A DNA stretch of 64,000 bases from an uncultured Thermodesulfobacteriota bacterium (GTDB lineage Bacteria; Desulfobacterota; DSWW01): contig CAYLMK010000004.1 in NCBI GenBank assembly GCA_964384945.1, positions 264,109-328,108 on the forward strand. The letters are read 5' to 3'. The notes under the pieces are model-generated. The model made no database searches and had not been told where the DNA came from. It worked only from the letters and a program-made list of their open reading frames with translations. Below are positions 1 to 64,000 of the stretch, piece by piece. The position numbers were made by a program, and so were the translations under genes. Every line of letters starts with the position of its first letter. Within the stretch, counting starts at the first letter, position 1.

Positions 1-308
1 GCCGCCTTCCCTACCGGCCGGCCCACAACGGCTCGGTGGCGCTCGCGTATGCCTGGAGGGAACTTGTGGACTGCTCGACCACCCTCCGGGCCGTGAGCGG
101 CCAGGACTTCCAGAACCCGGACACGGGCCGCTGGGGCAGACTTGGGGCCTATTCGGCCTGGGACGCGTTCCTTCGTGTCCGCCCCATCCGGAACCTCTCC
201 CTCTGGCTGAATGTGGAGAACCTCCTCGACGCGGACTACCAGAACGCATACGGCTTCCCCGAGGCGGGAAGGACTTTCTGGATCGGCATCCGGGGCCACG
301 CCGGATAG
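1..308 (+). CDS. TonB-dependent outer-membrane receptor, C-terminal fragment (gene starts upstream of the window)
   Basis: Frame is open from the window edge. The C-terminal beta-barrel signature NVENLLDADYQNAYGFPEAGRTFWIGIRG resembles the TonB-dependent receptor terminal strand. Only about 100 aa are visible. Confidence 0.5.
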   Translation, partial: RLPYRPAHNGSVALAYAWRELVDCSTTLRAVSGQDFQNPDTGRWGRLGAYSAWDAFLRVRPIRNLSLWLNVENLLDADYQNAYGFPEAGRTFWIGIRGHAG

Positions 309-445
309 CCTCGACCTCGTCCCTCGAAAAGCGGCCACCTGTGCGGACCCTCACGCGAATTTGAGCTTGTGTCGATCAAAAAGATGTATTACATAGAAAC
401 CGTGGACGCTGTCTCCCGCCGGAACCGCAATAATAGGAGGGGAAC

Positions 446-2233
446 ATGGATCCGAAAGCCATTGAGAAACGGAATCTCGTCGCTCAGTGGGCCTTTGACA
501 CGAGCCCGATCCTGGGAAGATTCCACCTGTGGCTGGAGGACGTCGAAATCGAGTGGCTCAACGGAGAACACCGCTCCGACCTGGACAGCAGTGTCTCCTT
601 TGTGGACGCAAGGATGGAGAGGATGTTCACCATGACGGCGGCCGTAACCGCCCTCGGCACCCAGTTGTTCGGCCGCTTCGGTGAAGGGCTGAACCAGGAC
701 AAGAAGGTCCTGAACCAGGTGAAGAAGGACGCGGACGCCATCTCCGCCTATGCCATGAGCGAATCCCTTTGGTATCTGTCCCGCTCCCTCCCGGAGAACC
801 ACGCGATCATGGTGTGCCTGGGGGAGGGACTCATGCCCAAGGCGGGGGAGACGCCGGAAATGGGATCGAACCCGCTTCTCGGATTCGGCAGGATCTACGC
901 AAGGCCGCAGGTCGCCCGTTTCCTGGAGGTCCGGGTCCAGAGGCTCATCAACGACGAGGCCTATGGCTGGCCCGATTTCGAGCACGATCTGCAGCAGGCC
1001 GGCATCACGGTCTGGGGCGCGGCGATCGACACGCTGGAGAACACCTCCCGCTTCGCAAAGGGCGACACCACGGGGCCGCTGACCGTTCTCCACGTCTTTG
1101 ATCAGCCGCTGTGCATCACCAAACCTTACGAAGGGTACATCGGAAACCTCGTGCTGCCCCGCAAGGTCGTGGAGACCGCGGAGCGGGAGTCGCTGCTGGT
1201 CAATTTCTTCACGCCGAGGGAAAAGGTCCTCGAGGCGATCCGGCTCACCTATCCGGGCATCAAGAGCGAACATGTCCATGTATGGACCCTGCGCGGCAAG
1301 GGCCGCGACCTGCGTATCGGCAAGCTGTGGGAGGAGTGGAAGGCGGCAGGTGCGCACCTGATCGAGGACGGATGGGTGCTGCCGAACGGCCAGCGGGCCT
1401 TCACCGAGTCCGGGACCTATGCGCCCACATTCCTCGTCGGCACGTGGCAGGACGCTGCGGGCGACACCCATCTCTTTCTCGTGGACGGGTACGCTGCCTC
1501 GGCCGAGGCCATTCAGGCGGCGAGCCTGTATCCCATCTTCGATCTGGACGTGTCTCTCGTCGTTTTCTCTTCCAAATACGAGCTGGACCACGACCGGGAA
1601 CACCTCATCATGCGCCTGGACCCGGATGCCGAGGATTTCGGCGAGCGCCTTTCCCGGATCTTCGAGAAGAACCTGGATGAGAAGACGGTCGAACGCTACA
1701 GGAGGGACATCCTGCAGGCCAGGAGCGCGGGGATCCCCTTGGACAAGAAGTTCGTCACGGCCGACGACTTCCTGCCCGGAAAGAAGTGGGACGTGATGGC
1801 CATTTCCGGCTACATGCTGCCCGACCCCTACACGGGGGCGCCCGGGGTCCGGCAGATAGCGGACGACACATACCGGGTGACCGTGAGGCTTTCCACCAAA
1901 CAGGGCGACAAGCGCATCCATATCAGCCTGCGCCTCCTGGAGACGTTCGATGAGAGCCGGCTCGTCTTCAATCCTCTGCTCAACCGCTTCCTGCGCGGGG
2001 AGGATTACACGCAGAGGCGGGTGACCCTTTCCGACTCGGGCCGGATCCGAAACGAGCTGCAGACGCTCTGCACCGAAGCCCTGGAATACTTCGCCGACCA
2101 CTCCATCAAGCTCCACTTCGACCGGATTCCGCCGGACGTCATCTCCCCGGAGGACCAGGTCAAGCTTCGGGAGATCCTCGCGTGGTACAAGGCCAATCAT
2201 CCGATCTGGTTCAAGTGGCTCGAGCTCGAATGA
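446..2233 (+). CDS. Large GlpX-like (fructose-1,6-bisphosphatase class II superfamily) domain protein, 595 aa; function uncertain
   Basis: Strong RBS AGGAGG 6 nt upstream of the ATG. Protein-like composition, whereas the antisense 627-aa ORF is R/G/P-rich junk. Motifs resemble GlpX metal ligands and core (LGEGLMPKAGE versus GEGE; AIDTLENT versus DPIEGT; YAASAEAIQAA versus GGAPEGVVSAA). Has N- and C-terminal extensions relative to the roughly 330-aa GlpX. Confidence 0.6.
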   Translation: MDPKAIEKRNLVAQWAFDTSPILGRFHLWLEDVEIEWLNGEHRSDLDSSVSFVDARMERMFTMTAAVTALGTQLFGRFGEGLNQDKKVLNQVKKDADAISAYAMSESLWYLSRSLPENHAIMVCLGEGLMPKAGETPEMGSNPLLGFGRIYARPQVARFLEVRVQRLINDEAYGWPDFEHDLQQAGITVWGAAIDTLENTSRFAKGDTTGPLTVLHVFDQPLCITKPYEGYIGNLVLPRKVVETAERESLLVNFFTPREKVLEAIRLTYPGIKSEHVHVWTLRGKGRDLRIGKLWEEWKAAGAHLIEDGWVLPNGQRAFTESGTYAPTFLVGTWQDAAGDTHLFLVDGYAASAEAIQAASLYPIFDLDVSLVVFSSKYELDHDREHLIMRLDPDAEDFGERLSRIFEKNLDEKTVERYRRDILQARSAGIPLDKKFVTADDFLPGKKWDVMAISGYMLPDPYTGAPGVRQIADDTYRVTVRLSTKQGDKRIHISLRLLETFDESRLVFNPLLNRFLRGEDYTQRRVTLSDSGRIRNELQTLCTEALEYFADHSIKLHFDRIPPDVISPEDQVKLREILAWYKANHPIWFKWLELE

Positions 2234-2345
2234 GTTGAACCGAAGATTGCAGACCCCTTTCCGTGCAACCATCCGCCGATTCCTGTATCATGCGCGCAGC
2301 GTGAAGTTCCGCGACGAACCGTGCGGGTGAAGAAAGGGAGGGCCG

Positions 2346-3386
2346 ATGGATTTTTCGCTGCTGACCCTGCTGACGGAAACCCCGGGGATTTCCGGGAGAG
2401 AAGAACGGGTGCGCGCGTTGGTCGCCGAGAGGCTCGCCCCGGTCGCAGAAAAGATCACGGTGGATTCCATAGGAAACCTCATCGGCCACGTCCCGGGCAA
2501 GGGCCCCCGCGTGGCCCTCATCGCCCACATGGATGAAATCGGATTCATGGTGAGCAAGATCGAGGACGGGGGGTTTCTTCGCGTCATACCCGTCGGAAGC
2601 GTGGAACCGCAGGCCTTCTGGGCACAGAAAGTGACCGTACACGGGCGCAGGGAACTGCCCGGCGTGGTCGGAACCGTTCCCCCTCATCTGCGGAGGGCAA
2701 CCGAGCGGGGGCAGGCCGGCAAGCCCCCCTCCATTGAAAGCGGCTTCATCGATCTGGGCTTGCCTCCGGAGGCGGTCGCAGAGCTTGTCGACATCGGAGA
2801 CCCGGTCACATACGCGACGCGAAGCTGGGAAAACGAAGCCTCCTTCTTCGGCAAGGCCCTGGATGACCGCGTCGGCCTGTTCGTGATGCTCGAAGCGGTC
2901 AGGCGTGCGGAGAAGATCGACTGCGATCTGTTTCTCATCGCCTCGACCCAGGAGGAGGTAGGTCTCCGGGGGGCAGGGCCCGCCGTTTGCAGCGTTGCCC
3001 CGCAGATCGCTGTCGCCCTGGAGGGCACCGCGGCCTCGGATACGCCGAACATGAGCCTGCCTTCCAACACGCTCCCGACCGCGCAGGGGAAGGGGCCGGA
3101 AATACGGCTCACCGACAAGCGGATGATTTCGGACCGGCCGCTGGCCGACTTCCTGATCCGGCTGGCCCGGCAGGGCGGCCTCGACCATCAGGTCGTGGTG
3201 AAGAACACGGGCGCGACCGATGCCGCGGCCGCGCAGATCACTGCAGGCGGTGCAAAGGCCTGCGTCGTTGCGGTGCCAACGCGCTACATCCACGCGCCGG
3301 TCGCTGTCGCGCGAAAGGCGGACATCCGCATGGCCGTGGAGTTGACCGCCGTCTTTCTTCAAAGGGCCTCCGGGCTGGCTCTTTGA
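2346..3386 (+). CDS. M42 family metallopeptidase (FrvX/CelM-like glutamyl aminopeptidase)
   Basis: RBS GGGAGGG upstream. Motifs HMDEIGFMV, DDRVG and EEVGLRGA are typical of peptidase M42. Confidence 0.85.
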   Translation: MDFSLLTLLTETPGISGREERVRALVAERLAPVAEKITVDSIGNLIGHVPGKGPRVALIAHMDEIGFMVSKIEDGGFLRVIPVGSVEPQAFWAQKVTVHGRRELPGVVGTVPPHLRRATERGQAGKPPSIESGFIDLGLPPEAVAELVDIGDPVTYATRSWENEASFFGKALDDRVGLFVMLEAVRRAEKIDCDLFLIASTQEEVGLRGAGPAVCSVAPQIAVALEGTAASDTPNMSLPSNTLPTAQGKGPEIRLTDKRMISDRPLADFLIRLARQGGLDHQVVVKNTGATDAAAAQITAGGAKACVVAVPTRYIHAPVAVARKADIRMAVELTAVFLQRASGLAL

Positions 3387-3413
3387 AAGACGGCTCCCTC
3401 GGAAGGCCTCCGG

Positions 3414-4058
3414 TCATGTCGCCAGGAGGGGCAGTCCTGTCAGTTCCTCGAGGCTCCGGATGACCACGGTTGCGCCTCCACGGATGAGCGCCGCCGCCGA
3501 GAACTTCCTGTTTTCCACGCCGATCGCGGCCATGCCCGCGTTCCCGGCCAGGGTCATGTCCTGCGGCATGTCGCCCACGTAGACGCATTCCGCCGGATGG
3601 AGGCCCATCTTTTCCGCCATGAAGAGCAAGGTGTCCGGAGCCGGTTTCGGCTTCCTGGCCTCCTCGCCCGCCACGACCATCTCGAACAGACCGAGAAAGT
3701 CCCCCCCCAGGGCATCCACCTGTTTTCTCGTGACGCCCGTGAACAGACCCAGCCGGTAGCGGTCCTTCAACGAAGCGAGGGTCTCCCGGGCCTTTGGGAA
3801 AAAGAGATCTCTGCCCCGGGTGATTTTCCAGTAGTTCTCGACCTTCTCCGAAGCCAGAGCCCGCGGGTCCGCCTCGATCCCGTTCTCCCGGAGGACCTGT
3901 TCGATGATGTGCGAGGTGGGCTTGCCGAGAAGCAGATCGAGCCTTTCGCGGCGGACCGCCAGGCCGAACCTCTCGAAGACCATCTGAAAGGCCCGGATGT
4001 TGTATTCATAGTCGTCGAGCAGGGTACCGTTCAGGTCGAAGAGGATGCATCGGATCAT
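3414..4058 (-). CDS. HAD-superfamily hydrolase (phosphatase-like); last gene of the long minus-strand operon
   Basis: HAD motif I (ILFDLNGTLLDD) lies at the internal Met. The ORF extends to 4262 but that upstream part is low-complexity. The chosen ATG sits 5 nt after the stop of the preceding gene. C-terminal VYVGDMPQD is HAD motif III. Confidence 0.75.
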   Translation of the reverse strand: MIRCILFDLNGTLLDDYEYNIRAFQMVFERFGLAVRRERLDLLLGKPTSHIIEQVLRENGIEADPRALASEKVENYWKITRGRDLFFPKARETLASLKDRYRLGLFTGVTRKQVDALGGDFLGLFEMVVAGEEARKPKPAPDTLLFMAEKMGLHPAECVYVGDMPQDMTLAGNAGMAAIGVENRKFSAAALIRGGATVVIRSLEELTGLPLLAT

Positions 4059-4065
4059 GGCAGAC

Positions 4066-7000
4066 TCATGGGTTGCGGCCCTCTCGTGTTCCGCGGCCTT
4101 CTTCCGCATCGCCGGGACGGGCGGCGAAGGGCTCGAACAGGACGCGGGCAAGCCCGGGGTCGTCTTCGGCATGGTGGATGGCGGCCTCGACTTCCTCTGC
4201 CCGGGCGGTTCCCCAGTAGCAGTGCGGCGCGGCCAGGGGGGGGCGATCCGCAGGGTCGGCATTGAAAAGCTGGATGCCCTCGTTCCCGAAAATCCGGTTG
4301 TACTCGAAGATCATCGCTCCGTTCAGATAGACGCCTCCGCTGCCGGCAGGCGTGCCCGCCCTGTTGCGGCTCACCGTGTTCCCGCGGAACACCTCGTTCT
4401 TGATGCTCATCCCCCAGAAGTTCAGGAACACTCCGCCTCCGTGGTCGCCGCCGCAGCGGTTGTCCAGAATCCGGTTCTTCTCGAGCGAGCTGTTCGTTTC
4501 GGCGTAGACGCCGCCTCCCTCCGAAGAGCTGTTCCGGACAATTTCATTGTCCTGGATCAGGGCAAAGGTCGCAAACAGGCCGCCTCCCTTTCCCCGGGCC
4601 TCGTTGGCGAGAATGCGGTTGCCGACCATGGCGGACCGGGAGAGCCACACTCCTCCGCCGTCGCCGCCCGACCGGTTGCCCTCGATCCGGTTCCCGGACA
4701 GGTTCACCGCCGTGTTCGACCGGTAGCCGTAACCGAAAACGCCCCCTCCATCCTCGCCGGCCTCGTTCCGGAGGATCTCGTTGTTCAGGATGTAGATGAG
4801 CTGGCTCCCGTACGCGTAGATGCCCCCGCCGTTCGACGGGCTTCGATTCTCGACGATCCGGTTGTGCTCGATCCGCGCGGCCGCATCCCGGATCGAGATG
4901 CCGCTGCCTCGGTTCTTCCGGAGGACGCAGTTCGCAACCCGCGACGTTGCCCCCTCGATGAGCACCCCCATGCCGTGTTCGATGATAGAGTGCTCGAGGA
5001 GAACCGGCGCCGAGCCGGTCTCCGCCTCGCCGGGGGTTTCCGCCTCCCCCTGCGCCTGTCCATCGAAGAACAGGTGGCCCCAGGGCGACTCCGGATCCCC
5101 GGTGAAAAGGACCGGCCTCGCCGGCTCCCCGCGGGCGGCCCAGGCGCCGCGCACGCGGAAGTTCGCACCGCGCGCGATCTCCATCCTCGTGCCAGGAAGA
5201 AGCTCGACCTTCACGCCGCTCGGCACGAACACGTTTCCGGTCACCGTGTAGGTCGCGCCCCCGGACTGCCCGAAAACCGTGTCCTCTCGCAAAGGCCCCT
5301 CGACAATGTTTGGGGCCGCAGGCGGGGTACAGAAGCGCGTGGCCGCAGACCAGTCGGTCCAGTTCCCGTCCGTCCCCTGGAAGGCGACGCGCCAGGCGTA
5401 CTCCCTGCCGGGCCGCAGGACGCCCTCGGGCAGCGCAAGCGAGTCGTTCCCTCCCACAGGACCGCTGTCGAAAAGAGGCGTGGAGAAATCCACGGGGATC
5501 TCGCTGATCACCCAGCGGGCCCCGGCCCGCGATTCCTCCGCCATGTCGGCAACCGCCTGAAGCAGAAGCACGGCCTCCGCTGCAGGGTCGCATCGGTCGG
5601 GCCGGACCGCGCGAATTCCCCGTGGGGCTGTTGCGGCCTGCTCGCTTCCGGAGCCTCCGACCGGAACCGGCAGCGGCCGGGAGAGGGCGCTCTCCACGAT
5701 CTCTCCTTTCGCCTCCTCCCGGTAGGCGGACAGGCAGAACAGGGAGGCCTCGGGGGACGGCCGGGCGAGCCGGACCGAACGTTCTCGGCCGTCCAGGGCC
5801 TGTCCGGTCGCCCGGGGAGGCCCGCCTTCTCCAAACCCGTAGAGACGAAACCCGCTCACCGTCACGTCCGGCGGGTACGTCCAGCGAAGGACCCACTCCT
5901 GACCCTCCGCCTGAACGGTCAGAAAGTCCGGAGGGGGAGGAGGCGCCTCGGGAATCCAGCGTTCCCGCAGTTCGTGCCAGTCGACCAGGCCCCGTTCGGC
6001 GTCGTCGAGCCAGTCGTAGATACGCGAGATCACGACCTCCCGGTCTCGGGTCCCCCAGTAGTTCTCCCCCGCGTCCAGGTCCGGGGCCAGCCTGTGGGTC
6101 TGCACGCGCAGGGCATAGCCCAGGCTGGCCACAATGTTGTTCCGCCTGAGTTCAGGCCCGCCGGAAACCACGATGGCCTCCCCGGGCTCCTCCCCCTTCG
6201 ATCCGTTGCCGTAGAAGGTGTTCTCCTCCACCCGGCCGTCGGCGTAATAGAAGAGCCCCCCTCCCAGGAAAGGAGACGCCGTGTTGTACGCCAGGGAGTT
6301 CCCGCGGATGAGGCTCCCCTCCGAGTAGATCCCGCCCCCGCGGCCTGCCTGGTTCGACTCGATCCGGTTCTTCTCGACCCTGCCGCCCAGGGCGAAGAGC
6401 CCTCCTCCGGAATCCTCCGCCACATTGTCTGCGATCAGGTTCCCTGCCACCTCGCACCGGAACGCAACGAGTCCGCCCCCGTATCGATCACTCCGGTTCC
6501 GCCAGATTCGGTTGTTCAGGATGGACACCCTGCCCTTGTCGTATGCATAGGCATAGATCCCTCCGCCGCCGTCGCGGCCCCCGCTGGAGATATTGTGATG
6601 GACGTCGTTGCCCTCGACGACCACCTCCCGGTCCGAGTAGACGACCATGCCGCCGCCGTTCCCCGAGGTATCCTCGAGCTCGGTCGAGTTGCCGTAGATC
6701 AAGTTCCCCGCAACCCTTCCCCCGGAAAACTCCAGGCTGATCGGCGTATCGACGTTGTCGCGAAAGATCGAGGACTCGATCTGGATTTCCGTGTCCCTCG
6801 CCTTGATCCCGCGCCCTCCCTCGACGATGCAGTGCCGAAAGAGGTCGGGCTGAAGCCTGCCGTCCTCTCCCGCCTTGCCGCCGAGGCAGTCGATCTTGTC
6901 CCAGGGTTCCTTCTGCAAGGGGCGGAAGGCGATCGGACGCTCCCGGCTTCCCCGGGCGACGATGCGCCCCTGGCAGTGAATGCTCACATCCGGTCCCAAT

Positions 7001-7260
7001 CGCACCTCGACGCCCGGCTCGATCGTGAGGGTGGCCTCGGGCACGATCAGGAAAGACTCCGTGATCCGATAGGGGCTCTTGCGCTGCTTCCAGACCGTGT
7101 CCCTGTCCATGGTCTTCACGCCCAGATCCGGGGGATGGAGCAGGAGCGAGATCTTCTCGCAGGATGCGCTGAGGGCGGCCAGCAGGACCGCCGCGGCCAG
7201 GGCCCCCCGCTTCCTCCTCTTGGGGGGCCCTCCCGCCCCAACCCGGCCAGGCTTTCCCAT
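4066..7260 (-). CDS. Giant secreted lipoprotein with two right-handed parallel beta-helix (PbH1/NosD-like) domains plus Ig/FN3-like spacer, 1064 aa
   Basis: RBS GGAGG 10 nt upstream of the ATG at 7260. Signal peptide MGKPGRVGAGGPPKRRKRGALAAAVLLAALSASC contains a lipobox-like SASC. There are dozens of G-rich beta-helix rungs (GGGIYAYA, GGGLFA, NRIxxN) and two YWGT motifs (ENYWGT, HCYWGT), as in NosD/disaggregatase-like proteins. Confidence 0.8.
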   Translation of the reverse strand: MGKPGRVGAGGPPKRRKRGALAAAVLLAALSASCEKISLLLHPPDLGVKTMDRDTVWKQRKSPYRITESFLIVPEATLTIEPGVEVRLGPDVSIHCQGRIVARGSRERPIAFRPLQKEPWDKIDCLGGKAGEDGRLQPDLFRHCIVEGGRGIKARDTEIQIESSIFRDNVDTPISLEFSGGRVAGNLIYGNSTELEDTSGNGGGMVVYSDREVVVEGNDVHHNISSGGRDGGGGIYAYAYDKGRVSILNNRIWRNRSDRYGGGLVAFRCEVAGNLIADNVAEDSGGGLFALGGRVEKNRIESNQAGRGGGIYSEGSLIRGNSLAYNTASPFLGGGLFYYADGRVEENTFYGNGSKGEEPGEAIVVSGGPELRRNNIVASLGYALRVQTHRLAPDLDAGENYWGTRDREVVISRIYDWLDDAERGLVDWHELRERWIPEAPPPPPDFLTVQAEGQEWVLRWTYPPDVTVSGFRLYGFGEGGPPRATGQALDGRERSVRLARPSPEASLFCLSAYREEAKGEIVESALSRPLPVPVGGSGSEQAATAPRGIRAVRPDRCDPAAEAVLLLQAVADMAEESRAGARWVISEIPVDFSTPLFDSGPVGGNDSLALPEGVLRPGREYAWRVAFQGTDGNWTDWSAATRFCTPPAAPNIVEGPLREDTVFGQSGGATYTVTGNVFVPSGVKVELLPGTRMEIARGANFRVRGAWAARGEPARPVLFTGDPESPWGHLFFDGQAQGEAETPGEAETGSAPVLLEHSIIEHGMGVLIEGATSRVANCVLRKNRGSGISIRDAAARIEHNRIVENRSPSNGGGIYAYGSQLIYILNNEILRNEAGEDGGGVFGYGYRSNTAVNLSGNRIEGNRSGGDGGGVWLSRSAMVGNRILANEARGKGGGLFATFALIQDNEIVRNSSSEGGGVYAETNSSLEKNRILDNRCGGDHGGGVFLNFWGMSIKNEVFRGNTVSRNRAGTPAGSGGVYLNGAMIFEYNRIFGNEGIQLFNADPADRPPLAAPHCYWGTARAEEVEAAIHHAEDDPGLARVLFEPFAARPGDAEEGRGTREGRNP

Positions 7261-7356
7261 GGTATTCTCGCCTCCTCGCAAACCAGGTCCCAGGTGAAAG
7301 GGAGAAGGGCAAGGCGTCAAAGCGCAACGCAATCGACGGCCATCTGACGCCGACCT

Positions 7357-9594
7357 CTATTCGTATTCGGTCCAGTCGACCTCCGCCCCCGGCCTGACCT
7401 GCTCGATCGCCCTGTCCTCGGGCATCTCCGGAACCTTGTCCATGAACATCAGGAACAGGGTCGCATACTCGATCCACATCTCCGGATCCGGCATCCGGGC
7501 GGCACCGTCCGGCGTGTAATACACGTAAGGCATCTTCGTGCCCCGACCTGCGTAGCGGTCCGGGTTGCGCAAGAAGTTCTTGATCCAATCGTACCGCAGG
7601 CGGCCCTTGGTGAGCATCAGATTGATGGACAGATCCTCCAGCTTCACGCCCTCGGGAAGGGCGCCGTCAAAAGAGACCGGGTGGCACTGCATGCACTTGT
7701 CGGTCTTCACCCGGTATTCCCCCATCTCCAGGACCTCGGGCTCGTAGTCGTCCCGGACCGGCAGCGAGACGTAGGGGACCCGGACGGTTTCCTGGACCTC
7801 GGGATCCAGGAGCAGACGAAAGCAGGCGATGAGCGTCTCCCGTTCCTGATAGCCCAAGCCGAACTCCGGCATCCGGATCTTCAGCCACGGTCGCAGCTCC
7901 ACGGGCTTGCTCAGGTACTGGAAGAACCACTGGGGCTGCACCCGCTCCGCCTCGGCGATCAACCGGGGAGGGACCATGGATTTGAGTCCCGTGAAGCGGT
8001 CGATGCGGGGCTTGACGTCCTCTTCGAGCTGATGGCACCCGCCGCAGTTGTAATGGCTCAACATCCAGTCGCCCTTCGCAAGGGTCGATTCGTCCGGGCC
8101 AAGCTTCCGGAGATAGGATTCCGAAACGGCGTAGTCCGCGTTGTGAAGATAGTAGACCGTGAGCGACTCGATCTCGCTGTCTTCGAGCCGGTGGTCCGGC
8201 ATCTTCAGCGGCATGTCCTCGCTCGTGTAGATGTCCGGTTTGCGGATCTTGTGATAGAGCCAATCCCACTTGGTGCGGGGCACATCGGACGATCCGAAGG
8301 GAAGCTCGTCCAGCCGCTTCCCGGCCACATCTCCCACCCCCACACCGGGCAGGGGCAGCTTCTCCATGTCCCGGACGACGTGGCATCCGTAACAGCCCAT
8401 GAGCTGGACCAGCCGCTTTCCCTCCCCTGGGTCGCCCCCTTCCGGAAGATCGGCCGGCGCCGGCCCGAGGAGTTCTTCGATCTCCCCGGGTCGCAGGGAC
8501 TCGAGGTAACCGGCCAGGTCCCTTCGTTCCTCTTCGGTAAGCATGAGCCGGGGCATGGCCGTCTGGGGGTTCCACTCGGCCGGCCCTTCAAGCCAGGTGG
8601 CGACCCAGGGGCCGGAGAGCTTCAGGCCCGCTTCGAAGAGGTTCGGAACCCGATCCGTCAGGCAGGCCTCGTTCCGATCGTCGCTGTGGCAGCCCACGCA
8701 CCCCTTCTCCGTGAAGAGGCCCTTTCCGTTCCGCTGAGATGCGCGGTCGCTTCGATAGGCGACCAGCGGCTTGGGCAAGGTCCGCTGTCCCATCAGATAG
8801 GCGACGATGTGGAGAATCTCCTCCTCCTGGAGGCGGAAGGTGGGCATCCGGTTCCTGGGGCGGACGGAGGCGGGGTCCTTGATCCACCGATAGAGCCAGG
8901 CAGGCCGGGAGACCTTCTCGCCGATCCCCTCGAAAGGCGTGGACATCCGGGGAAGATCCCTTGTCATGCGGGCCTCGTGGCAGCCGTAGCATCCGTGCTC
9001 CAGGAACAGGATCCGGCCTTGCTCGGCCTTCTCGGCCCCCCGCAGGCGGTGCGGGCTTTCGTGGCACCCGAGGCAGAGCCCCTGCACGAACCTCGACGGA
9101 ACGCGCGGCAGCGGCCAGTTCTGCTCGTAGCCGTGCGCCTTCTCCGCGGTCAAGCCGACCCCCTGGCCGTGATGGCACAGGGTACAGCCGAAGCGGCCGG
9201 GCTTGTGGTCGGCCAGAATCTCGGGGGGGTGATACCGCAGGGGGTTCGCCGCGTCCCGGAACAGCGGTTCCTCCAGGGCCAGATGGCACGTCCGGCACAG
9301 ATCGCGGACCCCCGCGTCGGGCAGAAAGATCTGCTCGATCCGGGGTCCGGCCCCGTCACGGGCCTTCTCGAGCAGCCGGGACCATTTCTTCAGGGCCTCC
9401 TCGTCCCCCTCCTCGGTCGCGACCCGGAGGTTGCGCTCCACCGCCTCCCTGAACGTTCCCCTGTAGTCTCTCTGGAAGCCCTTCCACGCCTGCCTGCCCT
9501 CGGAACGAAACACCACGAGAGACACGGCGAGGCAGGCTGCCGCCAGCGGGACAAACAACATTCGCGATCTGGTTCCTGCCCGAATCGTTGCCAT
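7357..9594 (-). CDS. Octaheme c-type cytochrome, membrane-anchored (8 CxxCH motifs)
   Basis: Heme-binding motifs: CRTCH, CTLCHH, CLGCH, CYGCH, CVGCH, CYGCH, CGGCH, CMQCH. N-terminal hydrophobic anchor. Located 15 nt downstream of the cytochrome b gene. Confidence 0.85.
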   Translation of the reverse strand: MATIRAGTRSRMLFVPLAAACLAVSLVVFRSEGRQAWKGFQRDYRGTFREAVERNLRVATEEGDEEALKKWSRLLEKARDGAGPRIEQIFLPDAGVRDLCRTCHLALEEPLFRDAANPLRYHPPEILADHKPGRFGCTLCHHGQGVGLTAEKAHGYEQNWPLPRVPSRFVQGLCLGCHESPHRLRGAEKAEQGRILFLEHGCYGCHEARMTRDLPRMSTPFEGIGEKVSRPAWLYRWIKDPASVRPRNRMPTFRLQEEEILHIVAYLMGQRTLPKPLVAYRSDRASQRNGKGLFTEKGCVGCHSDDRNEACLTDRVPNLFEAGLKLSGPWVATWLEGPAEWNPQTAMPRLMLTEEERRDLAGYLESLRPGEIEELLGPAPADLPEGGDPGEGKRLVQLMGCYGCHVVRDMEKLPLPGVGVGDVAGKRLDELPFGSSDVPRTKWDWLYHKIRKPDIYTSEDMPLKMPDHRLEDSEIESLTVYYLHNADYAVSESYLRKLGPDESTLAKGDWMLSHYNCGGCHQLEEDVKPRIDRFTGLKSMVPPRLIAEAERVQPQWFFQYLSKPVELRPWLKIRMPEFGLGYQERETLIACFRLLLDPEVQETVRVPYVSLPVRDDYEPEVLEMGEYRVKTDKCMQCHPVSFDGALPEGVKLEDLSINLMLTKGRLRYDWIKNFLRNPDRYAGRGTKMPYVYYTPDGAARMPDPEMWIEYATLFLMFMDKVPEMPEDRAIEQVRPGAEVDWTEYE

Positions 9595-9609
9595 CGAACG
9601 CGCATGCCC

Positions 9610-10410
9610 CTAAATCGAGAAGTAAGGCGTCGTCAGGATGTACTTCACATGGAAGAAGATCCGCAGGATGATCTTGCCCACCACGCCGAACATCAGGAGC
9701 ACGAAGGTCCACGCGACCACGTGCTTGACGACGCCCATCTTCCGAAAGAGCCGCCGGTTCGCCAAGGCCGGCAGCACGAGACCCAGGGCAAAATAGGCCA
9801 CCAGCAGTGCGAGGCCGAACCCCATCGGGAGACTCGTCAGTTCCTGTTCGGCCGTCTTGGGCACGGCCCAGTCCTCCCAGGGCCAGTAGAACTGCCAATT
9901 CGGGCCGCGAAGAAACTGGCCGATGAAGATCAGAACGAACCACATGAGGTATCCGAACAGGAAGAGGGGCACCACGAGGGGCCGCTCGCGGAGGCCGTAC
10001 TTGCCCACGCCCTTGGGGTTCGGATCGAGGTAGGGAAGAAGCGCGAGCCCGAGGATGATGAGCAGCGGCGCGCCTACGCCGGCGATCCAGGGGTCGAAAT
10101 AGACCAGCAAATCCTGAAGGCCCACGAAGTACCAGGGCGCCTTGGCCGGGTTCTCGGTCCAGTTCGGGTCCGCGACGGCCTTGAGCGGGGCGTCGACCTT
10201 GTACGACCAGACGATCAGGACCAGCGTGGCCGCCAGAACGGCGAGGAGCTCCTTGAAGGCGAGGTCCGGGAAGGCGAAAACCTCCTCACTCCGCCCCGCA
10301 TCTTCGCTTGCGTTCTTCTGTCCCATCCGTTTTTCCGATTCAATCGCCGACAACTGAGCGTCCCCCGGCTGTTGGCTTTTGGCTCTGAGCCCGTACCCCC
10401 TCCCCACCAT
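9610..10410 (-). CDS. Cytochrome b C-terminal half (subunit IV/PetD-like) of a split cytochrome b
   Basis: PWYF motif (APWYFVGLQDLL), equivalent to PEWY of PetD. Three transmembrane helices. The start is ambiguous: TTG at 10452 (12 nt after the upstream stop), ATG at 10410, or ATG at 10326. None has a good SD sequence. The middle ATG is reported. Confidence 0.7.
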   Translation of the reverse strand: MVGRGYGLRAKSQQPGDAQLSAIESEKRMGQKNASEDAGRSEEVFAFPDLAFKELLAVLAATLVLIVWSYKVDAPLKAVADPNWTENPAKAPWYFVGLQDLLVYFDPWIAGVGAPLLIILGLALLPYLDPNPKGVGKYGLRERPLVVPLFLFGYLMWFVLIFIGQFLRGPNWQFYWPWEDWAVPKTAEQELTSLPMGFGLALLVAYFALGLVLPALANRRLFRKMGVVKHVVAWTFVLLMFGVVGKIILRIFFHVKYILTTPYFSI

Positions 10411-10464
10411 TCTGCGGGAGGAGGCGGCGGGGAGCTGACTGCTGATAGCCAATGGCTTTTCTTT

Positions 10465-11220
10465 TCACAACGCCCTCGACATGCCTCCGTCCTTTCGCAC
10501 CCTCCAGAAGTGGACGAACATCAGCAGGCCTGCCACGAACGGAAGGAGCACACAGTGAAGCACGTAGAAGCGAAGAAGGGCGCTGGCCCCCACGTCGGAG
10601 TCTCCCAGCAGAAGGAAACGCATATCGTTGTCCGGGTGGATGCCGAACCACTCGTGGAAAGGGCCGTCCGACCCGAGAAAGGGCGTGGCGGCGGCCATCT
10701 TCGTCCCCACCGTGATGGCCCACAGCGCGATCTGATCCCAGGGGAGAAGATAGCCGGTGAAGCTCAACAAGAGCGTAACCACCAGCAGCATGACGCCCAC
10801 CACCCAGTTGAACTCCCGCGGGGGCTTGTACGAGCCGGTCAGAAAGACCCGCAGCATATGCAGCATGACGAGCAAAACCATCGCATGGCCCGCCCACCGG
10901 TGCATGTTCCTCAAGAACATGCCGAACCGAACCGTGTGCTCGAGAAGCTTCATGTCCAGATAGGCGTACTCGGGCACGGGACGGTAATAGAACATGAGGA
11001 GGATGCCGGTCACTGTCTCCGCGAGGAACATGAAGAAGGTCAGCCCCCCGAGACAAAAGGAGTAGCGCAGCCGGAGGGTCTCCCGGGGAAGGGTGACCGG
11101 ATGAAGGTGCAGAATCGAGTTGGAGACGATCGCAAGGGCCCGGTTCCGCGGCGTGTCCTCGAAGCGGTGCCGGAAGATGGATCGCCAAAGCTGCGACTCT
11201 GTGATTCTTTTCCACGCCAT
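10465..11220 (-). CDS. Cytochrome b/b6 N-terminal half (heme b-binding, quinol-interacting)
   Basis: [32 protein letters not shown] is the hallmark cytochrome b N-terminal segment. Conserved His residues in helices B and D. Internal ATG chosen, 11 nt after the upstream stop. Confidence 0.85.
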
Positions 11221-11231
11221 AACCGCACCGC

Positions 11232-11936
11232 TCAGGCTGTCAGCAGGGTCTGGAGGTAGGCGTACTCCCCGGCGAGGAAGCGGCAGGTGAACTTGACCAG
11301 TTCCCGGTAGAAGAGGATCGCCTCCCGGCACGCATCCTCGGGGAGCCGCTCCACGATCTGCTCCAGCCTCTCCAGGGCCTTGTTCATCCAGAAAAGCGGG
11401 TGCCTCTCCAGGAAGTCCCGCTCGGCACGGCGGTACCCGGCCGGGTCCGAGCCCGTCTGCATGGCCTGGACCTCCTTGAAGGTCAGGTAGTGAAGGAACT
11501 CCATCTCCAGGCAGACGTGATCCGGACGTTCGTCCTGGGCGCCCTCCGCATAGCTCAGCCCGAAGTGGTTGTAAAACAGGATAAGCTCCTTGAGCACGAC
11601 CTTCCGGTCCTCTCTCCAGGCGCCCTCCACCAGCGGGCAAGGCGGGCCGCCCGGCCCGGATTCGAAGAGACGGATGAACTCCACCTCGATCTGCTCATCC
11701 TCGAGCCGGGACGGAAGACGCAGGCCCTTCCGCTCGCCCTCCTCCAGAGAAAACGGATAGGGAAGCCGGGCCAGCAGGATTTCAAGGGCCTCTGCGAGCT
11801 CGCCCTGCCTTGCCTGCCGGCGGAAGGAGGCATCCGGATACCGGTAGGCCTCGGCCAGGATCGCATACAGCCGGCTCCGGTTTCCCGAGCGTTTCTCCGT
11901 GTCGGTCTCGAGCGGTCTGCTCCGGATGTCTTCCAT
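11232..11936 (-). CDS. TorD/NarJ-family redox-enzyme maturation chaperone (delta subunit, EbdD/NarJ-like)
   Basis: [22 protein letters not shown] is the TorD-family core. The ATG at 11936 lies 5 nt after the beta-subunit stop. The remaining upstream part of the ORF is low-complexity. Confidence 0.75.
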
Positions 11937-11941
11937 GCTGT

Positions 11942-13084
11942 CTACGCCTGGGACGGTTTTGGAGGGAGCCTTTGCAACAGGGCCGGGTCCTTGGTGAAGG
12001 GCTCGAACATCTTGCCCCACTCCCTGGCAATCAGGATGTCCATCAGCTCCGACTTGCCCCCGCCGCGAACCTTCTTCATCTCGCTCTGCATGGTCTCCAG
12101 GGCCCTGTCCACCTCGGGCCCGAAGAGATAACGCAGGTAGGCCGTCGGAATGCGCGGCTTGGTGGTGTCGATCTTCCCGGTCTCGTCGAGCCTCGGCGGA
12201 GCCAGAGGAGGAACGTAAAACACATTCGGTTCGGTTCCGTATTCCGGGTGGAGGGGCAGCGCGACCTTCCAAACCTTCACGAGTTTGTGGATCGGCCCTT
12301 TTTCATCGTCCAGGAAGCCAAGGAACCGTACGCGGCCCGTGCACTGCCTGGCGCAGGCGGTTGCCACCTCCTGCTCGAGACGCGGGTAACAGAAGATGCA
12401 CTTCATGCTCGTCTTCGTGACGAAGTTGAAATAGATCACCTTGTACGGGCAGGCCTCCAGGCAGAACCGGTAGCCCTTGCACCGGTCCTGGTCGATCACG
12501 ACCGCGCCGTCCTCTTCCCGCTTGTAGATCGCGTTGCGCGGACAGGCATCGATGCAGGCCGCGTATGTGCAGTGGTTGCAGATGCGGGGAAGGTAGAAGT
12601 AGAAGGCGTTCGGGTATTTCCCGCCTCCCTGGTCCTCATCCCAGTTCATGGACCAGTCCGGCTCCGTTCCGTCCGGGTTGCGGGCCTGCAGGTGCTTCTC
12701 TCCCGCCTGGGAGGAGAATACCTCCTCATAGTTGAATTTCCAGAGATCCCCGAAGTCCTTCCGCGTGGGCAGCTCCCCGCGCACCGGGTCCCTGACCTTC
12801 CCGCCGAAGAGCACCTGGTACCCGCCGCCCTTGCGCTCCCAGTCCTTGGGAGACCCTTTCCCGGGCTGTGTGTTCACTTTGTTCCACCACATGTATTCCC
12901 GACCCTCAAGCTGGGTCCAGAGGGACTTGCACGCCATCGAGCAGAGCTGGCATCCGATGCATTTGTTCAGGTCCATCACCATGGCAACCTGGCGCTTGCA
13001 CTCGCGCAGCGTCTCCTTGGCGGCCTGAAACTCCAGGGCGAGTTCCTTTTCCCGTTCGGTCAGCTGTTTCTCGTCAACCGGCAT
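11942..13084 (-). CDS. Type II DMSO-reductase-family molybdoenzyme beta subunit (NarH/EbdB-like, 4 Fe-S clusters)
   Basis: RBS AGGAGAAG upstream of the ATG at 13084. Motifs: VMDLNKCIGCQLCSMACK, EYMWWNKV, CNHCTYAACIDACP, CKGYRFCLEACP, CIFCYPRLEQEVATACARQC. Confidence 0.9.
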   Translation of the reverse strand: MPVDEKQLTEREKELALEFQAAKETLRECKRQVAMVMDLNKCIGCQLCSMACKSLWTQLEGREYMWWNKVNTQPGKGSPKDWERKGGGYQVLFGGKVRDPVRGELPTRKDFGDLWKFNYEEVFSSQAGEKHLQARNPDGTEPDWSMNWDEDQGGGKYPNAFYFYLPRICNHCTYAACIDACPRNAIYKREEDGAVVIDQDRCKGYRFCLEACPYKVIYFNFVTKTSMKCIFCYPRLEQEVATACARQCTGRVRFLGFLDDEKGPIHKLVKVWKVALPLHPEYGTEPNVFYVPPLAPPRLDETGKIDTTKPRIPTAYLRYLFGPEVDRALETMQSEMKKVRGGGKSELMDILIAREWGKMFEPFTKDPALLQRLPPKPSQA

Positions 13085-13146
13085 GGTTCTTCTCCTGTCC
13101 CAGGCTGCGCGACCTTCCCGGAGGTCCCGCTTCGGGTTTGAATGCC

Positions 13147-13830
13147 TCAAACTTCCACCACGAGCCCCATCCACTCCTTGCTGAACGCCTTGACCCCTCC
13201 CCGTTCTCCGTTGGCGCCCTCCCAGGCGGCAAAACCGACCGTGAGGTCCTTCGCGCCCGGTTGGAGATTCACGGCCTCTTCGGCGACCGTGAGCGGGCGT
13301 CCGATGATCACGCACCACTTGCCCTGCTTCCAGTCCGAACAGGAGACGAGCGACGACTGGTCGGTGTAGAGGGAGGTCGCGAGCCCCCGGGCCACCTGGT
13401 TCTTGGGCTTCTCCTTGAAATCGGGCCTCCAGTACCAGCTGTTCGTGGGGTAGTCGTGGGAGCCCATCTCCTTGATCTGGGTCTTCTCCGGGTCCTTGAA
13501 GGGGAGCAGCACGGCGACGCCGTCCGGGAAGGTGCCGATGTCGCCGATCTCGAGGTTGGGCGCCTGGCTGTTCCATTCGATGTGGAAGAAGATCTCCTTC
13601 CCGTTGTGCACCGCCTTCACCTCGATCTCCTTGACCGCGCCGATCTTGGTCTCGTCAAAGGTTGCCTTGATATACGGCGAGGGCTGGTTGGCCAGGGGTG
13701 TCGCGCCCATCTCGATCCGATGTCCGTTCATGCCGGCCCAAACCGGAGCCTTGCAGTTCAGAAGCTCCTGGTGGGAAGCGGACACCTTCCTGACGATCAC
13801 GCTTTCCAACTTCTTTGCTTCCTCCGGCAT
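13147..13830 (-). CDS. Putative gamma subunit (EbdC/DdhC-like EB_dh heme-b domain protein), 227 aa, no obvious signal peptide
   Basis: Strong RBS AAGGAGG 8 nt upstream of the ATG at 13830 (MPEEAKK). Resembles ethylbenzene dehydrogenase gamma from memory (APVWAG, AVHNGKEIFFHIEW, NSWYWRPD, GANGERGGVKAFS). The ORF-track GTG start at 13914 is not favoured. Confidence 0.65.
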   Translation of the reverse strand: MPEEAKKLESVIVRKVSASHQELLNCKAPVWAGMNGHRIEMGATPLANQPSPYIKATFDETKIGAVKEIEVKAVHNGKEIFFHIEWNSQAPNLEIGDIGTFPDGVAVLLPFKDPEKTQIKEMGSHDYPTNSWYWRPDFKEKPKNQVARGLATSLYTDQSSLVSCSDWKQGKWCVIIGRPLTVAEEAVNLQPGAKDLTVGFAAWEGANGERGGVKAFSKEWMGLVVEV

Positions 13831-13935
13831 TTCCGATGCCTCCTTTCGTGAGTCTATGATCTGTAAGCTGTTAGCCATTAGCTGTTGGCCCACCCCGCAC
13901 CCTGGTGCCGTCACTCTTTCGGAGACCGGAGGCCG

Positions 13936-14026
13936 GGCCTGACCCGTGACCCCTGTCCTTTCGCCCTTCGCCTTAACTTGATAATTGCGACCTGATCCCT
14001 GACCCCTGGGCCCTGATCCCTCAACC
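13936..14026. repeat. Two blocks of tandem heptamer repeats (CCTGAYC on plus strand, GGGRTCA on minus strand) between the alpha and gamma genes
   Basis: cctgacccgtgacccctgtcc and cctgatccctgacccctgggccctgatccctcaacc. The same heptamer family occurs at 27401-27423 and 59256-59285. Confidence 0.6.
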
Positions 14027-14029
14027 TTG

Positions 14030-16942
14030 CTACGTCTTCTTCACCTCCACGGCAATCGCGCGGTCGACCGGCTGCAGACACCAGTTCCACCGGTAGTAGT
14101 TCAGGTGACCGTATCCGGCTGCCAGATCCAGCCACTTGATCATCCCCGGGATGGCCGTGTCATAGCTCTTCCACTCCTTGAACATGAAGGGCTCCCAGGC
14201 ATGGTAGATGATTACCTGTCCGGGAGAGGTCCCCTTGCCGGGCCGGGCCGCCGGGCTCACCTTCACATGGATCCGGAACTCGTCGAAGTCGTTCCAGACC
14301 CTCACCAGATCCCCGTCCCGGATTCCCCGCTTTTCGGCATCCTCGGGATTCATGAACATGAACGGCCGCCCCTGATGGGTCCGCATGAGCTGCTCGTCCG
14401 TGATCCAGATGGAATGCACGCTCCAGCGCAGATGCCCGCTGGTCAGGGTCAGGGGATAGTTCCCTCCCATCTTCGGGTTGGGCTTGTGCACGGGCATCTG
14501 TTCGCCGGCCTCGAGGTGCCACGGGTGATCCAGGTAGAATTGCAGCCGCCGGTTGTAGGTGGGATAGGGGAGCTTCTTCGAGCCCGTGTGCCAGGTAAGC
14601 GGCACGATCGGCTCGTCGGGCTTGATGTCTGTGGCCAGGTGCATGGTGATCGGATCGAAGATCGACAGCCCGACAAAACGAACGATGCCCTCTTCGCGCA
14701 TCTTTGCCAGATTGGTTCCTTGCGGAAGGTTGCCCATCATCACGCTCGTCTCCAGGGCGTCTTCCATGATCTCTTCCAGGTTGCTGCAGCCCATGGCCTG
14801 CTTCTCTCGCAGGTTCTCGAGATCGACCTTTCGGCCGCTTCGAAGCTGGAACTCGGTCTTGCCCCTCTTCCGGGCCTCCTGTTCGATCTTGCCGGCGAGC
14901 ATCACGCAGATCTCCCACTCGTTCTTGGCCTCGCCGGGAGGCTCGACCGCCTTGTCCGTCAGCGTCAGCCAGGGAACATGGGGCGTGGGAAAGCGGGTGT
15001 CGAGCTTTTCGTAGAAGCCGGCGCAGGGCAACACGTAGTCGGAGTAGAGAACCGTCGTGCTCCAGCGGGTCTCGAAACCGAAGACGAGCTTGTACTTCTT
15101 CCAGAGGCTGGGCAGTATGTTCTTGTTCCAGCCCCGGTTTTTCCGCGCAGGGCTGGTGCCGATGTAGAAATAGACCGTGGGCTCCTGGTCCGCATAGGGC
15201 AGGGCAAAGCCCTCCCACCACTTTTTTTCCAGGGCCTCCTTCATGTACTCCGGGAATTCGCGCTTCATGGTGGGGCAGTGCCATTCCCTCCTGTCCCAGG
15301 CATCCTTGTACCCGGAATGGAAATAGTAGAGGAAGGCCGGCGGAACCATCGTGTATTCCGTACGGTTTCGCTCCCGCTCGAGCAGCACCGAGAGCATCTC
15401 GTCCGTCCGGGTCGGGTCTTCCGCCTTGAACCGGTTCACGATCCGCTTCTCCTGGGCCAGCCGGAGAGTCGCGCCCAGGGGTCCCCTCTTGGACTTGATG
15501 GCCTGGAAGAGGGCCCCCTCGAACAGGGATTCGTTCCAGCCCCGGATCCCGCTTCCCTTCCTTCCGTAACTGCCGGTCAGGGCCAGAAGAAGGCACATGG
15601 CCCGCTCGATCAGATCTCCATGATAGTACTTGCACGCGTTCCATCCCACCAGCACCTGGATGTGAGGCTTGGCCTTGGCGCACTTCTCGGCAAGGCGGCG
15701 GATCGTGTCCGGGTGGGTTGCACAGTGCGGGGAGGCCTTCTCGGGCGTGTAGTGCCGGTCGAGCTGCTCCTTCAGGAGCGCGAAGGACGGCCGCACCTCG
15801 GCCTGCCCGCCGTCAAGCAGCTTCACGATGAAGGTCCCCTCCAGGGCCGGGTCCACGGGCAGCTTGAGCGTGTCCAGCGGGGCCTTTACGGGGCCCCCTT
15901 TGGCCGCATCCCAAAAATAGAACTGGTCGTCCCGTCCGCCCTGCTCCAGATCCGCAACCCGGAGAAACCGGCCCGTGTCCGTTCGGACCAGCAGGGGAAG
16001 ATCGGTCTGCTCTTTGATGAAGGGGATGTCGATCCAGCCTTTCTCGATCAGCACCTGGCAGACGGCGAGCCCGAGGGCCGCGTCCCCGCCCGGCTCCACG
16101 GGCACCCACTCGTCGGCGTGCATCGCGCTCGGCGAGTAGTCCGGCGCGATCGTCACCACCTCGGCGCCGTTGTACCGCGAAGAGGCGATGAAGTGATAGG
16201 AGGGGATCCGGGTGTAGACCGGGTTCATGTGCCAGATGAGCAGCAGCTTTCCAAAGAACCAGCCGTCCACGGAGTCCATGAACTGAAACTTGCCCACGCT
16301 CTGGTAGATCCCGCGGTTGAAGTCCCCGATCGTGGAGTCCAGATCCAGGGAGGTGCCGCCGAGAAAGTTGAGCAGCCGCGAGGCAGGGATCAGATTCAGG
16401 TATCCTCCGTTTCCCGGGCCTGTCTCGTTGATGATCGACTCGGGGCCCTGGGACTCCAGGCCGTCGAGGATCCCGGAGGCGATCTCGGAGAGGCACTCGT
16501 CCCAGCTCAGCCTCTTCCACTTCCCGCTGCCGCGCTCGCCCACCCGCTTCATCGGGTACTTGAGCCGGTCCGGGTTGTACATCATGTGGCTGTAGAAGGC
16601 CCCCTTCTGGCACCCCCGGGGGTTGAAGTCCGGGCCGGTCGGGTCCACCACCGGGTACTTGGCCGCCTGCTCCTCCCGGAAGACCACCCCGTCCTTTGTG
16701 TAGACGCGCCAGAGGCAGTTTCCCGGGTAACAGTCCACCAGGTGCGTCCCGTACGTCACCTTGTCCCAGGTCCATTCCTTCCTGTGCAGGTCTTCCCACC
16801 TGGCGTAGTCCCACTCCTGGACGACCTTCTCCGTGGCGCAAGCATTGCCCCCCAGGAAACCCAAGGATCGCAAGGAGAGCATCAGCGCGGAAGCGCCCGA
16901 AACCTGAAGAAACTGTCTCCGGTCAAGCTTGATCCCCTCCAT
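14030..16942 (-). CDS. Type II DMSO-reductase-family molybdopterin oxidoreductase alpha subunit, Tat-exported (NarG/EbdA/NxrA-like)
   Basis: RBS AGGAGG upstream of the ATG at 16942. Twin-arginine signal MEGIKLDRRQFLQVSGASALM. FS0 motif HLVDCYPGNCLWRVY...PRGCQKG (H-x3-C-x3-C-xn-C). RLKYPMKR as in NarG. Its ATG overlaps the ferredoxin stop (TGATG). Confidence 0.9.
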   Translation of the reverse strand: MEGIKLDRRQFLQVSGASALMLSLRSLGFLGGNACATEKVVQEWDYARWEDLHRKEWTWDKVTYGTHLVDCYPGNCLWRVYTKDGVVFREEQAAKYPVVDPTGPDFNPRGCQKGAFYSHMMYNPDRLKYPMKRVGERGSGKWKRLSWDECLSEIASGILDGLESQGPESIINETGPGNGGYLNLIPASRLLNFLGGTSLDLDSTIGDFNRGIYQSVGKFQFMDSVDGWFFGKLLLIWHMNPVYTRIPSYHFIASSRYNGAEVVTIAPDYSPSAMHADEWVPVEPGGDAALGLAVCQVLIEKGWIDIPFIKEQTDLPLLVRTDTGRFLRVADLEQGGRDDQFYFWDAAKGGPVKAPLDTLKLPVDPALEGTFIVKLLDGGQAEVRPSFALLKEQLDRHYTPEKASPHCATHPDTIRRLAEKCAKAKPHIQVLVGWNACKYYHGDLIERAMCLLLALTGSYGRKGSGIRGWNESLFEGALFQAIKSKRGPLGATLRLAQEKRIVNRFKAEDPTRTDEMLSVLLERERNRTEYTMVPPAFLYYFHSGYKDAWDRREWHCPTMKREFPEYMKEALEKKWWEGFALPYADQEPTVYFYIGTSPARKNRGWNKNILPSLWKKYKLVFGFETRWSTTVLYSDYVLPCAGFYEKLDTRFPTPHVPWLTLTDKAVEPPGEAKNEWEICVMLAGKIEQEARKRGKTEFQLRSGRKVDLENLREKQAMGCSNLEEIMEDALETSVMMGNLPQGTNLAKMREEGIVRFVGLSIFDPITMHLATDIKPDEPIVPLTWHTGSKKLPYPTYNRRLQFYLDHPWHLEAGEQMPVHKPNPKMGGNYPLTLTSGHLRWSVHSIWITDEQLMRTHQGRPFMFMNPEDAEKRGIRDGDLVRVWNDFDEFRIHVKVSPAARPGKGTSPGQVIIYHAWEPFMFKEWKSYDTAIPGMIKWLDLAAGYGHLNYYRWNWCLQPVDRAIAVEVKKT

Positions 16943-17226
16943 CAAGGCCCTCCTTTCCCGGTGGTTGCGGCCCGAATCGGCCCCTCGGCCCTCACCAGGC
17001 GAATGGCGTCCCAGGGGCACCCGAAGATGCGGGATCCCCTGGGGCCCCGCGCCACACAAGCGCCGCAGCCCGTGCAGAGGGCCGGATCCGCCTCCACCCT
17101 CTTGAATGGAAAATGATCCGCGTCCTCGATCAGCCGAAGGGCTCCTTGGGGGCAGTAGATCCGGCAGACGGGCCTGCCCCCGCAGCCCGTGCATCCCTCC
17201 GAGACGAAAGCTACCCGCGTCTGCAT
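16942..17226 (-). CDS. 2x[4Fe-4S] ferredoxin
   Basis: CTGCGGRPVCRIYCP and CTGCGACV...GCPWDAI are two CxxCxxC...CP cluster motifs. Its stop overlaps the alpha-subunit start. Confidence 0.8.
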   Translation of the reverse strand: MQTRVAFVSEGCTGCGGRPVCRIYCPQGALRLIEDADHFPFKRVEADPALCTGCGACVARGPRGSRIFGCPWDAIRLVRAEGPIRAATTGKGGP

Positions 17227-17249
17227 CCCAGGCCCCTGTCCTGCGCCGC

Positions 17250-17840
17250 CTACGTCAGCTCGATGTAGGCCTTCTTCTGTTCGAATTCGCGGGCCGTCAG
17301 CACGACCCGTGTGTCCACCAGGATTCTCTCTTCACTGTCCAGGCTGATCTTCAGGCGGTCCAGCGGACGGGGCGCCGGGCCCGCGAACTCCGTTCCGTCG
17401 GAATGAAACTCGCTGCCGTGGCAGGGACACTTGAAGATTCGCATTCCGGGAAACCAGTTGACCGTGCAGCCGAGATGGGTGCATCGGGCGAACAGCGCAT
17501 AAATCCTTCGGGCCTCGCGCACGACGAAGAAGCGGTGCGCCTGTTTGAAGCGGCTGTCGATGGAGATCACCCCATGGGCATCGGCAGGCTCGGTGGAGAG
17601 GAAATCCTCGATCCGGCCGATCTCGAAGACGCTGGGAGGATGGAAGACCACGGAAGGGAAGAAGAACCGGACGGTCTGGTAGGTCCCGGCGCCGATTCCG
17701 ACGGCAAGGGCGCCCCATCCCGCGACCGAAATCCCCTTCTGAAGAAATTCCCTGCGGGAGGACGCCCCGGCCTTTCCCGTCGGTTCGGGTGCGGGTTCCG
17801 TAACCATCTCGGGCTGGAGGAAAGAGGACCCTTTGCTCAT
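17250..17840 (-). CDS. Rieske [2Fe-2S] iron-sulfur protein, Tat-exported
   Basis: RBS AGGAG upstream of the ATG at 17840. Tat motif SRREFLQKG. Rieske boxes CTHLGC and CPCHGS. Its ATG overlaps the MerR stop (ATGA). Confidence 0.85.
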   Translation of the reverse strand: MSKGSSFLQPEMVTEPAPEPTGKAGASSRREFLQKGISVAGWGALAVGIGAGTYQTVRFFFPSVVFHPPSVFEIGRIEDFLSTEPADAHGVISIDSRFKQAHRFFVVREARRIYALFARCTHLGCTVNWFPGMRIFKCPCHGSEFHSDGTEFAGPAPRPLDRLKISLDSEERILVDTRVVLTAREFEQKKAYIELT

Positions 17841-18550
17841 CCCAGCTCCTGGGTGATCCTGCGCACCATCCGCCGGTGGAGGATCGGCAGGATCTTGTTC
17901 AGGGCATGGATCGCATCCTGGGCGAGCCTCTGGATCTGGGCCGGGCTCATCCCCTTGCGCACGATTCGTTTCGTGAAGATCTCGATCTCTTTGCGTGCCA
18001 GGAATTCCATGAGATCGAGGTGGATCTGGAGATGCTCCACCTGGAAATCGAGTTCTTCGTTCAGGCCGATCTCCTTGATCTCGCTCAGGATCTCCACAAT
18101 CTGCACACACTCGGGGTCGAACCGGCCTTCCGCGTCCGTCTCGATCATGCCCATCGACTCCAGGGCCTGGATCTGCTTCGGTTCCACCCCTGTGCGTTCG
18201 CAAAGCTCCTCCCGGCTCATCGGCTGGGCGTCGTCCCCCAGAAGCGAGTCCTCGAAAAGGGGCCTGTCCATCTCCCGGAGAAGCTGCCGCTGCTCCCCGT
18301 TGAGGGCCGGCCCCTGGGCCCCCACGATCATCTTGATGACGCTCAGAGGAAGGAAGCGCTTCTTCTGGAGGTCCTTGATCGCCCGGATGCGCTCGATGTA
18401 GCTCTCATCGTAGTAGGCCATGTTCCTGTGGGTCTTCAAGGGCTTGGGGAGGATCCCTTTCTGTACGTAGTAGCGGATCGTACCCCCGCTGACCCCGGTG
18501 GCGTGGGACAGTTGCTGCATCTTGAGCAGCCTTTTGTTCTTGGCGGGCAT
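17837..18550 (-). CDS. MerR-family transcriptional regulator (first gene of the operon)
   Basis: N-terminal HTH LSHATGVSGGTIRYYVQKGILP. The start may be M1 (18550) or M11 (18520). Its stop overlaps the Rieske start. Confidence 0.8.
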   Translation of the reverse strand: MPAKNKRLLKMQQLSHATGVSGGTIRYYVQKGILPKPLKTHRNMAYYDESYIERIRAIKDLQKKRFLPLSVIKMIVGAQGPALNGEQRQLLREMDRPLFEDSLLGDDAQPMSREELCERTGVEPKQIQALESMGMIETDAEGRFDPECVQIVEILSEIKEIGLNEELDFQVEHLQIHLDLMEFLARKEIEIFTKRIVRKGMSPAQIQRLAQDAIHALNKILPILHRRMVRRITQELG

Positions 18551-18656
18551 GCGAGGAGGGTCCGGGAAAGTTAAGAGTGTCGCTATTTACTTCCGCAAAA
18601 TTACTCCCATATTCCCCGGCCTGTCAAGAGAAAAGTTCTGTTTCCCTATTTATTAG

Positions 18657-18686
18657 TTGACAGCGCAACTTCTTATTCAATACGAT
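18657..18686 (+). promoter_or_regulatory. Sigma70-like promoter (TTGACA-18 nt-TACGAT) in an AT-rich divergent region
   Basis: Read directly from the sequence. Lies upstream of the small membrane protein gene. A second TTGACA in minus orientation at 18622-18627 faces the MerR operon. Confidence 0.35.
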
Positions 18687-18754
18687 ATGCCGAAGGCAGC
18701 GATGCATTCCTTGGCCAAAGGCCGACCCCCGTGAACCCCAGGGAGGATCCGATC

Positions 18755-18997
18755 ATGGCCCGAGAACGGGTTTCCTACCGGAATCCGCTGAGTTCCGCTC
18801 TGCTGATCGCGTTTCTGTACCTGGTCGTGACCAGCGTCTTCTACTGGGTCTTCAACGACAAGCTCTATTTTCAGGATTATCACCACTTCGAGTGGATGGA
18901 ATACGTTCTCGGAACGATCGCGATGTTCGTGCTCGTCTTCCTCCTCGAGTTCGTCCGGAACCGGATGGGAAGGAAGCGACCCCCGACCTCAATGTGA
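18755..18997 (+). CDS. Small membrane protein (80 aa, 2 TM helices), hypothetical
   Basis: RBS GGGAGG 9 nt upstream of the ATG. Two hydrophobic helices. Divergent from the MerR operon. Confidence 0.5.
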   Translation: MARERVSYRNPLSSALLIAFLYLVVTSVFYWVFNDKLYFQDYHHFEWMEYVLGTIAMFVLVFLLEFVRNRMGRKRPPTSM

Positions 18998-19131
18998 ACC
19001 CCTGCCCCGCGACGATCGGCGGGGTTGAACCCGGGGCCCCGGGCGCAATAGACTGCGCCTGATGCGGCTTGCGCCCCGACGCGAAGGGGTCACGTCGAAA
19101 GAGGCGCTGCCAGCGGAGGTGGCCAAAGGCC

Positions 19132-20619
19132 ATGCGCTTCCGGCACGTAGGTGTTCTTGCCCTTTTCTCGGTTTTCCGGATTGCGACGGGTTGCGGTGGG
19201 GGCGAGGAGGGCCATGTTCCTGCCTCGGGGCCTCCCCCGGGGCTGCCGGATTTCCTTTGGGGAAGCGCGACCGCGGCTCATCAGGTGGAAGGGTTCAACA
19301 CGCAGAACGATTGGTATCTCTGGGAGATGCTCCCCGGCAAGATCGACAACGGCGATCTGTCCGGCGCCGCTGCGGACCATTACCGTCGCTTCGACCAGGA
19401 CTTCGCCCTGGCCGAGCGGATGGGGCACAATGCGCACCGCTTCTCGATCGAGTGGAGCCGCATCGAACCGGCCAGGGACCAATACGATCCCGAGGCGATC
19501 GCGCACTACCACGAGGTCCTTGCCTCGCTTCGCAGGCACGGCCTGACGCCGCTGGTCACGCTCCACCATTTCACGAATCCCCAGTGGGTCTTGAACCCTC
19601 TTCGACCGGACAAGGACCTGGACGGTTGGCTTGGGGAGCAGACCGTGGAGGAATTCGTCGAGTTTGCGGCTGACATGGCCGCCGAGTACGGCCGCGAGGT
19701 GGACCTGTGGATGACCATCAACGAACCGCTGGTCGTGGTCGACGGCACCTACTTCGAAGGGGGCTTCCCCTCGGATCTGCCGCCCTTCCACCTGGAGGAG
19801 GGCCGGCTGGCGGCCTTCCATCTGTTCCAGGCCCATGCCGCGGCCTACCGCCGAATCCACGAGAAGGACACCTGGGACGCGGACGGCGACGGAAGCCCCT
19901 GCCGGGTCAGCGCGGCCAAGCACATACGCATCATGGAGCCCATGAACCCGAAGAACCCCTGGGACCGGGAGGGGGCCGCTCAGGTCGATTATGTCTTCAA
20001 CCAGGTCTTCTTCGATGCGCTCCTCGACGGGATGGTGGATGCCGACCTGGACGGAGACCATGACGATCTCGGAACCAATCCGCCGGAGGGCTTCCACGCC
20101 GAGCTGGCAAACACCCTGGACTACATCGCGCTGAACTATTACAGCCGGTCCAAGGTCGTGGGTTTGCCGTTCATCCCGTACGTAAAAGGCCTGCCCCTGG
20201 AAAACCCGGATCCGGACGTGGAGCACAACGAGATGGGCTGGGAAATCTACCCGGAGGGGTTCTACCGGACCCTGAAGCGATTCGGGGCTTACGGGCTACC
20301 GATCATCGTGACCGAGAACGGCATCCCGGACCGGGACGACGATCAGAGGCCGCAGTTCCTCCTCCGGCACATCGATGCGATGTTGCGAGCCATGGAGGAA
20401 GGGATTGACGTGAGGGGATACCTGCACTGGTCCCTGATGGACAACTTCGAGTGGGCGGAGGGCTTCTGGCCCCGCTTCGGGCTCGTCGCCGTGGACTACG
20501 ATACGCAGGAGAGAACCCCCCGGCCCTCGGCGGCCCTGTACACGGATATCATCCGCGCCGGGCGTATCCCGGACGAGATGCGTCCGCGGGCGGGCCTGCA
20601 AGGGGGAGGGCGGAGATGA
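19132..20619 (+). CDS. Glycoside hydrolase family 1 beta-glucosidase, probable lipoprotein
   Basis: GH1 signatures FLWGSATAAHQVEG, TINEP and IVTENG (acid/base and nucleophile Glu). N-terminus MRFRHVGVLALFSVFRIATGCGG is a signal peptide with a lipobox-like Cys. Confidence 0.85.
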   Translation: MRFRHVGVLALFSVFRIATGCGGGEEGHVPASGPPPGLPDFLWGSATAAHQVEGFNTQNDWYLWEMLPGKIDNGDLSGAAADHYRRFDQDFALAERMGHNAHRFSIEWSRIEPARDQYDPEAIAHYHEVLASLRRHGLTPLVTLHHFTNPQWVLNPLRPDKDLDGWLGEQTVEEFVEFAADMAAEYGREVDLWMTINEPLVVVDGTYFEGGFPSDLPPFHLEEGRLAAFHLFQAHAAAYRRIHEKDTWDADGDGSPCRVSAAKHIRIMEPMNPKNPWDREGAAQVDYVFNQVFFDALLDGMVDADLDGDHDDLGTNPPEGFHAELANTLDYIALNYYSRSKVVGLPFIPYVKGLPLENPDPDVEHNEMGWEIYPEGFYRTLKRFGAYGLPIIVTENGIPDRDDDQRPQFLLRHIDAMLRAMEEGIDVRGYLHWSLMDNFEWAEGFWPRFGLVAVDYDTQERTPRPSAALYTDIIRAGRIPDEMRPRAGLQGGGRR

Positions 20620-20708
20620 GCGGCAATCAAGACCCGGGGCGTGCGGCGTAGCCGGGGAAGGGTGTCCTCAGAGGGCCCGACCCCGGGCCTCGGCCCATGC
20701 CGCCGGCT

Positions 20709-21473
20709 CTATTCCTCGGGCGAAAGGAACTTCGCCTTCAGGAACTCCCGGTTGAGTCTCGCGATGTTGGCGATCGAGATTTCCTTCGGACAGGCCGCCT
20801 CGCACTCGGCCTCGTTCGAGCAGTTGCCGAACCCGAGTTCGCCCATCTTCTTCGTCATCGCCTGAACGCGCCTGGCGGCCTCCGGCCTTCCCTGGGGAAG
20901 CAGGGCAAGGTGTGAGACCTTGGCCGCCACGAAGAGCATCGCCGAAGCGTTCGGACAGGCCGCCACGCAGGCCCCACACCCGATGCACGCGGCGGCGTCC
21001 ATCGCCCTTTCCGCGACATCCTTCGGGATGGGGATCGCGTTGCCGTCCGGGGCCCCGCCCGTGTTCACCGAGATGTAGCCGCCGGTCTGAATGATCGCAT
21101 CGAAGGCGCTTCGGTCGACCACCAGGTCCTTGACCACCTTGAAGGCCCTGGACCGCCACGGCTCGATGACGATCGTGTCCCCGTTCGAGAAGTGCCTCAT
21201 GTGAAGCTGGCACAGGGTGGTTCCCTTCTCGGGTCCGTGGGCACGACCGTTGACCACCGCGCCGCACATCCCGCAGATGCCTTCCCTGCAATCGTGATCG
21301 AAGGCAATCGGCTCTTTCCCGTCGAGGGTGAGCCGCTCGTTGATCACATCGAGCATCTCGAGAAAGGACATGTCCGTGGAGATGCCCTCGGCGGGGTAGG
21401 TCTCGAGCCTGCCCTTCTTGTGCGGGCCCTCCTGCCGCCAGACCTTCAGGGTGAGGTCGATGGTCTTGCTCAC
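20709..21473 (-). CDS. sdhB: Succinate dehydrogenase/fumarate reductase iron-sulfur subunit
   Basis: 2Fe-2S motifs CREGICGMC. 4Fe-4S and 3Fe-4S motifs [12 protein letters not shown] and [12 protein letters not shown]. Its start overlaps the sdhA stop. Confidence 0.9.
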
Positions 21474-23383
21474 TTGTAGCTCCTCTGCGTCAACTGCACG
21501 TTCTCAAAGGAGAGGGGTTCCTTGTGGAACGCGGGCTCCTCTTCGTCTCCCGTGAATTCCCAGCAGGCAACGTGACAGAAATTCTCGTCGTCCCGCCTGG
21601 CCTCGTTCTCCTCCGTCTGGTAGGCCTCGTTTAGATGACAGCCGCAGGACTCCTGGCGGGCCAGGGCGTCCGTGACCATCAGCTCCCCGAACTCGAGGAA
21701 ATCCGCGACCCGGCCGGCGCGCTCCAGGCTCTGGTTCAGGTCCGCCTGCGAGCCGGGCACCCTCACGTTTTCCCAAAATTCCTTTCGAAGGGACCGGATC
21801 ATGCCCTTGGCCTTGGCCAGGCCCTCGTTGTTGCGGGCCATGCCGCAGTATTCCCACAGGATGTGGCCCAGCTCCCGGTGAAAGTCATCGACCGTGCGCT
21901 TCCCTTTCGCGGAAAGGAGCCGCTCGACGCGATTCTGCACATCCCGGGTCGCCTCCCGGAACGCGGGATGGTCGACCGGCGCCTTGGGGAGCGGCTTGGC
22001 GGCAAGATACCCGCCGATCGTATACGGCAGCACGAAGTATCCGTCCGCAAGGCCCTGCATCAGGGCGCTCGCACCGAGCCGGTTGGCCCCGTGGTCGGAA
22101 AAGTTCGCCTCGCCGAGGACGAAGAGCCCCGGGATCGTGCTCATCAGGTTGTAGTCCACCCAAAGGCCCCCCATCGTGTAGTGGACGGCCGGGTAGATCC
22201 TCATCGGAGTCGCGTAGGGATCCTCTCCCGTAATTTTTTCATACATCTGGAAGAGGTTCCCGTATTTCTGGGCGATCACATCCCTTCCGTCCCGCCGGAT
22301 CGCGTCTTCGAAGTCCAGGTATACGGCCAGCCCGGTCTCCCCGACCCCCTTTCCCATGTCGCACTGCTCCTTGGCGTTCCGGGAGGCCACGTCCCGGGGG
22401 ACCAGGTTTCCGAAGCTGGGGTACTTGTTCTCCAGGAAGTAGTCCCTCTCCGAATCGGGGATCTCCTGGGGAGGCCGTCGGTCGCCGGGCTTCCTGGGAA
22501 CCCACACGCGGCCGTCGTTGCGCAGGCTCTCGCTCATGAGCGTCAACTTGGACTGGTAGTCGCCGTGCACCGGGATGCAGGTGGGATGGATCTGGGTGAA
22601 GCACGGATTGGCGAACCAGGCGCCCTTCCGGTAAGCCCGGTAGCAGGCCGTCACGTTGCAGGCCATGGCGTTGGTGGAAAGGAAGTAGACGTTTCCGTAG
22701 CCGCCCGTGCAGAGCGCGACGGCATGGGCCGAGTGACTCTCGATCTCCCCGGTGATCAGGTTCCGCACGACGATGCCCCGGGCCCGGCCGTCCGCGACGA
22801 CGAGTTCGAGCATCTCCCGCCGGGGGAACATCCTGACCTTGCCCGCACCCACCTGACGCATCATTGCGCTGTAAGCCCCGAGCAGCAGTTGCTGCCCGGT
22901 CTGCCCTCTGGCGTAAAAGGTCCGGGACACCTGGGCCCCGCCGAAGGATCGGTTCGCCAGCAGCCCGCCGTAGTCGCGGGCGAACGGGATCCCCTGAGCC
23001 ACGCAGTGATCGATGATCGCGGTGCTTGCCTGGGCAAGCCGGTAGACATTGGCCTCCCTCGCCCGGAAATCGCCCCCCTTGATCGTATCGTAGAAGAGCC
23101 GCCACACGCTGTCGCCGTCGTTGCTGTAATTCTTGGCGGCGTTGATTCCGCCCTGGGCCGCAATGGAGTGGGCCCGCCGGGGGCTGTCCTGGATGCAGAA
23201 GGTCTTCACGTCATAGCCGAGTTCGGCGAGCGTCGCGGATGCCGACGCGCCGGCCAGGCCCGTGCCCACCACGATGATCTCGTACTTCCGCTTGTTCGCC
23301 GGGTTGACCAGCTTCAGCTCGAACCGGTGACGGTCCCATTTCTCCGCAAGCGGGCCGCTCGGGATCTTTGCGTCGAGTTTCAT
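21470..23383 (-). CDS. sdhA: Succinate dehydrogenase/fumarate reductase flavoprotein subunit (type B, three-subunit enzyme)
   Basis: FAD-binding [13 protein letters not shown]. Active-site region HYTMGGL. The N-terminus [16 protein letters not shown] is typical of the Bacteroides/Desulfovibrio-type enzyme. Confidence 0.92.
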
Positions 23384-23408
23384 GATCTCTCCTTGCCGTC
23401 CCTGCTCC

Positions 23409-24053
23409 TCAGGCGAGGGCGATGTAGAGATAGACCGGGATCGCGCCGAAGCCGAGCCCGACGGTCAGGCTGAACAGGAGCCCGACGGAACGGATCAGGG
23501 CCATGTACTTGGGGTGGCTCGCTCCGACGCTCTGGAAGGCACTCCAGAACCCGTGGCTCACGTGGATCGACGCAATCGCCATGGCCAGGACATAGAGAGC
23601 GACGTATCCGGGCTTCGCAAAGGCGCTCGCAACGATCTCGAAGATCGTCCGGTCCGTCTTGTCCACGAAATGGAAATGAATGAGGTGAAAGGTCACGAAG
23701 GCGAGGAGCAGGATTCCTGTATACGGCATCGTTGCGGATCCGACGGTCCGGCCGCCCGCCCTCTTCTTCATGCAATACCCGACCGGCCTCGCCCTCTGGT
23801 TCTGATAGAACAGGGTGAGCCCCGTCAGGACGTGAACGACCGCAAAGGCGAGCAGCCCCAACTCGAACAGAGTGACCAGCGGGCCCAGGGAATGCAGGTG
23901 TTCCGCATACGAATTGAACAAGTCCCTGCCCCCATAAAGCGTCAGGTTCCCGATGAGATGGACGACGAGAAACCCGCAGAAGGCAAGGCCGGTCACCGCC
24001 ATCATCATCTTCTTCCCGATTGCAGACAGAAGGGTGCTCGCAACCCAGTTCAT
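23409..24053 (-). CDS. sdhC: Succinate dehydrogenase/fumarate reductase cytochrome b membrane subunit
   Basis: Five hydrophobic helices with His residues. RBS GGAGGAAG upstream of the ATG at 24053. Lies immediately upstream of sdhA. Confidence 0.8.
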
Positions 24054-24256
24054 CTCTTCCTCCGGCGCCAGCAAAGGGCCGCCCTCCGGACCGCGCGCGA
24101 TCCCCGCGCGAGGACGGGTCCCGGAAAGGAAAGGCAGAAATCAAGGATCAACGAATTTTACAGTATATGCAACGCGCGGAAAACAATCAAGAATTCCGGC
24201 CCGCGGCCGACGCAAAACATGGGCGAAACCGGAGCCTTTCGGGATGGCGACGCCTG

Positions 24257-24796
24257 TCAGTGGAGCGTGCGGCCGCCGACCGATTCGCTTCTTCGTATGC
24301 CTTCGAGCACGGCCAGGAGCCTTCGGAGCTTCACGATATCCAGGCAGGACGAAAGATCCTTCCGGCCGCAGATCTTCTCGCAGAGGCCTTCGAGCCTCCG
24401 CTCGTCGCAGTCCTCCAGTCGAGAGAACACCTGGCGCGCCCGGGCCTGAAGGGCGAAGGCCTGTTTCCGCCTCTTGCTCAGGGGAGGGCCGAACCTTGCC
24501 CGGGGGCCCTGAAGGGGCCGCCAGCCGCGCGCGGCAAGGTGTTCGACAAGCCTCTCCATCTCCTCGACCGACAGGTCGCCCGCCGATGGAATGCCGAACT
24601 CGCCCATCAGCAGGGCGCGGTAGTCCGCCGCTCGCATGCCGAGTTGCTTGGCTGCAATGTGGATCTTTGCCAGCAGCGCGCGACGGCGGGGCCCGACCGG
24701 GTCGGGGGACGGCGGGCTCCCTTTCCTGTCGCTCTGCTCCCGCGTCTTCATGGGCCGTTCCGGTTTCGGTTGCATGTACAGCCGATGGCCTTTCAT
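24257..24796 (-). CDS. Mu gp16/GemA-like (DUF1018) phage-derived regulatory protein, orphan
   Basis: C-terminal part of a longer junk ORF. RRALLAKIHIAAKQLGMRAADYRALL...LSVEEMERLVEHL matches the GemA-family pattern. Protein-like composition only from about 24796 downward. Confidence 0.55.
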   Translation of the reverse strand: MKGHRLYMQPKPERPMKTREQSDRKGSPPSPDPVGPRRRALLAKIHIAAKQLGMRAADYRALLMGEFGIPSAGDLSVEEMERLVEHLAARGWRPLQGPRARFGPPLSKRRKQAFALQARARQVFSRLEDCDERRLEGLCEKICGRKDLSSCLDIVKLRRLLAVLEGIRRSESVGGRTLH

Positions 24797-24892
24797 CAAG
24801 ATTGGACACCCTTCCCGGCAACCGGGTTCGAACCGTCCGGGTTGATCTGCCGGCAGGATTTGCCGTAGATTTGTCACCGAGGAGGCGATGCG

Positions 24893-27394
24893 ATGACGGC
24901 AAGCCAAACGGTCCAACTGCGAACCGGCAGGGAAGAGGCGCAACGCTCCAGGTTCCTCGACGCCCTGGTAGAGGGCATACATGGCGGGAAGGCCGACTTT
25001 GTGAGATCCATCGCCGAGCAGCCCGGCCCTTCGACGGAGCGAAACCGCCGGAGGCGGGAGGCCTTTTTCAACACCCCCTTCAGCATCTGCATCGAGCGCG
25101 CCCGCTTCTTCACCGAGAGCTTCCGGACAACGGAGGGGGAGCCCCAGATCCTGCGGATGGCCAAGGCCTTCCGCCACTATCTCGAGAACGTGACGCTGGT
25201 CCTGGATGAGAGCGACCTGTTCGCCGGATATGCGGGCGGAAAGATGCTCTGTTCGCAGATCTATCCCGAGCTCTCCTCCACGTACCTGGACGAGGATGCC
25301 TGGGACGAGGCGAGCACGTTCAACATCAACCCGGTCGAAATCGGTCCGGAGGAGATCGCCGAGCTCAAGGAGACGGCGAAGTACTGGCGCGGGAAGTCCC
25401 TTCAGGACTACTACAACCACATCAAGCCTCTCAACGACGACCTTGTCCATCGGCACGGGCTCATCTTCGCCTATAACATGCTCGCCGGGATCGGGCACGT
25501 GATCGTTGACATCCGGCGCGGGCTCGAGCGCGGGCTCGGCAGCGTCCGGGACGAGGCCCTCCGTAAGGCGGCGCGCCTGCAGAGCCGCCCCGAGGACGCG
25601 CTCACGCCCCGGAAGATTCTCTTTTACAAGGCGGCGGCCGTTGCGATCGAAGGGCTCCTCGCTTACGCGCACCGGTATGCGCGACACGCCGAGGAGATTG
25701 CAGGACGCGAGGGTGACGGCGCGCGGCGCGCCGAGCTGATCCGCATTGCCGAGGCATGCCGCCGGGTGCCCGAGTACCCGGCGCGCAACTGCTTCGAGGC
25801 CCTGCAGTGCATGCTCTTCCTGCTTGTCGCGAACCAGATGGAATCGAGCGAGATCTCGATCTGCCCCGGCCGGATGGACCAGTGGCTCTATCCCCTATAC
25901 AAGAGCGACTTGGAGCAGGGCGTCTTTTCGAGGCAGGAGATCATCGAGCTTCTGGAAAACATCCTTGTGAGGCTCGGTCAGAGTTCATGGCTCTACAGCG
26001 GGCGGCAGCAGGGGCTCCTGTTCTACCCGAAACGGGGAAACCTGGTCACCATCACCCTGAGCGGCAAGGACATGGACGGCCGGGATCTCACGAACGAGCT
26101 GACCTACCTGATCCTGCACGCTCATGCGAACAACCGCCTTGGTCACCCGTCGCTGGCCGTCAGGCTGCACGAGAACTCCCCGGAGGCGCTGCGCGAGGCA
26201 TGCGCCCGCGTGATCGGGACGGCCAAGGGCCAGCCCGGCCTCATGAACGACGAAGTCATGATCCCGGCCCTCCTCCGCCTCGGTTTCGAGAGGCGGGACG
26301 CCTACGACTACGCGGACATCGGGTGCATTGAAATGGGGAGCGCAGGCACCTCGATCGGGCCCTCGAGCATCGGGTTCGTGAACCTGGCCAAATGCCTCGA
26401 ACTCGCCCTGCACAACGGGCATTGCAGCCTGTTCAAGGACCCGGTCGGCCCGGAGACCGGGGACGCACGCGCCTTCACCACCTACGACGAGCTCTTCCGT
26501 GCCTATGCCGAGCAGGTCCGCTTCGCCGTGACCTGCTTCAATCAGTCGGTCTCGGCCATCGAGATGGGCCACGAGCTGCTCAGGCCCATCCCGTTTCTCT
26601 CTTCCATCACCGACAACTCGATGGAGTCGGGACTCGATCTGACCAACGGCGGATCCAAGTATTATTTTGCCGGTATCGAGGGCATCGGCGTGGCAGACGT
26701 GGCCGATTCCCTCGCCGCGGTGCGCAGGCTGGTCTTCGAGGAGAAGAAGATCCCGATGGGCGAACTCGTGGACGCCTTGTCGAACGACTTTGCCGGCAAT
26801 GAGCGCCTGCGCCGGATGCTTCTCCACGGGGCCCCCAAGTTCGGCAACGACGACGACTACGTGGACGAGATCGCCCGGGCGAGCTCGACCGTGTTCCTCG
26901 AAGAGGTAAAGAGACACAGGGATTACTGGGGAAGCGTGTACAATCCGGGGATCTGGTCCATCGAGCTGGCCATGATCCTCGGCGGGCTCGTCGGCGCCCT
27001 GCCGAGCGGCCGGCAGGCCTGCGCCTCCCTCGCCGAGGGCGTAGCCCCCTCGCGCGGATGCGATCGGTGCGGCCCCACTGCGACCTTCAAATCGGTGGCG
27101 AAGCTCGACCACCACCTGATGGAAAACGGCAGCATCTTCAACATGAAGTTCAATCCCCGGATGTTCGAGGACAGGAACATCCGACGGTTCGCGGATGTGA
27201 TGAAGACCTACTTCGCCCTGGGCGGCTTCCAGCTTCAGGTGACCGTGGTCGACAGGCAGACGCTGCTCGACGCGCGGGAGCGGCCGGAGGAGCACCGCGA
27301 CCTTGTCGTCCGGGTCGCCGGATACAGCGCGTACTTCGTCGAGCAGTCCCCCCGCGTGCAGGAGCACCTCATCGAGCGGACCGAGCATTTCTGA
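24893..27394 (+). CDS. Glycyl radical enzyme, PFL2/glycerol-dehydratase-like family (833 aa)
   Basis: RBS GGAGG 9 nt upstream. C-terminal glycyl radical motif RVAGYSAYF. Catalytic DIGCIEMG (Cys-x-Glu, as in GD/CutC/HypD-type GREs). N-terminus SICIERARFFTESFRTTEGEP is typical of the PFL2 subfamily. Confidence 0.9.
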   Translation: MTASQTVQLRTGREEAQRSRFLDALVEGIHGGKADFVRSIAEQPGPSTERNRRRREAFFNTPFSICIERARFFTESFRTTEGEPQILRMAKAFRHYLENVTLVLDESDLFAGYAGGKMLCSQIYPELSSTYLDEDAWDEASTFNINPVEIGPEEIAELKETAKYWRGKSLQDYYNHIKPLNDDLVHRHGLIFAYNMLAGIGHVIVDIRRGLERGLGSVRDEALRKAARLQSRPEDALTPRKILFYKAAAVAIEGLLAYAHRYARHAEEIAGREGDGARRAELIRIAEACRRVPEYPARNCFEALQCMLFLLVANQMESSEISICPGRMDQWLYPLYKSDLEQGVFSRQEIIELLENILVRLGQSSWLYSGRQQGLLFYPKRGNLVTITLSGKDMDGRDLTNELTYLILHAHANNRLGHPSLAVRLHENSPEALREACARVIGTAKGQPGLMNDEVMIPALLRLGFERRDAYDYADIGCIEMGSAGTSIGPSSIGFVNLAKCLELALHNGHCSLFKDPVGPETGDARAFTTYDELFRAYAEQVRFAVTCFNQSVSAIEMGHELLRPIPFLSSITDNSMESGLDLTNGGSKYYFAGIEGIGVADVADSLAAVRRLVFEEKKIPMGELVDALSNDFAGNERLRRMLLHGAPKFGNDDDYVDEIARASSTVFLEEVKRHRDYWGSVYNPGIWSIELAMILGGLVGALPSGRQACASLAEGVAPSRGCDRCGPTATFKSVAKLDHHLMENGSIFNMKFNPRMFEDRNIRRFADVMKTYFALGGFQLQVTVVDRQTLLDARERPEEHRDLVVRVAGYSAYFVEQSPRVQEHLIERTEHF

Positions 27395-27400
27395 GAAGCA

Positions 27401-27423
27401 GGGGTCGGGGTCAAGGGGTCAGG
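27401..27423. repeat. Tandem GGGGTCR heptamer repeat (G-quadruplex-like) between the convergent GRE and FadL gene ends
   Basis: ggggtcggggtcaaggggtcagg. Same family as the repeats at 13936-14026 and 59256-59285. Confidence 0.6.
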
Positions 27424-27431
27424 CGACGGAT

Positions 27432-28787
27432 TCAAAACCGGAACGTGAGTTCCGCCCCGAAGTTCAGCACATTCCCGCTCGAGGTCAGGTCCGGGTTCAG
27501 GGTGAACGGGTTGTCCGGCACGGCCCGGTTCCAGTGCTCGCTCCTCAGGATGTGGTACTGGAAGAACCCGTCCACGGTCAGGGGCTTGGCCAGGATGCCC
27601 CACGGAGCGTCGAAGGTGTACCCAACGCCTGCGGAAGGCACGAACCGGTCGTTGCCGATCGGATAGAATCCGGTCGGCTGGTTCGTGACGGGCGTGGGCT
27701 CGTAGTAGAATCCCCCTCGCACGTTGAGCCTCCGGGTCACGCGGTAGACGGCCCCGATTCGGGGAACCACGGTGTTGTTGAATTCGGGATCGAGCGATCC
27801 TCCAAGCGGGCCCCCGTAGCCGGCCCACCGGTACCAGGTCACCTCCCCGGTGACCCTCCACCGCTCGCTGATCCGATAGGCGGCGCCGAAGGAAACGTTG
27901 TCAGGCGCAAAGCCGCTCACATAGCTTCGTTCCAGGGTTTTTTGCGGGGGAGGAGTCAGCGGAGGGTCCGTATCATCCCAGCCCGGCGGTAGCTCGTCGA
28001 GGGAGTTCCAAGTCAGGCTGGATTCGATCTCGCTTTTCTGGCGGTAGACCAGGCCGATTCGAAGCCTCTCGGTGGGCCGGAGCAGAAGGCCTGCCAGCAG
28101 GGAGGGCGAACCCAGACGGGCGCTCATCTCAAACGGGCCGATCGTGACCTGCTCGACAGGAGGGCCTATTCCACCCGGAACGGTTGTCTCGCTGAGGTAC
28201 ACGTTGGCAGGCGTCACGACCTGCGAGACCAGGCCGAGGCCCAGGTAGAGGGCCGAGGTGATCCGGGTGGAGACCCCGAGATGGAAGGCGAGCGTTGCGT
28301 TGCGCTCCTGGAAGATCACGTCGAACGGAAAGGTCTGGTCGATCACCCGCGTGGTGACCAGGGCCTGCCGCGGCAGGAAGAAGCCGGCGCCGATCGCCCA
28401 GGGCATGGGCAGGCGCCTGGGGGTCAGCCGCTGAACCGGCAGCACGAGGCCGAAGGCGGGGCCGGTGATCGTGTCCAGGTCGCCCTGCTTCCGGGGGAAC
28501 TGAACAAGGTCCTGGTCAGCTCCCTGGTCGTAGTCGGTCCGGATGTTCGGGCTTGCGCTGAAGACCCCGATGGAGAACTCGATGTCCTCGGAGAGGGCCA
28601 GGGCCGCGGGGTTGTAATAGACCGAGGCCCAGCCCTCGGACAGGGCGGCCATGGCGTTGCCCAGGGCCATGCCGCTCGCGCTCGCCCCAAAGGTATCGAA
28701 GAAGCCGGCCCCGGCCGGGCGGATGGGAGCCGCCAGCGAGAGCAGGAGTGCCACAAGAAGGAAGGAGGGCCTTCGGTTATCGGTCAT
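27432..28787 (-). CDS. FadL/TodX-family outer-membrane hydrophobic-compound transporter
   Basis: Signal peptide. N-terminal GMALGNAMAALSEGWASVYYNPAALAL is the FadL signature. C-terminal aromatic residue (TFRF). Its ATG overlaps the stop of the acyl-CoA ligase (ATGA). Confidence 0.8.
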   Translation of the reverse strand: MTDNRRPSFLLVALLLSLAAPIRPAGAGFFDTFGASASGMALGNAMAALSEGWASVYYNPAALALSEDIEFSIGVFSASPNIRTDYDQGADQDLVQFPRKQGDLDTITGPAFGLVLPVQRLTPRRLPMPWAIGAGFFLPRQALVTTRVIDQTFPFDVIFQERNATLAFHLGVSTRITSALYLGLGLVSQVVTPANVYLSETTVPGGIGPPVEQVTIGPFEMSARLGSPSLLAGLLLRPTERLRIGLVYRQKSEIESSLTWNSLDELPPGWDDTDPPLTPPPQKTLERSYVSGFAPDNVSFGAAYRISERWRVTGEVTWYRWAGYGGPLGGSLDPEFNNTVVPRIGAVYRVTRRLNVRGGFYYEPTPVTNQPTGFYPIGNDRFVPSAGVGYTFDAPWGILAKPLTVDGFFQYHILRSEHWNRAVPDNPFTLNPDLTSSGNVLNFGAELTFRF

Positions 28788-30577
28788 TCAGCGTACATCC
28801 GGTCGATCTGCTCTTTGTACTTGGTGCCCACAACCTTCCGCTTGACCTTCAAGGTCGGGGTAAGCTCTCCGGTCTCCTGGCTGAACTCCACGGGCAGGAT
28901 CTCGAAGCGCTTGATGCTTTCGTACCTGGCGAGCTGTGCGTTGACCTCCTCGACCGCCTCCTGGAAGAGCCGGCGGATACGGGGCTCCTCGATCAGCCGC
29001 TCGCGCGATTCGGCGGAGATTCCGTTCTGTCGCGCGTAGCCCTCCAGTTCCGGAAAACTGGGGCAGATCAAGGCGGTCAGATATTTTCGCCTGTCACCGA
29101 TGATACAGACCTGTTCGATGAATCGATTCAATTTCAGGAGATTCTCGATATTCTGGGGAGCGATGTTCTTTCCGCCCGCGGTGATGATGATGTCCTTCTT
29201 GCGGTCGGTGATGTAAAGGAAGTTGTCCTGGTCGAGGTACCCGATGTCCCCGGTGGCAAACCAGCCGTCCTCGCTCAGCACCTCCCGGGTGTCCTCGGGG
29301 CGGTTGTAGTAGCCTTTCATCACGCTCGGCCCCTTGACGAGGATCTCCCCGTCCTGAGCAATCCGGACCTCCAGGTTGGACAGGGGCTGTCCGACGGAGC
29401 CGAGCTTGTAGGCCTCGGGCCGGTTTGCGCTGATGACGGGCGAGGTTTCCGTGAGCCCGTAACCCTCCAGGATGAGAATGCCCGCCGCATGGAAGAACTC
29501 GGCGATCTCGCGCGCAAGGGGCGCGCCGCCGGAGATGAAGAAGCGGAGACGGCCGCCCATCCTGGCCCGCAGCTTTTCGAAGACGAGCTTGTCGGCGACC
29601 TTGCTCTTGAGCCGGAGGGCGGCGGGCAGCTCTTTCTTCGCCGTGATGCGCTTGCTCACCTCGCCGCCCACGTTCAGGCTCCAGTGGAAAAGCCTCCTCT
29701 TCAAAGCGGGGCCGGCCTCGGCCATCGCCGAGACACGGGCGTGCATCTTCTCGTAAAGCCGGGGCACGCTGCACATCACGGTGGGCCGTATCTCCTGCAT
29801 GTTCTCCGCCACCTTGTCGATGCCTTCCGCATAGGCGATCGTTCCGCCGCCGGCCATCACCGCGTAGTAGCCGGCCAGGCGCTCGAAGGAATGGCTGAGC
29901 GGAAGGAAGCTCAACGCCACATCCGATTCGCTGATCGGCAGGATCTCGAGCGCCGCCCGGACGTTGGAGAGGAAGTTCCCGTGGTTGAGCATCACCCCTT
30001 TCGGGGCGCCGGTGGTTCCGGACGTGTAGATCAGGGTGGCCAGGTCCTCCGGCTTCACCCTTTCGAGCCCCGTTTCGAAGGCGGCCGGATCCCCCTTGGC
30101 CTCGCCCAGGGCCTGGACGGCTGCAAACGTGAGAATCCAGTCCTCCGGATGCTCCGTTCCCGGGTCCATCAGGATCACCTTTTCCAGGCCCGGCAGGCGA
30201 TTCCTCACCTCCAGCACCTTGGCAAGCTGCCTCTCGGTCGAGACGAAGATGAACCGAGATCCGGAGTCCTTGATGATGTGCTCGACCTGTTCCGGGATGT
30301 TGGTGTCGTAAATGGGCGCGTCCACCGCCCTAGCGGACAGTACGGCCAGGTCCGCATAGGTCCACTCGGGCCGGTTCTCGCTGAGCAGGGCGACCCGGTC
30401 TGTCTCCTTCAGGCCGAGCGCCGCCAGCCCCATGGCCAGACTTCTCACGTTCCGGCCCCATTCCTCCCAACGGATCTCCTGCCAGAATCCTTCCCGCTTC
30501 ACCCGAAGCGCGGTCCTCGCCCCGTGCCGGCGGACGCGGTTCCAGAAGAGCTTGGGAATGGTATCCTCGGAGATCAT
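28784..30577 (-). CDS. Long-chain fatty acid--CoA ligase (AMP-binding enzyme)
   Basis: AMP-binding motif IYTSGTTGAPKGV. Also GYGLTETS and FATGDIG. The ATG at 30577 lies 25 nt downstream of a predicted promoter. The TTG at 30640 lies upstream of the -35 box and is therefore excluded. Confidence 0.85.
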   Translation of the reverse strand: MISEDTIPKLFWNRVRRHGARTALRVKREGFWQEIRWEEWGRNVRSLAMGLAALGLKETDRVALLSENRPEWTYADLAVLSARAVDAPIYDTNIPEQVEHIIKDSGSRFIFVSTERQLAKVLEVRNRLPGLEKVILMDPGTEHPEDWILTFAAVQALGEAKGDPAAFETGLERVKPEDLATLIYTSGTTGAPKGVMLNHGNFLSNVRAALEILPISESDVALSFLPLSHSFERLAGYYAVMAGGGTIAYAEGIDKVAENMQEIRPTVMCSVPRLYEKMHARVSAMAEAGPALKRRLFHWSLNVGGEVSKRITAKKELPAALRLKSKVADKLVFEKLRARMGGRLRFFISGGAPLAREIAEFFHAAGILILEGYGLTETSPVISANRPEAYKLGSVGQPLSNLEVRIAQDGEILVKGPSVMKGYYNRPEDTREVLSEDGWFATGDIGYLDQDNFLYITDRKKDIIITAGGKNIAPQNIENLLKLNRFIEQVCIIGDRRKYLTALICPSFPELEGYARQNGISAESRERLIEEPRIRRLFQEAVEEVNAQLARYESIKRFEILPVEFSQETGELTPTLKVKRKVVGTKYKEQIDRMYAE

Positions 30578-30608
30578 GGCCGCCCCCTGCCGCCATAAGG
30601 CAGCAGAA

Positions 30609-30637
30609 AATCTATAGGAAATCCCGGTACGCGTCAA
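30609..30637 (-). promoter_or_regulatory. Sigma70-like promoter (TTGACG-17 nt-TAGATT) for the acyl-CoA ligase/FadL pair
   Basis: Read on the minus strand: cttgTTGACGcgtaccgggatttccTAGATTttctg. Confidence 0.35.
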
Positions 30638-30652
30638 CAAGCCGGCGGGTGC

Positions 30653-30696
30653 GAAAAAAAGAAACCGCCGCCCTCCACGAAGGGAAAGCAGCGGTT
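30653..30696 (-). terminator. Rho-independent terminator (12-bp GC stem plus TTTCTTTTTTT) downstream of the etf/FeS-oxidoreductase operon
   Basis: Minus strand: ccgctgctttccc-ttcg-tggagggcggcgg followed by tttctttttttcgc. Confidence 0.5.
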
Positions 30697-30941
30697 ATGC
30701 AAAAAGGCGTCGAGAGAAAGAAGAAGCGAGGAATCCCTTCCGTCGCTGTACGTTCTGCGTCTCGCAGGATCCACGGTCACGGAAGGCCTCTGTGCAGCGT
30801 TCACAGGAGCATGGTCCGCCTCAACGGGGCAGAGGCCTCCTTCCGAGATCCCTCCTTCGGTTTGCGAGCATCCTCAAGCCCTCGGGGTCACAGGAACAAG
30901 CGCGATTCCGACTCCGCCCAGCGCCGGGGGCTCCGCATCCG

Positions 30942-33035
30942 TTAGAGATCTGCAGCGATGAGCTCCGCGATGTCCGCAACCCGGATGTTTTCCTCTTCTC
31001 CCTTTGCCTTCATTCCATCTTCAAACATGGTCAAGCAGAACGGGCAGGCGACCCCGATGGTCTTCGCGCCGGACCGAACGGCGCTCTCGGACCGCTTTTC
31101 GTTGATACGGACGCCCACGGTCTCTTCCATCCACATCCTGCCCCCTCCGGCCCCACAGCAGAAGCTCTTGTGCCGGATCCGGTCCATCTCCACGAGCCTT
31201 GCCCCGGGGATGGCCTGAAGCAGCTCCCGGGGCGCATCGTAGATCTCGTTGTAGCGTCCCAGGTAGCAGGAATCGTGGTAGGTGATCAGGCCGTTTCCGT
31301 TCAACCCCTTGGGCAGAGGCAGCTTGCCCGCCCGCAGGAGCTCGAGCAGGAACTCGGTATGATGCACGACCTCATACTTGGCCCCGAACTGAGGGTACTC
31401 GTTCTTCAGCGTGTTGTAGCCGTGCGGGCAGGCCACGAGGATCCTCTTGAACTTGTAGTTGGCCATCACGTCCGCGTTGCCCTGCATCAGGGTCTGTGCA
31501 AGGTACTCGTTGCCGATCCTGCGGGCCGAATCTCCGCAGCACATCTCCTCCTGGCCCAGGATGGCGAAGTTGACCCCGGCCGCCTTGAGGATCTTCACAA
31601 TGGACTCACTTACCTTCTTCGCCCGGTCATCGAAGGAGCCGGCGCAGCCCACCCAGAAGAGGACGTCCGCCTCCCCGACTTCGGCAAAGGTCTTCACGTC
31701 CAGCCCCTTGGCCCAGTCCGCCCGGCTGGAGTATCCCATGGACCAGGGGTTGTAGTTCGTCTCCATGTTGCGGAAGACGGCCTGGACCTCCCCCGGAAAC
31801 CGGCTTTCGGTGAGCACGAGGTACCTTCGCAGGTCGACGATCTTGGGGATATGCTCGATGAAGACAGGACAGTTCTCCATGCAGGCCGCGCACGTGGTGC
31901 AGTCCCAGATTTCCTCTTCGGTCACCACCTCCCCGATCAACGGTTTCGCCAGGGCGGCCTTCTGCGCCTCGGTCAGGGATTCCTGCGGCTTGCCGTCGAT
32001 CAGAATCTCGCCCTTCTCCCTCAAATGGAGCTTCAGGTGGTGAATGAGGCGGCTGGGGCTCAATTTCTTGTCGGTCAGGAAGGCGGGGCAGTTCTCCTGG
32101 CACCGACCGCACTCCGTGCAGGCATACTCATCCAGAAGCTGCTTCCAGGTGAATTCCTCGACCTTGGAGACCCCGTAGCTCTCGACCGTCTCGTCCTCCA
32201 GGTTCATCTTCGCCAGCTCTCCCCGGGGCTTGAAGGAGCGGAAGAACACGTTCGGAATGGCGCCGAGGAGGTGAAGATGCTTGGAGAAGGGGATGTAGAT
32301 GAGGAAGCCCAGGATGATGATGTTGTGAATCCACCAGAAGATCGAGAAGAAGACCTGCTGCTGCCCGAGCTGGACATCGGTCGAAATCGGCCCGCCGACG
32401 AGGCCCGCCACGAGCGCGGAGACCGGCGCCCACGCGGGGGAGCCGATCGCGAGCTTGCCCTCGTACCGCCCGATGTTGATCTCCGTCCCGCGCGCCAGGA
32501 ACATGAAGACGATCAGCACGAAGATCAGGCAGATGATGATCGTGGCGTCGACCTTGGCATGGGCGTCGTCCGATTCCAGGCGCAGAGGCTTCTGCACATA
32601 CCTGCGATAGAGGGCCACGCCGAGCGCGACCAGCACGCCGAAGCTCACGAGGTCGATCGCAAGATTCAGGGGAAAATAGAGGAAGCCCAGGTGGAGCGGG
32701 TCGAGGATCGTGCGGTACGTGAACCCCGGCCAGACCCCTCGGACGAATCCTTCCACCGTACCGATGGTGATCAGCAGGAAGCCCCAGAAGATCACGAAGT
32801 GCCCCCACCCGGAGGGCTCCCGGATCACGCGGCGCTGCCCGAAGACGAAGACGAGAACCGCCTTGAACCTCTCCCCCAACCGGTCGAACCGGTCCTCTTC
32901 GGCTCCGAGCAGAAGGATCTTTACGAGCCGGTAGGCCACGTAGGAAAAGACCCCCACGGCGCCCAGGAAAAGAAGCGCTGTCAGGATGTTCGTGGGGGTG
33001 CCTCCCGGATACCATCCCGGCACATGTTCTGTCAT
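30942..33035 (-). CDS. Membrane-bound FeS oxidoreductase (Hdr/CCG-domain, cytochrome-b-like TM domain); putative ETF:menaquinone oxidoreductase of syntrophs
   Basis: RBS GAAGGAGA upstream. N-terminal polytopic domain. 4Fe-4S motifs CTECGRCQENCP and CTTCAACMENCP. Two CCG domains (CCGDSARRIG, FCCGAGGG). Directly downstream of etfA, as in Syntrophus and Syntrophomonas. Confidence 0.85.
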   Translation of the reverse strand: MTEHVPGWYPGGTPTNILTALLFLGAVGVFSYVAYRLVKILLLGAEEDRFDRLGERFKAVLVFVFGQRRVIREPSGWGHFVIFWGFLLITIGTVEGFVRGVWPGFTYRTILDPLHLGFLYFPLNLAIDLVSFGVLVALGVALYRRYVQKPLRLESDDAHAKVDATIIICLIFVLIVFMFLARGTEINIGRYEGKLAIGSPAWAPVSALVAGLVGGPISTDVQLGQQQVFFSIFWWIHNIIILGFLIYIPFSKHLHLLGAIPNVFFRSFKPRGELAKMNLEDETVESYGVSKVEEFTWKQLLDEYACTECGRCQENCPAFLTDKKLSPSRLIHHLKLHLREKGEILIDGKPQESLTEAQKAALAKPLIGEVVTEEEIWDCTTCAACMENCPVFIEHIPKIVDLRRYLVLTESRFPGEVQAVFRNMETNYNPWSMGYSSRADWAKGLDVKTFAEVGEADVLFWVGCAGSFDDRAKKVSESIVKILKAAGVNFAILGQEEMCCGDSARRIGNEYLAQTLMQGNADVMANYKFKRILVACPHGYNTLKNEYPQFGAKYEVVHHTEFLLELLRAGKLPLPKGLNGNGLITYHDSCYLGRYNEIYDAPRELLQAIPGARLVEMDRIRHKSFCCGAGGGRMWMEETVGVRINEKRSESAVRSGAKTIGVACPFCLTMFEDGMKAKGEEENIRVADIAELIAADL

Positions 33036-33071
33036 GGGAAGATCTCCTTCCGTCCAAATGGCCCCATTTTC

Positions 33072-34058
33072 CTAGTCCTGCGCCTTCAGCTTTTTCACCT
33101 CCTCGGTGAGCAGGGGAACGATCTTGAACAGATCCCCCACAAGCCCGTAATCGGCCTTCTGGAAGATCGGGGCCTCGGGATCCTTGTTGATGGCCACGAT
33201 CACCTTGGAGGTCCGCATTCCGGCCAGGTGCTGGATGGCACCGGAAATCCCGCAGGCGATGTACAGGTTCGGGTTGACGACCTTGCCGGTCTGGCCGACC
33301 TGCATATCGTGGGGCGCGTAGCCCGAGTCCACGGCGGCCCTCGAGGCGCCGACCGTGGCTCCGCCGCCCAGCGCATCCGCCAGGTCCCAGAGGATCTTGA
33401 AGTTCTGGGCGTCCTTCATGGCCCGGCCGCCCGAAATGATGATGGATGCCTCGGTCAGGTCCACCTTCTCGCTCGCCCCCTTGAGGATTTCCTTCAAGAC
33501 GGCCTTGAGATCCTGGGGTCCGACCTTCACCTCTTTCTTGATAACCTGGGCGGACTTGGACGCATCCGCCTCGCCCACCGCCAGCACGTTCGGCCGGATG
33601 GAGGCCATCTGAGGAGAGGAATTGGGGGTGACCGTCTCGACGATGCACTTGCCAGCGTACATCGGCCGCACAGCGACCAGCTTGCCGCCCTCGAGCTTCA
33701 GATCGATGCAGTCACTCGCCAGGCCCGTGTTCAGACGGGCCGCCACCTTGGGAAGGAAGTCCTTCCCCGAGGCGGTGGCCGGACCCAGCAGAATACTGGG
33801 ATCGCCCTCTTTGACCGCATCGCAGATGACCTTGGTATACGCGTCCGTGGTGTAGTCCTTCAGGACATCGGCATCAAAGACCAACACCTTGTCCGCGCCG
33901 TACTTGCCCAGGCCCGCGGCCAACCCCTGTATGCCGGAACCCAGAAGCAGGGCCGTGACCTCCTGGCCCATCTCCCTCGCCTTGGAAAGCATCTCCAGGC
34001 TCACCTTCTTGAGCTTTCCTTCCTTCTGTTCAGCAATCACCCAGATTCCCTGTGGCAT
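33072..34058 (-). CDS. etfA: Electron transfer flavoprotein alpha subunit
   Basis: FAD-binding C-terminal domain with [16 protein letters not shown]. Typical EtfA length (328 aa). Confidence 0.9.
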
Positions 34059-34136
34059 CTTCCTGTCTCCTTCTATAGAGAATTATCATCTCTTTCCCGC
34101 TTGACGGCCTTGGGAAGCCCGACTCCCGCGAGGGGC

Positions 34137-34931
34137 TCAGATGGCCTTGGCCTCTTCGCGAAGCAGCTTGACGACCTGCGCGGCAAGCTCCTGCGGCTCG
34201 CCTTCCAGGACCTTCCCGCCCCCTCGTTCCGGGGGAAGGGAATACTTCGTGATCTTCAGCTTGGCCCCCTTCTCGCCGACTTGGTCCGCGGAGAGGCCGC
34301 TCTTGGCCAGGTCGACCAAATCGATGGGCTTCTTCTTGGCCTTCATGATGCCGGGCAGGGAAGCGTATCGCGGCTCGTTGAGCCCCTTCTGGCAGGCGAT
34401 GACCGCGGGAAGGGAAACCTGGATCACCTCTTTCGCCCCGCCCTCGACCTCTCGCTGGGCCACGGCGCTCTTGCCGTCAGCGGCGATCTCGAGCTTCGTT
34501 ACGATCGAGACATGGGAGATGCCCAGCAATTCCGCAACGCCGGCGTAAACCTGGGCGTTGTCATGGTCCACGGCCTGCTTTCCCATGAGGATGATGTCAT
34601 ACGGGAGGGGCTTGATGGCCGCGGCGAGGGCCTTTGCCGTGCTGAAGCTGTCCGCTCCTTCGAAGGCGGCGTCGTTCAGGTGCACGCCCTTGTCCGCACC
34701 CATGGCAAGGCCCGTTCGGATGGCCTCGGTCGCCCGCTGCGGTCCCATGGAGACGATCGTAACGGTGCCTCCGAGCTTCTCTTTGATCCTCAGGGCCTCC
34801 TCCACCGCGAATTCGTCGTAGGGATTCATGACGTACTTGATGCCGTCGGTAACGATCCCGCTGCCCTGCGGGTTGATCACGATCTTGGTCTCTGTGTCCG
34901 GCACCTGCTTCATGCAAACCAGGATATTCAC
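34137..34931 (-). CDS. etfB: Electron transfer flavoprotein beta subunit
   Basis: N-terminus MNILVCMKQVPDTE and motif VSMGPQ are characteristic of EtfB. Confidence 0.9.
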   Translation of the reverse strand: MNILVCMKQVPDTETKIVINPQGSGIVTDGIKYVMNPYDEFAVEEALRIKEKLGGTVTIVSMGPQRATEAIRTGLAMGADKGVHLNDAAFEGADSFSTAKALAAAIKPLPYDIILMGKQAVDHDNAQVYAGVAELLGISHVSIVTKLEIAADGKSAVAQREVEGGAKEVIQVSLPAVIACQKGLNEPRYASLPGIMKAKKKPIDLVDLAKSGLSADQVGEKGAKLKITKYSLPPERGGGKVLEGEPQELAAQVVKLLREEAKAI

Positions 34932-35053
34932 GGCCCTCCCTCCTTTCCAAACATCTCTTGACAGTTACCCTCGGAAACGAAAACCTCCTCAACTTCTTGC
35001 CGCTTATTACGAAAGGCGAAACGCCTGCTTTCCCGGCTCGCAGCGAACCGAGG

Positions 35054-35695
35054 CTACACGGCGGACGGGCCGCGGTTGCGCGGATCGGCGTCCGTCATCC
35101 CCCCCGCCCGGAGGCCGTTGATGAAAAGATTACTGATCTGATCGACGGACTGATCCAGACTGTATTTGGGCTTCTTCGCCAGCACCCAGTAGAGCAGCAT
35201 CTCGTCGAGAGCGCCGAAGATCGCCCGCTTGGCGATCGCCGGGATCACATCCTTCCGAATCGCGCCCCGCTCGATCCCTTCCTCGATGATCTTGCCGATC
35301 AGGTCCAGGTACTCCAGATATTTCACCGGCTGGTAGCGCCGCATGAACTTGCTGGACTGGCGCAACTCGATCTGCATCACCTCGGCCAGGTGCCTGTGGT
35401 CCTGGATCATGAAGAGGTGCTGGGACACCAAGGCCCGAAGCTTTTCCAACGGCTCGTCCACCTTGGAAATCGCCTCTTGCAGCCGCCGGATCCAGAACTG
35501 CATCTTCTCTTCGAACAGAGAGATCAGGATATCGTCTTTGTTCTTGAAGTACAGGTAGATCGTTCCGTCCGCTACGCTCGCTTCCCTGGCAATTTCGGAA
35601 ACCTTGGCATTGTAGAAGCCCTTTTTCGCGAAAACCTTGACGGCGGCCTCGATGATCTGGTCATGTTTTCCGCGATCTTTTTCCTTAACAGCCAT
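35054..35695 (-). CDS. TetR-family transcriptional regulator (probable regulator of the etf operon)
   Basis: HTH IIEAAVKVFAKKGFYNAKVSEIAREASVADGTIYLYF. The internal ATG at 35695 was chosen because the upstream ORF extension runs through a palindromic operator. Confidence 0.75.
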   Translation of the reverse strand: MAVKEKDRGKHDQIIEAAVKVFAKKGFYNAKVSEIAREASVADGTIYLYFKNKDDILISLFEEKMQFWIRRLQEAISKVDEPLEKLRALVSQHLFMIQDHRHLAEVMQIELRQSSKFMRRYQPVKYLEYLDLIGKIIEEGIERGAIRKDVIPAIAKRAIFGALDEMLLYWVLAKKPKYSLDQSVDQISNLFINGLRAGGMTDADPRNRGPSAV

Positions 35696-35778
35696 ACTCG
35701 CACTCGTGTTTGAACCCGGCCTGACGGAGAGGTGACGGCTGGAACAACAAGTCTCTGCACATGCCATCATGGCAAAGA

Positions 35779-35796
35779 TGAATGAATACTCATTCA
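35779..35796. promoter_or_regulatory. Palindromic operator TGAATGA-atac-TCATTCA, 84 nt upstream of the TetR gene
   Basis: Perfect 7-bp inverted repeat. It encodes NEYSF in both reading directions, which explains the spurious ORF extensions on both strands. Confidence 0.45.
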
Positions 35797-36022
35797 GATT
35801 TCTACCACCTCGACCTCGGTTTGTCAACAGATGGGCAGGATCCCGGAGGAGGCCGGGGGGTGCCGCTCATCGGTTCGAAGCGACCCCTTCCGGTAGAAAA
35901 GCGGGGAGCGCCCCGGGCGGGGGAGGCTGTCGGGTAAGGGTCCGGTCCGGCCGAGAAGCCTCCTGTCGGGCAGTCCAGCCCCTCGAGGGGCCGGACCTGC
36001 GCAACCCTCGTTTCAGGACCGC

Positions 36023-36820
36023 TCAGGCGCTCAATTCCTGGCTGATGTTGTACCCGAGGCGCCGGGAGATCTCCTCGCCGGCATCCTTGACGGCCTGTAT
36101 GAGGTCCTCGACGATCTTCTTTTCGGTCATCCGCATGGCGGGGCCGGAAATCGAAACGGCGGCCACAACATTCCCCGTGTAGTCCCGGACCGGCGCCCCG
36201 ATGCACCGGACGCCTTCCTCGAATTCCTCATCATCGATGGCATAGCCCTGTGTGCTGACCTTCTTCAAATGGTCCACGAGGGTCTTCGGGTCCGTGAGCG
36301 TCTTGGCAGTCCTCTTTTCCAACATTTCGGGGAGCCTCTTTCGGATCTCTTCCTCCGAGTCGGAGGCGATCAGGACCTTTCCCACCGCAGTGCAGTAGGG
36401 GGGCAGCCTCAGCCCCACTCGGGAAGCAACCCGGACGGTCTGGTTGGCCTCCACAACGTCCAGATAGATCACGTCATGGTTTCGTATGATGGCGAGATAG
36501 GTTGTTTCGTTCGCCTTCTCCGCCAGGCGTTCCAGCGTCTGCCGTGCCTGCCGGAGCAGTCCCATCTGGCGGATGAATGTCTGACCGAGTTCGAGGCTTT
36601 TCAGGCCCAGCCTGTAGTTCTCCGTCGATTTGTTCTGTTCGATATACCCCCGCGCCTCCAATGTGGCCAGGAGACGAAAAATGTTGTTTTTGTGAAGCTT
36701 GAGCTTCTTGCTGAGCTCCGTGACGCCCAGTTCCACGGCATCCCCCTTGAACTCCTCCAGAACATCCAAGGCGTGGGCCACGGATTGGATGATGTAGTTT
36801 GACTTGTCTCTCTTGACCAT
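36023..36820 (-). CDS. IclR-family transcriptional regulator
   Basis: RBS GGAAAGGGGG upstream of the ATG at 36820. N-terminal HTH SVAHALDVLEEF...LGVTELSKKLKLHKNNIFRLLATL. C-terminal IclR effector domain. Confidence 0.8.
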   Translation of the reverse strand: MVKRDKSNYIIQSVAHALDVLEEFKGDAVELGVTELSKKLKLHKNNIFRLLATLEARGYIEQNKSTENYRLGLKSLELGQTFIRQMGLLRQARQTLERLAEKANETTYLAIIRNHDVIYLDVVEANQTVRVASRVGLRLPPYCTAVGKVLIASDSEEEIRKRLPEMLEKRTAKTLTDPKTLVDHLKKVSTQGYAIDDEEFEEGVRCIGAPVRDYTGNVVAAVSISGPAMRMTEKKIVEDLIQAVKDAGEEISRRLGYNISQELSA

Positions 36821-37049
36821 AATCGGTACCCCCTTTCCTATCCCCGGTTCCTCGGGACCGCGATTCTCAAAGCAAGGAGCGAAACCCGCCAAAACCTTCT
36901 TCTCGTTCGGCCGGCGAGATTCGGGCTTGGATCCCCGGCTCGAGCCTTTCTTCTCGGAGGCACAAGCGACGCAATCACATTAACAACGTTATATATTTTG
37001 TTCCAAATCCTCCGGATTGTCAATAGCAAAACTAGAAAATATTTTGATT

Positions 37050-37547
37050 TCAAACCGGGGGCCTTCCGAATCGGACAACGCGGGACGGGTCCGCGAGCCG
37101 ATCCAGAAGCTCCCTCACCGTTGCTCCGATAAGGGGATGCACGAATTCGGGGGCGACTTCGCACAACGGTTCGAGAACGAAACGCCGGACCGCAACGCCG
37201 GGATGCGGAACCGTCAGTTCGGCGTCGGAAAAGACCTCCGAGCCGAAGAAAAGCAGATCGAGGTCCAATGTTCTAGGTCCCCACCGATCTTTTCGAACCC
37301 TGCCGGCCAGGGCTTCCGCCTCCTGGAGAAGATGGAAAAAATCCTTCAATCCGCGTGATGTCTCCACCTGGACCACACAATTGAGGAACCACCCCTGGTC
37401 CGTCCTGCCGAAGGGCTCGGTTTCGTAAAGGGGCGAGCACGCCCGGATCACATTCCCTTGCCGGGCTCCAATCCAACGAATCGCATCGCGGATCAGGGCC
37501 TCTCGGTCGCCGAGGTTGGAACCGGCTCCCACGGTGGCCAGGTGCAT
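37050..37547 (-). CDS. folK: 2-amino-4-hydroxy-6-hydroxymethyldihydropteridine pyrophosphokinase (HPPK)
   Basis: Motifs GSNLGDR, LYETEP and WGPRTLDLDLL. Confidence 0.85.
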   Translation of the reverse strand: MHLATVGAGSNLGDREALIRDAIRWIGARQGNVIRACSPLYETEPFGRTDQGWFLNCVVQVETSRGLKDFFHLLQEAEALAGRVRKDRWGPRTLDLDLLFFGSEVFSDAELTVPHPGVAVRRFVLEPLCEVAPEFVHPLIGATVRELLDRLADPSRVVRFGRPPV

Positions 37548-37765
37548 GTGCCGACAACCTTCCCAGCGGCGCCTCCACTCCCAGCTATTGGCTAATCGCC
37601 GTCAGCCGTTAGCCATGAACCCTCCCCGCCCGGCTCCCCTCTTGTGCCGATCCTGATGAGGGGTGATGGATGGGTGCTGACAGCTAACAGCGAATGGCTG
37701 ATAGCCGGGAGCCGATAGGCACACGCTTGCTTGCATCAACCAGACGCCTGTCTTCGGCAGCGAAA

Positions 37766-38944
37766 CTACCAGAGTTCCCTCGCCGCCGTCCGCATCCGGA
37801 CCAACGCCTCTTCGAGCTTCGCTTCGCTCTGGGTGAGCGTGATCCGGAAATAACCCTCTCCGTGCTCGCCGAAGCCCACCCCGGGGGTGACGACAACACC
37901 GGCCTCGGCCAGGAGCCTCCCGGCGAATGTTCGGGAGTCCATCCCCGCCGGCACCGGACACCACACATAGAAGGCCGCCCGGGGAACGAACGGGTTCAAC
38001 CCGCAGGACCGGAGGCCCTCGATCACCCTGTCGCGCCGCTTCCGGTAGATCTCGCTCAGCCTCCCGGGGACTTCCCCGTTCCGAACAAGGGCCTCCACTC
38101 CGGCGTACTGGATCGCCTGGAACACCCCGGAATCGATATTGGTCTTGACCTTTCCCAACCCTGCCACTCCCGCCTCGTTGCCCACGCAGAATCCGATCCG
38201 CCATCCCGTCATGTTGAAGGTCTTCGAAAGGGAGTGGACCTCGATTCCGACTTCCTTGGCCCCCTTGGCCTGCAGAAAGCTCGGAGCCTTGTAGCCGTCA
38301 AAGGCGATCTCCGTGTAGGCCGCATCATGGCAGACGAGGATTTCGTGCCGCTTGGCAAAGGAGACCACCTTCTCGAAGAACTCCACGTCCGCCGTGGCCG
38401 CCGTCGGGTTGTTCGGGTAGTTGATGTAGAGGATCTTGGCCCTTCGCGCCGTCTCGACCGGGACGGCCTCCAGGTCCGGCAGGAACCCGTTCTTCTCCTT
38501 CAGGGGCAGACCCACCGCCGTTCCCCCCGCGAAGGAGATGGCGACTTTGTAGACCGGATAGCCCGGATCCGTATAGAGCCCCACATCTCCCGGGTCTACG
38601 AAGGCAAGGGGCAGATGGGCGATCCCCTCCTTGGAGCCGATCAGGCTGACCACCTCGCGGACAGGATCCAGAGACACGCCGAACCGCTTCTCGTACCATT
38701 CCGCAACGGCCCGCCGAAAGGCGGGAAGCCCCTCGTAGCTCGGGTACCGGTGGTTGGCCGCCTCCCCCGCTTCCCGCTTCAGCGCCTCGATGATCGGCCC
38801 GGGCGTGGGCATGTCCGGGTCGCCGATTCCCAGGCTGATCACCTCCTTTCCTTCGGCCTCCAGCTTCGCCTTGGCTCGATCCAGTTCCGCGAACAGATAA
38901 GGCGGCAGATCCAGGATTCGCTTCGCCAGTCTCAACTTGCTCAT
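37766..38944 (-). CDS. Class I/II aminotransferase, LL-diaminopimelate aminotransferase (DapL)-like
   Basis: RBS AAGGAG 6 nt upstream of the ATG at 38944. N-terminus [14 protein letters not shown]...[13 protein letters not shown] is the DapL-type pattern. PLP-Lys region [14 protein letters not shown]. Confidence 0.8.
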
Positions 38945-39143
38945 TCTGTCTCCTTCTCCGCGACTTGCGCCGAGGCGAGAAACGGCTTGTTCCTGCAGGA
39001 CCCTGAACGGGCAACGGGCGATCCGCATCGCCTCGTCGGGGAACGGGCGGCTTCCCGCGCGCCCGGCGGCGGATGCATCCCCCGCCGCCCTCTGGCCGGA
39101 CCGAAGGGCGTCCTTCAGGCCGCGGACCGGCGTTCTCGGCCGG

Positions 39144-39926
39144 TCAGGGAGCGGCCGGACCCTCCTCCCAGGGGGCCACTTCGTTGACGAGGCTTCCGAT
39201 GCCTTGAATCCTGATCTCGACCCGGTCGCCCGGCTCCATCGGGCCGATGCCCGAGGGCGTCCCCGAGGCAATCACGTCTCCAGGATTCAGGGTCATGACC
39301 CAGGAGACGAAATGGACGAGGTGAAAAGGATCGAACACGAGCTGGCGGGTGTTGGAACACTGCTTCCGTACCCCGTTCAGGTACGTTTCGATGTCGAGCG
39401 CGCCCGGCTCCAGGTCGGTCACGATCCAAGGGCCCATCGGCGCGAACGTGTCAAAGCCCTTCGAGCGCGTGAACTGCGTATCGAGTATCTGAAGGTCCCT
39501 TGCCGTCACGTCGTTGAAGCATGTGTACCCGAGGATGTATTCCCCCGCCGCTTCTCTTCGGATTCGGAAGGCGCGCCTTCCGACCACGATTCCCAGCTCC
39601 CCCTCATAGTCCACGCGCTTGCTCATCTCCGGGAATCGGATCTTCTGCCCGGGCCCGATGACCGCCGTGTTCGGCATGAGGAACAGCATGGGTTCTTTGG
39701 GCAGTTCGAGCCCCACCTCCTCTGCGTGATCCCGGTAATTGAGACCGATTCCGACGACCTTGGAAGGCTCGCAAGGGGCAAGCAGCTCCACATCCGCAAG
39801 GCGGAAACGCTCCTTGCCGCGCATCAGGCCCTCGAAAGGGGGGGCCTCCAACGACTGAATCTCGTCCCGATCGCCCAGGATGCCGTATCGAGGCTCGCCG
39901 TCCGCAAGGAATCGAACGATGCGCAT
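39144..39926 (-). CDS. Fumarylacetoacetate hydrolase (FAH) family protein (2-keto-4-pentenoate hydratase-like)
   Basis: RBS AGGGGAG upstream. Motifs [23 protein letters not shown] and [15 protein letters not shown]. Confidence 0.8.
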
Positions 39927-40179
39927 ATCGGCTCCCCTGATCCTCCGCGGCTTGTTTTCGATCCTATTGAGCAAACTTACGACTGCCCTGTATAACGTAA
40001 GCCGGCCGAGAAATCAACGAAAGGGGGGAGCGGGCAACGGAGGGCTGCGCGCTTCTTTTATTTTGCCCCTCCGGATGTTATGATCTTCCGTTCTTTCTCC
40101 CAGACCGGGAGAGCCTTTCCCTCGGGCCCCAAAACGAGCCGGGGTCGGGCGCTCCGCGGCAGCCTCGAGAGACAGGGAT

Positions 40180-43032
40180 ATGGGATCGCAAGAAAACGAA
40201 AACGGGTCAAAAAGCTACAAATCCACGCTGAATCTCCCTCAGACCGATTTCCCCATGAAGGCCCGGCTGAGCCAGAGGGAACCGGAACTCCTCGAACGCT
40301 GGGAGAAGGACCGCCTGTACAACCGAATACGGGAGAAGGCGAGGGGAAGAGAAAAATTCATCCTCCACGACGGGCCCCCTTACGCCAACGGAAGCATCCA
40401 TCTGGGAACCGCACTGAACAAGATCCTCAAGGATATCATTGTCAAGGCTCGATTCATGCAAGGATGGGACAGCACCTACGTGCCGGGATGGGACTGTCAC
40501 GGGCTGCCCATCGAGCATCAGGTGGACAAGCTGCTCGGAGACCGGAAGAAGGAACTGCCCATAGCCTCCATCCGACAGGAGTGCAGGGCCTATGCAACCC
40601 GGTTCATCGGGCTTCAGAGGGAGCAGTTCAGGAGGCTGGGGGTTCTGGGCGTCTGGGAGGATCCCTATCTCACCATGAACCCCGGCTACGTGGCCCAGAT
40701 CGTCCGCGAGTTCGCAACCCTCGCGGACAAGGGGAGCGTCTACCGGGGCAGAAAGCCCATCTACTGGTGCGCCCAGTGCAGAACCGCCCTGGCGGAGGCG
40801 GAGGTGGAATACCACGATCACACCTCGCCTTCGATTTACGTCCGATTTCCTCTGGTCTCGGATGCGCCCGGCTTCCCGGAAGATCTCCCCAAGGAGAAGA
40901 CCTCGGTCCTGATCTGGACCACGACTCCGTGGACGATCCCCGCCAACCTGGCCATCGCCTTCCATCCGGCTTACGCGTATGCGGCAATCCGGGTTCCGGA
41001 CGGGCGCTGCTTCGTGATGGCAGAGGAACTCGTAGAAAAGGTGATGAGGGATCTCGGGTTTGCTTCCTACGAGAAGCTGGGAAGCTCGGCGGGAAGCCGG
41101 TGGGAAGGGCTTCGGTGCCGTCATCCATTCTACGAACGCGACTCCCTGATCGTACTGGGGGATTACGTCACCCTGGAGCAGGGAACGGGTTGCGTCCACA
41201 CAGCACCCGGCCACGGTCAGGAAGACTTCGAAGCCGGTCTGCGCTACGGGCTGGAGGCGCTGGCGCCGGTGGACGACGAGGGGAGGTTCACGAGGCAAGC
41301 CCCTCCCTTCGAGGGCCAGTTCGTCTTCGACGCGGACCGGAACGTGACGGCCCTGCTGCGAGAAAAGGGGGCCCTGCTTAAGGAAGACCGCCTGACGCAT
41401 TCCTACCCGCATTGTTGGAGGTGCAAACAGCCGATCCTCTACCGGGCGACCGAGCAGTGGTTCATCTCGATGGAGGCGAACGGACTGCGCCGGACGGCCC
41501 TGGAAAGCATCATGAACGTAACCTGGATCCCCTATTGGGGCCGGGAGCGCATCTACGCCATGATCGAGAACCGGCCGGACTGGTGCATCTCCCGGCAAAG
41601 GTCCTGGGGCGTGCCCATCATCGCCTTCCACTGCGCCTCCTGCAAAGAGATCTTGCTCGACGGGGCGGTGATCCGGCGCGTGGCGGATCGGTTCGAACGG
41701 GACGGTTCGGACTGTTGGTTCTCCGACCCCGCCGAAGCCTTCCTGCCGACGGACGCGTCCTGCAAGAAGTGCGGCGGGACCTCTTTCCTCAAGGACAACA
41801 ACATCTTGGACGTGTGGTTCGACTCCGGCGTCAGCTTCGCCGCCGTACTGCTCCGGCGCCCGGAACTCGCCTACCCGGCCGATATGTATCTGGAAGGAAG
41901 CGACCAGCACAGGGGCTGGTTTCATTCCTCCTTGCTCGCATCGGTCGGCACGCGGGGAACCGCCCCCTACCGAAGCGTGCTGACACACGGCTTCGTGGTC
42001 GACGGCAAGGGAAGAAAGATGTCCAAATCCCTGGGAAACATCATCGACCCCATGGAGCTGACCTCCCGATACGGGGCGGAGATCATTCGGATGTGGGTCT
42101 CCGCAGAGGATTACCGGGACGATATCCGGATTTCCGAAGAGATCCTCACCCGACTTTCGGAATCGTATCGAAAGATCCGCAACACGGCTCGTTTCATGCT
42201 CGGAAATCTGTACGATTTTGAACCCGGGCGCCACCGCATTCCGGTCCGCGATAGGTCGGAGCTCGATCGCTGGGCCATGCTTCGCCTGGCACGCCTGATC
42301 GACAGGCTCCGGCAGGCCTACGATCGATACGAGTTCCATGTCGTGTACCACCGTTCCCTGGAGTTCTGCGTTGTGGACATGAGTTCCCTTTACCTGGACG
42401 TGCTCAAGGAAGTCCTCTACGTCTCCGCACCGGACAATCCGGACAGGCGGTCGGCGCAGACCACCCTTTACGAAATCCTGCACGCCCTGAGCCGCCTGCT
42501 TGCACCGATCCTGTCTTTCACCACCGAGGACATCTGGCAGCGGATCCCGGAACACGAGGGCAAACCGGAGAGCGTCCACCTGTGCCCCATGCCGGAGGCG
42601 GACCCCGCCTGGGAGGATTCCGCTCTGGAGGAGCGATGGGACAGGATCCTCCTTTTCCGGCAGGAGGTCTCGAAGGCGCTGGAAATCGCCAGGATGGAGA
42701 AGAAGATCGGGCACGCCCTGGACGCATGGGTGCGCGTGGCACCCCCCGGGGCGTGGGCCGAATTCCTGGAGACCTTCCCGTTTTCGCTGCGCCAGCTGTG
42801 CATCGTCTCGGAAGTCAGCCTCGAAGGCCGCCTGGAGGGGGAGGGCGCCTTCCAGAGCCAGGAAATCCCGGGGCTCGCGATCCGGGTTGACAGGGCGCGC
42901 GGAGAGAAGTGCAGCCGCTGTTGGGTCTACTGCACCTCCGTGGGCGGCGATTCCTCCAACCCGTCCGTCTGCGGGCGATGTGCCAAGGAGCTGAGAAGAA
43001 TTCCCGGCCGGGGTGTAGGAGGGCATCGTTGA
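40180..43032 (+). CDS. ileS: Isoleucine--tRNA ligase
   Basis: Class I HIGH-like motif [27 protein letters not shown] motif. C-terminal zinc-binding Cys cluster. 950 aa. Confidence 0.95.
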
Positions 43033-43052
43033 GTCGGCAGAGGCGATACGCC

Positions 43053-43535
43053 ATGCTCGTGGGCGTTGCAGGCCTGGTCGTCCTGGTTGACCAGATCACA
43101 AAGGTCTGGGTCGACAGGACCATGAGGATCTATGAAAGCGTGCCCATCGTTCCCGGGCTGTTCGATCTCCATTACATCCGGAACACGGGCGCCGCGTTCG
43201 GGTTCCTGAGCGGCAGTCATGCCGGATTTCGCATTCCTTTTTTCATCCTCGTCTCGACCGTAGCGATCGGCATCATCCTCTTCCTGTTTCACAAGCTTGA
43301 GGAATCCGAGGTGATGATGCCCCTGGCCCTTTCCCTGGTTCTCGGGGGCGCGCTCGGGAACCTGATCGACCGCATCCGGTTCGGCGAGGTCATTGACTTC
43401 CTCTTGATTCATTACAGGGCCTTCCACTGGCCGGCCTTCAATGTCGCCGACATCGGCATCACGGTGGGAGTCTTCCTGCTGGTGCTCCGGATCTTCCTGC
43501 TCGACAAGAGACAGCCCGTGAAGTCCGCCCCCTGA
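43053..43535 (+). CDS. lspA: Lipoprotein signal peptidase (signal peptidase II)
   Basis: Motifs FGFLSGSH, NTGAAFG and FNVADIGITVG. Immediately follows ileS. An alternative TTG start at 43029 overlaps the ileS stop. Confidence 0.85.
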   Translation: MLVGVAGLVVLVDQITKVWVDRTMRIYESVPIVPGLFDLHYIRNTGAAFGFLSGSHAGFRIPFFILVSTVAIGIILFLFHKLEESEVMMPLALSLVLGGALGNLIDRIRFGEVIDFLLIHYRAFHWPAFNVADIGITVGVFLLVLRIFLLDKRQPVKSAP

Positions 43536-43582
43536 GGGCTGCTTTCCGGTCCGGCAAGGCACAAAAAATCTTCAGGCCGCAC

Positions 43583-43610
43583 TTGACATGCTTACGGAAA
43601 TGATTATCTT
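43583..43610 (+). promoter_or_regulatory. Sigma70-like promoter (TTGACA-16 nt-TATCTT) of the groESL operon
   Basis: cacTTGACAtgcttacggaaatgatTATCTTagc, immediately upstream of the CIRCE element. Confidence 0.4.
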
Positions 43611-43618
43611 AGCGAATC

Positions 43619-43645
43619 TTAGCAGTCGAGCTTCGCGATTGCTAA
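43619..43645. promoter_or_regulatory. CIRCE element (HrcA operator): TTAGCAGTC-N9-GATTGCTAA
   Basis: Near-perfect match to the CIRCE consensus TTAGCACTC-N9-GAGTGCTAA. Lies about 170 nt upstream of groES. Confidence 0.7.
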
Positions 43646-43812
43646 GAAGCAACTTCAACTATTGGTAATCCTTATGGTTTCCTCATGGAACGATACAGGT
43701 TATCTGTGAGAAGACCTGTTTCATTCGATCCATGTGCATCCGCATTGGGGCCGAACGCCGTTCGACCAACACATCAAAAAACAGCAAACTGCAAGAAAAG
43801 GAGGCGCAGCAA

Positions 43813-44103
43813 ATGAAGATCAGACCGCTCGGAGACAGAATCCTGGTCAAGAGGATCGAGGAAGATGAGAAGTCCAAGGGAGGGATCATCATCCCCGACA
43901 CCGCCAAGGAAAAGCCCCAGGAGGGAAAGGTCGTTGCCGTGGGCAAGGGAAAGATGCTCGAGGACGGCAAGGTGGTCCCTCTGGAGGTAAAGGAGGGAGA
44001 CCGGATCCTTTTCGGCAAGTACGCCGGATCGGATGTGAAGATCGAGGGGGAAGAATTCCTCATCATGAGGGAAGACGACGTGCTGGGTATCATCCAAAAA
44101 TAG
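43813..44103 (+). CDS. groES: Co-chaperonin GroES
   Basis: RBS AAGGAGG 8 nt upstream. [44 protein letters not shown]. Confidence 0.95.
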
Positions 44104-44186
44104 GGGAAGGCGCATCGGCGCGATAGACTTCATCCGCTCTGTTCCACGAAAGGCTGAGCCCGAAGGAAAAAGAAACGGAGGTGTAA

Positions 44187-45830
<1,644 letters not shown>

Positions 45831-45849
45831 ACCCGAACCCTGCTCGCTT

Positions 45850-45898
45850 GGAAGACAACAAAGGTCCTTCCGGACGATTTTCCTCCCGGAAGGACCTT
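45850..45898 (+). terminator. Rho-independent terminator of groESL (14-bp stem aaaggtccttccgg/ccggaaggaccttt plus CTCTTTTT)
   Basis: Perfect inverted repeat followed by a T-tract, 20 nt after the groEL stop. Confidence 0.7.
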
Positions 45899-45933
45899 TC
45901 TCTTTTTGGAAGTTGCGCCGAAGATTGGGGAAG

Positions 45934-46590
45934 TCAGAAGCGGGGACCCGAGCCGTGGCCTCCCACCGCCGGTGGGGGTGCCTGGGGCGGCGGGGCGCTC
46001 AATCCGCGTATGGCGACCGCCTCGCAAGAGGCGCTCAGCAGGAGCAAGGGAAGGATGATGCATGCGTAAGCGTGAATCCGCACCGCGATCCCCTGCAGAT
46101 AGTCCGTGCGATCGGCCGTGACCTCCTGCCCAAGGCCGATCCCCATCGCGATGGAATACCAGAAACAGGGGAGTTCCAGGATGACGACCGCCGCTCCGCA
46201 CAGGCCGGCGATCCATTTGGCCGGTTTCCGAGGATCGTCCGCTGACAGGGCCGGATCGTTCGTCTCACCCGCAACGAACAGAATCACGGCAAGGTTGTAC
46301 CCCGTCCACACGGAGATGGCCGCCGGGAATGCCGGATGCACCCCGGAGGCCATGTACAGGAACATGAGGGTTCCGTTGCATCCGAAGATCACGGAGGCGA
46401 GCCGTGTCATGCCGGGGTGTTTGCCGAGCATCCGAAGAACCGTGCGGAGCAGCGCAAGGGGCAGCCACGTCCATCGGGCCGAGCCGAACTTGACCGCTGG
46501 GAAGGCGAACAGGGCTCCGACCAGAAACAGCAAGGCGGCCCGCAGTGCAAGGCCGAAATGTTCCTGAAAAACGAAGGAGACGATGTTCAT
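45934..46590 (-). CDS. Hypothetical polytopic membrane protein (about 218 aa)
   Basis: Six hydrophobic segments. Weak RBS. The upstream part of the ORF is low-complexity, so the internal ATG at 46590 was chosen. Confidence 0.45.
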   Translation of the reverse strand: MNIVSFVFQEHFGLALRAALLFLVGALFAFPAVKFGSARWTWLPLALLRTVLRMLGKHPGMTRLASVIFGCNGTLMFLYMASGVHPAFPAAISVWTGYNLAVILFVAGETNDPALSADDPRKPAKWIAGLCGAAVVILELPCFWYSIAMGIGLGQEVTADRTDYLQGIAVRIHAYACIILPLLLLSASCEAVAIRGLSAPPPQAPPPAVGGHGSGPRF

Positions 46591-46798
46591 CGCGTCCCCG
46601 GGCACTGAGGATCGTTTCCGTGACTCCTTTCCCCGGACTGTAACAGACATCCCGGACGCCGGACAACAGAGAATTCGCCCCAAGGGGCGTCTGCGGATTC
46701 TGTTGACGCGCATCTCGCCTCGACGTTATCATGCCGTCGAACACGGGCGGTGCGGTCCGGTCGGCAAAGAAACCCTTTTGGGAAAAGAAAGAATCTCT

Positions 46799-47620
46799 AT
46801 GGCGGAAACCGACAAATCCGAACGTACCCTTGCGGTGTTCTTCGACTTCGAGAACCTCGCCCTCGGGCTCAAAGAAAGGAAGGAGGGACAATTCGACATT
46901 CGGAAGGTCCTGGAAAGGCTCGTGGAGAAGGGCAAGATCGTCACCAAGAAGGCATACGCAGACTGGAGCCGGTATTCGGGCTACAAGAACGCCTTTCATT
47001 CCGCCGGCGTGGAGCTGATCGAGATCCCCAAGCGGTCCATGACCGGAAAGAACTCGGCGGACATCCGGCTTGTGGTCGATGCCCTCGAACTGTCCTTCAC
47101 CAAGGAGCACATCGATTCCTTCGTGATCGTCTCGGGCGACAGCGACTTCTCCCCGCTTGTGGCCAAGCTGAAAGAAAACGGAAAGCACGTGATCGGGCTC
47201 GCAATCAAGGAATCCACCTCCGAGCTGCTGATCACCAGTTGCGACGAGTTCATCTACTATGACGACCTGGAGCGTCCCACCGTCCAGCCGCCACCCATCC
47301 GATCCGATGTGCCCCCGAAGAAGCAGGAGGCCTTCAAGCTTCTGCTGGAGTCGGTCGATGCCCTGATGAGGGAGAACAAGCCGATCCTCTATTCTTCGAT
47401 GGTCAAGGACACCATGAAGCGAAAGATGCCCTCCTTCAACGAAGGGTATTACGGGTACCGGTCCTTCAGCGACCTTCTGGAGGATGCCCACGCCCATGAG
47501 CTGGTCGAGATCCATGTAGATGCCCGCAGCGGGACCTATGTGATCTCCGGGTTCGGCATGCAGAAGAAAAAGAAGAGCGCGAGGAAAAGAAGCCCGCAGC
47601 GGGCACCCGCTTCCCCCTGA
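46799..47620 (+). CDS. NYN-domain (LabA-like) protein with C-terminal OST-HTH/LOTUS domain
   Basis: N-terminal TLAVFFDFENL...IVSGDSDFSPL is the NYN nuclease fold. C-terminal LLLESVDALMRE...YSSMVKDTMKR...YGYRSFSDLLE is the OST-HTH/LOTUS pattern. Lys-rich tail. Confidence 0.75.
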   Translation: MAETDKSERTLAVFFDFENLALGLKERKEGQFDIRKVLERLVEKGKIVTKKAYADWSRYSGYKNAFHSAGVELIEIPKRSMTGKNSADIRLVVDALELSFTKEHIDSFVIVSGDSDFSPLVAKLKENGKHVIGLAIKESTSELLITSCDEFIYYDDLERPTVQPPPIRSDVPPKKQEAFKLLLESVDALMRENKPILYSSMVKDTMKRKMPSFNEGYYGYRSFSDLLEDAHAHELVEIHVDARSGTYVISGFGMQKKKKSARKRSPQRAPASP

Positions 47621-47685
47621 ACCAACCCATGGATCCAATCCCCGGCGATCCGCAACTTCCGCCGCATGCACAAGGAGGGTATTCC

Positions 47686-49686
47686 ATGTTTCCCCTGCTT
47701 TTTGCACCGATTCGGCTCGGCAAGATCGAGGCAAAGAACCGCATCCTGATGCCTTCCCTGGGAACGCTGTTCTCCATGGACCAGAAGCTCAACGAGCGCC
47801 ACATTCGATTTTACGAGCGGCGGGCAGAGGGCGGCGCCGGGATCATCGTCGCCGGTCCTGTGGGCGTGGACTTCCTCGGATCCGGTGTGATCGCCCTCTC
47901 GCTCAGGGACGATTCCTTCATCCCGGACTTCAACGAGCTGGCCCGGCGGGTGCACGCCAAGGGGGCAAGGCTGATGGTGCAGCTCTTCCATGGCGGCCGG
48001 TACACCTTCTCGTTCATGATCGAGGGGCAGCAGGCCATCGCTCCTTCCGCTGTCCGGTCCCGCTACACGGGTGAAGAGCCGAGGGAGATGACCCTCGAGG
48101 ACATCGCCATGGTTCAGGACGCCTTCGCGCAGGCGGCGCGGCGCGCCAGGGAGGCGGGCATCGACGGCGTGGAGATCATCGGATCGGCAGGCTACCTGAT
48201 CAGCCAGTTTCTCTCGCCGGTCACCAACCAGCGGACCGATGCATACGGCGGCTCCTTCGAGAACCGGGCCCGCTTTGCGGTGGAGACCATTCGGAAGGTA
48301 CGCGCCGCGGTCGGAGAGGACTACACTGTCACGATCCGCGTGGCCGGCAACGACTTCGTCCGCGGGGGGAACACGAACGAGGAGTCGGCCCGGTACTGCC
48401 GGCTCTTCGAGCAGGCGGGCGTGGACGGGATCAACGTGACCGGAGGATGGCACGAGGCCTTCGTTTCCCAGCTCACGATGGAGGTTCCGCGGGGAGGCTA
48501 CGCTTACCTGGCGGGCGGGATCCGCCGCGCCGTGAACGTACCGGTCATCGCCTCGAACCGCATTACCGATCCGCAGACTGCGGAGAGGATCCTGGCAGAG
48601 GGGATGGCCGACATGGTGGCCCTGGGCCGGGTGCTGATCGCCGATCCGGACTGGCCTCGGAAGGCAAAGGAGGGCAGGCCCGAAGAGATCCGCCCCTGTG
48701 TGGGCTGCATGCAGGGCTGCATGGACCGGATCTTCACGGGTCAGCCCCTGTGCTGCCTCGTCAACGCGGAGGCCGGGCTGGAGGAGGAGCGCGAGATCAA
48801 GCCGGCCTCGCATCCCAAGAGGGTTCTGGTGGTCGGCTCCGGCCCGGCCGGGCTCGAGGCCGCACGCGTTGCGGCCCAGGCAGGCCACAGCGTCGATCTT
48901 TACGAGAAGGCGCCGAAGATCGGGGGCCAGCTCGCCGTTGCGGGAGCGCCTCCGGGCCGGGGCGAATTCCTCGGGCTTGTGGACTATTATGAAGCGTTGC
49001 TTCCCCGCCTCGGGGTGAAGATCCACACGGGAGTGGAACTCGACGTGGACCGAATCAGGAACATTCATCCGGACGAACTGATCGTGGCCGAAGGCGCGGA
49101 ACCGATCCTTCCCAACATCCCCGGCGCGGACCAGCCCTTTGTGATCAGTTCCTGGGAGTTCCTCCAGGCGAACCCGCCGCTGGGCAGAAGAGTGGCCGTC
49201 ATCGGAGGGGGCGCGGTGGGAATGGAGACGGCCATGCAGGTAGCCCGGATCGGGACCATTCCCCCGGACGTACTCGCATTCCTGATGTTCCACAGGGCGG
49301 AGACCGATGAGCGGCTTCACGATCTCCTGCGCAAGGGCACCAAGGAGGTCACGATCTTCGAGATGCTTCCCAAGCCGGGCCAGGATGTAGGAAAATCATC
49401 GCGCTGGATCTGGCTCCATGACCTTCAGGAGCGGCGGGTCCGCATCGTGACCCGGGCCAGGGTGGAGGCCATCGAACCGGGCGAAATCGTCTACACCCTG
49501 GACGGGGAGACCAGGAGGGAACCCTTTGATTCGGTGATCATGGCCGTGGGGTCCAGGCCGAAAAAGGGCCTTTCCGAAGGGCTCCGGCGGGCCGGCATTC
49601 CCTTCCGCTCCGTGGGCGACTGCAACAAGCCCCGGATGATCATCGACGCGGTTCACGAGGGCTACCTCGCCGCCGCGGACCTGTAG
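47686..49686 (+). CDS. 2,4-dienoyl-CoA reductase-like (Old Yellow Enzyme TIM-barrel plus FAD/NAD(P)-binding domain)
   Basis: RBS AAGGAGGG 6 nt upstream of the ATG at 47686. OYE-family features (4Fe-4S motif CVGCMQGCMD). Rossmann VLVVGSGPAGLEAA and IGGGAVGME. Confidence 0.85.
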   Translation: MFPLLFAPIRLGKIEAKNRILMPSLGTLFSMDQKLNERHIRFYERRAEGGAGIIVAGPVGVDFLGSGVIALSLRDDSFIPDFNELARRVHAKGARLMVQLFHGGRYTFSFMIEGQQAIAPSAVRSRYTGEEPREMTLEDIAMVQDAFAQAARRAREAGIDGVEIIGSAGYLISQFLSPVTNQRTDAYGGSFENRARFAVETIRKVRAAVGEDYTVTIRVAGNDFVRGGNTNEESARYCRLFEQAGVDGINVTGGWHEAFVSQLTMEVPRGGYAYLAGGIRRAVNVPVIASNRITDPQTAERILAEGMADMVALGRVLIADPDWPRKAKEGRPEEIRPCVGCMQGCMDRIFTGQPLCCLVNAEAGLEEEREIKPASHPKRVLVVGSGPAGLEAARVAAQAGHSVDLYEKAPKIGGQLAVAGAPPGRGEFLGLVDYYEALLPRLGVKIHTGVELDVDRIRNIHPDELIVAEGAEPILPNIPGADQPFVISSWEFLQANPPLGRRVAVIGGGAVGMETAMQVARIGTIPPDVLAFLMFHRAETDERLHDLLRKGTKEVTIFEMLPKPGQDVGKSSRWIWLHDLQERRVRIVTRARVEAIEPGEIVYTLDGETRREPFDSVIMAVGSRPKKGLSEGLRRAGIPFRSVGDCNKPRMIIDAVHEGYLAAADL

Positions 49687-49738
49687 TTGCCTGCCGGCCC
49701 CCGGCTGTTCCTCAAAGAGCGGAATTCCTCGAAGCGTG

Positions 49739-50080
49739 TCAGGCATTCTCTGCCCAGGACATAGGGAGCGATGCTCTCCCAGTTGGTCCAATCCTCATCG
49801 CCGAAGCAAAGCGCGAAGCGCAAATGAGGGCGCCAGTTACCGCTCCGCAAGGTCCCCCGGTCATGCCCGATCCCGGCATTGCCGCCAGCCCTTTGATGAT
49901 ATCCGCCGAGCCCAGGCCAAACGTCTCGAACAGGGCGGTAGCGGTTCCTCGCGCGCAGTTTCTGGTATGGACAATGCTGGGGGCTGGAAAAGGGCGTGTC
50001 TGGGCATAGGTGGTTTGGGAAGGAGACGACGGCTCCGACACGGAGATCTTTCGTGCGGTGCCCCGCAGCGACGGCAACAC
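49739..50080 (-). pseudogene. Truncated C_GCAxxG_C_C-family (putative redox-active) protein remnant
   Basis: NCARGTATALFETFGLGSADIIKGLAAMPGSGMTGGPCGAVTGALI matches the N-terminal NCAQ...GGGM...CGAxxG signature. The ORF stops about 35 aa after the motif (family members continue about 80 aa). A possible C-terminal piece lies in another frame (49662-49850) that overlaps the FadH-like gene. Confidence 0.3.
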
Positions 50081-50136
50081 GGACGGTTACTGCGCGGGAA
50101 GGAGTAAATTAACGAACTGAACAATGTCTCCCTATG

Positions 50137-50787
50137 CTACTTCTTGCGCGCAATAACCACTTCGGAGGGGATGCCGAAGGCGGCCATCTTGCGCTGATGC
50201 ACAATCGCCCAGCCGGGGGTCTCGAAGCGGCGTCCGAGTTGAATCGGCCTGCAACCGCCGACCAAGGCCGGCCGGAAGGCGTAGAGCCCTTTCCAGATCG
50301 CCATCACCAGCCATGAAAGAGCCCCGGCCGCTTCGGTGAGGCTTACGAGACAGATGCGCCCGCCTTTTCCCAAGACCCGTCCGGCTTCCTGGATGACCGC
50401 TTCGATCTCCGGCTCGGGCAGGATGTCCAGAACAAAGGTAGACAAGAACCGGTCCGCGTCACCGTCGGGCAGGGGCAGGGAGGATCCGCCCTCGGTCCGG
50501 ACCACCTCGGCCCTCGTTCCGTAGGGCCGAAGCCGATCCCGCGCCAGAGCAACCATGGCGGGGCTCAGGTCGCATCCCCAGTAGCGGGCGGTCTCCGGAA
50601 GACAGGCCGACAGCAGGCGCTTGGCCAGCCTCCCGGTTCCGCAACCGAACTCGACGACCCGTTCCGCAGAGCCGAAATCGGCGTGCCGGATCATCTCCTC
50701 CAGGGCCGGGTCCTCGTAGAAGGCCTGGCCGTCCTGCTTCTTCCCGAACCGGTCATAGAAGGCCTGAACCTTTTCTCTCTCCAGCAT
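50137..50787 (-). CDS. Class I SAM-dependent methyltransferase
   Basis: RBS AAGGAG 6 nt upstream of the ATG at 50787. Motif I VVEFGCGTGRLA. Confidence 0.75.
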   Translation of the reverse strand: MLEREKVQAFYDRFGKKQDGQAFYEDPALEEMIRHADFGSAERVVEFGCGTGRLAKRLLSACLPETARYWGCDLSPAMVALARDRLRPYGTRAEVVRTEGGSSLPLPDGDADRFLSTFVLDILPEPEIEAVIQEAGRVLGKGGRICLVSLTEAAGALSWLVMAIWKGLYAFRPALVGGCRPIQLGRRFETPGWAIVHQRKMAAFGIPSEVVIARKK

Positions 50788-50838
50788 CCGCACTCCTTGC
50801 CCCGGGAGAACGGTCTCCCGGGTGCACCCATATAAGAG

Positions 50839-52551
50839 TCATCCCGCCCGTTTCTGCAAGGGGTAGGATCCATGTTCTTCGACGGCTCTCCGCATGGCCC
50901 GCATGTTCTCTTCGGGCATGTCCCGGGGAATCTCACAGCCTCCCGAAAGAATGAACCCGCCGCCCGGCGCCGCCGCTTCGATGGCCTTCGCGCAGGCTCT
51001 TTCAACGTCTTTCGGAGAGCCCAGCTGAAGCACCCGGTTCGTGTCGATGTTCCCCATGAGGGTCATCCGGTCACCGATCTGCTTCTTCGCCTTTTCGAGG
51101 TTCACCTGGTGATCGAAATGGAGGGCGCCGCCGGGATTCACTTCCGGGGCAAAGCCGATGCACTGAGGCACATACCCGCAGCAGTGCACGATGACAGGGG
51201 CCCCGAGGGCGCCGATTCTTTCGTAGGTCCTCTTCTCATGCCCGTGAACGAACCTCTTGAAGGTCTCCGGGGACATGAAATAGCCGCTCGATTCGCCGGC
51301 CCCGATGAGGTCCGCCCCTGCATCGATCATCGCCCTCGCGTATTCGACCTGAAAGTCCCCGAACCACCCGATGATCTCGTTCAGCAGATCCGGGTCGCTG
51401 TCCATGAGGAAGAAGACACGGGGGTCGGCGGCAAAAATCGTCATGGCCCCCTGGAAAGGCCCCTGCGTCCAGCCAACAACGGCCATCTCGTCCCCCACCT
51501 CAGCCTTCACCCGCCTGACCGCATCGATCATCATCGGGATTCTTCCCCGACCGAGGTAGTGGTCCACGGGCTTGCTTCGAAGGGCTTCGAAATCCTCCCT
51601 GGCCTTCTCGAGGCGGATGGCAGGTGCCGCAATCCGCGACAGCCCATCCCGTCCGAGCACGACTTCCGCGCCGAAGGCCCCGCAGCAGCCCGCCACATCG
51701 TTGGACACGATGGCCGCATCCCATCCAAAGGCGCGTGCGGTTCGCACCTCGGCTTCCGCAAGGGCCTCGGCCTCCGTGATGTAGGACGAATAGGGGACGC
51801 CCGCATACTTGGCCGAGAAGGCCATGGACAGCGGCAGGAAAGGAACCCTGTCGGCTTCCTGCAGTTTCAGCGTCGTCAGGATCCTCTGCAGCGGGGCCCT
51901 CCGCGTTCTGCCCTTGCGGCAGAACTCCATCGAAGCCTTCACCAGTTCCAGGGCGTCCTTTGCGTAACCATCCGCGCCCAGCTCGGCTGCGAGCCGTTTC
52001 GTCGCAGAGGGCCCGCTGACGATCACCTTGATACGGTGTCGGATGCCCAGCCTGAGCAGCTCCGCCTCGAGCTCGGCTGCGGAAGCGCGGGCACGGTACG
52101 CCAGGTACAGTCCCACCGCCACGATATCCGCCTTGGTTTCGGCCGCCTTCTTCGCGATCTCCTGAGGGGCAACATCCGCCCCGGCATCGATGACCTCCAG
52201 GTCGTGGGCCCGGAGAATCGCCGAGACGATGTCTTTCCCGATGGTCCACGGACCGTCCGGCACTCCGATGACCACCTTTCCGATGGGGGCTTTCCTCTCT
52301 TTCTCCAGCGGGGCCTGCAGGGCAGCCAGGCCCATCTGGAAAGCGGCCGCGGATCGGATGATGGCGTCCAGGTACATTCCCTTCTTCCTGTAAAGGCCCG
52401 CGGTTTCCACCATCCCGGCAGACAGCCCGTGGATGACGATTTCTCTGGCTGAAATGCCGCTTTCGTAGGCCTGCCGGCAGAGTCCCGCGATGTCCCCGTA
52501 GCCGCCGCCGACCACGGTGCGGACGATTTCATGCAAGCGGTTGTTCTTCAT
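50839..52551 (-). CDS. Fused corrinoid-binding (B12 cap plus Rossmann) and MtaA/URO-D-family methyltransferase protein (MtsF-like)
   Basis: RBS AGGAGG 8 nt upstream of the ATG at 52551. The N-terminal roughly 210 aa form a B12-binding_2 cap and a B12 domain in which PDGPWTIGKDIV replaces the DxHxxG motif (no His ligand). The C-terminus is URO-D-like (RVPFLPLSMAFSAKYAGVPY, GWTQGPF, IVHCCG). Confidence 0.75.
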   Translation of the reverse strand: MKNNRLHEIVRTVVGGGYGDIAGLCRQAYESGISAREIVIHGLSAGMVETAGLYRKKGMYLDAIIRSAAAFQMGLAALQAPLEKERKAPIGKVVIGVPDGPWTIGKDIVSAILRAHDLEVIDAGADVAPQEIAKKAAETKADIVAVGLYLAYRARASAAELEAELLRLGIRHRIKVIVSGPSATKRLAAELGADGYAKDALELVKASMEFCRKGRTRRAPLQRILTTLKLQEADRVPFLPLSMAFSAKYAGVPYSSYITEAEALAEAEVRTARAFGWDAAIVSNDVAGCCGAFGAEVVLGRDGLSRIAAPAIRLEKAREDFEALRSKPVDHYLGRGRIPMMIDAVRRVKAEVGDEMAVVGWTQGPFQGAMTIFAADPRVFFLMDSDPDLLNEIIGWFGDFQVEYARAMIDAGADLIGAGESSGYFMSPETFKRFVHGHEKRTYERIGALGAPVIVHCCGYVPQCIGFAPEVNPGGALHFDHQVNLEKAKKQIGDRMTLMGNIDTNRVLQLGSPKDVERACAKAIEAAAPGGGFILSGGCEIPRDMPEENMRAMRRAVEEHGSYPLQKRAG

Positions 52552-53164
52552 CGCATTGTCCTCCTGCGTGGGCCAGCAGTCCCGATGTGATGAGCTGCAC
52601 GGCGGCGGTGCGCACCTTCGACAGCGTGCCCGGGTACCGTTCGAACACTTCGTGCAGGACCACCCCATCATAAAGGGAAATGAGCAGGTCCGCTGCGGCC
52701 TCCGGGTCGACTTCGGCGCGGCACTGTCCGCATGCCTGTCCCTTTTCGATCACCTCCTTCAGGAGATTTCGCATCACGCCGTAAATGTCGGCCAACGAAA
52801 AGAGTTGATCCCCCGAGGTCCGGGCGGCGCTGAAATAATCCATGTAGACGGCGCAATGCTCCCGCCACGCTTCCACGTGGGAGAGGGCGAACTCCACCAG
52901 AGCAATGAGCTGCCTGCCCGGTCTGTCTGCAGAGCGAACGACCCCCAGGACCCCCTGATTGAAAGCCTCGAAGTACCGGTCGAAAGAGAACCGGAGGATC
53001 TCGTCCTTGGCGCGGAAATACTCGTAAACCGTCCCTTTGCCGACCCCGGACGCCTCGGCGATGTCCGCCATCCGGGTCCGGTGGTAGCCCGTAGAGCGAA
53101 ACACGCCCATGGCGGCCCTCGCGATAGCCTCTTTCTTGCCCTTCTTGTCGACTTTTCTCGGCAT
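52529..53164 (-). CDS. TetR-family transcriptional regulator (upstream of the corrinoid methyltransferase gene, 23-nt overlap)
   Basis: HTH IARAAMGVFRSTGYHRTRMADIAEASGVGKGTVYEYF. The ATG at 53164 lies 24 nt downstream of a palindromic operator. Confidence 0.75.
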   Translation of the reverse strand: MPRKVDKKGKKEAIARAAMGVFRSTGYHRTRMADIAEASGVGKGTVYEYFRAKDEILRFSFDRYFEAFNQGVLGVVRSADRPGRQLIALVEFALSHVEAWREHCAVYMDYFSAARTSGDQLFSLADIYGVMRNLLKEVIEKGQACGQCRAEVDPEAAADLLISLYDGVVLHEVFERYPGTLSKVRTAAVQLITSGLLAHAGGQCDEEQPLA

Positions 53165-53187
53165 CCGGCGGCGGCCCTCCCTTTTTT

Positions 53188-53207
53188 TGACCGACGGTTC
53201 GGTCAAT
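53188..53207. promoter_or_regulatory. Palindromic operator TTGACCGA-cggt-TCGGTCAA upstream of the TetR gene
   Basis: Perfect 8-bp inverted repeat with a 4-nt spacer. A partial second copy (gacggttcg ttgtcaag) lies at about 53226-53243. Confidence 0.45.
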
Positions 53208-53816
53208 TATCAGTTTGCGGTATTGGACGGTTCGTTGTCAAGGCGGGCCAACCGCCGACTTGCGGGAACCATAGCTCCGAGTCGTAGATGCGGAAAGGCT
53301 TCGCGATAGCCCGCCTCCCGATCGAGAGTAGCTTCCGCAAACGGAACTCTTTCTCATGAACACCGGGAAAGCCGCGGCCGGCGGGAGCCCGGCCTCGACC
53401 TGGGCAAGGCTCATCCGCCGTATCTTCGAAGGGGACCGGACACAGATGCAGTGGTACATGCGGTCCCGGTTATTCCGGGGCCCTCTTTCCGTGGAACGGG
53501 CCCTCCAGAGGCCGCAGACCCAGAAGGCAGGAACCTTGGATGGAACCCTCCTCTCAGGATCCCGGGCCGTCATCCGGAAGGGCAGGAAACCTGGCGGCCG
53601 CGTCGTGCGAACACACGGTAACCCATTGGCGAACTTGCTGCTCCATAAGGGTAAGAAGTTGCCCAACGAGGCAAGGCGGCATGGACAAAGAGAAAACCCG
53701 GGTCTCTCGTAAGGATTCGAAATGAATGGGTTTTCCACAGAACAGGAAATGGCACGCGGATTGAGTAAGCCTTCGCAAGAGCTTCGATCATGCAGCCGGG
53801 AGCAGGAGGAAAGAAG

Positions 53817-53984
53817 ATGAACCGACTGAAACCCCGCTGGACGAGGAGTCGCCCGACGAGTGCAGGGGATGCGGAAATCCTTGGGCTTCTCAAGGAAGCC
53901 TTCGTGTGCGTCAGCATCCCGGTCGCAGCCTTTGCGATTGCGTACATGACGCTGCAAGCGGCGATCCGCATCTTCCAGGGATAG
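53817..53984 (+). CDS. Small hypothetical protein (55 aa), basic N-terminus plus C-terminal transmembrane helix
   Basis: Strong RBS AGGAGGAAAGAAG 7 nt upstream of the ATG. Sequence MNRLKPRWTRSRPTSAGDAEILGLLKEAFVCVSIPVAAFAIAYMTLQAAIRIFQG. The only protein-like ORF in a roughly 0.9 kb stretch that otherwise looks non-coding. Confidence 0.35.
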   Translation: MNRLKPRWTRSRPTSAGDAEILGLLKEAFVCVSIPVAAFAIAYMTLQAAIRIFQG

Positions 53985-54121
53985 TCCCGGTTCCTCGGGG
54001 CGGCGCACGGCCTTCCCTACCCGGTTGACAGCGCCGGGCGCTGCGCGCCGTGTACGGCGCACGAAAAAGAAGGGCCTGGGAAATCCCAGGCCCTCTCCAA
54101 AAAAACCGATTCGATCAGAGG

Positions 54122-55885
54122 CTAGAAAAGTCCGCTCACCTTGCCCGTCTTCACGTCCACATCGATTCTCCGGAACGCCGGGTTGGAACCGGTCCCCGGC
54201 ATCAGGCTGATCGTGCCTGCGCAAGGGCACAGGAATTTCGCGCCCGAGTAAATCAGAACGTCGCGGATCGGCAGGGTCCAGCCTTTGGGAACCCCCTTGA
54301 GGGTGGGATCATGGGTGAGGCTGAGGTGCGTCTTCACCATCATGGTTGCGAAGTCGGCGTACTTGGGATCGTCTTCCAGCATCTTGGCCTTCTGCTCCGC
54401 TTCCTGGGTCCAGGAAACACCGTCCGCGCCGTAAACCTCTTTTGCGATGAGCGCAACGCGGTCGCGCAGCTTCATCTCGAGGGGATAGAGGAACTTGAAC
54501 TGGTTCTCTTCCTTGCAGGCATCAAGAACCGCATCCGCCAGTTCGAGCGCGCCCTCGCCGCCCTTGAGCCAGTGCTCGGACGGAGCACAACGCGCGCCGG
54601 CTGCCTCGGCCGCCTTCTTCACCACCGCGATCTCGGCGTCGGTGTCCGTGTGGAACCGGTTGATGCAGACGACAGGGTTGATTCCGGATTTGCGGATCAC
54701 GCCGATCATGTGAACCATGTTCGCCACGCCCTTCTCGACGAGGCCGATGTTCTCCTTGGTATAGGCCTCGGGCAGAGCGATGCCGGGAACGACCCTCGGG
54801 CCTCCGCCGTGCATCTTGAGCGCCCGGATGGTGGTCGTAAGGACGGATACGTGGGGCTTCAGCCCGCTGAACCGGCATTTCACGTTCCAGAATTTCTCGA
54901 ATCCGATGTCCGCCGCAAATCCGGACTCGGTCACGTGGTAGTCGAAGAGCTTCAAGCCCACGCGGTCGGCGATGATCGAAGACTGCCCGACGGCGATATT
55001 GGCGAAGGGCCCGGCATGCACCATGCAAGGGTTGTACTCCGCGGTGCACAGCAGGGTGGGGTTGATCGTGTTCCTCATGAAGGCGGTCATGGCGCCGCCC
55101 ACTTCGAGATCGCCCGTGGTCACCGGTTTCCCGTTCTTGTCGAAGGCCACGGTGATCTTGTCCAGCCGGTCCCGCAGGTCGGCCAGATCCCGGACAACCG
55201 ACAGGATCGCCATGCATTCGGACCCGACCGCGATCCCGAACTTGGACTGCATCATGAAGCCGTCCTGCCGTCCGCCGATCCCGATGATGATGTTCCGCAG
55301 CGACTGTGCGCAGAAATCCATGACCCACCCGAGCTCGATGCGGGTGGGGTCGATGTTGAGCCGGCGCATGCCGGTCAGCCGCTGCAACTGCTCGTCGTTG
55401 TAGTTCCTCTCGTGCTGCATTCGCGCCGTCATGGCAACCATCGCCAGGTTGTGGGCGTTCATGATGTCGTTGATATCACCCGTGAGGCCGAGGGAAAACT
55501 CCGTCATGGGGATCAGCAGGGCGTTCCCGCCGCCGGCAGCCGTTCCCTTGACGTTCATGGTCGGGCCGCCGGAGGGCTGCCGGAGGGCGCCGCCGACATT
55601 GACGCCCCGCTTGCCGAGGCCTTCCATGAGGCCGCACGAGGTGGTGCTTTTCCCCTCTCCCAGAGGAGTGGGGGTGATCGCCGTGACTTCGAGGTACTTT
55701 CCGTCCGGTTTGTTCTTCAGACGCTCGATGATCTTCAGAAAGTCCAGCTTGGCCAGCCGACCCATGGGGAGCATCTCTTCCTTTTCGAGCCCGAGCTTCT
55801 CTCTCCACTGGTCGGGCGTGGGCATGTTCTTCTCCGCTGCCTCGGAGATCTGCCAGTCCTGCATCTTGACCGCATCGTAGGCCAT
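54122..55885 (-). CDS. fhs: Formate--tetrahydrofolate ligase
   Basis: RBS AAGGAGG upstream. Motifs [12 protein letters not shown] and FANIA; 587 aa is typical of Fhs. Confidence 0.95.
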
Positions 55886-56281
55886 TTTCCCATTCCTCCT
55901 TTACTTGATTTGCCGATCCAACTGGAATTCCTGAGGCTTTTCCGTCCGCCTCCTCTGTCGCGTCGACTCCCTCTCCGCGTGCACCGCGATCAACAGCCGC
56001 AGACCCCCTCGCCCGAAGGAAATGCCTGCCGATGTTTTTCAAAGACGCGAAGGATAGCACGTCACGGCAGAATAAGCAAGCGGCGTTACGAGCAGAGTAA
56101 AACAGGATGGAGTAAATAAAACACACGCCGCGAGCCCTCGCCGGCCCCCTGTCGGTTGGCGAGTTCGAAACGCTCCTGCGCACGGCCCAGCATGCCCGCC
56201 GCGGCGAAAGCCCGGGGGCGCCCCGAGGATGGAGGGCTCACCGCACAAGGGAAAGAACTGCGCCGGCCACGGCGCGGCGCC

Positions 56282-57628
56282 CTAGAAGCGGGTGTATTCG
56301 ATCAGGCGGCGGACCTCCCCCCTCCAGGGACCCTTCCAGAGCGCAAGGATCTCCCTGGCAGGACAGACCCAGCCCTCCCGAAGCCGCGAAGCAAGGGGCT
56401 CAAGGTATACCGATTCATCCCGGCCGTCCGCATTGCGCTGGTCTAGACGTCTGAGCCCGTCCCGGGCCGCCCGGACAAGCTCGACGATCCTCTGCCTCGC
56501 CGAGGCTCCGTGGATTCGCGCTTCGGGGCCTCTGCGACTGATGGTCAGGTAAAGCCCCTGCCTTGCTACCGAGCTCCAGGGCTTCACTATCTCCCAGGCT
56601 TCCTTTCGGGCCTGCTCGTCGTACAAGAGTCCCTTGACGAGGGCCGGAAAGGCCATCTCCAGGCCGGGCGGAGGGCAGTCCGCCCCCCGAACCTCCAGGT
56701 ACGGCTTGAATCTCGATTCGGTGAACAGGGTCGATAGGTGAAGAAGCCAGTCACCCCAGGTGGGTCTGTATCCCTGATAGCCGGTTTCCATGTATCGCCG
56801 GAACGTGATCCGGCCGGCGATCTCGACCCAGTTCTCATCCCGAACCACGAAGAGCATGGGCACGTCCAGGGCGTACTCAATGTAGTCCCGGAAGCCCGCG
56901 TCCGCGTGGTAGAGTCTTTCAATGAAACCGCACCTTGACGGATCGGTGTGCTGCCAGATGTAGGCGCGGCGTGTGAGAAATCCGTTCGACCTTCCTCCGG
57001 AAATGCAGGAGTTAGCAAACAGGGCCGTGAGCAGGGGAGAGACGGCCATGGAAAGCCGGAACTTCTCCATGGCGTCCTCTTCGTCTTTGTAGTCGAGGTT
57101 GAGCTGGAGGGCTGCGGTCTCGCGCATCATGGCGAGGCTCAGCTCGCCCCGGCTCGGCAGGTAGCGGGTCATGATGTCGTAGCGCTTCTTGGGCAGCAGC
57201 TCGATTTCCCTCCAGGAAGACACCGGCTGGTTGCCGAAGCCTATCCACACCCTCTTTCGGGGATCGGAGACGGACCTCAACTCGTCGAGGTGGCGCCTGA
57301 CCTCCTCCGCCACTTCGTGAAGCGTACGATGAGGAGCTCCGCTCAGCTCGAGCTGCGCGCCCGGCTCCAGGGTGATGCGGCTCTCCCCTCTCTCCAGTTC
57401 CAGGAGCCGGCCATCGACGAAATGAGGGGTGTAGCCGTACTGGTCGGCCAGCCTCGAGAGGGCCTGCTCCACCCCGTCCGGACCGGTGTAGGGGATCGCC
57501 TTCCCTGTCGTCGGGTCGACCCCGAGTTTCTCGAACTCGATCCCCATCTTCCACTGCTCGGGAGGCTTGAAGGCCTCCAGGAAGAATCGCCCCAGTTCCT
57601 CCTTGCACGCGATCGGATGATCCGCCAT
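56282..57628 (-). CDS. gshA: Glutamate--cysteine ligase, plant/proteobacterial GCS2 type
   Basis: RBS AGGGGG upstream. MMRETAALQLNLD and FTESRFKPYLEVRGAD resemble the GCS2-family core. Confidence 0.8.
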   Translation of the reverse strand: MADHPIACKEELGRFFLEAFKPPEQWKMGIEFEKLGVDPTTGKAIPYTGPDGVEQALSRLADQYGYTPHFVDGRLLELERGESRITLEPGAQLELSGAPHRTLHEVAEEVRRHLDELRSVSDPRKRVWIGFGNQPVSSWREIELLPKKRYDIMTRYLPSRGELSLAMMRETAALQLNLDYKDEEDAMEKFRLSMAVSPLLTALFANSCISGGRSNGFLTRRAYIWQHTDPSRCGFIERLYHADAGFRDYIEYALDVPMLFVVRDENWVEIAGRITFRRYMETGYQGYRPTWGDWLLHLSTLFTESRFKPYLEVRGADCPPPGLEMAFPALVKGLLYDEQARKEAWEIVKPWSSVARQGLYLTISRRGPEARIHGASARQRIVELVRAARDGLRRLDQRNADGRDESVYLEPLASRLREGWVCPAREILALWKGPWRGEVRRLIEYTRF

Positions 57629-57852
57629 TCGTTCCGACCCCCTGCCCTGCCAAATCTCTTTCCCCGGCCCCGGTCTCCGCCCCAGCGGGAAACCGACGGG
57701 GCTCGGCGCGCAACCCCATTACTATGGACTTTTCCCATCGGGCGGGTCAAGAACAGGTGCGGAAGCACGGGCCGCGCGGCCGCCACACCGGTTTGACCCC
57801 GCCCGCGGCTCTCCGATAAAAGAGACCGAAGACCAGGCAGGGGGCAGCCGCA

Positions 57853-59175
57853 ATGATCCCATCCCCGCTTTACGAAGCCTATATGGAGGTCTACACTCCG
57901 GACCGGTTCATGGAGTTCTACGCCTCCATCGAACAGGAGCTCTTCCTTCGAGCGAACCCCTCCCGGCCGATCCCCTTCTCCCCGGTTCCCATCGTCCTGG
58001 ATCCAAGGTTCGAGGCCCGATTCATCCGGGCAGTCTCTCTGCTCTGGAAAATCTTGAAAAACACGACCTATCGCGAGCTTTCCGCAGAGGGCATCCCGAA
58101 ACCGCTTCGCCCTCCTTCCCAAGACATGCCGGAGATCGCCTTTGATCCGGACCACAACATCGGCTGTATCGACCTGCACATCCACCAGGGGGCCCTGAGG
58201 ATGATCGAGTTCATGGTCCTTCCCCCTGGGTGCGTCGGAGTCTACCCCGGTATGCTGGATCATTACGGATCCTATTTGCGATCCCTTCTGCCGGACCGCA
58301 GCGCCGCTTGTTTTCGCGAAGGATGGAGCCGGGAAAGGTGCGAAGAGGTCATGCTCGCACAGATCATCGGGCGGGGCGAGCCGGAACGGATCGCGATCGT
58401 GGACTGGGAGCCGCAAGGGCAGGTCACCTACGGCGAGTTCTGTTACACCCTCGACATGCTGTCGAAGAGAAGGGGGGTTCAGGGCGTCATCGTCGACCCA
58501 AGGGAACTCGCGATGGAACGGGGGAAGATCTTCGCAAAGGGGCTCCGGATCGACCGGATCCTCAACCGGCTCACGCTGCTCGACTGGCGTGCCCATCATG
58601 CCGAGATCGAACTCTACACCCGCCTCCTGTGGGAGGCCCCGGAAACTTTCTCTTATCACCCCTATCTGTGGTATCTGGGGGACAAGAGTTCCCTGACGCT
58701 GCTCTCCGATCCCTCGGCAATCAAGAAGATTGGGCTCTCCGCCTCCGAGGTCGAGCAGATCGCCGCCCTGGTGCCGCGGACCTTGCCCCTGGCCTCCTTC
58801 CGCTCCAAGGGAAGCCGCACAATCGATGCAGGCGGTCTGGTCGAGAGCTTCGGCAGCCCGTCGAACATTGTTTTGAAACCTCTCTCCTCTCACGGCTCCA
58901 AGGGGATCGTCTTCGGTCCCACGGATACGCCGACCCGAGAAGCCCTCGAGAGGGCGCTTCAAAACATCGATCCGACGGAGTATTCCGTCATGGAATATGT
59001 TCCGGTCCCCGAAATCCAGGTGCCTCGCGGCGGCGGCGTGCGCGAAACATGGCACTGGGACCTGCGGATCTTTGTCCTGAACAGCCGGTACGTCTTCCCC
59101 GGCGGCCGGGTCTACTTCGGCGACTACACGAACCAGGTTCCGTGCAGGGGGTTTGCCCCGCTCTTTTTCGCCTGA
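57853..59175 (+). CDS. ATP-grasp-like protein (circularly permuted or glutathionylspermidine-synthase-like), divergent from gshA
   Basis: ATP-grasp-like elements NIVLKPLSSHGSKGIVFG, VMEYVPVPEI and DLRIFVLNSRYVFPGGRVYFGD. No confident family assignment. Confidence 0.6.
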   Translation: MIPSPLYEAYMEVYTPDRFMEFYASIEQELFLRANPSRPIPFSPVPIVLDPRFEARFIRAVSLLWKILKNTTYRELSAEGIPKPLRPPSQDMPEIAFDPDHNIGCIDLHIHQGALRMIEFMVLPPGCVGVYPGMLDHYGSYLRSLLPDRSAACFREGWSRERCEEVMLAQIIGRGEPERIAIVDWEPQGQVTYGEFCYTLDMLSKRRGVQGVIVDPRELAMERGKIFAKGLRIDRILNRLTLLDWRAHHAEIELYTRLLWEAPETFSYHPYLWYLGDKSSLTLLSDPSAIKKIGLSASEVEQIAALVPRTLPLASFRSKGSRTIDAGGLVESFGSPSNIVLKPLSSHGSKGIVFGPTDTPTREALERALQNIDPTEYSVMEYVPVPEIQVPRGGGVRETWHWDLRIFVLNSRYVFPGGRVYFGDYTNQVPCRGFAPLFFA

Positions 59176-59232
59176 CAGAGGCTCTTCGCCGGTACACTCG
59201 CGGCAGGCAGGGAAAACCTCGAAAAGAGGGTT

Positions 59233-59949
59233 CTACAGTGGGACGGATGCGGGGCCCGACCCCTGACCCCTGACCCCTGAGCCCTCGAGAAGCTGAATCA
59301 CCTCTTCGTCGCTCAGGTCGTACCATTCCTCGTATGCGTCGGCAACGGCGAAAACGGGTCCTCCCCGGACGTTCGGGCAGACGAGCACATCGGCAACAGG
59401 CTGCAGGAGGGTGACCGTACGCTGAGAGGCCGTGGGTACGGCCACAAGGACACGGCTCGCCTCTTTCTGCCTCACGAATTCAACGGCGGCCATCATGGTA
59501 TAGCCCGATGCAAGCCCGTCGTCCACAAGGATGACCTGACGGCCCCTCAACTCGGGCAGGGGCCTGCCTCTTCGATAGACCCTTTGCCGGGACTCCAGGA
59601 CGCGCATGGTTTCCGCAACCTGCGCCTGGATCTCCTTCTGGCTCAGGCCGAGATCGTCAACGATCCGGTCGTTCAGGAGCACCTTTCCGTCCGGCCCGAT
59701 CGCGCCGAAGCCGGCCTCCGGGTTGTTCGGGATTTGGATCTTTCGAACGATCAGCACGTCCAGGAGCAGACGGTGCGAATTCGCCACCGCCCGGGCCACC
59801 GGCACGCCCCCGGCCGGGATCGCCAGGACCAGGCCCTCCGGATCCACAAGACCTTCCAGCATGGAGGCAAGCCTTTTCCCGGCATCTTCGCGGTCTGCGA
59901 AGACCCGTTTCTTGCCTCTCAGCTCAGAATCCTCGATCAGGTTGTCCAT
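59233..59949 (-). CDS. Phosphoribosyltransferase-domain protein (type I PRTase fold)
   Basis: PRPP-binding loop QVILVDDGLASGYTMMAAV. The last 10 codons (GVRGQGSGPA) are encoded by the GGGGTCA heptamer repeat. The internal ATG at 59949 was chosen because the ORF-track start is GTG with no RBS. Confidence 0.7.
   Translation of the reverse strand: MDNLIEDSELRGKKRVFADREDAGKRLASMLEGLVDPEGLVLAIPAGGVPVARAVANSHRLLLDVLIVRKIQIPNNPEAGFGAIGPDGKVLLNDRIVDDLGLSQKEIQAQVAETMRVLESRQRVYRRGRPLPELRGRQVILVDDGLASGYTMMAAVEFVRQKEASRVLVAVPTASQRTVTLLQPVADVLVCPNVRGGPVFAVADAYEEWYDLSDEEVIQLLEGSGVRGQGSGPASVPL
59256..59285. repeat. Tandem heptamer repeat cccgacc cctgacc cctgacc cctgagc (GGGGTCA on the minus strand)
   Basis: Third locus of the heptamer family. 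Overlaps the 3' coding end of the PRTase gene. Confidence 0.6.
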
Positions 59950-59992
59950 GGGGGCAGCCTGTGCTGGGGTCGTTCTCCTCCGGATGGGCCCC

Positions 59993-61390
59993 TCATTCCT
60001 GGACCGCCGGAAGGGCACGGAAGGCGCCGTTCGGCAGACGCCTCAGGTGGAATTCCGCTCCGCAGACGGGACAAGTAAGGGTCGTTCCCTCTTCGTAATC
60101 CTCTTCGATCTGCATCCTGAACTTGCAGATCGGGCAGAGGGCCGCCCTCGCGCTCGATGGCTGCAGACGCGGCAGGAACATCTGGTCGAGAACCTTCCGG
60201 TCGCATCGGTCCTGCGTCAGGCCTCTTCGAATCCAGGCCTCAACGGCACCGGCTTCCGTCACGTCTCCCATAAAGACCGCGCCGACCGCCCTGCGATCCT
60301 TGTATACGATCTTCTTGTAAATGTAAGGCAACTCCTCATAGGGATAACCTCCCGACTCTTCTCGGATATCGTCGCCCTTGGCGTCGCTGAGCCCGAGGCA
60401 GACCACATCCAGGTCCAGGACCTTGGCCCGCAAGCAGGGAAATCCATCGTAGGCGGCTGCCTGGCCCGCCATGCTCAGGCCGGCCACATTTCCCTGTCTC
60501 CAGGCACTGACCCACCCCGGCTGCGGAAGGACCGCGCCCGTGTGGACCGCCGGCATCGCAGCGACATCGCCCGCGGCGAACAGGTTCTCGCGGCTCGTCC
60601 GAAGGGACCGATCGACCCGAAGGTCGCCCCGGCCGACCAGTTCCGCGTCCTTGACATAATCGAGCCTCGGTTTCTGCGGGGCGGCCACCACGAGAAGGTC
60701 TGCAGGGAGCTTCTCCCCGCTCCCGAGGAGGACCCCCTTGAGTTCCCCGTTCTCCCGGACGAGATCCTCTATTTCCATCTTCCGGATCAGGGTCACGCCT
60801 TCCTGCTTCAACCGATCCTCCACGATACCCGAGGCTGTCGGGTCCAGGATGCCCTGCCAGAACCTCTCCTGGGGCAGGACCAGGGAGCAGTCGATCCCTC
60901 GCCCCCGAAGCCCGCGGACGGCACTGATCGCCTGAAGGCTCGCTCCGTAAATCACGGCCTTGCGGGCAGAGCCGAGCAGGGAAGTCATGTAAAGCGCATC
61001 GGGCAGGGTGTCCAGGTAGACGACCCCCCGGCCCTTGCCGTCGTCTGCGGGAATCCTTTCGGTTCGCGTGCCCGAGGCGATGAGCGCCTTGTCGAAAGGC
61101 AGGCGTTCCCCTCCCCTGAGGACGACCTGCCCGGCCTTGGGGTCGACCGAGGCTGCCTGGGTTCCGGAGAGGATTCTCACACCGAGACGGGAAAGCCTTT
61201 TTCTGTCCTGGGTAAGGATCTGCCCCGGACCGACCTTGCCTGCCAGAAGATCGCCCAGCATCGGCCTGTAATAGAACGATTCCTCCTGCTCTTCCACGAT
61301 GACGACCTCGGACCCTTTGGATCGCTTCCGGATGACCTCCGCCGCCCTCCTGCCCGCAACGCCTCCTCCCAGAATGACATACTGACTCAT
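59993..61390 (-). CDS. FAD-dependent pyridine nucleotide-disulfide oxidoreductase with C-terminal zinc-ribbon
   Basis: RBS GAGAGGA upstream of the ATG at 61390. Motifs VILGGGVAGRRAA, LFAAGDVA and C-terminal CPICKF...CPVCGAEF. Confidence 0.8.
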   Translation of the reverse strand: MSQYVILGGGVAGRRAAEVIRKRSKGSEVVIVEEQEESFYYRPMLGDLLAGKVGPGQILTQDRKRLSRLGVRILSGTQAASVDPKAGQVVLRGGERLPFDKALIASGTRTERIPADDGKGRGVVYLDTLPDALYMTSLLGSARKAVIYGASLQAISAVRGLRGRGIDCSLVLPQERFWQGILDPTASGIVEDRLKQEGVTLIRKMEIEDLVRENGELKGVLLGSGEKLPADLLVVAAPQKPRLDYVKDAELVGRGDLRVDRSLRTSRENLFAAGDVAAMPAVHTGAVLPQPGWVSAWRQGNVAGLSMAGQAAAYDGFPCLRAKVLDLDVVCLGLSDAKGDDIREESGGYPYEELPYIYKKIVYKDRRAVGAVFMGDVTEAGAVEAWIRRGLTQDRCDRKVLDQMFLPRLQPSSARAALCPICKFRMQIEEDYEEGTTLTCPVCGAEFHLRRLPNGAFRALPAVQE

Positions 61391-61461
61391 AACGGGTTGT
61401 CCTCTCTGTCTTTTCTGATTGAGTAACCGATTCCCCGCGCGCCGACGGAGAAATGGCCCGG

Positions 61462-62055
61462 CTAACCCTTCGGCCGGGCGGGCCATGCCGAGACGAAGTT
61501 CAAGCCGGCCTCGAAACATTCCCTCATGGCTGTCGGATGCCTTCGGATGGCCCCCTTGTCATCCACCTGCCCGTAAAGAAGGCTTCCGGCGAATTCGGCA
61601 TCGATGGCGTCGTAAAAATATCGTATCGTCTGCAGGGTCCCCTCGAACAAGCGCTTGCCCCGGGTCGCTCCGACGCTTATGAAGAACCCCCTGCGAACCG
61701 GCATCGACCGACGCCCGGCCTCCGCCTCGCTGCGAAGAACGTACTTGCGGGTCCAGAGTGCCTGCGCCCGGTCGATGACAGCCTTGGCCTGGGCAGGGAC
61801 ATTGTAAAAGTAGATGGGAGCCGAGAGCACGACACCTCCGCTCCTTTCCAGGGCACCGTAGACGGCCTGCATGTCGTCCTCCACCACGCAGCGACCCGTC
61901 TTTTCGCAGCCGCCGCAGCCCTTACAGCCTCCAACCTGCAGCCGGGAGAGCCGGATTCGCTCGCACGTCCCGCCGGCCTCCTCACATCCGCGAAGAAACT
62001 CCTCCAGGAGGATGTCCGTGTTGCCCCCCTTTCGGGGGCTCCCGAACAGGCCCAA
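61462..62055 (-). CDS. Iron-sulfur flavoprotein (Isf; NADPH-dependent FMN reductase fold with compact Cys cluster)
   Basis: TTG start preceded by AGGAGG 5 nt upstream. Motif GSPRKGGNT. Cys motif CKGCGGCEKTGRC. Confidence 0.75.
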   Translation of the reverse strand: MGLFGSPRKGGNTDILLEEFLRGCEEAGGTCERIRLSRLQVGGCKGCGGCEKTGRCVVEDDMQAVYGALERSGGVVLSAPIYFYNVPAQAKAVIDRAQALWTRKYVLRSEAEAGRRSMPVRRGFFISVGATRGKRLFEGTLQTIRYFYDAIDAEFAGSLLYGQVDDKGAIRRHPTAMRECFEAGLNFVSAWPARPKG

Positions 62056-62091
62056 GACCCTCCTGGCAGAAGGATTTGACCGGGGAATGGC

Positions 62092-62550
62092 TCAGTCCTC
62101 CTTGTATACGACCTCATCGTATTCCCGCTCGAGCTTGAGCTTGTGGTAAGCCTCTTCCTGAGCGAGCACATCGAAGATCTTCTTGATGGCGGGAATGGTT
62201 GCGTAAATGCGGGCAAGATCCGTGTACAGATCAAAGGCCGCCTTTTCCCGCTTCGCGGCAAACAACAGGATGTCCTGATAGGCAGCGTCGGGGGAGAGCT
62301 CCACGTCGACCAGATAATCCGCAATCTTCAGGTCTTCCGGGGGATGGATCTTCTGCGACGTGAAATAAGACATGTCAAGCTTCTCGAGCTTGGTCTTGTG
62401 CCCCTTCTCCATGTCCGCAAGTTCCTTGAATAGGATCTTGCCCGAGGGGCTCTGCGCACGGCCGGCCAGACCGCTGTAGAGTTCGAAGGCCTCCTGCTCC
62501 TTATCGATTGCAAAGGCGATGATCTCGTTGTAGGTACTCATGACACCCAT
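62092..62550 (-). CDS. Rubrerythrin-like ferritin-fold protein (no rubredoxin domain)
   Basis: RBS AAGGAGG upstream. Two ExxH-type diiron helices (EQEAFELY...EKGHKTKLEKL, AAKREKAAFDLY...EEAYHKLKLE). Confidence 0.65.
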   Translation of the reverse strand: MGVMSTYNEIIAFAIDKEQEAFELYSGLAGRAQSPSGKILFKELADMEKGHKTKLEKLDMSYFTSQKIHPPEDLKIADYLVDVELSPDAAYQDILLFAAKREKAAFDLYTDLARIYATIPAIKKIFDVLAQEEAYHKLKLEREYDEVVYKED

Positions 62551-62576
62551 CGTTCTCCACCCTCCTTTCGACGAGA

Positions 62577-63959
62577 TTAGATGCGGTGGGTCCGCTTCAA
62601 GATTTCACCCACGAGATAGAAGGATCCGCAGCCAAGGATACAATCCTGCTCACCGCATCTGCGATGCGCATCCTCCAGTGCCTCCGCCACGCTCCGGGTC
62701 ACCCGGCAATCGGCTTCGGGAGCCACGTCCTTCAGGATGCCCCTGAGCCTCTCTGGCTCCTCGATTCGAGGAAAATCGAACCTCGTAAAGGTCCACCGCT
62801 TGACCACGGGCGCGAGAAGGGAAAGCATCTCCCTGGCGGCCTTGTCCTTCGAACAGGCGAACACGACATGAAGATCCCGGTAGCGGATCCCTTCCTGAAC
62901 CGTCTTGAGCAGCACCTCCACCGAAACGGGGTTGTGGGCTCCATCCACGACGAACAGGGGCGCCTCGGAAAGCACCTCGATCCTTCCGGGCAGACGCGTT
63001 CGGCCCAAGGCTTCCCGTACGAGTTCAGGGGAAAGGGAAGCATCCGCCGCCCGCCGCAGGAAGACCTCGGCCGCGGCAACGGCTGCCGCCGCATTCGTCC
63101 GCTGGTGCCGGCCGAGGACGGAAAGCCGAAGTCCCGTGTAATGCCCTTGGGCCGTTCGCACCGAGAAAGCGGCGTCGCCATTCTCCTCTGCCTCGATCTT
63201 GATGTCTTCGCCGACCCAGGCAAGCGGGGAGCCGGTCTCGAGGCATCTTTGCTCCAGGACGCGCCTCGCCTCGGGCGCCTGCGGATGGGCAATGACCTGC
63301 CGGGAAGGCTTGATGATCCCCGCCTTTTCCGAAGCAATGCTCTCCAGCGTGTCACCCAGCTTCTCCATGTGGTCCATGCCGATTCTCGTCACGATGCAGA
63401 CGTCGGGCAAGAAGACGTTCGTCGAGTCCAGCCTGCCTCCGAGGCCCACCTCCAGAACCGCCGCCTGTACACCGCGGGAGCGGAAATGCAGAAAACCGAC
63501 GGTGGTGATGATGTCAAAAAAGGTCGGGGGCATGGACGAATTCCTCAGCCGCACCAAAGAGGGGCGGAGGAAATTCATCCAACCCAGGAACTCCTCGGGT
63601 TTCAGGGGCTCGCCTGATACCTGGATGCGTTCTTCCTTGGCCACCAGATGAGGAGAGGTGAACAGGCCCGTGGTCAGGCCGTGGGCCCGCAGGATGGATT
63701 CCAGGAAAAGCGCGGTGGACCCCTTTCCCTTCGTTCCGGCGATGTGGACCCCCCTAAGGTCGAGATGAGGGTTTCCCACGCACGCAAGAAGCCCTTCGAT
63801 TCGACGGAGATCGAACAGATCTTCGGGGTACTCCAGCCCCCGTTCCATCCGTTCGTAATCCGTGAAGGTATTCAGGTAGTCTTCTGCATCCTGGTAGGTT
63901 TCGAACCGCTCCTCCGAAGTGGAGCTTCCGATGGGCGAGGCATGCGTCGGCGTTGGCAT
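62577..63959 (-). CDS. folC: Bifunctional folylpolyglutamate synthase/dihydrofolate synthase
   Basis: P-loop IAGTKGKGST. Also TSPHL and GMDHMEKLG. The start is uncertain: the ATG at 63959 has a weak RBS. Confidence 0.85.
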   Translation of the reverse strand: MPTPTHASPIGSSTSEERFETYQDAEDYLNTFTDYERMERGLEYPEDLFDLRRIEGLLACVGNPHLDLRGVHIAGTKGKGSTALFLESILRAHGLTTGLFTSPHLVAKEERIQVSGEPLKPEEFLGWMNFLRPSLVRLRNSSMPPTFFDIITTVGFLHFRSRGVQAAVLEVGLGGRLDSTNVFLPDVCIVTRIGMDHMEKLGDTLESIASEKAGIIKPSRQVIAHPQAPEARRVLEQRCLETGSPLAWVGEDIKIEAEENGDAAFSVRTAQGHYTGLRLSVLGRHQRTNAAAAVAAAEVFLRRAADASLSPELVREALGRTRLPGRIEVLSEAPLFVVDGAHNPVSVEVLLKTVQEGIRYRDLHVVFACSKDKAAREMLSLLAPVVKRWTFTRFDFPRIEEPERLRGILKDVAPEADCRVTRSVAEALEDAHRRCGEQDCILGCGSFYLVGEILKRTHRI

Positions 63960-64000
63960 TTCACAATCGATTCAGAGGGCCTGTCGCGTTCGATCCTTGC

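Follow-up and report, generated by a model that had tools for sequence, protein, structure and literature searches.

This locus raises the question of why the genes of a periplasmic molybdoenzyme of the type II DMSO reductase family lie among those of a Rieske/cytochrome b complex, and what such a pairing would do for its host. The window, as the whole 64-kb stretch of DNA analysed here is called (63% GC, nearest public relative 89-96% identical), carries the cluster as twelve genes on the minus strand, whose identities, order and coordinates were confirmed as given in an earlier note on this DNA (Table 1), and cofactor-binding motifs are present in every subunit. The ATGA overlap between the MerR and Rieske genes and the TGATG overlap between the ferredoxin and alpha genes were both found in the sequence. 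The gap range of 0-96 nt given in the same note, however, is exceeded at two junctions once gene starts are chosen by homologues and Shine-Dalgarno sites, with 199 nt between alpha and gamma and 138 nt between cytochrome b and subunit IV.

Table 1. The twelve genes of the cluster, with positions in the window and the basis of each assignment
Product	Length (aa)	Position	Strand	Features	Basis
MerR-family regulator	237	17837..18550	-		NCBIfam MerR-type matches
Rieske [2Fe-2S] protein	196	17250..17840	-	Tat motif SRREFL, membrane anchor	Pfam PF00355, NCBIfam b6f/bc1 Rieske families
2x[4Fe-4S] ferredoxin	94	16942..17226	-	no signal peptide, 1 nt overlap with alpha start	Fer4_7
AhyA-type molybdopterin alpha	970	14030..16942	-	Tat motif RRQFL	TIGR03479, EbdA similarity
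Gamma, EB_dh heme b protein	227	13147..13830	-	no signal peptide	PF09459 (1.6e-31), TIGR03477 136 bits
Beta, four-cluster Fe-S protein	380	11942..13084	-		TIGR03478 505.5 bits (cut-off 480.7, exceeded)
Delta, NarJ/TorD-type assembly chaperone	234	11232..11936	-		PF02613, TIGR03482 143.5 bits (cut-off 152.3)
Cytochrome b6-type subunit	251	10465..11220	-		PF00033 (2.8e-39), ExtP
Subunit IV-like membrane protein	238	9610..10326	-	5 predicted helices	PF00032, ExtQ 47 bits, invariant ENPAKAPWYFVGLQ
Octaheme cytochrome c	745	7357..9594	-	membrane-anchored	8 CxxCH
Secreted beta-helix (NosD/CASH-like) protein	1064	4066..7260	-	probable lipoprotein	PF13229 x4, NosD
HAD-family hydrolase	214	3414..4058	-		PF13419

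Among solved structures, the best relative of alpha is EbdA (2ivf_A, 759 bits, full length), compared with 470 bits for PcrA, 191 for NarG and 158 for NxrA, and its scores against the NCBIfam models stay below the cut-offs for TIGR03479 (915 bits, cut-off 985), EbdA (810, cut-off 2000) and NarG (230, cut-off 1084). Identity is 40% to EbdA and 72% to OQX63933.1, the sequence used as reference AhyA in two studies (PMC7803848, PMC13170169), and when 72 alpha sequences are joined in a neighbour-joining tree, the window alpha and AhyA fall in one clade with EbdA outside. By these comparisons alpha is an orthologue of the published reference AhyA, and AhyABC is a proposed type of oxygen-free alkane hydroxylase, whose alkane role goes back to proteomics in a meeting abstract as cited by a later paper (PMC3653055). 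The oxyanion options of the earlier note (nitrate/nitrite, chlorate, selenate) are disfavoured by the same scores, and a nitrate, chlorate or selenate reductase was rejected as an identity for alpha on the scores and on the AhyA orthology.

The subunit set is that of EbdABCD of Aromatoleum aromaticum (PDB 2ivf), to which alpha and gamma align over their full length, and the likeness extends to Tat export and the signal-less gamma, to the invariant Mo-ligand Asp207 and Lys438 of alpha, the latter equivalent to EbdA Lys450, and to the heme b ligands Met108 and Lys201 kept in gamma (aligned to 2ivf_C). In contrast, EbdA His192, considered catalytically important, is a proline throughout the AhyA clade. 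The FS0 motif of alpha reads H-x3-C-x4-C (THLVDCYPGNC) and not H-x3-C-x3-C as noted earlier. The ebd operon is not known to contain Rieske or cytochrome b genes, and its host, a denitrifier, can use the high-potential electrons directly.

Downstream of the cluster, relatives carry genes for an SDR alcohol dehydrogenase, MoeA, a thiolase, an acyl-CoA ligase and acyl-CoA dehydrogenases. Neither the SDR nor the MoeA gene that several relatives carry at that place was found in the 64-kb window, which does hold genes for FadL/TodX (with a weak match to alkane-uptake AupA), a long-chain acyl-CoA ligase and ETF. EbdA as top solved relative, the identity to AhyA, and the SDR and beta-oxidation genes after the cluster in relatives all support the hydrocarbon hydroxylase that had been listed as one option for this locus. 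The nearby glycyl radical enzyme, which had been taken as a further hint at hydrocarbons, belongs to the PFL2/dehydratase class (TIGR01774, 631 bits) and not to the fumarate-adding enzymes, so that this hint was wrong.

The genes flanking the catalytic module encode a set of redox proteins with conserved motifs. In the Rieske protein the twin arginine, CTHLGC and CPCHGS are invariant across 11 homologues. All eight cysteines of the ferredoxin are likewise invariant, with the spacings Cx2Cx5Cx3C and Cx2Cx2Cx12C, and its gene always follows that of the Rieske protein, rearranged and alpha-less clusters included, while it is absent from Rieske/b modules without linked beta/gamma. The cytochrome b6-type subunit has cytochromes b6 as best solved relatives (154 bits), reaches 271 bits against the NCBIfam ExtP model (cut-off 290), and conserves the four heme histidines and the cysteine of FCLGG at the heme ci ligand position. 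Assignment of its neighbour as subunit IV has weak support that nevertheless agrees throughout, from matches to PF00032 and ExtQ and from an invariant motif: PF00032 matches the whole family of 38 (3.4e-6 at best, 0.016 for the window protein), and ENPAKAPWYF is invariant in the family. It has APWY in place of PEWY, and the canonical glutamate of the quinol-oxidation site is missing. The octaheme cytochrome c, for which a sequence search for solved relatives returned none, keeps its eight CxxCH motifs in 22 of 22 homologues, together with three conserved distal histidines and a conserved methionine in five class-I-like domains. In almost every complete locus the next gene after that of the cytochrome c encodes the beta-helix protein, which comes in two length classes.

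The same order from Rieske through ferredoxin, alpha, gamma, beta, delta, b6, subunit IV and octaheme c to the beta-helix gene is found in ~30 independent public loci (21 genome loci and 9 more reached from the subunit IV side). Other loci show an order of alpha-gamma-beta-delta-Rieske-ferredoxin-b-IV-c8 (L040, L053, L099) or an alpha-less Rieske-ferredoxin-b-IV-c8-TetR-gamma-beta-delta (L090, L092, L105, L115, L121, L132), and in total the linkage of beta/gamma to Rieske/b is kept over four gene orders and ~40 loci carrying several phyla-level labels. This arrangement is far beyond chance. Because the block order recurs and is joined by three other arrangements, the alpha-less one included, the comparison argues strongly for a functional coupling of the catalytic module to the Rieske/b/multiheme c module, and upholds the tie between the two that the earlier note had proposed. 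That note had also held comparable architectures to be unrecorded in Desulfobacterota. With ~30 recurring loci the architecture is neither unique to the window nor absent from that group, and is in fact normal for AhyA-type genes in Desulfosudaceae/Desulfobacterales, examples being the contig of the literature reference AhyA (L010) and a MAG named Desulfosudis oleivorans (L007). Judged from these gene neighbourhoods, AhyA-type genes as a rule stand in such a Rieske/b6-linked cluster. In the accessible literature no paper was found that discusses this link, and the accessible portions of AhyA descriptions cover ahyA/ahyABC only, with the Rieske/b genes unmentioned. A MerR gene next to the cluster and in the same orientation is confined to the closest relatives (L001, L003-L005, L023, L031, L055, L072, L085/86); in the others it is divergent or absent. 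Of 160 loci, the closest metagenome relative (L082) alone carries the HAD gene. Both had been listed within the operon; on their distribution they are lineage-specific add-ons and no conserved part of the module, with HAD a passenger.

How does the cluster compare with known systems? The AhyA reference system 4484_241 (L010) shares the clade, the alpha-gamma-beta-delta order and the flanking Rieske, ferredoxin, b6, subunit IV, c8 and beta-helix genes, whereas the window represents another lineage with co-oriented MerR and HAD. A periplasm-facing type II enzyme with a Rieske/cytochrome b complex is also found in haloarchaea (narB/narC with pNarGH) and in the model for Methanoperedens (PMC3509893, PMC4683180), the former having been overlooked in the claim that type II enzymes lack this linkage. 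Those systems, however, combine a nitrate reductase with an actinobacterial/Thermus-type cytochrome b and forward flow from quinol to nitrate, while the window combines a hydroxylase-clade enzyme with a split b6-type cytochrome b with heme ci cysteine, for which reverse flow is proposed. Such a split cytochrome b is shared with Geobacter ExtP/ExtQ/ExtS and the 'A1/A2' groups of Baymann et al. 2012, in which Rieske/cytb complexes of D. oleovorans have been placed (PMC3509893). The window differs from the Ext system in scores far under the cut-offs (ExtQ 47/150, ExtS 24/100), in its eight hemes instead of the ExtS type, in the extra ferredoxin and in the beta/gamma linkage.

The reading we favour, and regard as probable with some reserve, is an AhyABC-type hydroxylase of alkanes or alkyl chains with its own Rieske/b6 complex, which would return electrons to menaquinone by a reverse Q cycle. 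Sequence does not reveal which way the electrons flow, and reverse transport would be the most economical interpretation. Several observations count against the favoured reading, namely the proline at His192, the missing PEWY glutamate, the lack of SDR and MoeA in the window, the fact that ExtP/ExtQ, the closest named relatives of the cytochrome b, come from a Geobacter system that is reductive, and the forward operation of haloarchaeal Nar, the sole case with experimental support in which a type II molybdoenzyme is paired with Rieske/b (PMC3509893).

The same wiring might serve another substrate, such as an isoprenoid, a steroid side chain, an alkyl-aromatic or a fatty-acid-derived compound, instead of n-alkanes. 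The alkane specificity of AhyA is unproven (PMC3653055), and the window alpha shares no more than 72-75% identity with D. oleovorans-lineage sequences. Genomes carry several alpha paralogues that stand alone or in tandem (L002, L021-L032, L024), and steroid C25 dehydrogenase likewise occurs as isoenzymes. Since clade and synteny are shared with the reference AhyA, and FadL/TodX and the long-chain acyl-CoA ligase lie close by, we consider such a substrate rather unlikely. An improbable arrangement is that of a forward menaquinol:cytochrome c reductase, whose octaheme hub would take electrons from both quinol and the hydroxylase and pass them to an external acceptor or a syntrophic partner. This would suit a cytochrome b that is almost an ExtP equivalog, ExtP being part of a Geobacter selenite/tellurite reduction cluster, and the multiheme cytochrome and conserved secreted lipoprotein encoded next. 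However, the conserved block contains no porin or outer-membrane cytochrome gene, and sulfate is the sole acceptor of the D. oleovorans lineage on alkanes (PMC3653055), so that electrons must re-enter the cell; furthermore, the beta/gamma linkage holds even in clusters without alpha, as if gamma had an acceptor of its own.

Reductases of nitrate, chlorate/perchlorate or selenate do occur in the type II family, and one fed by a forward Rieske/b complex, as in haloarchaeal pNar, could be imagined. The alpha scores, the AhyA orthology, the SDR and beta-oxidation genes adjoining the cluster in relatives and the sulfate-reducer lineages of the hosts make it very improbable. That the two modules are independent operons that are merely adjacent is hardly credible: gaps of 138-199 nt could house internal promoters, but the linkage persists through four gene orders, the catalytic genes are embedded between Rieske/ferredoxin and b/IV/c8, and no terminator-like site lies inside the intergenic gaps of the cluster, the number of hits not exceeding that in shuffled sequences.

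In the favoured reverse-flow hydroxylase, alpha, beta and gamma would form the Tat-exported periplasmic catalytic part, with delta as cytoplasmic chaperone, and would there hydroxylate a methylene group of an alkane or alkyl chain. Two electrons, released near 0 mV, would exit via FS0-FS4 and the Met/Lys heme b of gamma, at a potential too positive for use by a sulfate reducer. On the thermodynamic side, the ethylbenzene/1-phenylethanol couple lies at about +30 mV, EbdC heme b at about +250 mV and menaquinone at about -75 to -80 mV. For menaquinone, a value of -80 mV has been given (PMC4683180). The octaheme cytochrome, itself part of the membrane complex, would carry the electrons from gamma to the Rieske centre; the complex would further comprise cytochrome b6, the subunit IV-like protein and the small cytoplasmic ferredoxin, possibly assisting on the cytoplasmic side, and its Q cycle would be reversed at the cost of proton motive force. 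A precedent is the petI bc1 complex of Acidithiobacillus ferrooxidans, whose Rieske/b genes share a transcript with the gene for a dedicated c-type cytochrome and which proton motive force drives backwards (PMC2754497), although it is a functional analogue only: a classical bc1 complex with ubiquinone and an Fe(II) donor, unrelated in sequence and operon. Menaquinone thus reduced would pass electrons on to cytoplasmic terminal reductases, and the energy cost would be small, because only two of an alkane's many electrons would travel via Rieske/b6.

All twelve minus-strand genes listed in the earlier note were found in the window, which has a GC content of 63%, and their start codons were picked from Shine-Dalgarno sites and alignments of homologues. 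The overlaps it had claimed are real (ATGA at the MerR/Rieske junction, TGATG at ferredoxin/alpha), and its account of short gaps holds for most junctions (5-96 nt) but not for alpha-gamma (199 nt) or cytochrome b-subunit IV (138 nt).

Positions and strand of the twelve cluster genes in the window
Gene	Position	Strand
MerR	17837-18550	-
Rieske	17250-17840	-
ferredoxin	16942-17226	-
alpha	14030-16942	-
gamma	13147-13830	-
beta	11942-13084	-
delta	11232-11936	-
cytochrome b	10465-11220	-
subunit IV-like	9610-10326	-
octaheme cytochrome c	7357-9594	-
beta-helix protein	4066-7260	-
HAD	3414-4058	-

Inside the intergenic gaps no terminator-like sites were detected, the promoter and terminator scan gave counts no higher than shuffled sequences, and Rfam at gathering thresholds returned zero matches over the whole window. 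The alpha-gamma spacer (13831-14029, minus strand, 199 nt) is G-rich and carries repeated GGGTCAGG-like motifs that are also present in a near relative (L031). Its predicted structure does not exceed that of shuffles (z = -0.35), its conservation is limited to the Shine-Dalgarno site, and the corresponding spacers of relatives measure 38-240 nt.

By their Pfam and NCBIfam matches, alpha, beta, gamma and the chaperone delta are assigned as a full set of the type II DMSO reductase family. Alpha reaches 915 bits against TIGR03479, just short of the NCBIfam cut-off of 985, beta passes that of TIGR03478 (505.5 bits, cut-off 480.7), gamma matches EB_dh (PF09459) at 1.6e-31 and delta scores 143.5 bits against TIGR03482 (cut-off 152.3). 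Alpha bears a Tat motif (RRQFL) and an FS0 site, THLVDCYPGNC with one Cys further downstream, in which the spacing is H-x3-C-x4-C and not the H-x3-C-x3-C read earlier. The Mo ligand Asp207, which aligns with Asp223 of the ethylbenzene dehydrogenase (EBDH) subunit EbdA, is invariant in 70 relatives, and the equivalent of Lys450 is likewise invariant. Gamma aligns with EbdC and keeps the heme ligands Met108 and Lys201.

Among solved structures, EbdA scores highest against alpha (759 bits, full-length), followed by PcrA (470), NarG (191) and NxrA (158). The NCBIfam equivalog cut-offs for EBDH are nevertheless missed by all four proteins (EbdA 810 of 2000 bits, EbdB 457 of 740, EbdC 125 of 400, EbdD 108 of 360). 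Alpha is 72% identical to the reference AhyA, OQX63933.1, which corresponds exactly to an open reading frame of contig L010, 75% to its counterpart in L007, a MAG named Desulfosudis oleivorans, and 40% to EbdA; the nearest public relatives of the window reach 89-96% identity. In a neighbour-joining tree without bootstrap, supplemented by score hierarchies, alpha shares one clade with OQX63933.1 and the L007 alpha, and EbdA falls outside; the EbdA sequence in this tree was rebuilt from the structure-search alignment, and CmdA, S25dA, SerA, ClrA, DdhA, pNar and the Hxd3 sequence itself are not part of it. The position of EbdA His192, an active-site residue in the 2ivf numbering, is occupied by Pro176 in the window alpha (about 16415-16417). 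Pro also stands there in most other relatives and in 22/22 members of the clade linked to Rieske/b, so the active site is unlike that of ethylbenzene dehydrogenase.

Because of these identities, the tree position, the invariant Mo-ligand Asp and Lys450 equivalent and the replacement of His192 by Pro, the window enzyme is classified as a member of the AhyA group, and neither as EBDH proper nor as an oxyanion reductase. The latter had been one of the options of the earlier note; identity with NarG, pNar or NxrA was considered and, with 230 of 1084 bits against TIGR01580 and the low NarG and NxrA scores relative to EbdA, the oxyanion-reductase reading was rejected. [quoted passage not shown]

Among the proteins encoded around this enzyme is a Rieske protein whose twin arginine and boxes CTHLGC and CPCHGS are all invariant, the boxes having the form CxHxGC and CxCHGS by which split b6-type complexes are recognised. 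Aligned to solved b6 chains, the b6-type cytochrome b retains all four heme His as well as the Cys of FCLGG, which occupies the heme ci-binding position of b6. The subunit IV-like protein is a weaker assignment than the other module genes: PF00032 matches in 38/38 relatives, though near or below threshold, the match to ExtQ is weak, and structure-based searches gave no confirmation. It does contain an invariant motif, ENPAKAPWYF, and aligned by eye the quinol-oxidation-site motif PEWY is absent, its place being taken by an invariant APWY without the Glu. The cut-offs for the cytochromes of the Geobacter selenite/tellurite reduction operon are missed (NCBIfam: ExtP 271 of 290 bits, ExtQ 47 of 150, ExtS 24 of 100). 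The ferredoxin is a small 2x[4Fe-4S] protein with eight invariant Cys and no signal peptide. In the octaheme cytochrome c all eight CxxCH heme sites recur in 22/22 homologues; three conserved distal His agree with a bis-His ligation for the three hemes nearest the N-terminus, conserved Met residues serve five class-I-like domains, and no solved relative was found by sequence. The beta-helix lipoprotein is likewise conserved.

A genome scan yielded 77 loci, against which the twelve window proteins were compared by tblastn. The block Rieske-ferredoxin-alpha-gamma-beta-delta-b-IV-octaheme cytochrome occurs in identical order in 21 genome loci, L007 and L010 included, mostly labelled Thermodesulfobacteriota, Desulfobacterales or Desulfosudaceae, and the beta-helix gene usually comes next where the contig reaches far enough. 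In two further loci, one from a Myxococcales MAG and the other from a 'Deltaproteobacteria' chromosome, the order is alpha-gamma-beta-delta-Rieske-ferredoxin-b-IV-octaheme cytochrome. Alphas of Dehalococcoidia/Chloroflexota (41-54% identical) are accompanied by gamma, beta and delta only. MerR is adjacent in close relatives only, and HAD in a single other locus (L082).

A reciprocal search started from subunit IV returned three groups of loci. The first comprises more full clusters, several of which continue with MoeA, an SDR alcohol dehydrogenase, thiolase, acyl-CoA ligase and acyl-CoA dehydrogenases. The second lacks alpha and reads Rieske-ferredoxin-b-IV-octaheme cytochrome-TetR-gamma-beta-delta or has these blocks in reverse order; it includes the metagenome loci L090, L092, L094, L097, L105, L115, L121 and L132, in which no molybdopterin alpha was found within 10-20 kb of locus sequence, L094 being ordered MoaA-TetR-gamma-beta-delta-Rieske-ferredoxin-b6-IV-octaheme cytochrome. 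The third is a plain Rieske-b-IV-cytochrome c set that has neither the ferredoxin nor Ahy genes. Ferredoxin is present only where beta and gamma are linked, and in every case it comes after Rieske. Since the linkage outlasts four gene orders and even the loss of alpha from the locus, there is strong comparative evidence that the electron-exit subunits beta and gamma work with the Rieske/b6 complex, and a reading as independent operons was rejected.

In L002, L021, L022, L024-L030 and L032, paralogues with 64-83% identity to the alpha of the window stand alone, with gamma, beta, delta and Rieske/b genes absent nearby. Several are found per MAG, five in binchicken_co17_451 and three in a 'Poribacteria' MAG, and L024 has two in tandem. 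The nearest relatives of the window (L001/L002; L031/L041/L059) each have a second alpha, 83% identical.

Several loci show individual features. In three Desulfobacterales relatives (L079 15701-20711, L080 15770-20696, L081 9555-14481) the genes after the beta-helix gene code for MoeA, an SDR (adh_short) dehydrogenase, thiolase, AMP-ligase and acyl-CoA dehydrogenases. Upstream, an FmdE-like zinc-finger gene and a MerR gene are divergently oriented, and a 72-aa ORF comes just before Rieske. At the corresponding places the window lacks all of these extra genes. L132 has a helicase gene after delta, and ahead of Rieske come FeoB and a radical SAM gene. A Hydrogenedentota chromosome (L078, CP070779.1, 9567-13610) carries a cytochrome b shortened to 137 aa, subunit IV and the octaheme cytochrome without Rieske, ferredoxin or Ahy genes, and resembles a degenerate relic of the module. 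In L062 (191-6117), Rieske-b-IV-cytochrome c genes without ferredoxin, 31-39% identical to the window proteins, lie immediately upstream of an alpha with 51% identity, which may represent an independent second joining of both modules.

The cofactor motifs, topology signals and conserved linkage are seen directly; what the enzyme catalyses and which way its electrons run is inferred. Methylene hydroxylation has a midpoint near 0 mV (ethylbenzene/1-phenylethanol about +30 mV), an EbdC-type Met/Lys heme b lies near +250 mV, menaquinone at about -75 to -80 mV and the acceptors of sulfate reduction lower still, so a sulfate reducer must lift two electrons. Electrons would pass from the gamma heme b to the octaheme cytochrome and on to the Rieske centre, where a reversed Q cycle at Rieske/b6 would reduce menaquinone (-80 mV; PMC4683180) at the expense of the proton motive force. 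Uphill operation has a precedent in the petI bc1 complex of Acidithiobacillus ferrooxidans (PMC2754497). As for the cytoplasmic ferredoxin, it may act as a partner of the complex on the n side or as a NapF-like maturation factor; the former is favoured because it sits between Rieske and b in the alpha-less clusters.

Reduced ferredoxin might itself pay for the uphill step, instead of or alongside the proton motive force. Its low-potential electrons would reach the Qo site by way of heme ci and the b hemes. There they would be joined by high-potential electrons of the hydroxylase arriving through the octaheme cytochrome and Rieske, and menaquinone would be reduced. The alpha-less clusters suggest a common electron-transfer chassis for alphas located elsewhere. 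As a joint reading, that Rieske/b6 is a ferredoxin-coupled electron-confurcating device and, as a corollary, that beta, gamma and the complex form a shared chassis for interchangeable alphas encoded elsewhere, this appears rather unlikely.

The surroundings also encode FadL/TodX, a long-chain acyl-CoA ligase, ETF and an Fe-S/CCG oxidoreductase, in keeping with the catabolism of fatty acids or alkyl chains. The glycyl radical enzyme (24869-27394, plus strand), previously taken as a hydrocarbon hint, belongs to the PFL2/glycerol-dehydratase class (TIGR01774, 631 bits; nearest named families sulfopropanediol and hydroxyproline dehydratases) and not to the fumarate-adding enzymes; this match rules out benzyl- or alkylsuccinate synthase, and the gene therefore gives no hint of hydrocarbon activation by fumarate addition. 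A succinate dehydrogenase/fumarate reductase operon (20709-24140, minus strand) lies between the FadL/TodX-side genes and the cluster, at a distance of about 2 kb from MerR with an opposite-strand GH1 gene intervening. A B12-binding/URO-D fusion methyltransferase (50839-52749, minus strand) and a formate-tetrahydrofolate ligase (54122-55900, minus strand) fit an anaerobe with C1/Wood-Ljungdahl-type metabolism. Two long plus-strand ORFs with coding-like GC3 (437-2233, 598 aa; 57820-59175, 451 aa) gave no match, the former in Pfam and NCBIfam, the latter in Pfam.

EBDH has the subunit plan in common with the window cluster but not the wiring. A type II enzyme is combined with Rieske/b, as here, in the Methanoperedens model (PMC4683180) and in the Rieske/cytb-Nar cluster of haloarchaea (PMC3509893); unlike in the present proposal, that enzyme acts as a reductase and electrons flow forward. 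In 2012, Baymann et al. placed the D. oleovorans Rieske/cytb complexes among the 'additional' groups of split-b, heme-ci type without mentioning the hydroxylase (PMC3509893). A literature search for ahyA/ahyABC or EBDH-like enzymes together with Rieske, cytochrome b or bc found no paper linking them, an earlier mention in Heider et al. (2016) or ten Brink et al. (2013) still being possible, and the conserved coupling to the Rieske/ferredoxin/b6/octaheme complex appears undiscussed in the accessible literature. Of the interpretation in the earlier note, the hydrocarbon hydroxylase and the dedicated bc-type module are retained, while its uniqueness and supposed absence from Desulfobacterota are contradicted by the many colinear loci.

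Hydroxylating hydrocarbons without oxygen yields electrons at about 0 mV, and leaving through a heme near +250 mV these are handy for denitrifiers and useless to sulfate reducers, and alkane activation by bacteria of the D. oleovorans type has been disputed for more than 20 years. A Rieske/b6 complex hard-wired to the electron-exit subunits in dozens of genomes offers a concrete, testable answer to this real bioenergetic problem, namely reverse or confurcating flow into menaquinone. Metagenomic surveys based on 'ahyA' only could add the linked Rieske, ferredoxin, b6 and octaheme cytochrome genes as a filter, which would part genuine members of the system from distant type II homologues without them, such as those of Chloroflexota. 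If the proposal is true, the complex would rank among the rare b6-type complexes dedicated to uphill transport.

What the first reader, a model, noticed from the sequence alone, without database searches (positions are those of the whole stretch)
4066..7260. 1064-aa double beta-helix (NosD-like) lipoprotein inside a redox operon
There are two long arrays of parallel beta-helix rungs (GGGIYAYA / GGGLFA / NRIxxN periodicity) separated by an Ig/FN3-like segment. Each array ends with a YWGT motif (ENYWGT, HCYWGT). A lipoprotein-type leader is present.

NosD-type beta-helix proteins assist Cu/S cofactor assembly for N2O reductase. A giant paralog translationally linked (96-nt gap) to the cytochromes of a molybdoenzyme operon has no described role. 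It could be a cofactor maturation or insertion factor, a substrate-binding scaffold, or an extracellular electron-transfer anchor.
Basis: partly seen in the sequence, partly recalled or inferred. Interest (0 to 1): 0.6.

Follow-up and report, generated by a model that had tools for sequence, protein, structure and literature searches.

The report
Beta-helix lipoprotein of alkane-hydroxylase-type operon
A large exported protein built from two copies of a beta-helix module is always the last gene of an operon thought to let oxygen-free bacteria oxidise alkanes, so it is very probably an undescribed accessory part of that machinery, but what it does is still inferred.

Summary
Window 7260..4066 (minus strand) encodes a 1064-aa protein with a lipoprotein-type signal, two homologous right-handed beta-helix modules, each ending in YWGT, and two FN3 domains between them.

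It is not a NosD family member. It scores 26.6 bits against a cutoff of 300, has no nosZ/F/Y/L neighbours, and no solved NosD appears among its sequence or fold matches.

The operon is more specific than 'a molybdoenzyme operon'. It encodes an ethylbenzene-dehydrogenase-like enzyme (alpha 70-71% identical to the reference 'AhyA' putative anaerobic alkane hydroxylases) joined to its own Rieske/split cytochrome b/octahaem cytochrome c module.

The beta-helix gene directly follows the cytochrome c gene in 42 of 42 informative loci, including contigs carrying a cytochrome c identical to that of Desulfosudis (formerly Desulfococcus) oleivorans. Three further operons found from the cytochrome side also carry it. 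Its divergence tracks the other operon genes (r 0.93-0.98). More distant Rieske/cyt b/cyt c clusters lack it.

Most likely role (inferred, about 0.4): a cofactor-free, membrane-tethered periplasmic docking or scaffold subunit. Rivals are substrate capture, envelope or glycan binding, and maturation. No paper in the searchable library mentions it.

The parts
4066..7260 (-). Gene for the 1064-aa double beta-helix protein (about 111 kDa mature, pI 5.3)
   Evidence: Translation. The same gene call appears on the source contig. Pfam Beta_helix/NosD.
7271..7277 (-). Shine-Dalgarno sequence GAGGAGG, 10 nt before the ATG
   Evidence: Read directly from the sequence.
7261..7356 (-). 96-nt gap between the cytochrome c stop and the start codon. 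No consensus promoter or terminator found.
   Evidence: RNA folding is no better than shuffled sequence, z = -0.34.
7159..7260 (-). Signal peptide with lipobox (residues 1-34, ...AALSAS-C34)
   Evidence: Sequence. The Cys is conserved in nearly all homologues of at least about 40% identity.
5965..7119 (-). Beta-helix module 1 (residues 48-432), with N-terminal cap, 7 NxIxxN rungs and C-terminal cap
   Evidence: AF2 model. Rung motifs. Internal duplication.
6049..6066 (-). ENYWGT motif (residues 399-404) closing module 1
   Evidence: W402 is invariant in 27 homologues.
5671..5943 (-). FN3-like domain a (residues about 440-530)
   Evidence: AF2 beta-sandwich. Foldseek tandem FN3 hits. Profile hits to titin and fibronectin FN3.
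5323..5628 (-). FN3-like domain b (residues about 545-646). Both FN3 domains are absent from the ~840-920-aa forms.
   Evidence: Sub-threshold Pfam Ig_Rha78A_N hit. Short form compared.
4114..5313 (-). Beta-helix module 2 (residues 650-1049), the better conserved half, with 8 NxIxxN rungs
   Evidence: Domain model pLDDT 92.4. Alignment A2 has 62% mean column identity.
4207..4224 (-). HCYWGT motif (residues 1013-1018) closing module 2
   Evidence: C1014, Y1015, W1016 and G1017 are invariant.
7357..9594 (-). Octahaem c-type cytochrome (about 745 aa) with an N-terminal membrane anchor. It always sits directly upstream.
   Evidence: 8 CxxCH motifs. Pfam. Synteny.
9610..11220 (-). Split cytochrome b: b6-like subunit 10465-11220 and subunit-IV-like protein 9610-10326
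   Evidence: Pfam Cytochrome_B. NCBIfam ExtP-like 271 bits and ExtQ-like.
11232..16942 (-). EBDH/AhyABC-like enzyme genes: alpha 14030-16942 (Tat signal), haem-b gamma 13147-13878, FeS beta 11942-13084, NarJ-like delta 11232-11936
   Evidence: Pfam and NCBIfam. Best solved relative is ethylbenzene dehydrogenase alpha, 759 bits. 70-71% identical to reference AhyA loci.
17250..18550 (-). Rieske protein (17250-17840) and MerR-type regulator (17837-18550) at the head of the cluster
   Evidence: Pfam. Conserved position in L003, L005, L043, L047 and L048.
3414..4058 (-). HAD-family hydrolase starting 7 nt after the stop codon. Lineage-specific, not part of the conserved unit.
   Evidence: Present only in the closest relatives.

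Best explanation
The gene encodes a Sec-exported periplasmic protein that is usually lipid-anchored. It arose by tandem duplication of a capped right-handed beta-helix module. In this lineage two FN3 domains act as a spacer between the modules.

It carries no haem, iron-sulfur or obvious metal-binding motif.

It is a fixed, co-inherited component of an operon that encodes two things. One is a periplasmic ethylbenzene-dehydrogenase-like molybdenum enzyme, of the 'AhyABC' type proposed to hydroxylate alkanes without oxygen. The other is a dedicated membrane module made of a Rieske protein, a split cytochrome b and an octahaem cytochrome c.

I infer that it is a non-catalytic structural subunit. 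It would be a membrane-tethered docking platform that holds the soluble alpha-beta-gamma enzyme at the membrane-bound cytochrome module, so that electrons pass between haem b and the octahaem cytochrome.

Shown: the anatomy, export signals, lack of cofactor motifs, strict synteny and co-divergence.
Inferred: physical association and the docking role.
For: - Synteny: the gene directly follows the cytochrome c gene on the same strand in 42/42 informative loci out of 45 with a family member. These include 34 GTDB species-level genomes plus metagenome contigs, with beta-helix identity 36-86%.
- Converse test: three operons found from the cytochrome c side all carry it.
- Its divergence correlates with every operon gene (r 0.93-0.98), most strongly with cytochrome c (0.98).
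- Cytochrome c relatives at 33-36% identity, in Rieske/cyt b clusters lacking the in-operon EBDH-like enzyme, lack the beta-helix gene.
- Genes downstream vary between lineages (HAD, ECH, MoeA, glycosyltransferase), so the beta-helix gene marks the conserved end of the unit.
- An export signal is present in all family members with complete N-termini; the anchor type varies.
- The partners are all periplasmic or membrane-bound: a Tat motif on alpha and Rieske, and a membrane anchor on the cytochrome c.
- It has no CxxCH, CxxC or HxxH motif.
- A strongly conserved aromatic/polar run follows the GGG motif on successive rungs of module 2: YGYRSNTA, WxSRS, FATFAL, YAETNSS, NFWGMSIKNE. It is more conserved than the fold seems to need (my reading), which suggests an interface.
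- Precedents from general knowledge: NosD and AlgG are periplasmic beta-helices that act as docking or scaffold elements.
Against: - There is no direct evidence of physical association. Multimer modelling was not available.
- It is the fastest-evolving gene of the operon (mean 47% identity, against 74% for alpha). Its anchor type varies and the FN3 pair is dispensable. These are features of a peripheral or surface-facing protein rather than a tight core subunit.
- Gaps of up to 214 nt in some loci leave room for separate regulation.
- EBDH-type enzymes known from memory (ebd, cmd, s25d operons) work without such a protein.
- The nearest solved folds are polysaccharide-active beta-helices.
Confidence: 0.4

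Rival explanations
1. Substrate capture or hand-over. The lipoprotein binds the poorly soluble hydrophobic substrate (long-chain alkane or similar) along a groove of the beta-helix. It then passes the substrate from an outer-membrane FadL/TodX-type channel to the periplasmic hydroxylase.
For: - The operon is of the AhyABC type linked in the literature to C12-C20 alkane use (PMC7803848, PMC3653055).
- Neighbourhoods encode fatty-acid-type catabolism: acyl-CoA dehydrogenases, thiolases and AMP ligases. In this window they include a FadL/TodX porin, an acyl-CoA synthetase and ETF.
- Aromatic-rich conserved rungs.
- The protein is specific to this enzyme clade.
Against: - Beta-helices have packed cores and no known lipid-carrying cavity. 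Known periplasmic lipid carriers use other folds (general knowledge).
- The substrate of this enzyme clade is itself unproven. EbdA His192 is replaced by Pro here.
Confidence: 0.2
2. Envelope or glycan-directed protein. It would be a carbohydrate-binding or carbohydrate-modifying beta-helix, or an adhesin, co-expressed with the operon. It might anchor the complex to peptidoglycan or exopolymer, or attach cells to hydrophobic particles.
For: - The closest solved folds to module 2 are polysaccharide-active or adhesin beta-helices: tailspike 6f7k, PL6 chondroitinase B, AlgE4/AlgG epimerases (TM up to 0.49), TibA and PfbA.
- A two-domain PL6 lyase is the top full-length hit.
- Sub-threshold Chlamydia PMP-repeat hits.
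- The profile's wider relatives are giant multi-repeat proteins of several thousand residues, which I read as surface or adhesin-like.
- Fast evolution.
Against: - All fold matches are weak (E no better than 5e-5, 9-15% identity).
- No AlgG-type DPHD motif and no RTX GGxGxD motif.
- No autotransporter barrel or other surface-export domain.
- Strict one-to-one linkage to a respiratory operon is not expected for a general adhesin.
Confidence: 0.15
3. NosD-like periplasmic maturation factor that delivers or inserts a cofactor (metal, sulfur or haem b) into the exported enzyme or cytochromes.
For: - The Pfam NosD domain PF05048 scores above its threshold (51.5 against 23.6 bits).
- Periplasmic location.
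- Operon linkage to a metalloenzyme.
Against: - The NosD family model TIGR04247 scores 26.6 bits against a cutoff of 300.
- No nosF, nosY, nosL or nosZ or equivalent ABC partner is in the window or in the related loci whose gene calls were listed.
- No solved NosD appears in the profile search at E up to 1, or in the top 50 fold matches.
- No conserved Cys/His/Met cluster. Apart from the lipobox Cys, only C144 and C1014 are invariant cysteines.
- The Mo-bisPGD and FeS cofactors of Tat-exported enzymes are inserted in the cytoplasm with the delta chaperone (general knowledge).
Confidence: 0.07
4. Accidental neighbour or independently transcribed gene with no functional tie to the operon.
For: The 96-nt gap (25-214 nt elsewhere) could hold a promoter that the sigma-70 consensus scan does not recognise.
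Against: - 42/42 synteny across lineages labelled by their sources as several phyla.
- The converse test gave 3/3.
- Co-divergence r 0.93-0.98.
- The family has only about 8 full-length clusters at 50% identity, and I found no member outside this context.
Confidence: 0.03

Closest known systems
NosD (accessory protein of nitrous oxide reductase, NosDFY complex)
   Same: A periplasmic right-handed beta-helix encoded in the operon of a periplasmic metalloenzyme. The Pfam NosD domain is detected. NosD is a plausible functional analogy as a docking platform.
   Different: - Fails the NosD family model (26.6 against 300 bits).
- No NosF/NosY ABC partner, no NosL and no NosZ.
- Two beta-helix modules plus FN3 domains instead of one module.
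- Lipoprotein anchor.
- No solved NosD among sequence or fold matches.
EbdABCD / AhyABCD operons (ethylbenzene dehydrogenase and the proposed anaerobic alkane C2-methylene hydroxylase of Desulfosudis (Desulfococcus) oleivorans Hxd3)
   Same: - The surrounding operon belongs here. Alpha is closest to EbdA among solved structures (759 bits).
- Alpha is 70-71% identical to the reference AhyA loci.
- Published ahyA primers land at the expected positions in L038.
- Contigs carrying a cytochrome c identical to Hxd3's have the beta-helix gene in the same place.
   Different: - Published descriptions available to me name only ahyABC(D). No searchable paper mentions a beta-helix gene.
- From memory, the classical ebd, cmd and s25d operons have neither the Rieske/cyt b module nor a beta-helix protein.
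- EbdA His192 is not conserved here.
Periplasmic or secreted polysaccharide-active beta-helices (AlgG, AlgE4, PL6 lyases, phage tailspikes)
   Same: These are the best fold matches for module 2 (TM up to 0.49). A two-domain PL6 lyase is the top full-length hit. From general knowledge, AlgG also acts as part of a periplasmic scaffold.
   Different: Only 9-15% identity with weak E-values. No DPHD motif. No polysaccharide genes are conserved nearby.
Chlamydial Pmp / 'predicted outer membrane repeat' beta-helix proteins
   Same: GGG[IVL][YFW] and NxIxxN rung motifs. PMP-repeat Pfam hits in many homologues and sub-threshold hits in this protein.
   Different: No autotransporter barrel. Lipoprotein or Sec signal only. 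Fixed two-module architecture. Linked to a respiratory operon.

Membership tests
NosD (TIGR04247, nos cluster accessory protein) | Scores at or above the curated cutoff of the NosD family model | tested here: not met
   26.6 bits against a cutoff of 300.
NosD (TIGR04247, nos cluster accessory protein) | Pfam NosD domain PF05048 present | tested here: met
   51.5 bits against a gathering score of 23.6, in 3 stretches. These overlap the generic Beta_helix hits.
NosD (TIGR04247, nos cluster accessory protein) | Encoded with nosF/nosY (ABC transporter), nosL and nosZ | tested here: not met
   None appears among the annotated genes of the 64-kb window or in the gene lists of related loci.
NosD (TIGR04247, nos cluster accessory protein) | Detectable similarity to solved NosD structures | tested here: not met
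Right-handed parallel beta-helix (Pfam PF13229, pectate-lyase-like clan) | Model hit above threshold and a predicted stack of three-stranded rungs | tested here: met
   101.2 bits against 25.9. AF2 models at pLDDT 87.5 and 92.4 show regular short strands with a 23-32 residue period.
Fibronectin type III domains | Beta-sandwich matching FN3 in structure and sequence profile | tested here: met
   Foldseek tandem FN3 hits with probability 1.0, E about 2e-5. Profile hits to titin and fibronectin FN3, E 3e-7 to 1e-4. Pfam fn3 is listed for distant homologues.
Bacterial lipoproteins (signal peptidase II substrates) | Basic N-region, hydrophobic core, then a lipobox ending in Cys | tested here: met
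   KRRKR, then GALAAAVLLAALSAS, then C34. Position -3 is Ser rather than Leu. The Cys is conserved in nearly all homologues of at least about 40% identity. Lipidation itself cannot be tested here.
Chlamydia-type polymorphic membrane protein repeats (PF02415 / TIGR01376) | Repeat models above threshold, and an autotransporter C-terminal barrel | tested here: not met
   17.3 bits against 20.6, and 11.4 against 15. The protein ends with the beta-helix cap and has no barrel domain.
EBDH/AhyABC-type type II DMSO-reductase operon (the context) | Alpha subunit closest to EbdA/AhyA, with haem-b gamma (EB_dh), FeS beta and NarJ-like delta | tested here: met
   - 2IVF_A scores 759 bits, against PcrA 470 and NarG 191.
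- Subunit families confirmed.
- 70-71% identity to AhyA reference loci.
- The ahyA primers map at positions 1378 and 1843 of the L038 gene.
EBDH/AhyABC-type type II DMSO-reductase operon (the context) | EbdA active-site residues Asp223, Lys450 and His192 (residue roles recalled from memory) | tested here: inconclusive
   Asp223 aligns with D207 and Lys450 with K438, both conserved. His192 aligns with Pro176.
EBDH/AhyABC-type type II DMSO-reductase operon (the context) | Demonstrated anaerobic alkane hydroxylation | not testable with these tools
   The activity is only proposed in the literature, even for Hxd3 (PMC3653055, PMC13515206).
Alginate epimerase / PL6 lyase type catalytic beta-helices | Catalytic motif (AlgG DPHD) and close fold match | tested here: not met
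   No DPHD motif. Best TM 0.49, at 11-13% identity. PL6 catalytic residues were not examined.

The most novel reading that the evidence does not exclude
The double beta-helix lipoprotein is an obligatory, previously overlooked subunit of a periplasmic anaerobic alkane-hydroxylase/Rieske-cytochrome b supercomplex. It would both tether the molybdenum enzyme to its octahaem cytochrome partner and present the insoluble hydrocarbon to it. That would give a beta-helix protein a new role in respiratory or hydrocarbon-activating machinery. It would also explain why the enzyme has resisted biochemical reconstitution.
Probability: 0.2. Interest if true: 0.75.

Novelty: new variant of a known kind. Interest (0 to 1): 0.55.

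Why it matters
Oxygen-independent alkane hydroxylation by the 'Ahy' enzyme is one of the unresolved activation routes in anaerobic hydrocarbon degradation. It rests on genome and proteome hints from one slow-growing sulfate reducer.

This work shows that every operon of this type carries two additions beyond the enzyme itself. One is a dedicated Rieske/cytochrome b/octahaem cytochrome module. The other is a fixed beta-helix (lipo)protein. That redefines the unit to be studied, expressed or searched for in metagenomes.

It gives a sharper genomic marker than ahyA alone. It also names a concrete candidate for the missing factor that docks the enzyme or handles the substrate.

It is a caution as well: a Pfam 'NosD' label on such proteins does not imply a NosD function.

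Tried and rejected
- The full-length Foldseek run was dominated by FN3 hits, so I modelled module 2 alone.
- The family profile against PDB sequences found only FN3 proteins.
- The exhaustive profile search showed a small true family (about 8 full-length 50% clusters). Beyond that, its numbers are inflated by giant repeat proteins, so the totals (3729 at E no greater than 1e-30) say nothing about family size.
- The ahyA forward primer had no exact match in any locus. It matched L038 with one mismatch at the expected position.
- I suspected Hxd3 lacked the gene, because neither beta-helix protein search returned a hit from its 3.94-Mb genome. Going through its cytochrome c showed the gene on contigs carrying the identical cytochrome. 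One copy is split by a single-G indel, which may explain the gap.
- The glycyl radical enzyme at 24.9-27.4 kb was checked as a possible alkylsuccinate synthase and rejected. It is closest to glycerol/diol dehydratases.
- The 2016 review by Heider and colleagues on EBDH-like enzymes is not held. I therefore cannot exclude that it mentions the extra genes.
- Model coordinates are not exposed to scripts, so surface and groove analysis was impossible.


Full report
**Observation.** The finding is real, but it lies on the minus strand. The ORF runs from ATG 7260 to stop 4066 and gives 1064 aa. The plus-strand ORF 4045..7347 is its antisense shadow. The source metagenome contig carries the same gene call.
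- Pfam reports Beta_helix (E 5.8e-29, four stretches) and NosD PF05048 (E 1.1e-13).
- Direct motif counts give 7 + 8 NxIxxN rungs at 23-32 residue spacing and 6 + 6 GGG[IVLM] rungs, mostly followed by an aromatic residue. ENYWGT is at 399-404 and HCYWGT at 1013-1018. There is no CxxCH, CxxC, HxxH, DPHD or RTX motif.
- The two halves are collinear homologues over about 385 aa (28% identity, E 1e-31). The protein is therefore a tandem duplication of a whole cap, helix, YWGT, cap module.

**Structure.** AlphaFold2 with a 27-sequence family alignment gives pLDDT 87.5 and pTM 0.81. The model shows beta-helix 48-430, two beta-sandwiches (about 445-525 and 549-645), and beta-helix 650-1045.
- The middle pair matches tandem FN3 structures (Foldseek probability 1.0) and FN3 sequence profiles (titin, E 3e-7).
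- Module 2 modelled alone reaches pLDDT 92.4. Its PDB neighbours are generic and weak: a tailspike, PL6 chondroitinase B, and AlgE4/AlgG epimerases (TM at most 0.49, 9-15% identity). No NosD is in the top 50.

**Export.** The N-terminus (KRRKR, hydrophobic core, LSAS-C34) is a lipoprotein-type signal.
- The Cys is kept in nearly all homologues of at least about 40% identity.
- The most distant subgroup has an ordinary cleavable signal, and a few members have an uncleaved-looking anchor.
- Export is universal among members with complete N-termini. The type of anchor is not.

**Context.** The genes upstream on the same strand are, in order:
- a MerR-type regulator;
- a Rieske protein;
- a Tat-signal molybdopterin alpha subunit;
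- an EB_dh haem-b gamma subunit;
- an FeS beta subunit;
- a NarJ-like delta chaperone;
- a b6-like cytochrome b;
- a subunit-IV-like membrane protein;
- a 745-aa cytochrome c with eight CxxCH motifs and an N-terminal anchor.

Among solved structures, the alpha subunit is closest by far to ethylbenzene dehydrogenase (759 bits, against 470 for perchlorate reductase and 191 for NarG). The cytochrome b scores 271 bits on the ExtP model, just under its cutoff of 290.

A 96-nt gap with a GAGGAGG ribosome-binding site precedes the beta-helix gene. No consensus promoter or terminator lies in the gap, and its RNA fold is no better than shuffled sequence. A HAD hydrolase gene starts 7 nt after the stop.

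**Identity of the operon.** The scan of GTDB representative genomes returned 34 family loci. Most are Thermodesulfobacteriota MAGs (Desulfobacterales, Desulfosudaceae). One is labelled Poribacteria, and a protein hit is labelled Abyssubacteria.
- One locus (L038) comes from Desulfococcus sp. 4484_241. That MAG supplied one of the two reference 'ahyA' genes in PMC7803848.
- The paper's primers ahyA1377for and ahyA1843'rev map to positions 1378 (one mismatch) and 1843 (exact) of the L038 alpha gene.
- The window's alpha subunit is 71% identical to that gene. It is 70% identical to the alpha gene on contigs carrying a cytochrome c identical to that of Desulfosudis oleivorans.
- The operon is therefore of the type the literature calls AhyABC, the proposed oxygen-independent alkane C2-methylene hydroxylase. 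That activity is still only proposed (PMC3653055, PMC13515206).
- Here the EbdA residues Asp223 and Lys450 are conserved, but His192 aligns with a proline.

- A tblastn matrix of the window's operon proteins against all fetched loci shows the order alpha, gamma, beta, delta, cyt b, cyt b-C, cyt c, beta-helix wherever enough DNA is present. Of 45 loci with a family member, 42 have the cytochrome c gene directly upstream on the same strand. The other three start at a contig edge.
- Starting instead from cytochrome c homologues, three further operons (the Hxd3-type contigs, L047 and L048) all have the beta-helix gene next.
- Many additional cytochrome clusters share a contig length with a beta-helix cluster in the two hit lists.
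- More distant cytochrome relatives (36% and 33% identity) sit in Rieske/cyt b clusters without an in-operon EBDH-like enzyme and without a beta-helix gene.
- Genes downstream differ between lineages.
- The identity of the beta-helix protein to the window copy tracks that of every other operon gene (r 0.93-0.98). It is the fastest-evolving member (mean 47%).
- The exhaustive profile search finds only about eight full-length clusters at 50% identity. After those, only giant multi-repeat proteins match.

**Architecture variants.** Desulfobacterales-type members are roughly 840-920 aa. They keep both beta-helix modules and lack the FN3 pair. The two modules are the conserved core. The spacer and the anchor are adjustable.

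**What it is not.**
- NosD membership fails on four counts: the family model (26.6 against 300 bits), the gene neighbourhood, the architecture, and comparison with solved NosD.
- A redox role is unlikely, because no cofactor motif is present.
- An accidental neighbour is excluded by the synteny.

**Most likely role.** All partners are periplasmic or inner-membrane proteins. The soluble alpha-beta-gamma enzyme must meet a membrane-anchored octahaem cytochrome. The beta-helix protein is exported, usually membrane-tethered, cofactor-free, duplicated, and strictly co-inherited.

I therefore favour a structural docking or scaffold subunit (confidence about 0.4). The run of conserved aromatic and polar residues after the GGG motif on successive rungs of module 2 is a candidate interface.

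The rivals and their rough weights are:
- substrate capture or hand-over for a hydrophobic substrate (0.2);
- an envelope or glycan-directed role (0.15);
- maturation (0.07);
- no functional link (0.03).

The steps from 'conserved operon member' to any of these roles are inference.

**Literature.** Searches for AhyA/AhyABC, for Hxd3 with Rieske or cytochrome b, and for beta-helix with ethylbenzene dehydrogenase found no paper mentioning this protein. PMC3509893 notes a split cytochrome b with the haem-ci cysteine in D. oleovorans, but not its gene context. The main review on EBDH-like enzymes is not held, so prior mention cannot be excluded.

**Verdict.** This is a real, well-delimited and apparently undescribed accessory protein family of Ahy-type operons. 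The fold is known. The architecture and context are new. The function is unproven.

Noticed in passing
window 24893-27394 (+), with 27432-28787 (-), 28784-30640 (-), 30942-34931 (-), 20709-24074 (-): An 833-aa glycyl radical enzyme is closest to B12-independent glycerol/diol dehydratases (514 and 487 bits). It is not close to alkyl- or benzylsuccinate synthases (319 and 258 bits). It sits beside a FadL/TodX outer-membrane channel, an acyl-CoA synthetase, a CCG-domain FeS oxidoreductase with EtfAB, and a succinate dehydrogenase/fumarate reductase set. Together these form a neighbourhood for catabolism of hydrophobic substrates.
   Followed up: partly
L043:12395-15048 versus L044:6570-9224: Two contigs carry a cytochrome c identical to that of D. 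oleivorans. Within the beta-helix gene they differ by one G in a G5/G6 run. This splits the gene into 752 + 144 aa in one contig and leaves 884 aa intact in the other. It could be a sequencing error, a laboratory mutation or phase variation. It may explain why no hit from the 3.94-Mb Hxd3 genome appeared in the protein searches.
   Followed up: partly
L038:9803-12229: The Desulfococcus sp. 4484_241 copy is also broken. About 55 residues are missing, with a frameshift just after the PRGGG rung. A 99%-identical intact 896-aa protein (P0114) exists elsewhere. Probably a MAG assembly artefact in the repeats.
   Followed up: partly
window 14030-16942 (-), alpha subunit residues 176, 207, 438: EbdA Asp223 (the Mo ligand) and Lys450 are conserved, but EbdA His192 aligns with Pro176. 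The active site is therefore not identical to that of ethylbenzene dehydrogenase. The residue roles are from memory.
   Followed up: no
window 3414-4058 (-): A HAD-family hydrolase starts 7 nt after the beta-helix stop codon. This tight coupling exists only in the closest relatives (L002, L008-L010, L048). Other lineages have ECH, MoeA or unrelated genes there.
   Followed up: yes
window 446-2233 (+): A 595-aa protein has no Pfam or NCBIfam match. It is nevertheless conserved next to the M42 peptidase and a TonB-dependent receptor in L001, L002 and L048.
   Followed up: no
window 9610-11220 (-): The split cytochrome b scores 271 bits on the NCBIfam ExtP model (cutoff 290), and its partner matches ExtQ weakly. 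These are the b-type cytochromes of the Geobacter selenite/tellurite-reduction operon. Whether electrons flow from quinol to the enzyme or in reverse is not settled by sequence.
   Followed up: no
L005, L043, L045 (between the Rieske and alpha or cyt b genes): Several lineages carry an extra small ferredoxin gene (97-124 aa, Fer4) after the Rieske gene. The window lineage lacks it; its 308-nt Rieske-alpha gap holds no such gene.
   Followed up: no

Follow-up and report, generated by a model that had tools for sequence, protein, structure and literature searches.

An EbdC-like gamma subunit without a signal peptide and a heptamer-built alpha-gamma spacer in an EBDH-like gene cluster of Thermodesulfobacteriota

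The closest characterised relatives of the enzyme considered here are periplasmic (PMC8840923, PMC7411048); ethylbenzene dehydrogenase (EbDH) is described as a soluble periplasmic enzyme of alpha, beta and gamma subunits (PMC8840923). Ternary hitchhiking through the twin-arginine (Tat) pathway has been demonstrated for PaoABC (PMC4273604). Certain other gamma subunits with the EB_dh haem-b domain carry N-terminal signal peptides of their own (PMC3578206, PMC6050957). The EBDH-like clade of sulfate-reducing Thermodesulfobacteriota also includes AhyABC of Desulfococcus (Desulfosudis) oleovorans Hxd3, a presumed C2-methylene hydroxylase of alkanes, proposed from proteomics (PMC3653055, PMC7803848). 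Two described classes of intergenic heptamer repeat are equally relevant. The G-quadruplex-forming repeats of Xanthomonas and Nostoc (GGGAATC / GGGGA(C/T)T) combine a 7-nt unit containing a G3-4 tract with arrays of about four units; they lie on the coding strand, at most 50 bp from a stop codon and between co-oriented genes, vary in unit number and sequence among close relatives at one spacer, and occur as inverted pairs able to form hairpins (Rehm et al. 2015, PMC4692102). The TAACTGA heptamers of Beggiatoaceae and cyanobacteria (MacGregor 2015, PMC4679880) and the cyanobacterial STRR are tandem, A/T-containing repeats found in spacers, a short way upstream of start codons.

The window, by which we mean the whole 64-kb stretch of DNA analysed, carries on its minus strand a cluster in which, as in EbDH, a gamma subunit is encoded with a Tat-signal alpha subunit, an iron-sulfur beta subunit and a NarJ-type delta protein. 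The alpha (catalytic molybdopterin) subunit (14030-16942, minus strand; 970 aa, the length also called in related loci L001 and L004) contains the Pfam Molybdopterin and Molydop_binding domains and scores 915 bits against TIGR03479 and 810 bits against EbdA. The four-cluster iron-sulfur beta subunit (11942-13084, minus strand; 380 aa) reaches 505.5 bits against TIGR03478, above the cut-off of 480.7, and is followed by delta, a NarJ/TorD-type assembly chaperone (11232-11936, minus strand; 234 aa; PF02613, E = 3e-16) whose counterpart in L004 has equal length and position. In contrast to ebdABCD, the order in the window is alpha-gamma-beta-delta, and the cluster adds a Rieske protein, a cytochrome b and an octahaem cytochrome c. 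The alpha-gamma order is kept in all related loci that reach upstream of gamma, with beta next wherever the contig continues. An ethylbenzene dehydrogenase orthologue was considered and rejected, since all three subunits score under the equivalog cut-offs (EbdC 125 vs 400, EbdA 810 vs 2000 and EbdB 457 vs 740 bits), and we describe the enzyme as EBDH-like only. The nearby glycyl-radical enzyme, considered as an alkyl- or benzylsuccinate synthase, belongs instead to the PFL2/dehydratase class. The nearest relatives of the window locus form a subgroup of their own (77-90% gamma identity). A Desulfosudis oleivorans MAG (metagenome-assembled genome; L010) has alpha, gamma and beta in this order, alpha at 75% and gamma at 66% identity, and is a candidate for the ahy locus; literature searches for the locus tags Dole_0193-0196 found nothing.

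The gamma gene (13147-13830, minus strand; ATG 13830-13828, end of the stop codon at 13147) encodes 227 aa. Its product scores 110.6 bits against Pfam EB_dh (PF09459; E = 1.6e-31), above the gathering score of 33.3 bits and across profile positions 1-235 of 236. TIGR03477 is likewise matched along its full length (2-203 of its 206 positions) at 136 bits, under the NCBI curated cut-off of 169.85, which by that model makes gamma a divergent member; the NCBI EbdC model, too, is matched from end to end. When gamma is aligned by phmmer with the EbdC chain 2ivf_C (E = 1.8e-28), Met122 (codon 13465-13467) falls on EbdC M108 and Lys214 (codon 13189-13191) on K201, the haem ligands of EbdC as reportedly described by Kloer and colleagues in 2006; the corresponding chain of the Kuenenia enzyme, 7b04_C, is matched at E = 7e-15. 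These predicted ligands are invariant in 26 homologues of 56-90% identity; the sequence-only reading had proposed an EbdC/DdhC alignment to locate the Met/Lys pair, and with both residues present the assignment as a gamma subunit stands. The AlphaFold model (pLDDT 83.4) adopts an EbdC-like beta-sandwich fold, and its best PDB match is again 2ivf_C (E = 3.6e-18, TM 0.83/0.88, rmsd 2.4 Å), with an identity of only 29% in the structural alignment. From profiles, ligands and model, gamma is an ordinary haem-b subunit, EbdC-like also in size, of a predicted soluble, periplasmic EBDH-like type II molybdenum enzyme.

What set this subunit apart at first sight was its N-terminus, which we judged by hydropathy, alignment and in-frame stops. 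The Shine-Dalgarno sequence AAAGGAGG (13839-13846, minus strand) lies 8 nt 5' of the gamma ATG, and AAAGGAGGC at this site is invariant in an alignment of the window with L001-L004. With both the ribosome-binding site and the start codon intact, gamma would be translated from its own site on a polycistronic mRNA. Translation from ATG 13830 yields no hydrophobic N-terminus: 10-residue Kyte-Doolittle means peak at 0.81, against 2.83 for the cytochrome c encoded downstream. The initial description of a 227-aa EB_dh protein that starts at ATG 13830 behind a strong Shine-Dalgarno sequence and lacks a hydrophobic N-terminus was therefore borne out. It had been coupled to the suggestion that the leader hides an unrecognised start, in which case the 227-aa model would be truncated and the full protein would have a signal peptide. 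The gamma frame is indeed open across the entire spacer, as this would demand, but the spacer translated in that frame is hydrophilic throughout (maximum 10-residue hydropathy 0.90), and its only in-frame start codons, GTG 13914 and ATG 13878, add hydrophilic residues only; upstream of 13914 the spacer holds no ATG, GTG or TTG in the gamma frame. The homologues, moreover, share the start position of gamma, and in most of the 33 related genome loci a stop codon closes the gamma frame 1-10 codons ahead of the ATG. An unrecognised upstream start is refuted by these observations, and the probability left to a truncated gamma model is negligible.

The short start proves to be common in the family. 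Homologue lengths are 213-238 aa in nearly all of the 120 matches listed, and the N-termini of the aligned gamma homologues are short and hydrophilic. No N-terminal extension beyond the start of window gamma is present in 75 of 110 full-length family representatives, and just five of these 75 exceed 2.0 in any hydrophobic 10-mer. Another 29 representatives are extended by 12 aa or more, in 24 cases with strongly hydrophobic sequence, and these are the more distant matches. EbdC belongs with the unextended proteins by chain-length comparison: its PDB chain has 214 residues and the NCBI full-length EbdC model 214 positions, and gamma aligns from residue 3-4 of each. Judged by these lengths EbdC, too, seems to lack a leader, in keeping with what Kloer and colleagues reportedly described in 2006. 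While window gamma thus differs from the signal-bearing gamma subunits, the absence of a signal peptide is, by these alignments, the norm for the EbdC-like branch, and the premise that Sec export is the usual route for the gamma subunits of type II enzymes fails for this branch.

The route of export is better sought in alpha. Its translation opens with the Tat signal peptide MEGIKLDRRQFLQVSGASALMLSLRSLGFLGGNACA (16835-16942, minus strand), in which DRRQFLQ is followed by a hydrophobic stretch and then ACA; the RR motif, the hydrophobic stretch and an AxA site recur in 28 of 28 distinct alpha relatives. Beta, like gamma, has no signal peptide and no hydrophobic N-terminus. The locus therefore presents the sequence marks of a Tat hitchhiker, namely a Tat signal on alpha, none on gamma or beta, and a gene for a NarJ/TorD-type chaperone, and the best-supported reading is that alpha, beta and gamma are assembled first and leave together through Tat, in agreement with the earlier proposal that gamma travels with alpha. 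Under such a scheme, gamma would take up haem b in the cytoplasm and join beta and alpha. The alpha signal would be held back by the NarJ-type delta chaperone pending cofactor insertion, and the folded complex would then use this one twin-arginine signal to pass through the membrane.

NarG-type enzymes retain a remnant Tat motif, and the alpha leader could by analogy be a vestigial, non-exporting relic of an enzyme that, wholly or at least in its gamma subunit, stays in the cytoplasm, as would suit the lack of signals on gamma and beta. The alpha leader, however, is complete and conserved across the relatives, and the nearest enzymes to have been characterised are located in the periplasm (PMC8840923, PMC7411048). 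Besides the cytochrome b, the cluster specifies an octahaem cytochrome c, hydrophobic at its N-terminus, and a Rieske protein that bears an RR motif; these last two are predicted periplasm-facing partners that would act on that side of the membrane. Given this evidence for Tat export, a cytoplasmic gamma, which had been listed among the original options, is very improbable. Because the ligands are invariant, the fold is that of EbdC, an unextended start is common and the alpha Tat signal is kept, the apparent anomaly of a gamma subunit destined for the periplasm without a signal of its own dissolves.

The second unusual feature of the locus is the alpha-gamma spacer (13831-14029, minus strand), described beforehand as a repeat-filled leader of 198 nt; the repeats are there, and the length is 199 nt. 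Nor is it the only sizeable gap of the cluster, as had been stated, since 138 nt with similar repeat units (10327-10464) separate the cytochrome b gene from the next gene. In most of the 33 related loci the alpha-gamma spacer measures 25-66 nt; it is expanded in the nearest relatives only, and the expanded spacers (window, L001, L004, L007 and L009) differ in content, with no sequence or structure common to them among the relatives compared. A conserved structured RNA was considered and rejected: the window spacer folds no better than shuffled sequence (z = -0.05). Very stable hairpins are present in the spacers of L001 (fold z = -4.2) and L004 (z = -6.2). A permissive Rfam search of 13000-14800 returned nothing in the spacer and one weak, sub-threshold nhaA-I match inside the alpha gene, and a scan of 13000-14500 for sigma-70 promoters and intrinsic terminators found none. 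A sigma-54 -24/-12 site, sought by eye at CGGCACCAGGGTGC, has a spacing one base too short, and a pattern joining the CGGCACCAGGGTGC site to a G-rich run had no matches in the window, the two leaders from which it was derived included. A metagenome scan for the conserved flank of ribosome-binding site and start brought up two contigs, both unrelated. On this comparison of loci, the spacer is a recent, non-conserved heptamer pile-up, a lineage-specific expansion that forms no part of the conserved design of the enzyme.

The spacer holds three arrays, all read on the minus strand. The two G-rich heptamer blocks reported earlier were recovered, one just past the alpha stop codon (13986-14027; units GGGATCA, GGGCCCA and GGGGTCA) and one at 13938-13968 (GGGGTCA and CGGGTCA, passing into AAGGGCG and AAAGGAC units). 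The third array, of TAACAGC type (13853-13887; CAACAGC, TAATGGC, TAACAGC, TTACAGA, TCATAGA), ends 22 nt before the gamma ATG and contains ATGGCTAACAGC, which the sequence-only reading had listed as a motif in its own right: the sequence is present, as a part of this array. Its recurrence upstream of folK (37050-37547) was also confirmed, with one mismatch and at 37605-37616 rather than 37583-37600. An 85-nt alignment made extended homology between the gamma and folK leaders look attractive, but the BLAST match is marginal (E = 0.086), and the two leaders share only the heptamer family beyond chance.

Both families, the GGGGTCA type and the TAACAGC type, recur in other intergenic spacers of the window. 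Three tandem GGGGTCA-type units (at most 4 mismatches) occur at four sites in the 64 kb, where 0.1 would be expected from 30 windows simulated under a first-order Markov (dinucleotide-frequency) model. Members of the two families stand at 27401-27421, 59250-59284, 37583-37705 and 10368-10388; in the third of these stretches they are TAACAGC-type heptamers, at 37671-37705 (plus strand) and 37583-37616 (minus strand). G-rich arrays stand 7 nt past the stop codon of the glycyl-radical enzyme and in the last codons of the open reading frame 59233-60018. Every G-rich array in the window, three or four in all, is sense-oriented and sits at the 3' end of its gene. A four-tract G-quadruplex motif (G3+N1-7 repeated four times) is present at 13997-14020 and 59260-59284, for which Tandem Repeats Finder gives a period of 7 and copy numbers of 4.4 and 4.0, and such motifs are not enriched across the window (9 observed vs 13.2 expected).

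In unit length, G tract, copy number, strand, placement within 50 bp of stop codons and between co-oriented genes, and variability among close relatives, the G-rich family resembles the Xanthomonas and Nostoc heptamers, down to an inverted pair able to form a hairpin, here in L001; the quadruplex is in our case a predicted motif. The unit itself (GGG[GA]TCA) and the lineage, Thermodesulfobacteriota MAGs, are different, and our survey covers 64 kb. The TAACAGC family is comparable with the TAACTGA heptamers, from which it differs at two of seven positions; the window arrays, three or four in number, are short, with degenerate units, and stop 22-35 nt short of the start codon, as opposed to a few nt. 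A spacer that measures some 25-66 nt in most of the clade has probably been inflated in the window lineage by slippage-prone heptanucleotide tandem repeats, and any effect of these repeats on mRNA stability or relative subunit yield would be generic to the repeat class and not an operon-specific switch.

The competing interpretation treats the spacer as a cis-acting RNA element with a function, that of setting the alpha:gamma ratio. The G-rich array, as a G-quadruplex or, given an inverted partner, a hairpin, would shield the alpha segment from 3'-5' decay, pause or attenuate transcription or uncouple translation, and the TAACAGC array ahead of the ribosome-binding site would bind a post-transcriptional regulator. 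Such an element would account for sense-strand arrays lying 2-12 nt past the alpha stop in three lineages (window, L001 and L007) and for the uniform orientation of the G-rich arrays, although the latter argument draws on three or four arrays only. It is also in keeping with the strongly structured spacers of L001 and L004 and with the folK leader, which carries the same repeat family as the gamma leader and folds at z = -4.5, and it has parallels in the known G-rich heptamers, which are placed alike and transcribed (PMC4692102), and in the TAACTGA heptamers just 5' of start codons, proposed as regulator sites (PMC4679880). Against it, the 25-66 nt spacers of most relatives are too short to hold such an element, the expanded spacers have no sequence or structure in common, the window spacer folds as its shuffles do, G-quadruplex motifs show no enrichment in the window (9 observed vs 13 expected), and the described repeat class is likewise one for which no function was found (PMC4692102). 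We regard a cis-acting element of this kind as unlikely, and the operon-specific RNA regulation or processing suggested from the sequence finds no support in a spacer that is unconserved in length, sequence and structure and whose shared motif is a recurrent heptamer repeat. Because arrays follow the alpha stop in three lineages and L001 and L004 form hairpins, a selected RNA-level role within the sub-lineage is nevertheless possible.

A broader form of this idea, to which we give still less credence, would make the heptamer families a lineage-wide mRNA 'punctuation' in these Thermodesulfobacteriota. If that were true, G-rich arrays after stop codons (as G-quadruplexes, or as hairpins with an inverted partner) and TAACAGC arrays before ribosome-binding sites would set the stability and translation yield of mRNA segments, tune alpha against gamma and beta, and change fast by slippage.

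We consider it highly probable that the locus combines an ordinary EbdC-like gamma subunit, co-exported by means of the alpha Tat signal, with a repeat-inflated, non-conserved spacer. The known working of the enzyme is unchanged by either finding. The spacer adds another lineage and new unit sequences to a poorly understood class of intergenic heptamers. In the EbdC/Ahy branch, genes for EB_dh gamma subunits should be called from the short start, and a missing signal peptide is no ground for flagging a protein as truncated or cytoplasmic; periplasmic localisation in this branch is better inferred from the Tat signal of alpha.

The gene at 13147-13830 (minus strand), which starts at ATG 13830 with AAAGGAGG 8 nt upstream and encodes 227 aa (Pfam EB_dh, 110.6 bits, E = 1.6e-31), is a real gamma subunit gene. 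In a phmmer search of PDB sequences the protein matches EbdC, the corresponding subunit of ethylbenzene dehydrogenase (EbDH), at 1.8e-28 (2ivf_C), and the alignment pairs its Met122 with EbdC M108 and its Lys214 with K201, which we take, from Kloer et al. 2006, to be the haem-b ligands. The sequence-only reading had held that missing Met/Lys ligands would show this not to be a gamma subunit; that objection falls away because both residues align with the EbdC ligands and do not vary across 26 aligned homologues (56-90% identity). An AlphaFold model built on this 26-homologue alignment (pLDDT 83.4, pTM 0.84) has 2ivf_C as its top PDB match (TM 0.83/0.88, rmsd 2.4 Å) and anammox NXR-C as its second.

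The missing signal peptide had appeared anomalous on the premise that gamma subunits of type II enzymes are normally Sec-exported, a premise that fails in the branch resembling EbdC and Ahy (AhyABC, the putative alkane C2-methylene hydroxylase of Desulfosudis oleovorans Hxd3), where, as judged from N-terminal sequences, lack of a signal peptide is the normal state. EbdC itself appears to leave no room for a leader, since its chain in 2IVF comprises 214 residues, the NCBI full-length EbdC equivalog model 214 positions, and the alignment with gamma begins at residue 3-4 in each case. When 1.84 billion cluster representatives were searched exhaustively with HMMER, 872 relatives were retrieved; 110 of the best 150 are full length, and 75 of these 110 begin at or before gamma's own start point and carry no extension, with a hydrophobic 10-mer above 2.0 in only five. 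Extensions of at least 12 residues occur in 29 representatives, the more distant matches, and are strongly hydrophobic in 24. This pattern agrees with the Sec export predicted for NxrC of Nitrospina and Nitrotoga (PMC3578206, PMC6050957) and with EbDH as a soluble periplasmic alpha-beta-gamma enzyme (PMC8840923).

The gamma reading frame is open across the entire alpha-gamma spacer (13831-14029, minus strand), raising the alternative of a leader with an unrecognised start. However, the spacer holds no in-frame ATG, GTG or TTG upstream of GTG 13914, and its translation in this frame, RRRSKVEGSGPRGQGSGRNYQVKAKGERTGVTGQARPPVSERVTAPGCGVGQQLMANSLQIIDSRKEASE, is hydrophilic along its full length. 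Hydropathy over 10 residues peaks at 0.90, compared with 2.83 for the cytochrome c signal-anchor and 1.45 for the alpha Tat leader, in keeping with the earlier observation that gamma has no hydrophobic N-terminus. Nearly all of the 120 homologues listed are 213-238 aa long, their aligned N-termini are short and polar (e.g. MPEE, MSNE, MEKI), and most of 33 related genome loci have an in-frame stop 1-10 codons before the ATG. Because the spacer frame is hydrophilic and homologues start short, no upstream start supplies a signal peptide; with stops upstream in most relatives, such a start is excluded.

Of the remaining routes, a cytoplasmic gamma is unlikely, and hitchhiking with alpha via Tat gains support. 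The alpha N-terminus (MEGIKLDRRQFLQVSGASALMLSLRSLGFLGGNACA|TEK) is a complete twin-arginine signal, whose [ST]RRxFL[KQ] motif, hydrophobic stretch and AxA site are kept in the alpha N-termini of 28/28 distinct relatives; a NarJ/TorD-type chaperone gene directly follows beta, and the redox partners encoded in the cluster face the periplasm. The most economical reading is that gamma, alpha and beta would be assembled with their cofactors in the cytoplasm and the whole complex then exported on alpha's Tat signal, much as Escherichia coli PaoABC, a demonstrated three-subunit Tat hitchhiker (PMC4273604), is carried.

Neither the length nor the content of the spacer is conserved. Most of the 33 related loci have an alpha-gamma gap of 25-66 nt, and in one the two genes overlap; expanded gaps are confined to the nearest relatives. 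Its 199 nt in the window hold G-rich arrays after the alpha stop and then a TAACAGC-type array; among the related loci, L001 (288 nt) has a G-rich array past the stop together with a C-rich inverse of that array, L004 and L006 (234 nt) an unrelated 25-bp inverted repeat, L009 (191 nt) neither, L007 (94 nt) the G-rich array only, and L033 (76 nt) no heptamer array. Alignment between expanded spacers is confined to AAAGGAGGC and the start region. In L001 and L004 the spacer is far more stably folded than shuffles (z = -4.2 and -6.2), whereas the window spacer folds no better than they do (z = -0.05), and scanning it for Rfam families, sigma-70 promoters and intrinsic terminators gave no match. 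RNA-level regulation or processing, proposed earlier, is therefore not supported as a conserved feature of this operon; a generic effect of the heptamer repeat class on mRNA is possible. Very stable hairpins lie at 7713-7950 in L001 (inverted G-rich and C-rich heptamer arrays) and 7810-7920 in L004 (a 25-bp perfect inverted repeat).

The two G-rich blocks reported in the spacer are present at 13986-14027, with a four-tract canonical G-quadruplex motif at 13997-14020, and at 13938-13968; the TAACAGC-type array (CAACAGC, TAATGGC, TAACAGC, TTACAGA, TCATAGA; 13853-13887) is a third array and contains the ATGGCTAACAGC motif noted earlier (all minus strand). The window as a whole shows no enrichment of G-quadruplex motifs (9 found vs 13 expected). 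Both heptamer families, with a chance expectation of 0-0.1 each, recur in other window spacers, so the motif shared with folK (37050-37547) belongs to a dispersed repeat family and is no operon-specific signal. GGGGTCA-type arrays lie on the sense strand at 27401-27421 (plus; wider, 27395-27425), 7 nt past a glycyl-radical enzyme gene's stop codon, and at 59250-59284 (minus), within the final codons of a phosphoribosyltransferase-like ORF. TAACAGC-type arrays form an inverted pair, 37583-37616 (minus) and 37671-37705 (plus), in the 218-nt spacer upstream of folK, with a weak copy at 10368-10388 (minus) in a 138-nt gap past the cytochrome b gene. That gap (10327-10464) also lies inside the cluster, so the alpha-gamma gap is not the only sizeable one, as had been stated; apart from this and small coordinate errors, the earlier description is accurate.

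Several neighbouring features were also observed. The 138-nt gap, between the cytochrome b and ExtQ-like genes (minus), contains heptamer-like units (ATTGGCT, ATCAGCA, GTCAGCT; AGAGCCA, AAAGCCA, ACAGCCG), and its L004 counterpart a CCTTTCA/CCTTTGA array. The folK spacer (37548-37765, minus), bordered by an aminotransferase gene, forms a long hairpin (z = -4.5) made of its inverted arrays, adjoined by a G-rich tract. The glycyl-radical enzyme (24893-27394, plus; 833 aa; TIGR01774, 631 bits, under every equivalog cut-off) belongs to the PFL2/dehydratase class rather than to the alkyl- or benzylsuccinate synthases; its gene adjoins those for a FadL/TodX outer-membrane channel and an AMP-forming ligase (27432-28787 and 28784-30640, both minus).

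G-rich heptamers are known from Xanthomonas (GGGAATC) and Nostoc (GGGGA(C/T)T), where they fold into G-quadruplexes in vitro, favour arrays of four units, are located mainly between co-oriented genes, differ in length among close relatives, at times occur as inverted pairs and have no known function (Rehm et al. 2015, PMC4692102). The window arrays match each positional feature but differ in unit sequence; TAACTGA heptamers just before start codons (MacGregor 2015, PMC4679880) are a looser parallel to the TAACAGC arrays. Heptamer microsatellites seem common in these lineages, since spacers of related MAG loci carry other tandem arrays (L001 2638-2666, L004 11459-11494, L010 9340-9368, L030 1096-2707 and L031 1203-9668), with the differing units CCTTTGC, CCTTTCA, AGGAGTC, AAGGTCG and TGAATGA.

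On family-model matches, alpha (16942-14030, 970 aa; TIGR03479, 915 bits), gamma and beta (13084-11942, 380 aa, 62 nt past gamma; TIGR03478, 505 bits) are the subunit set of a type II DMSO-reductase-family enzyme. The NarJ-type chaperone (11936-11232), cytochrome b (11220-10465), ExtQ-like membrane protein (10326-9610) and octahaem cytochrome c (9594-7357) genes follow on the same minus strand, and a small ferredoxin (94 aa), an RR-motif Rieske protein and a MerR regulator are encoded upstream of alpha. The cluster (7357-18550, minus), from MerR to octahaem cytochrome c, is conserved in L001 and L004, as are, in synteny, a succinate dehydrogenase/fumarate reductase-like flavoprotein and iron-sulfur pair upstream (20709-23383, minus) and a NosD/beta-helix protein of ~1090 aa downstream (4066-7332, minus). 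Related loci have the gene order alpha-gamma-beta(-delta), which differs from ebdABCD. The enzyme is closest to ethylbenzene dehydrogenase, yet far under the EbdA, EbdB and EbdC equivalog cut-offs in family model scans. Its clade occurs in Thermodesulfobacteriota MAGs, and 75% alpha identity with one, a Desulfosudis oleivorans MAG, would place it near AhyABC (PMC3653055, PMC7803848). In what are likely sulfate reducers, a Rieske/cytochrome b module wired to an EbDH-like enzyme may be relevant to high-potential electron handling.
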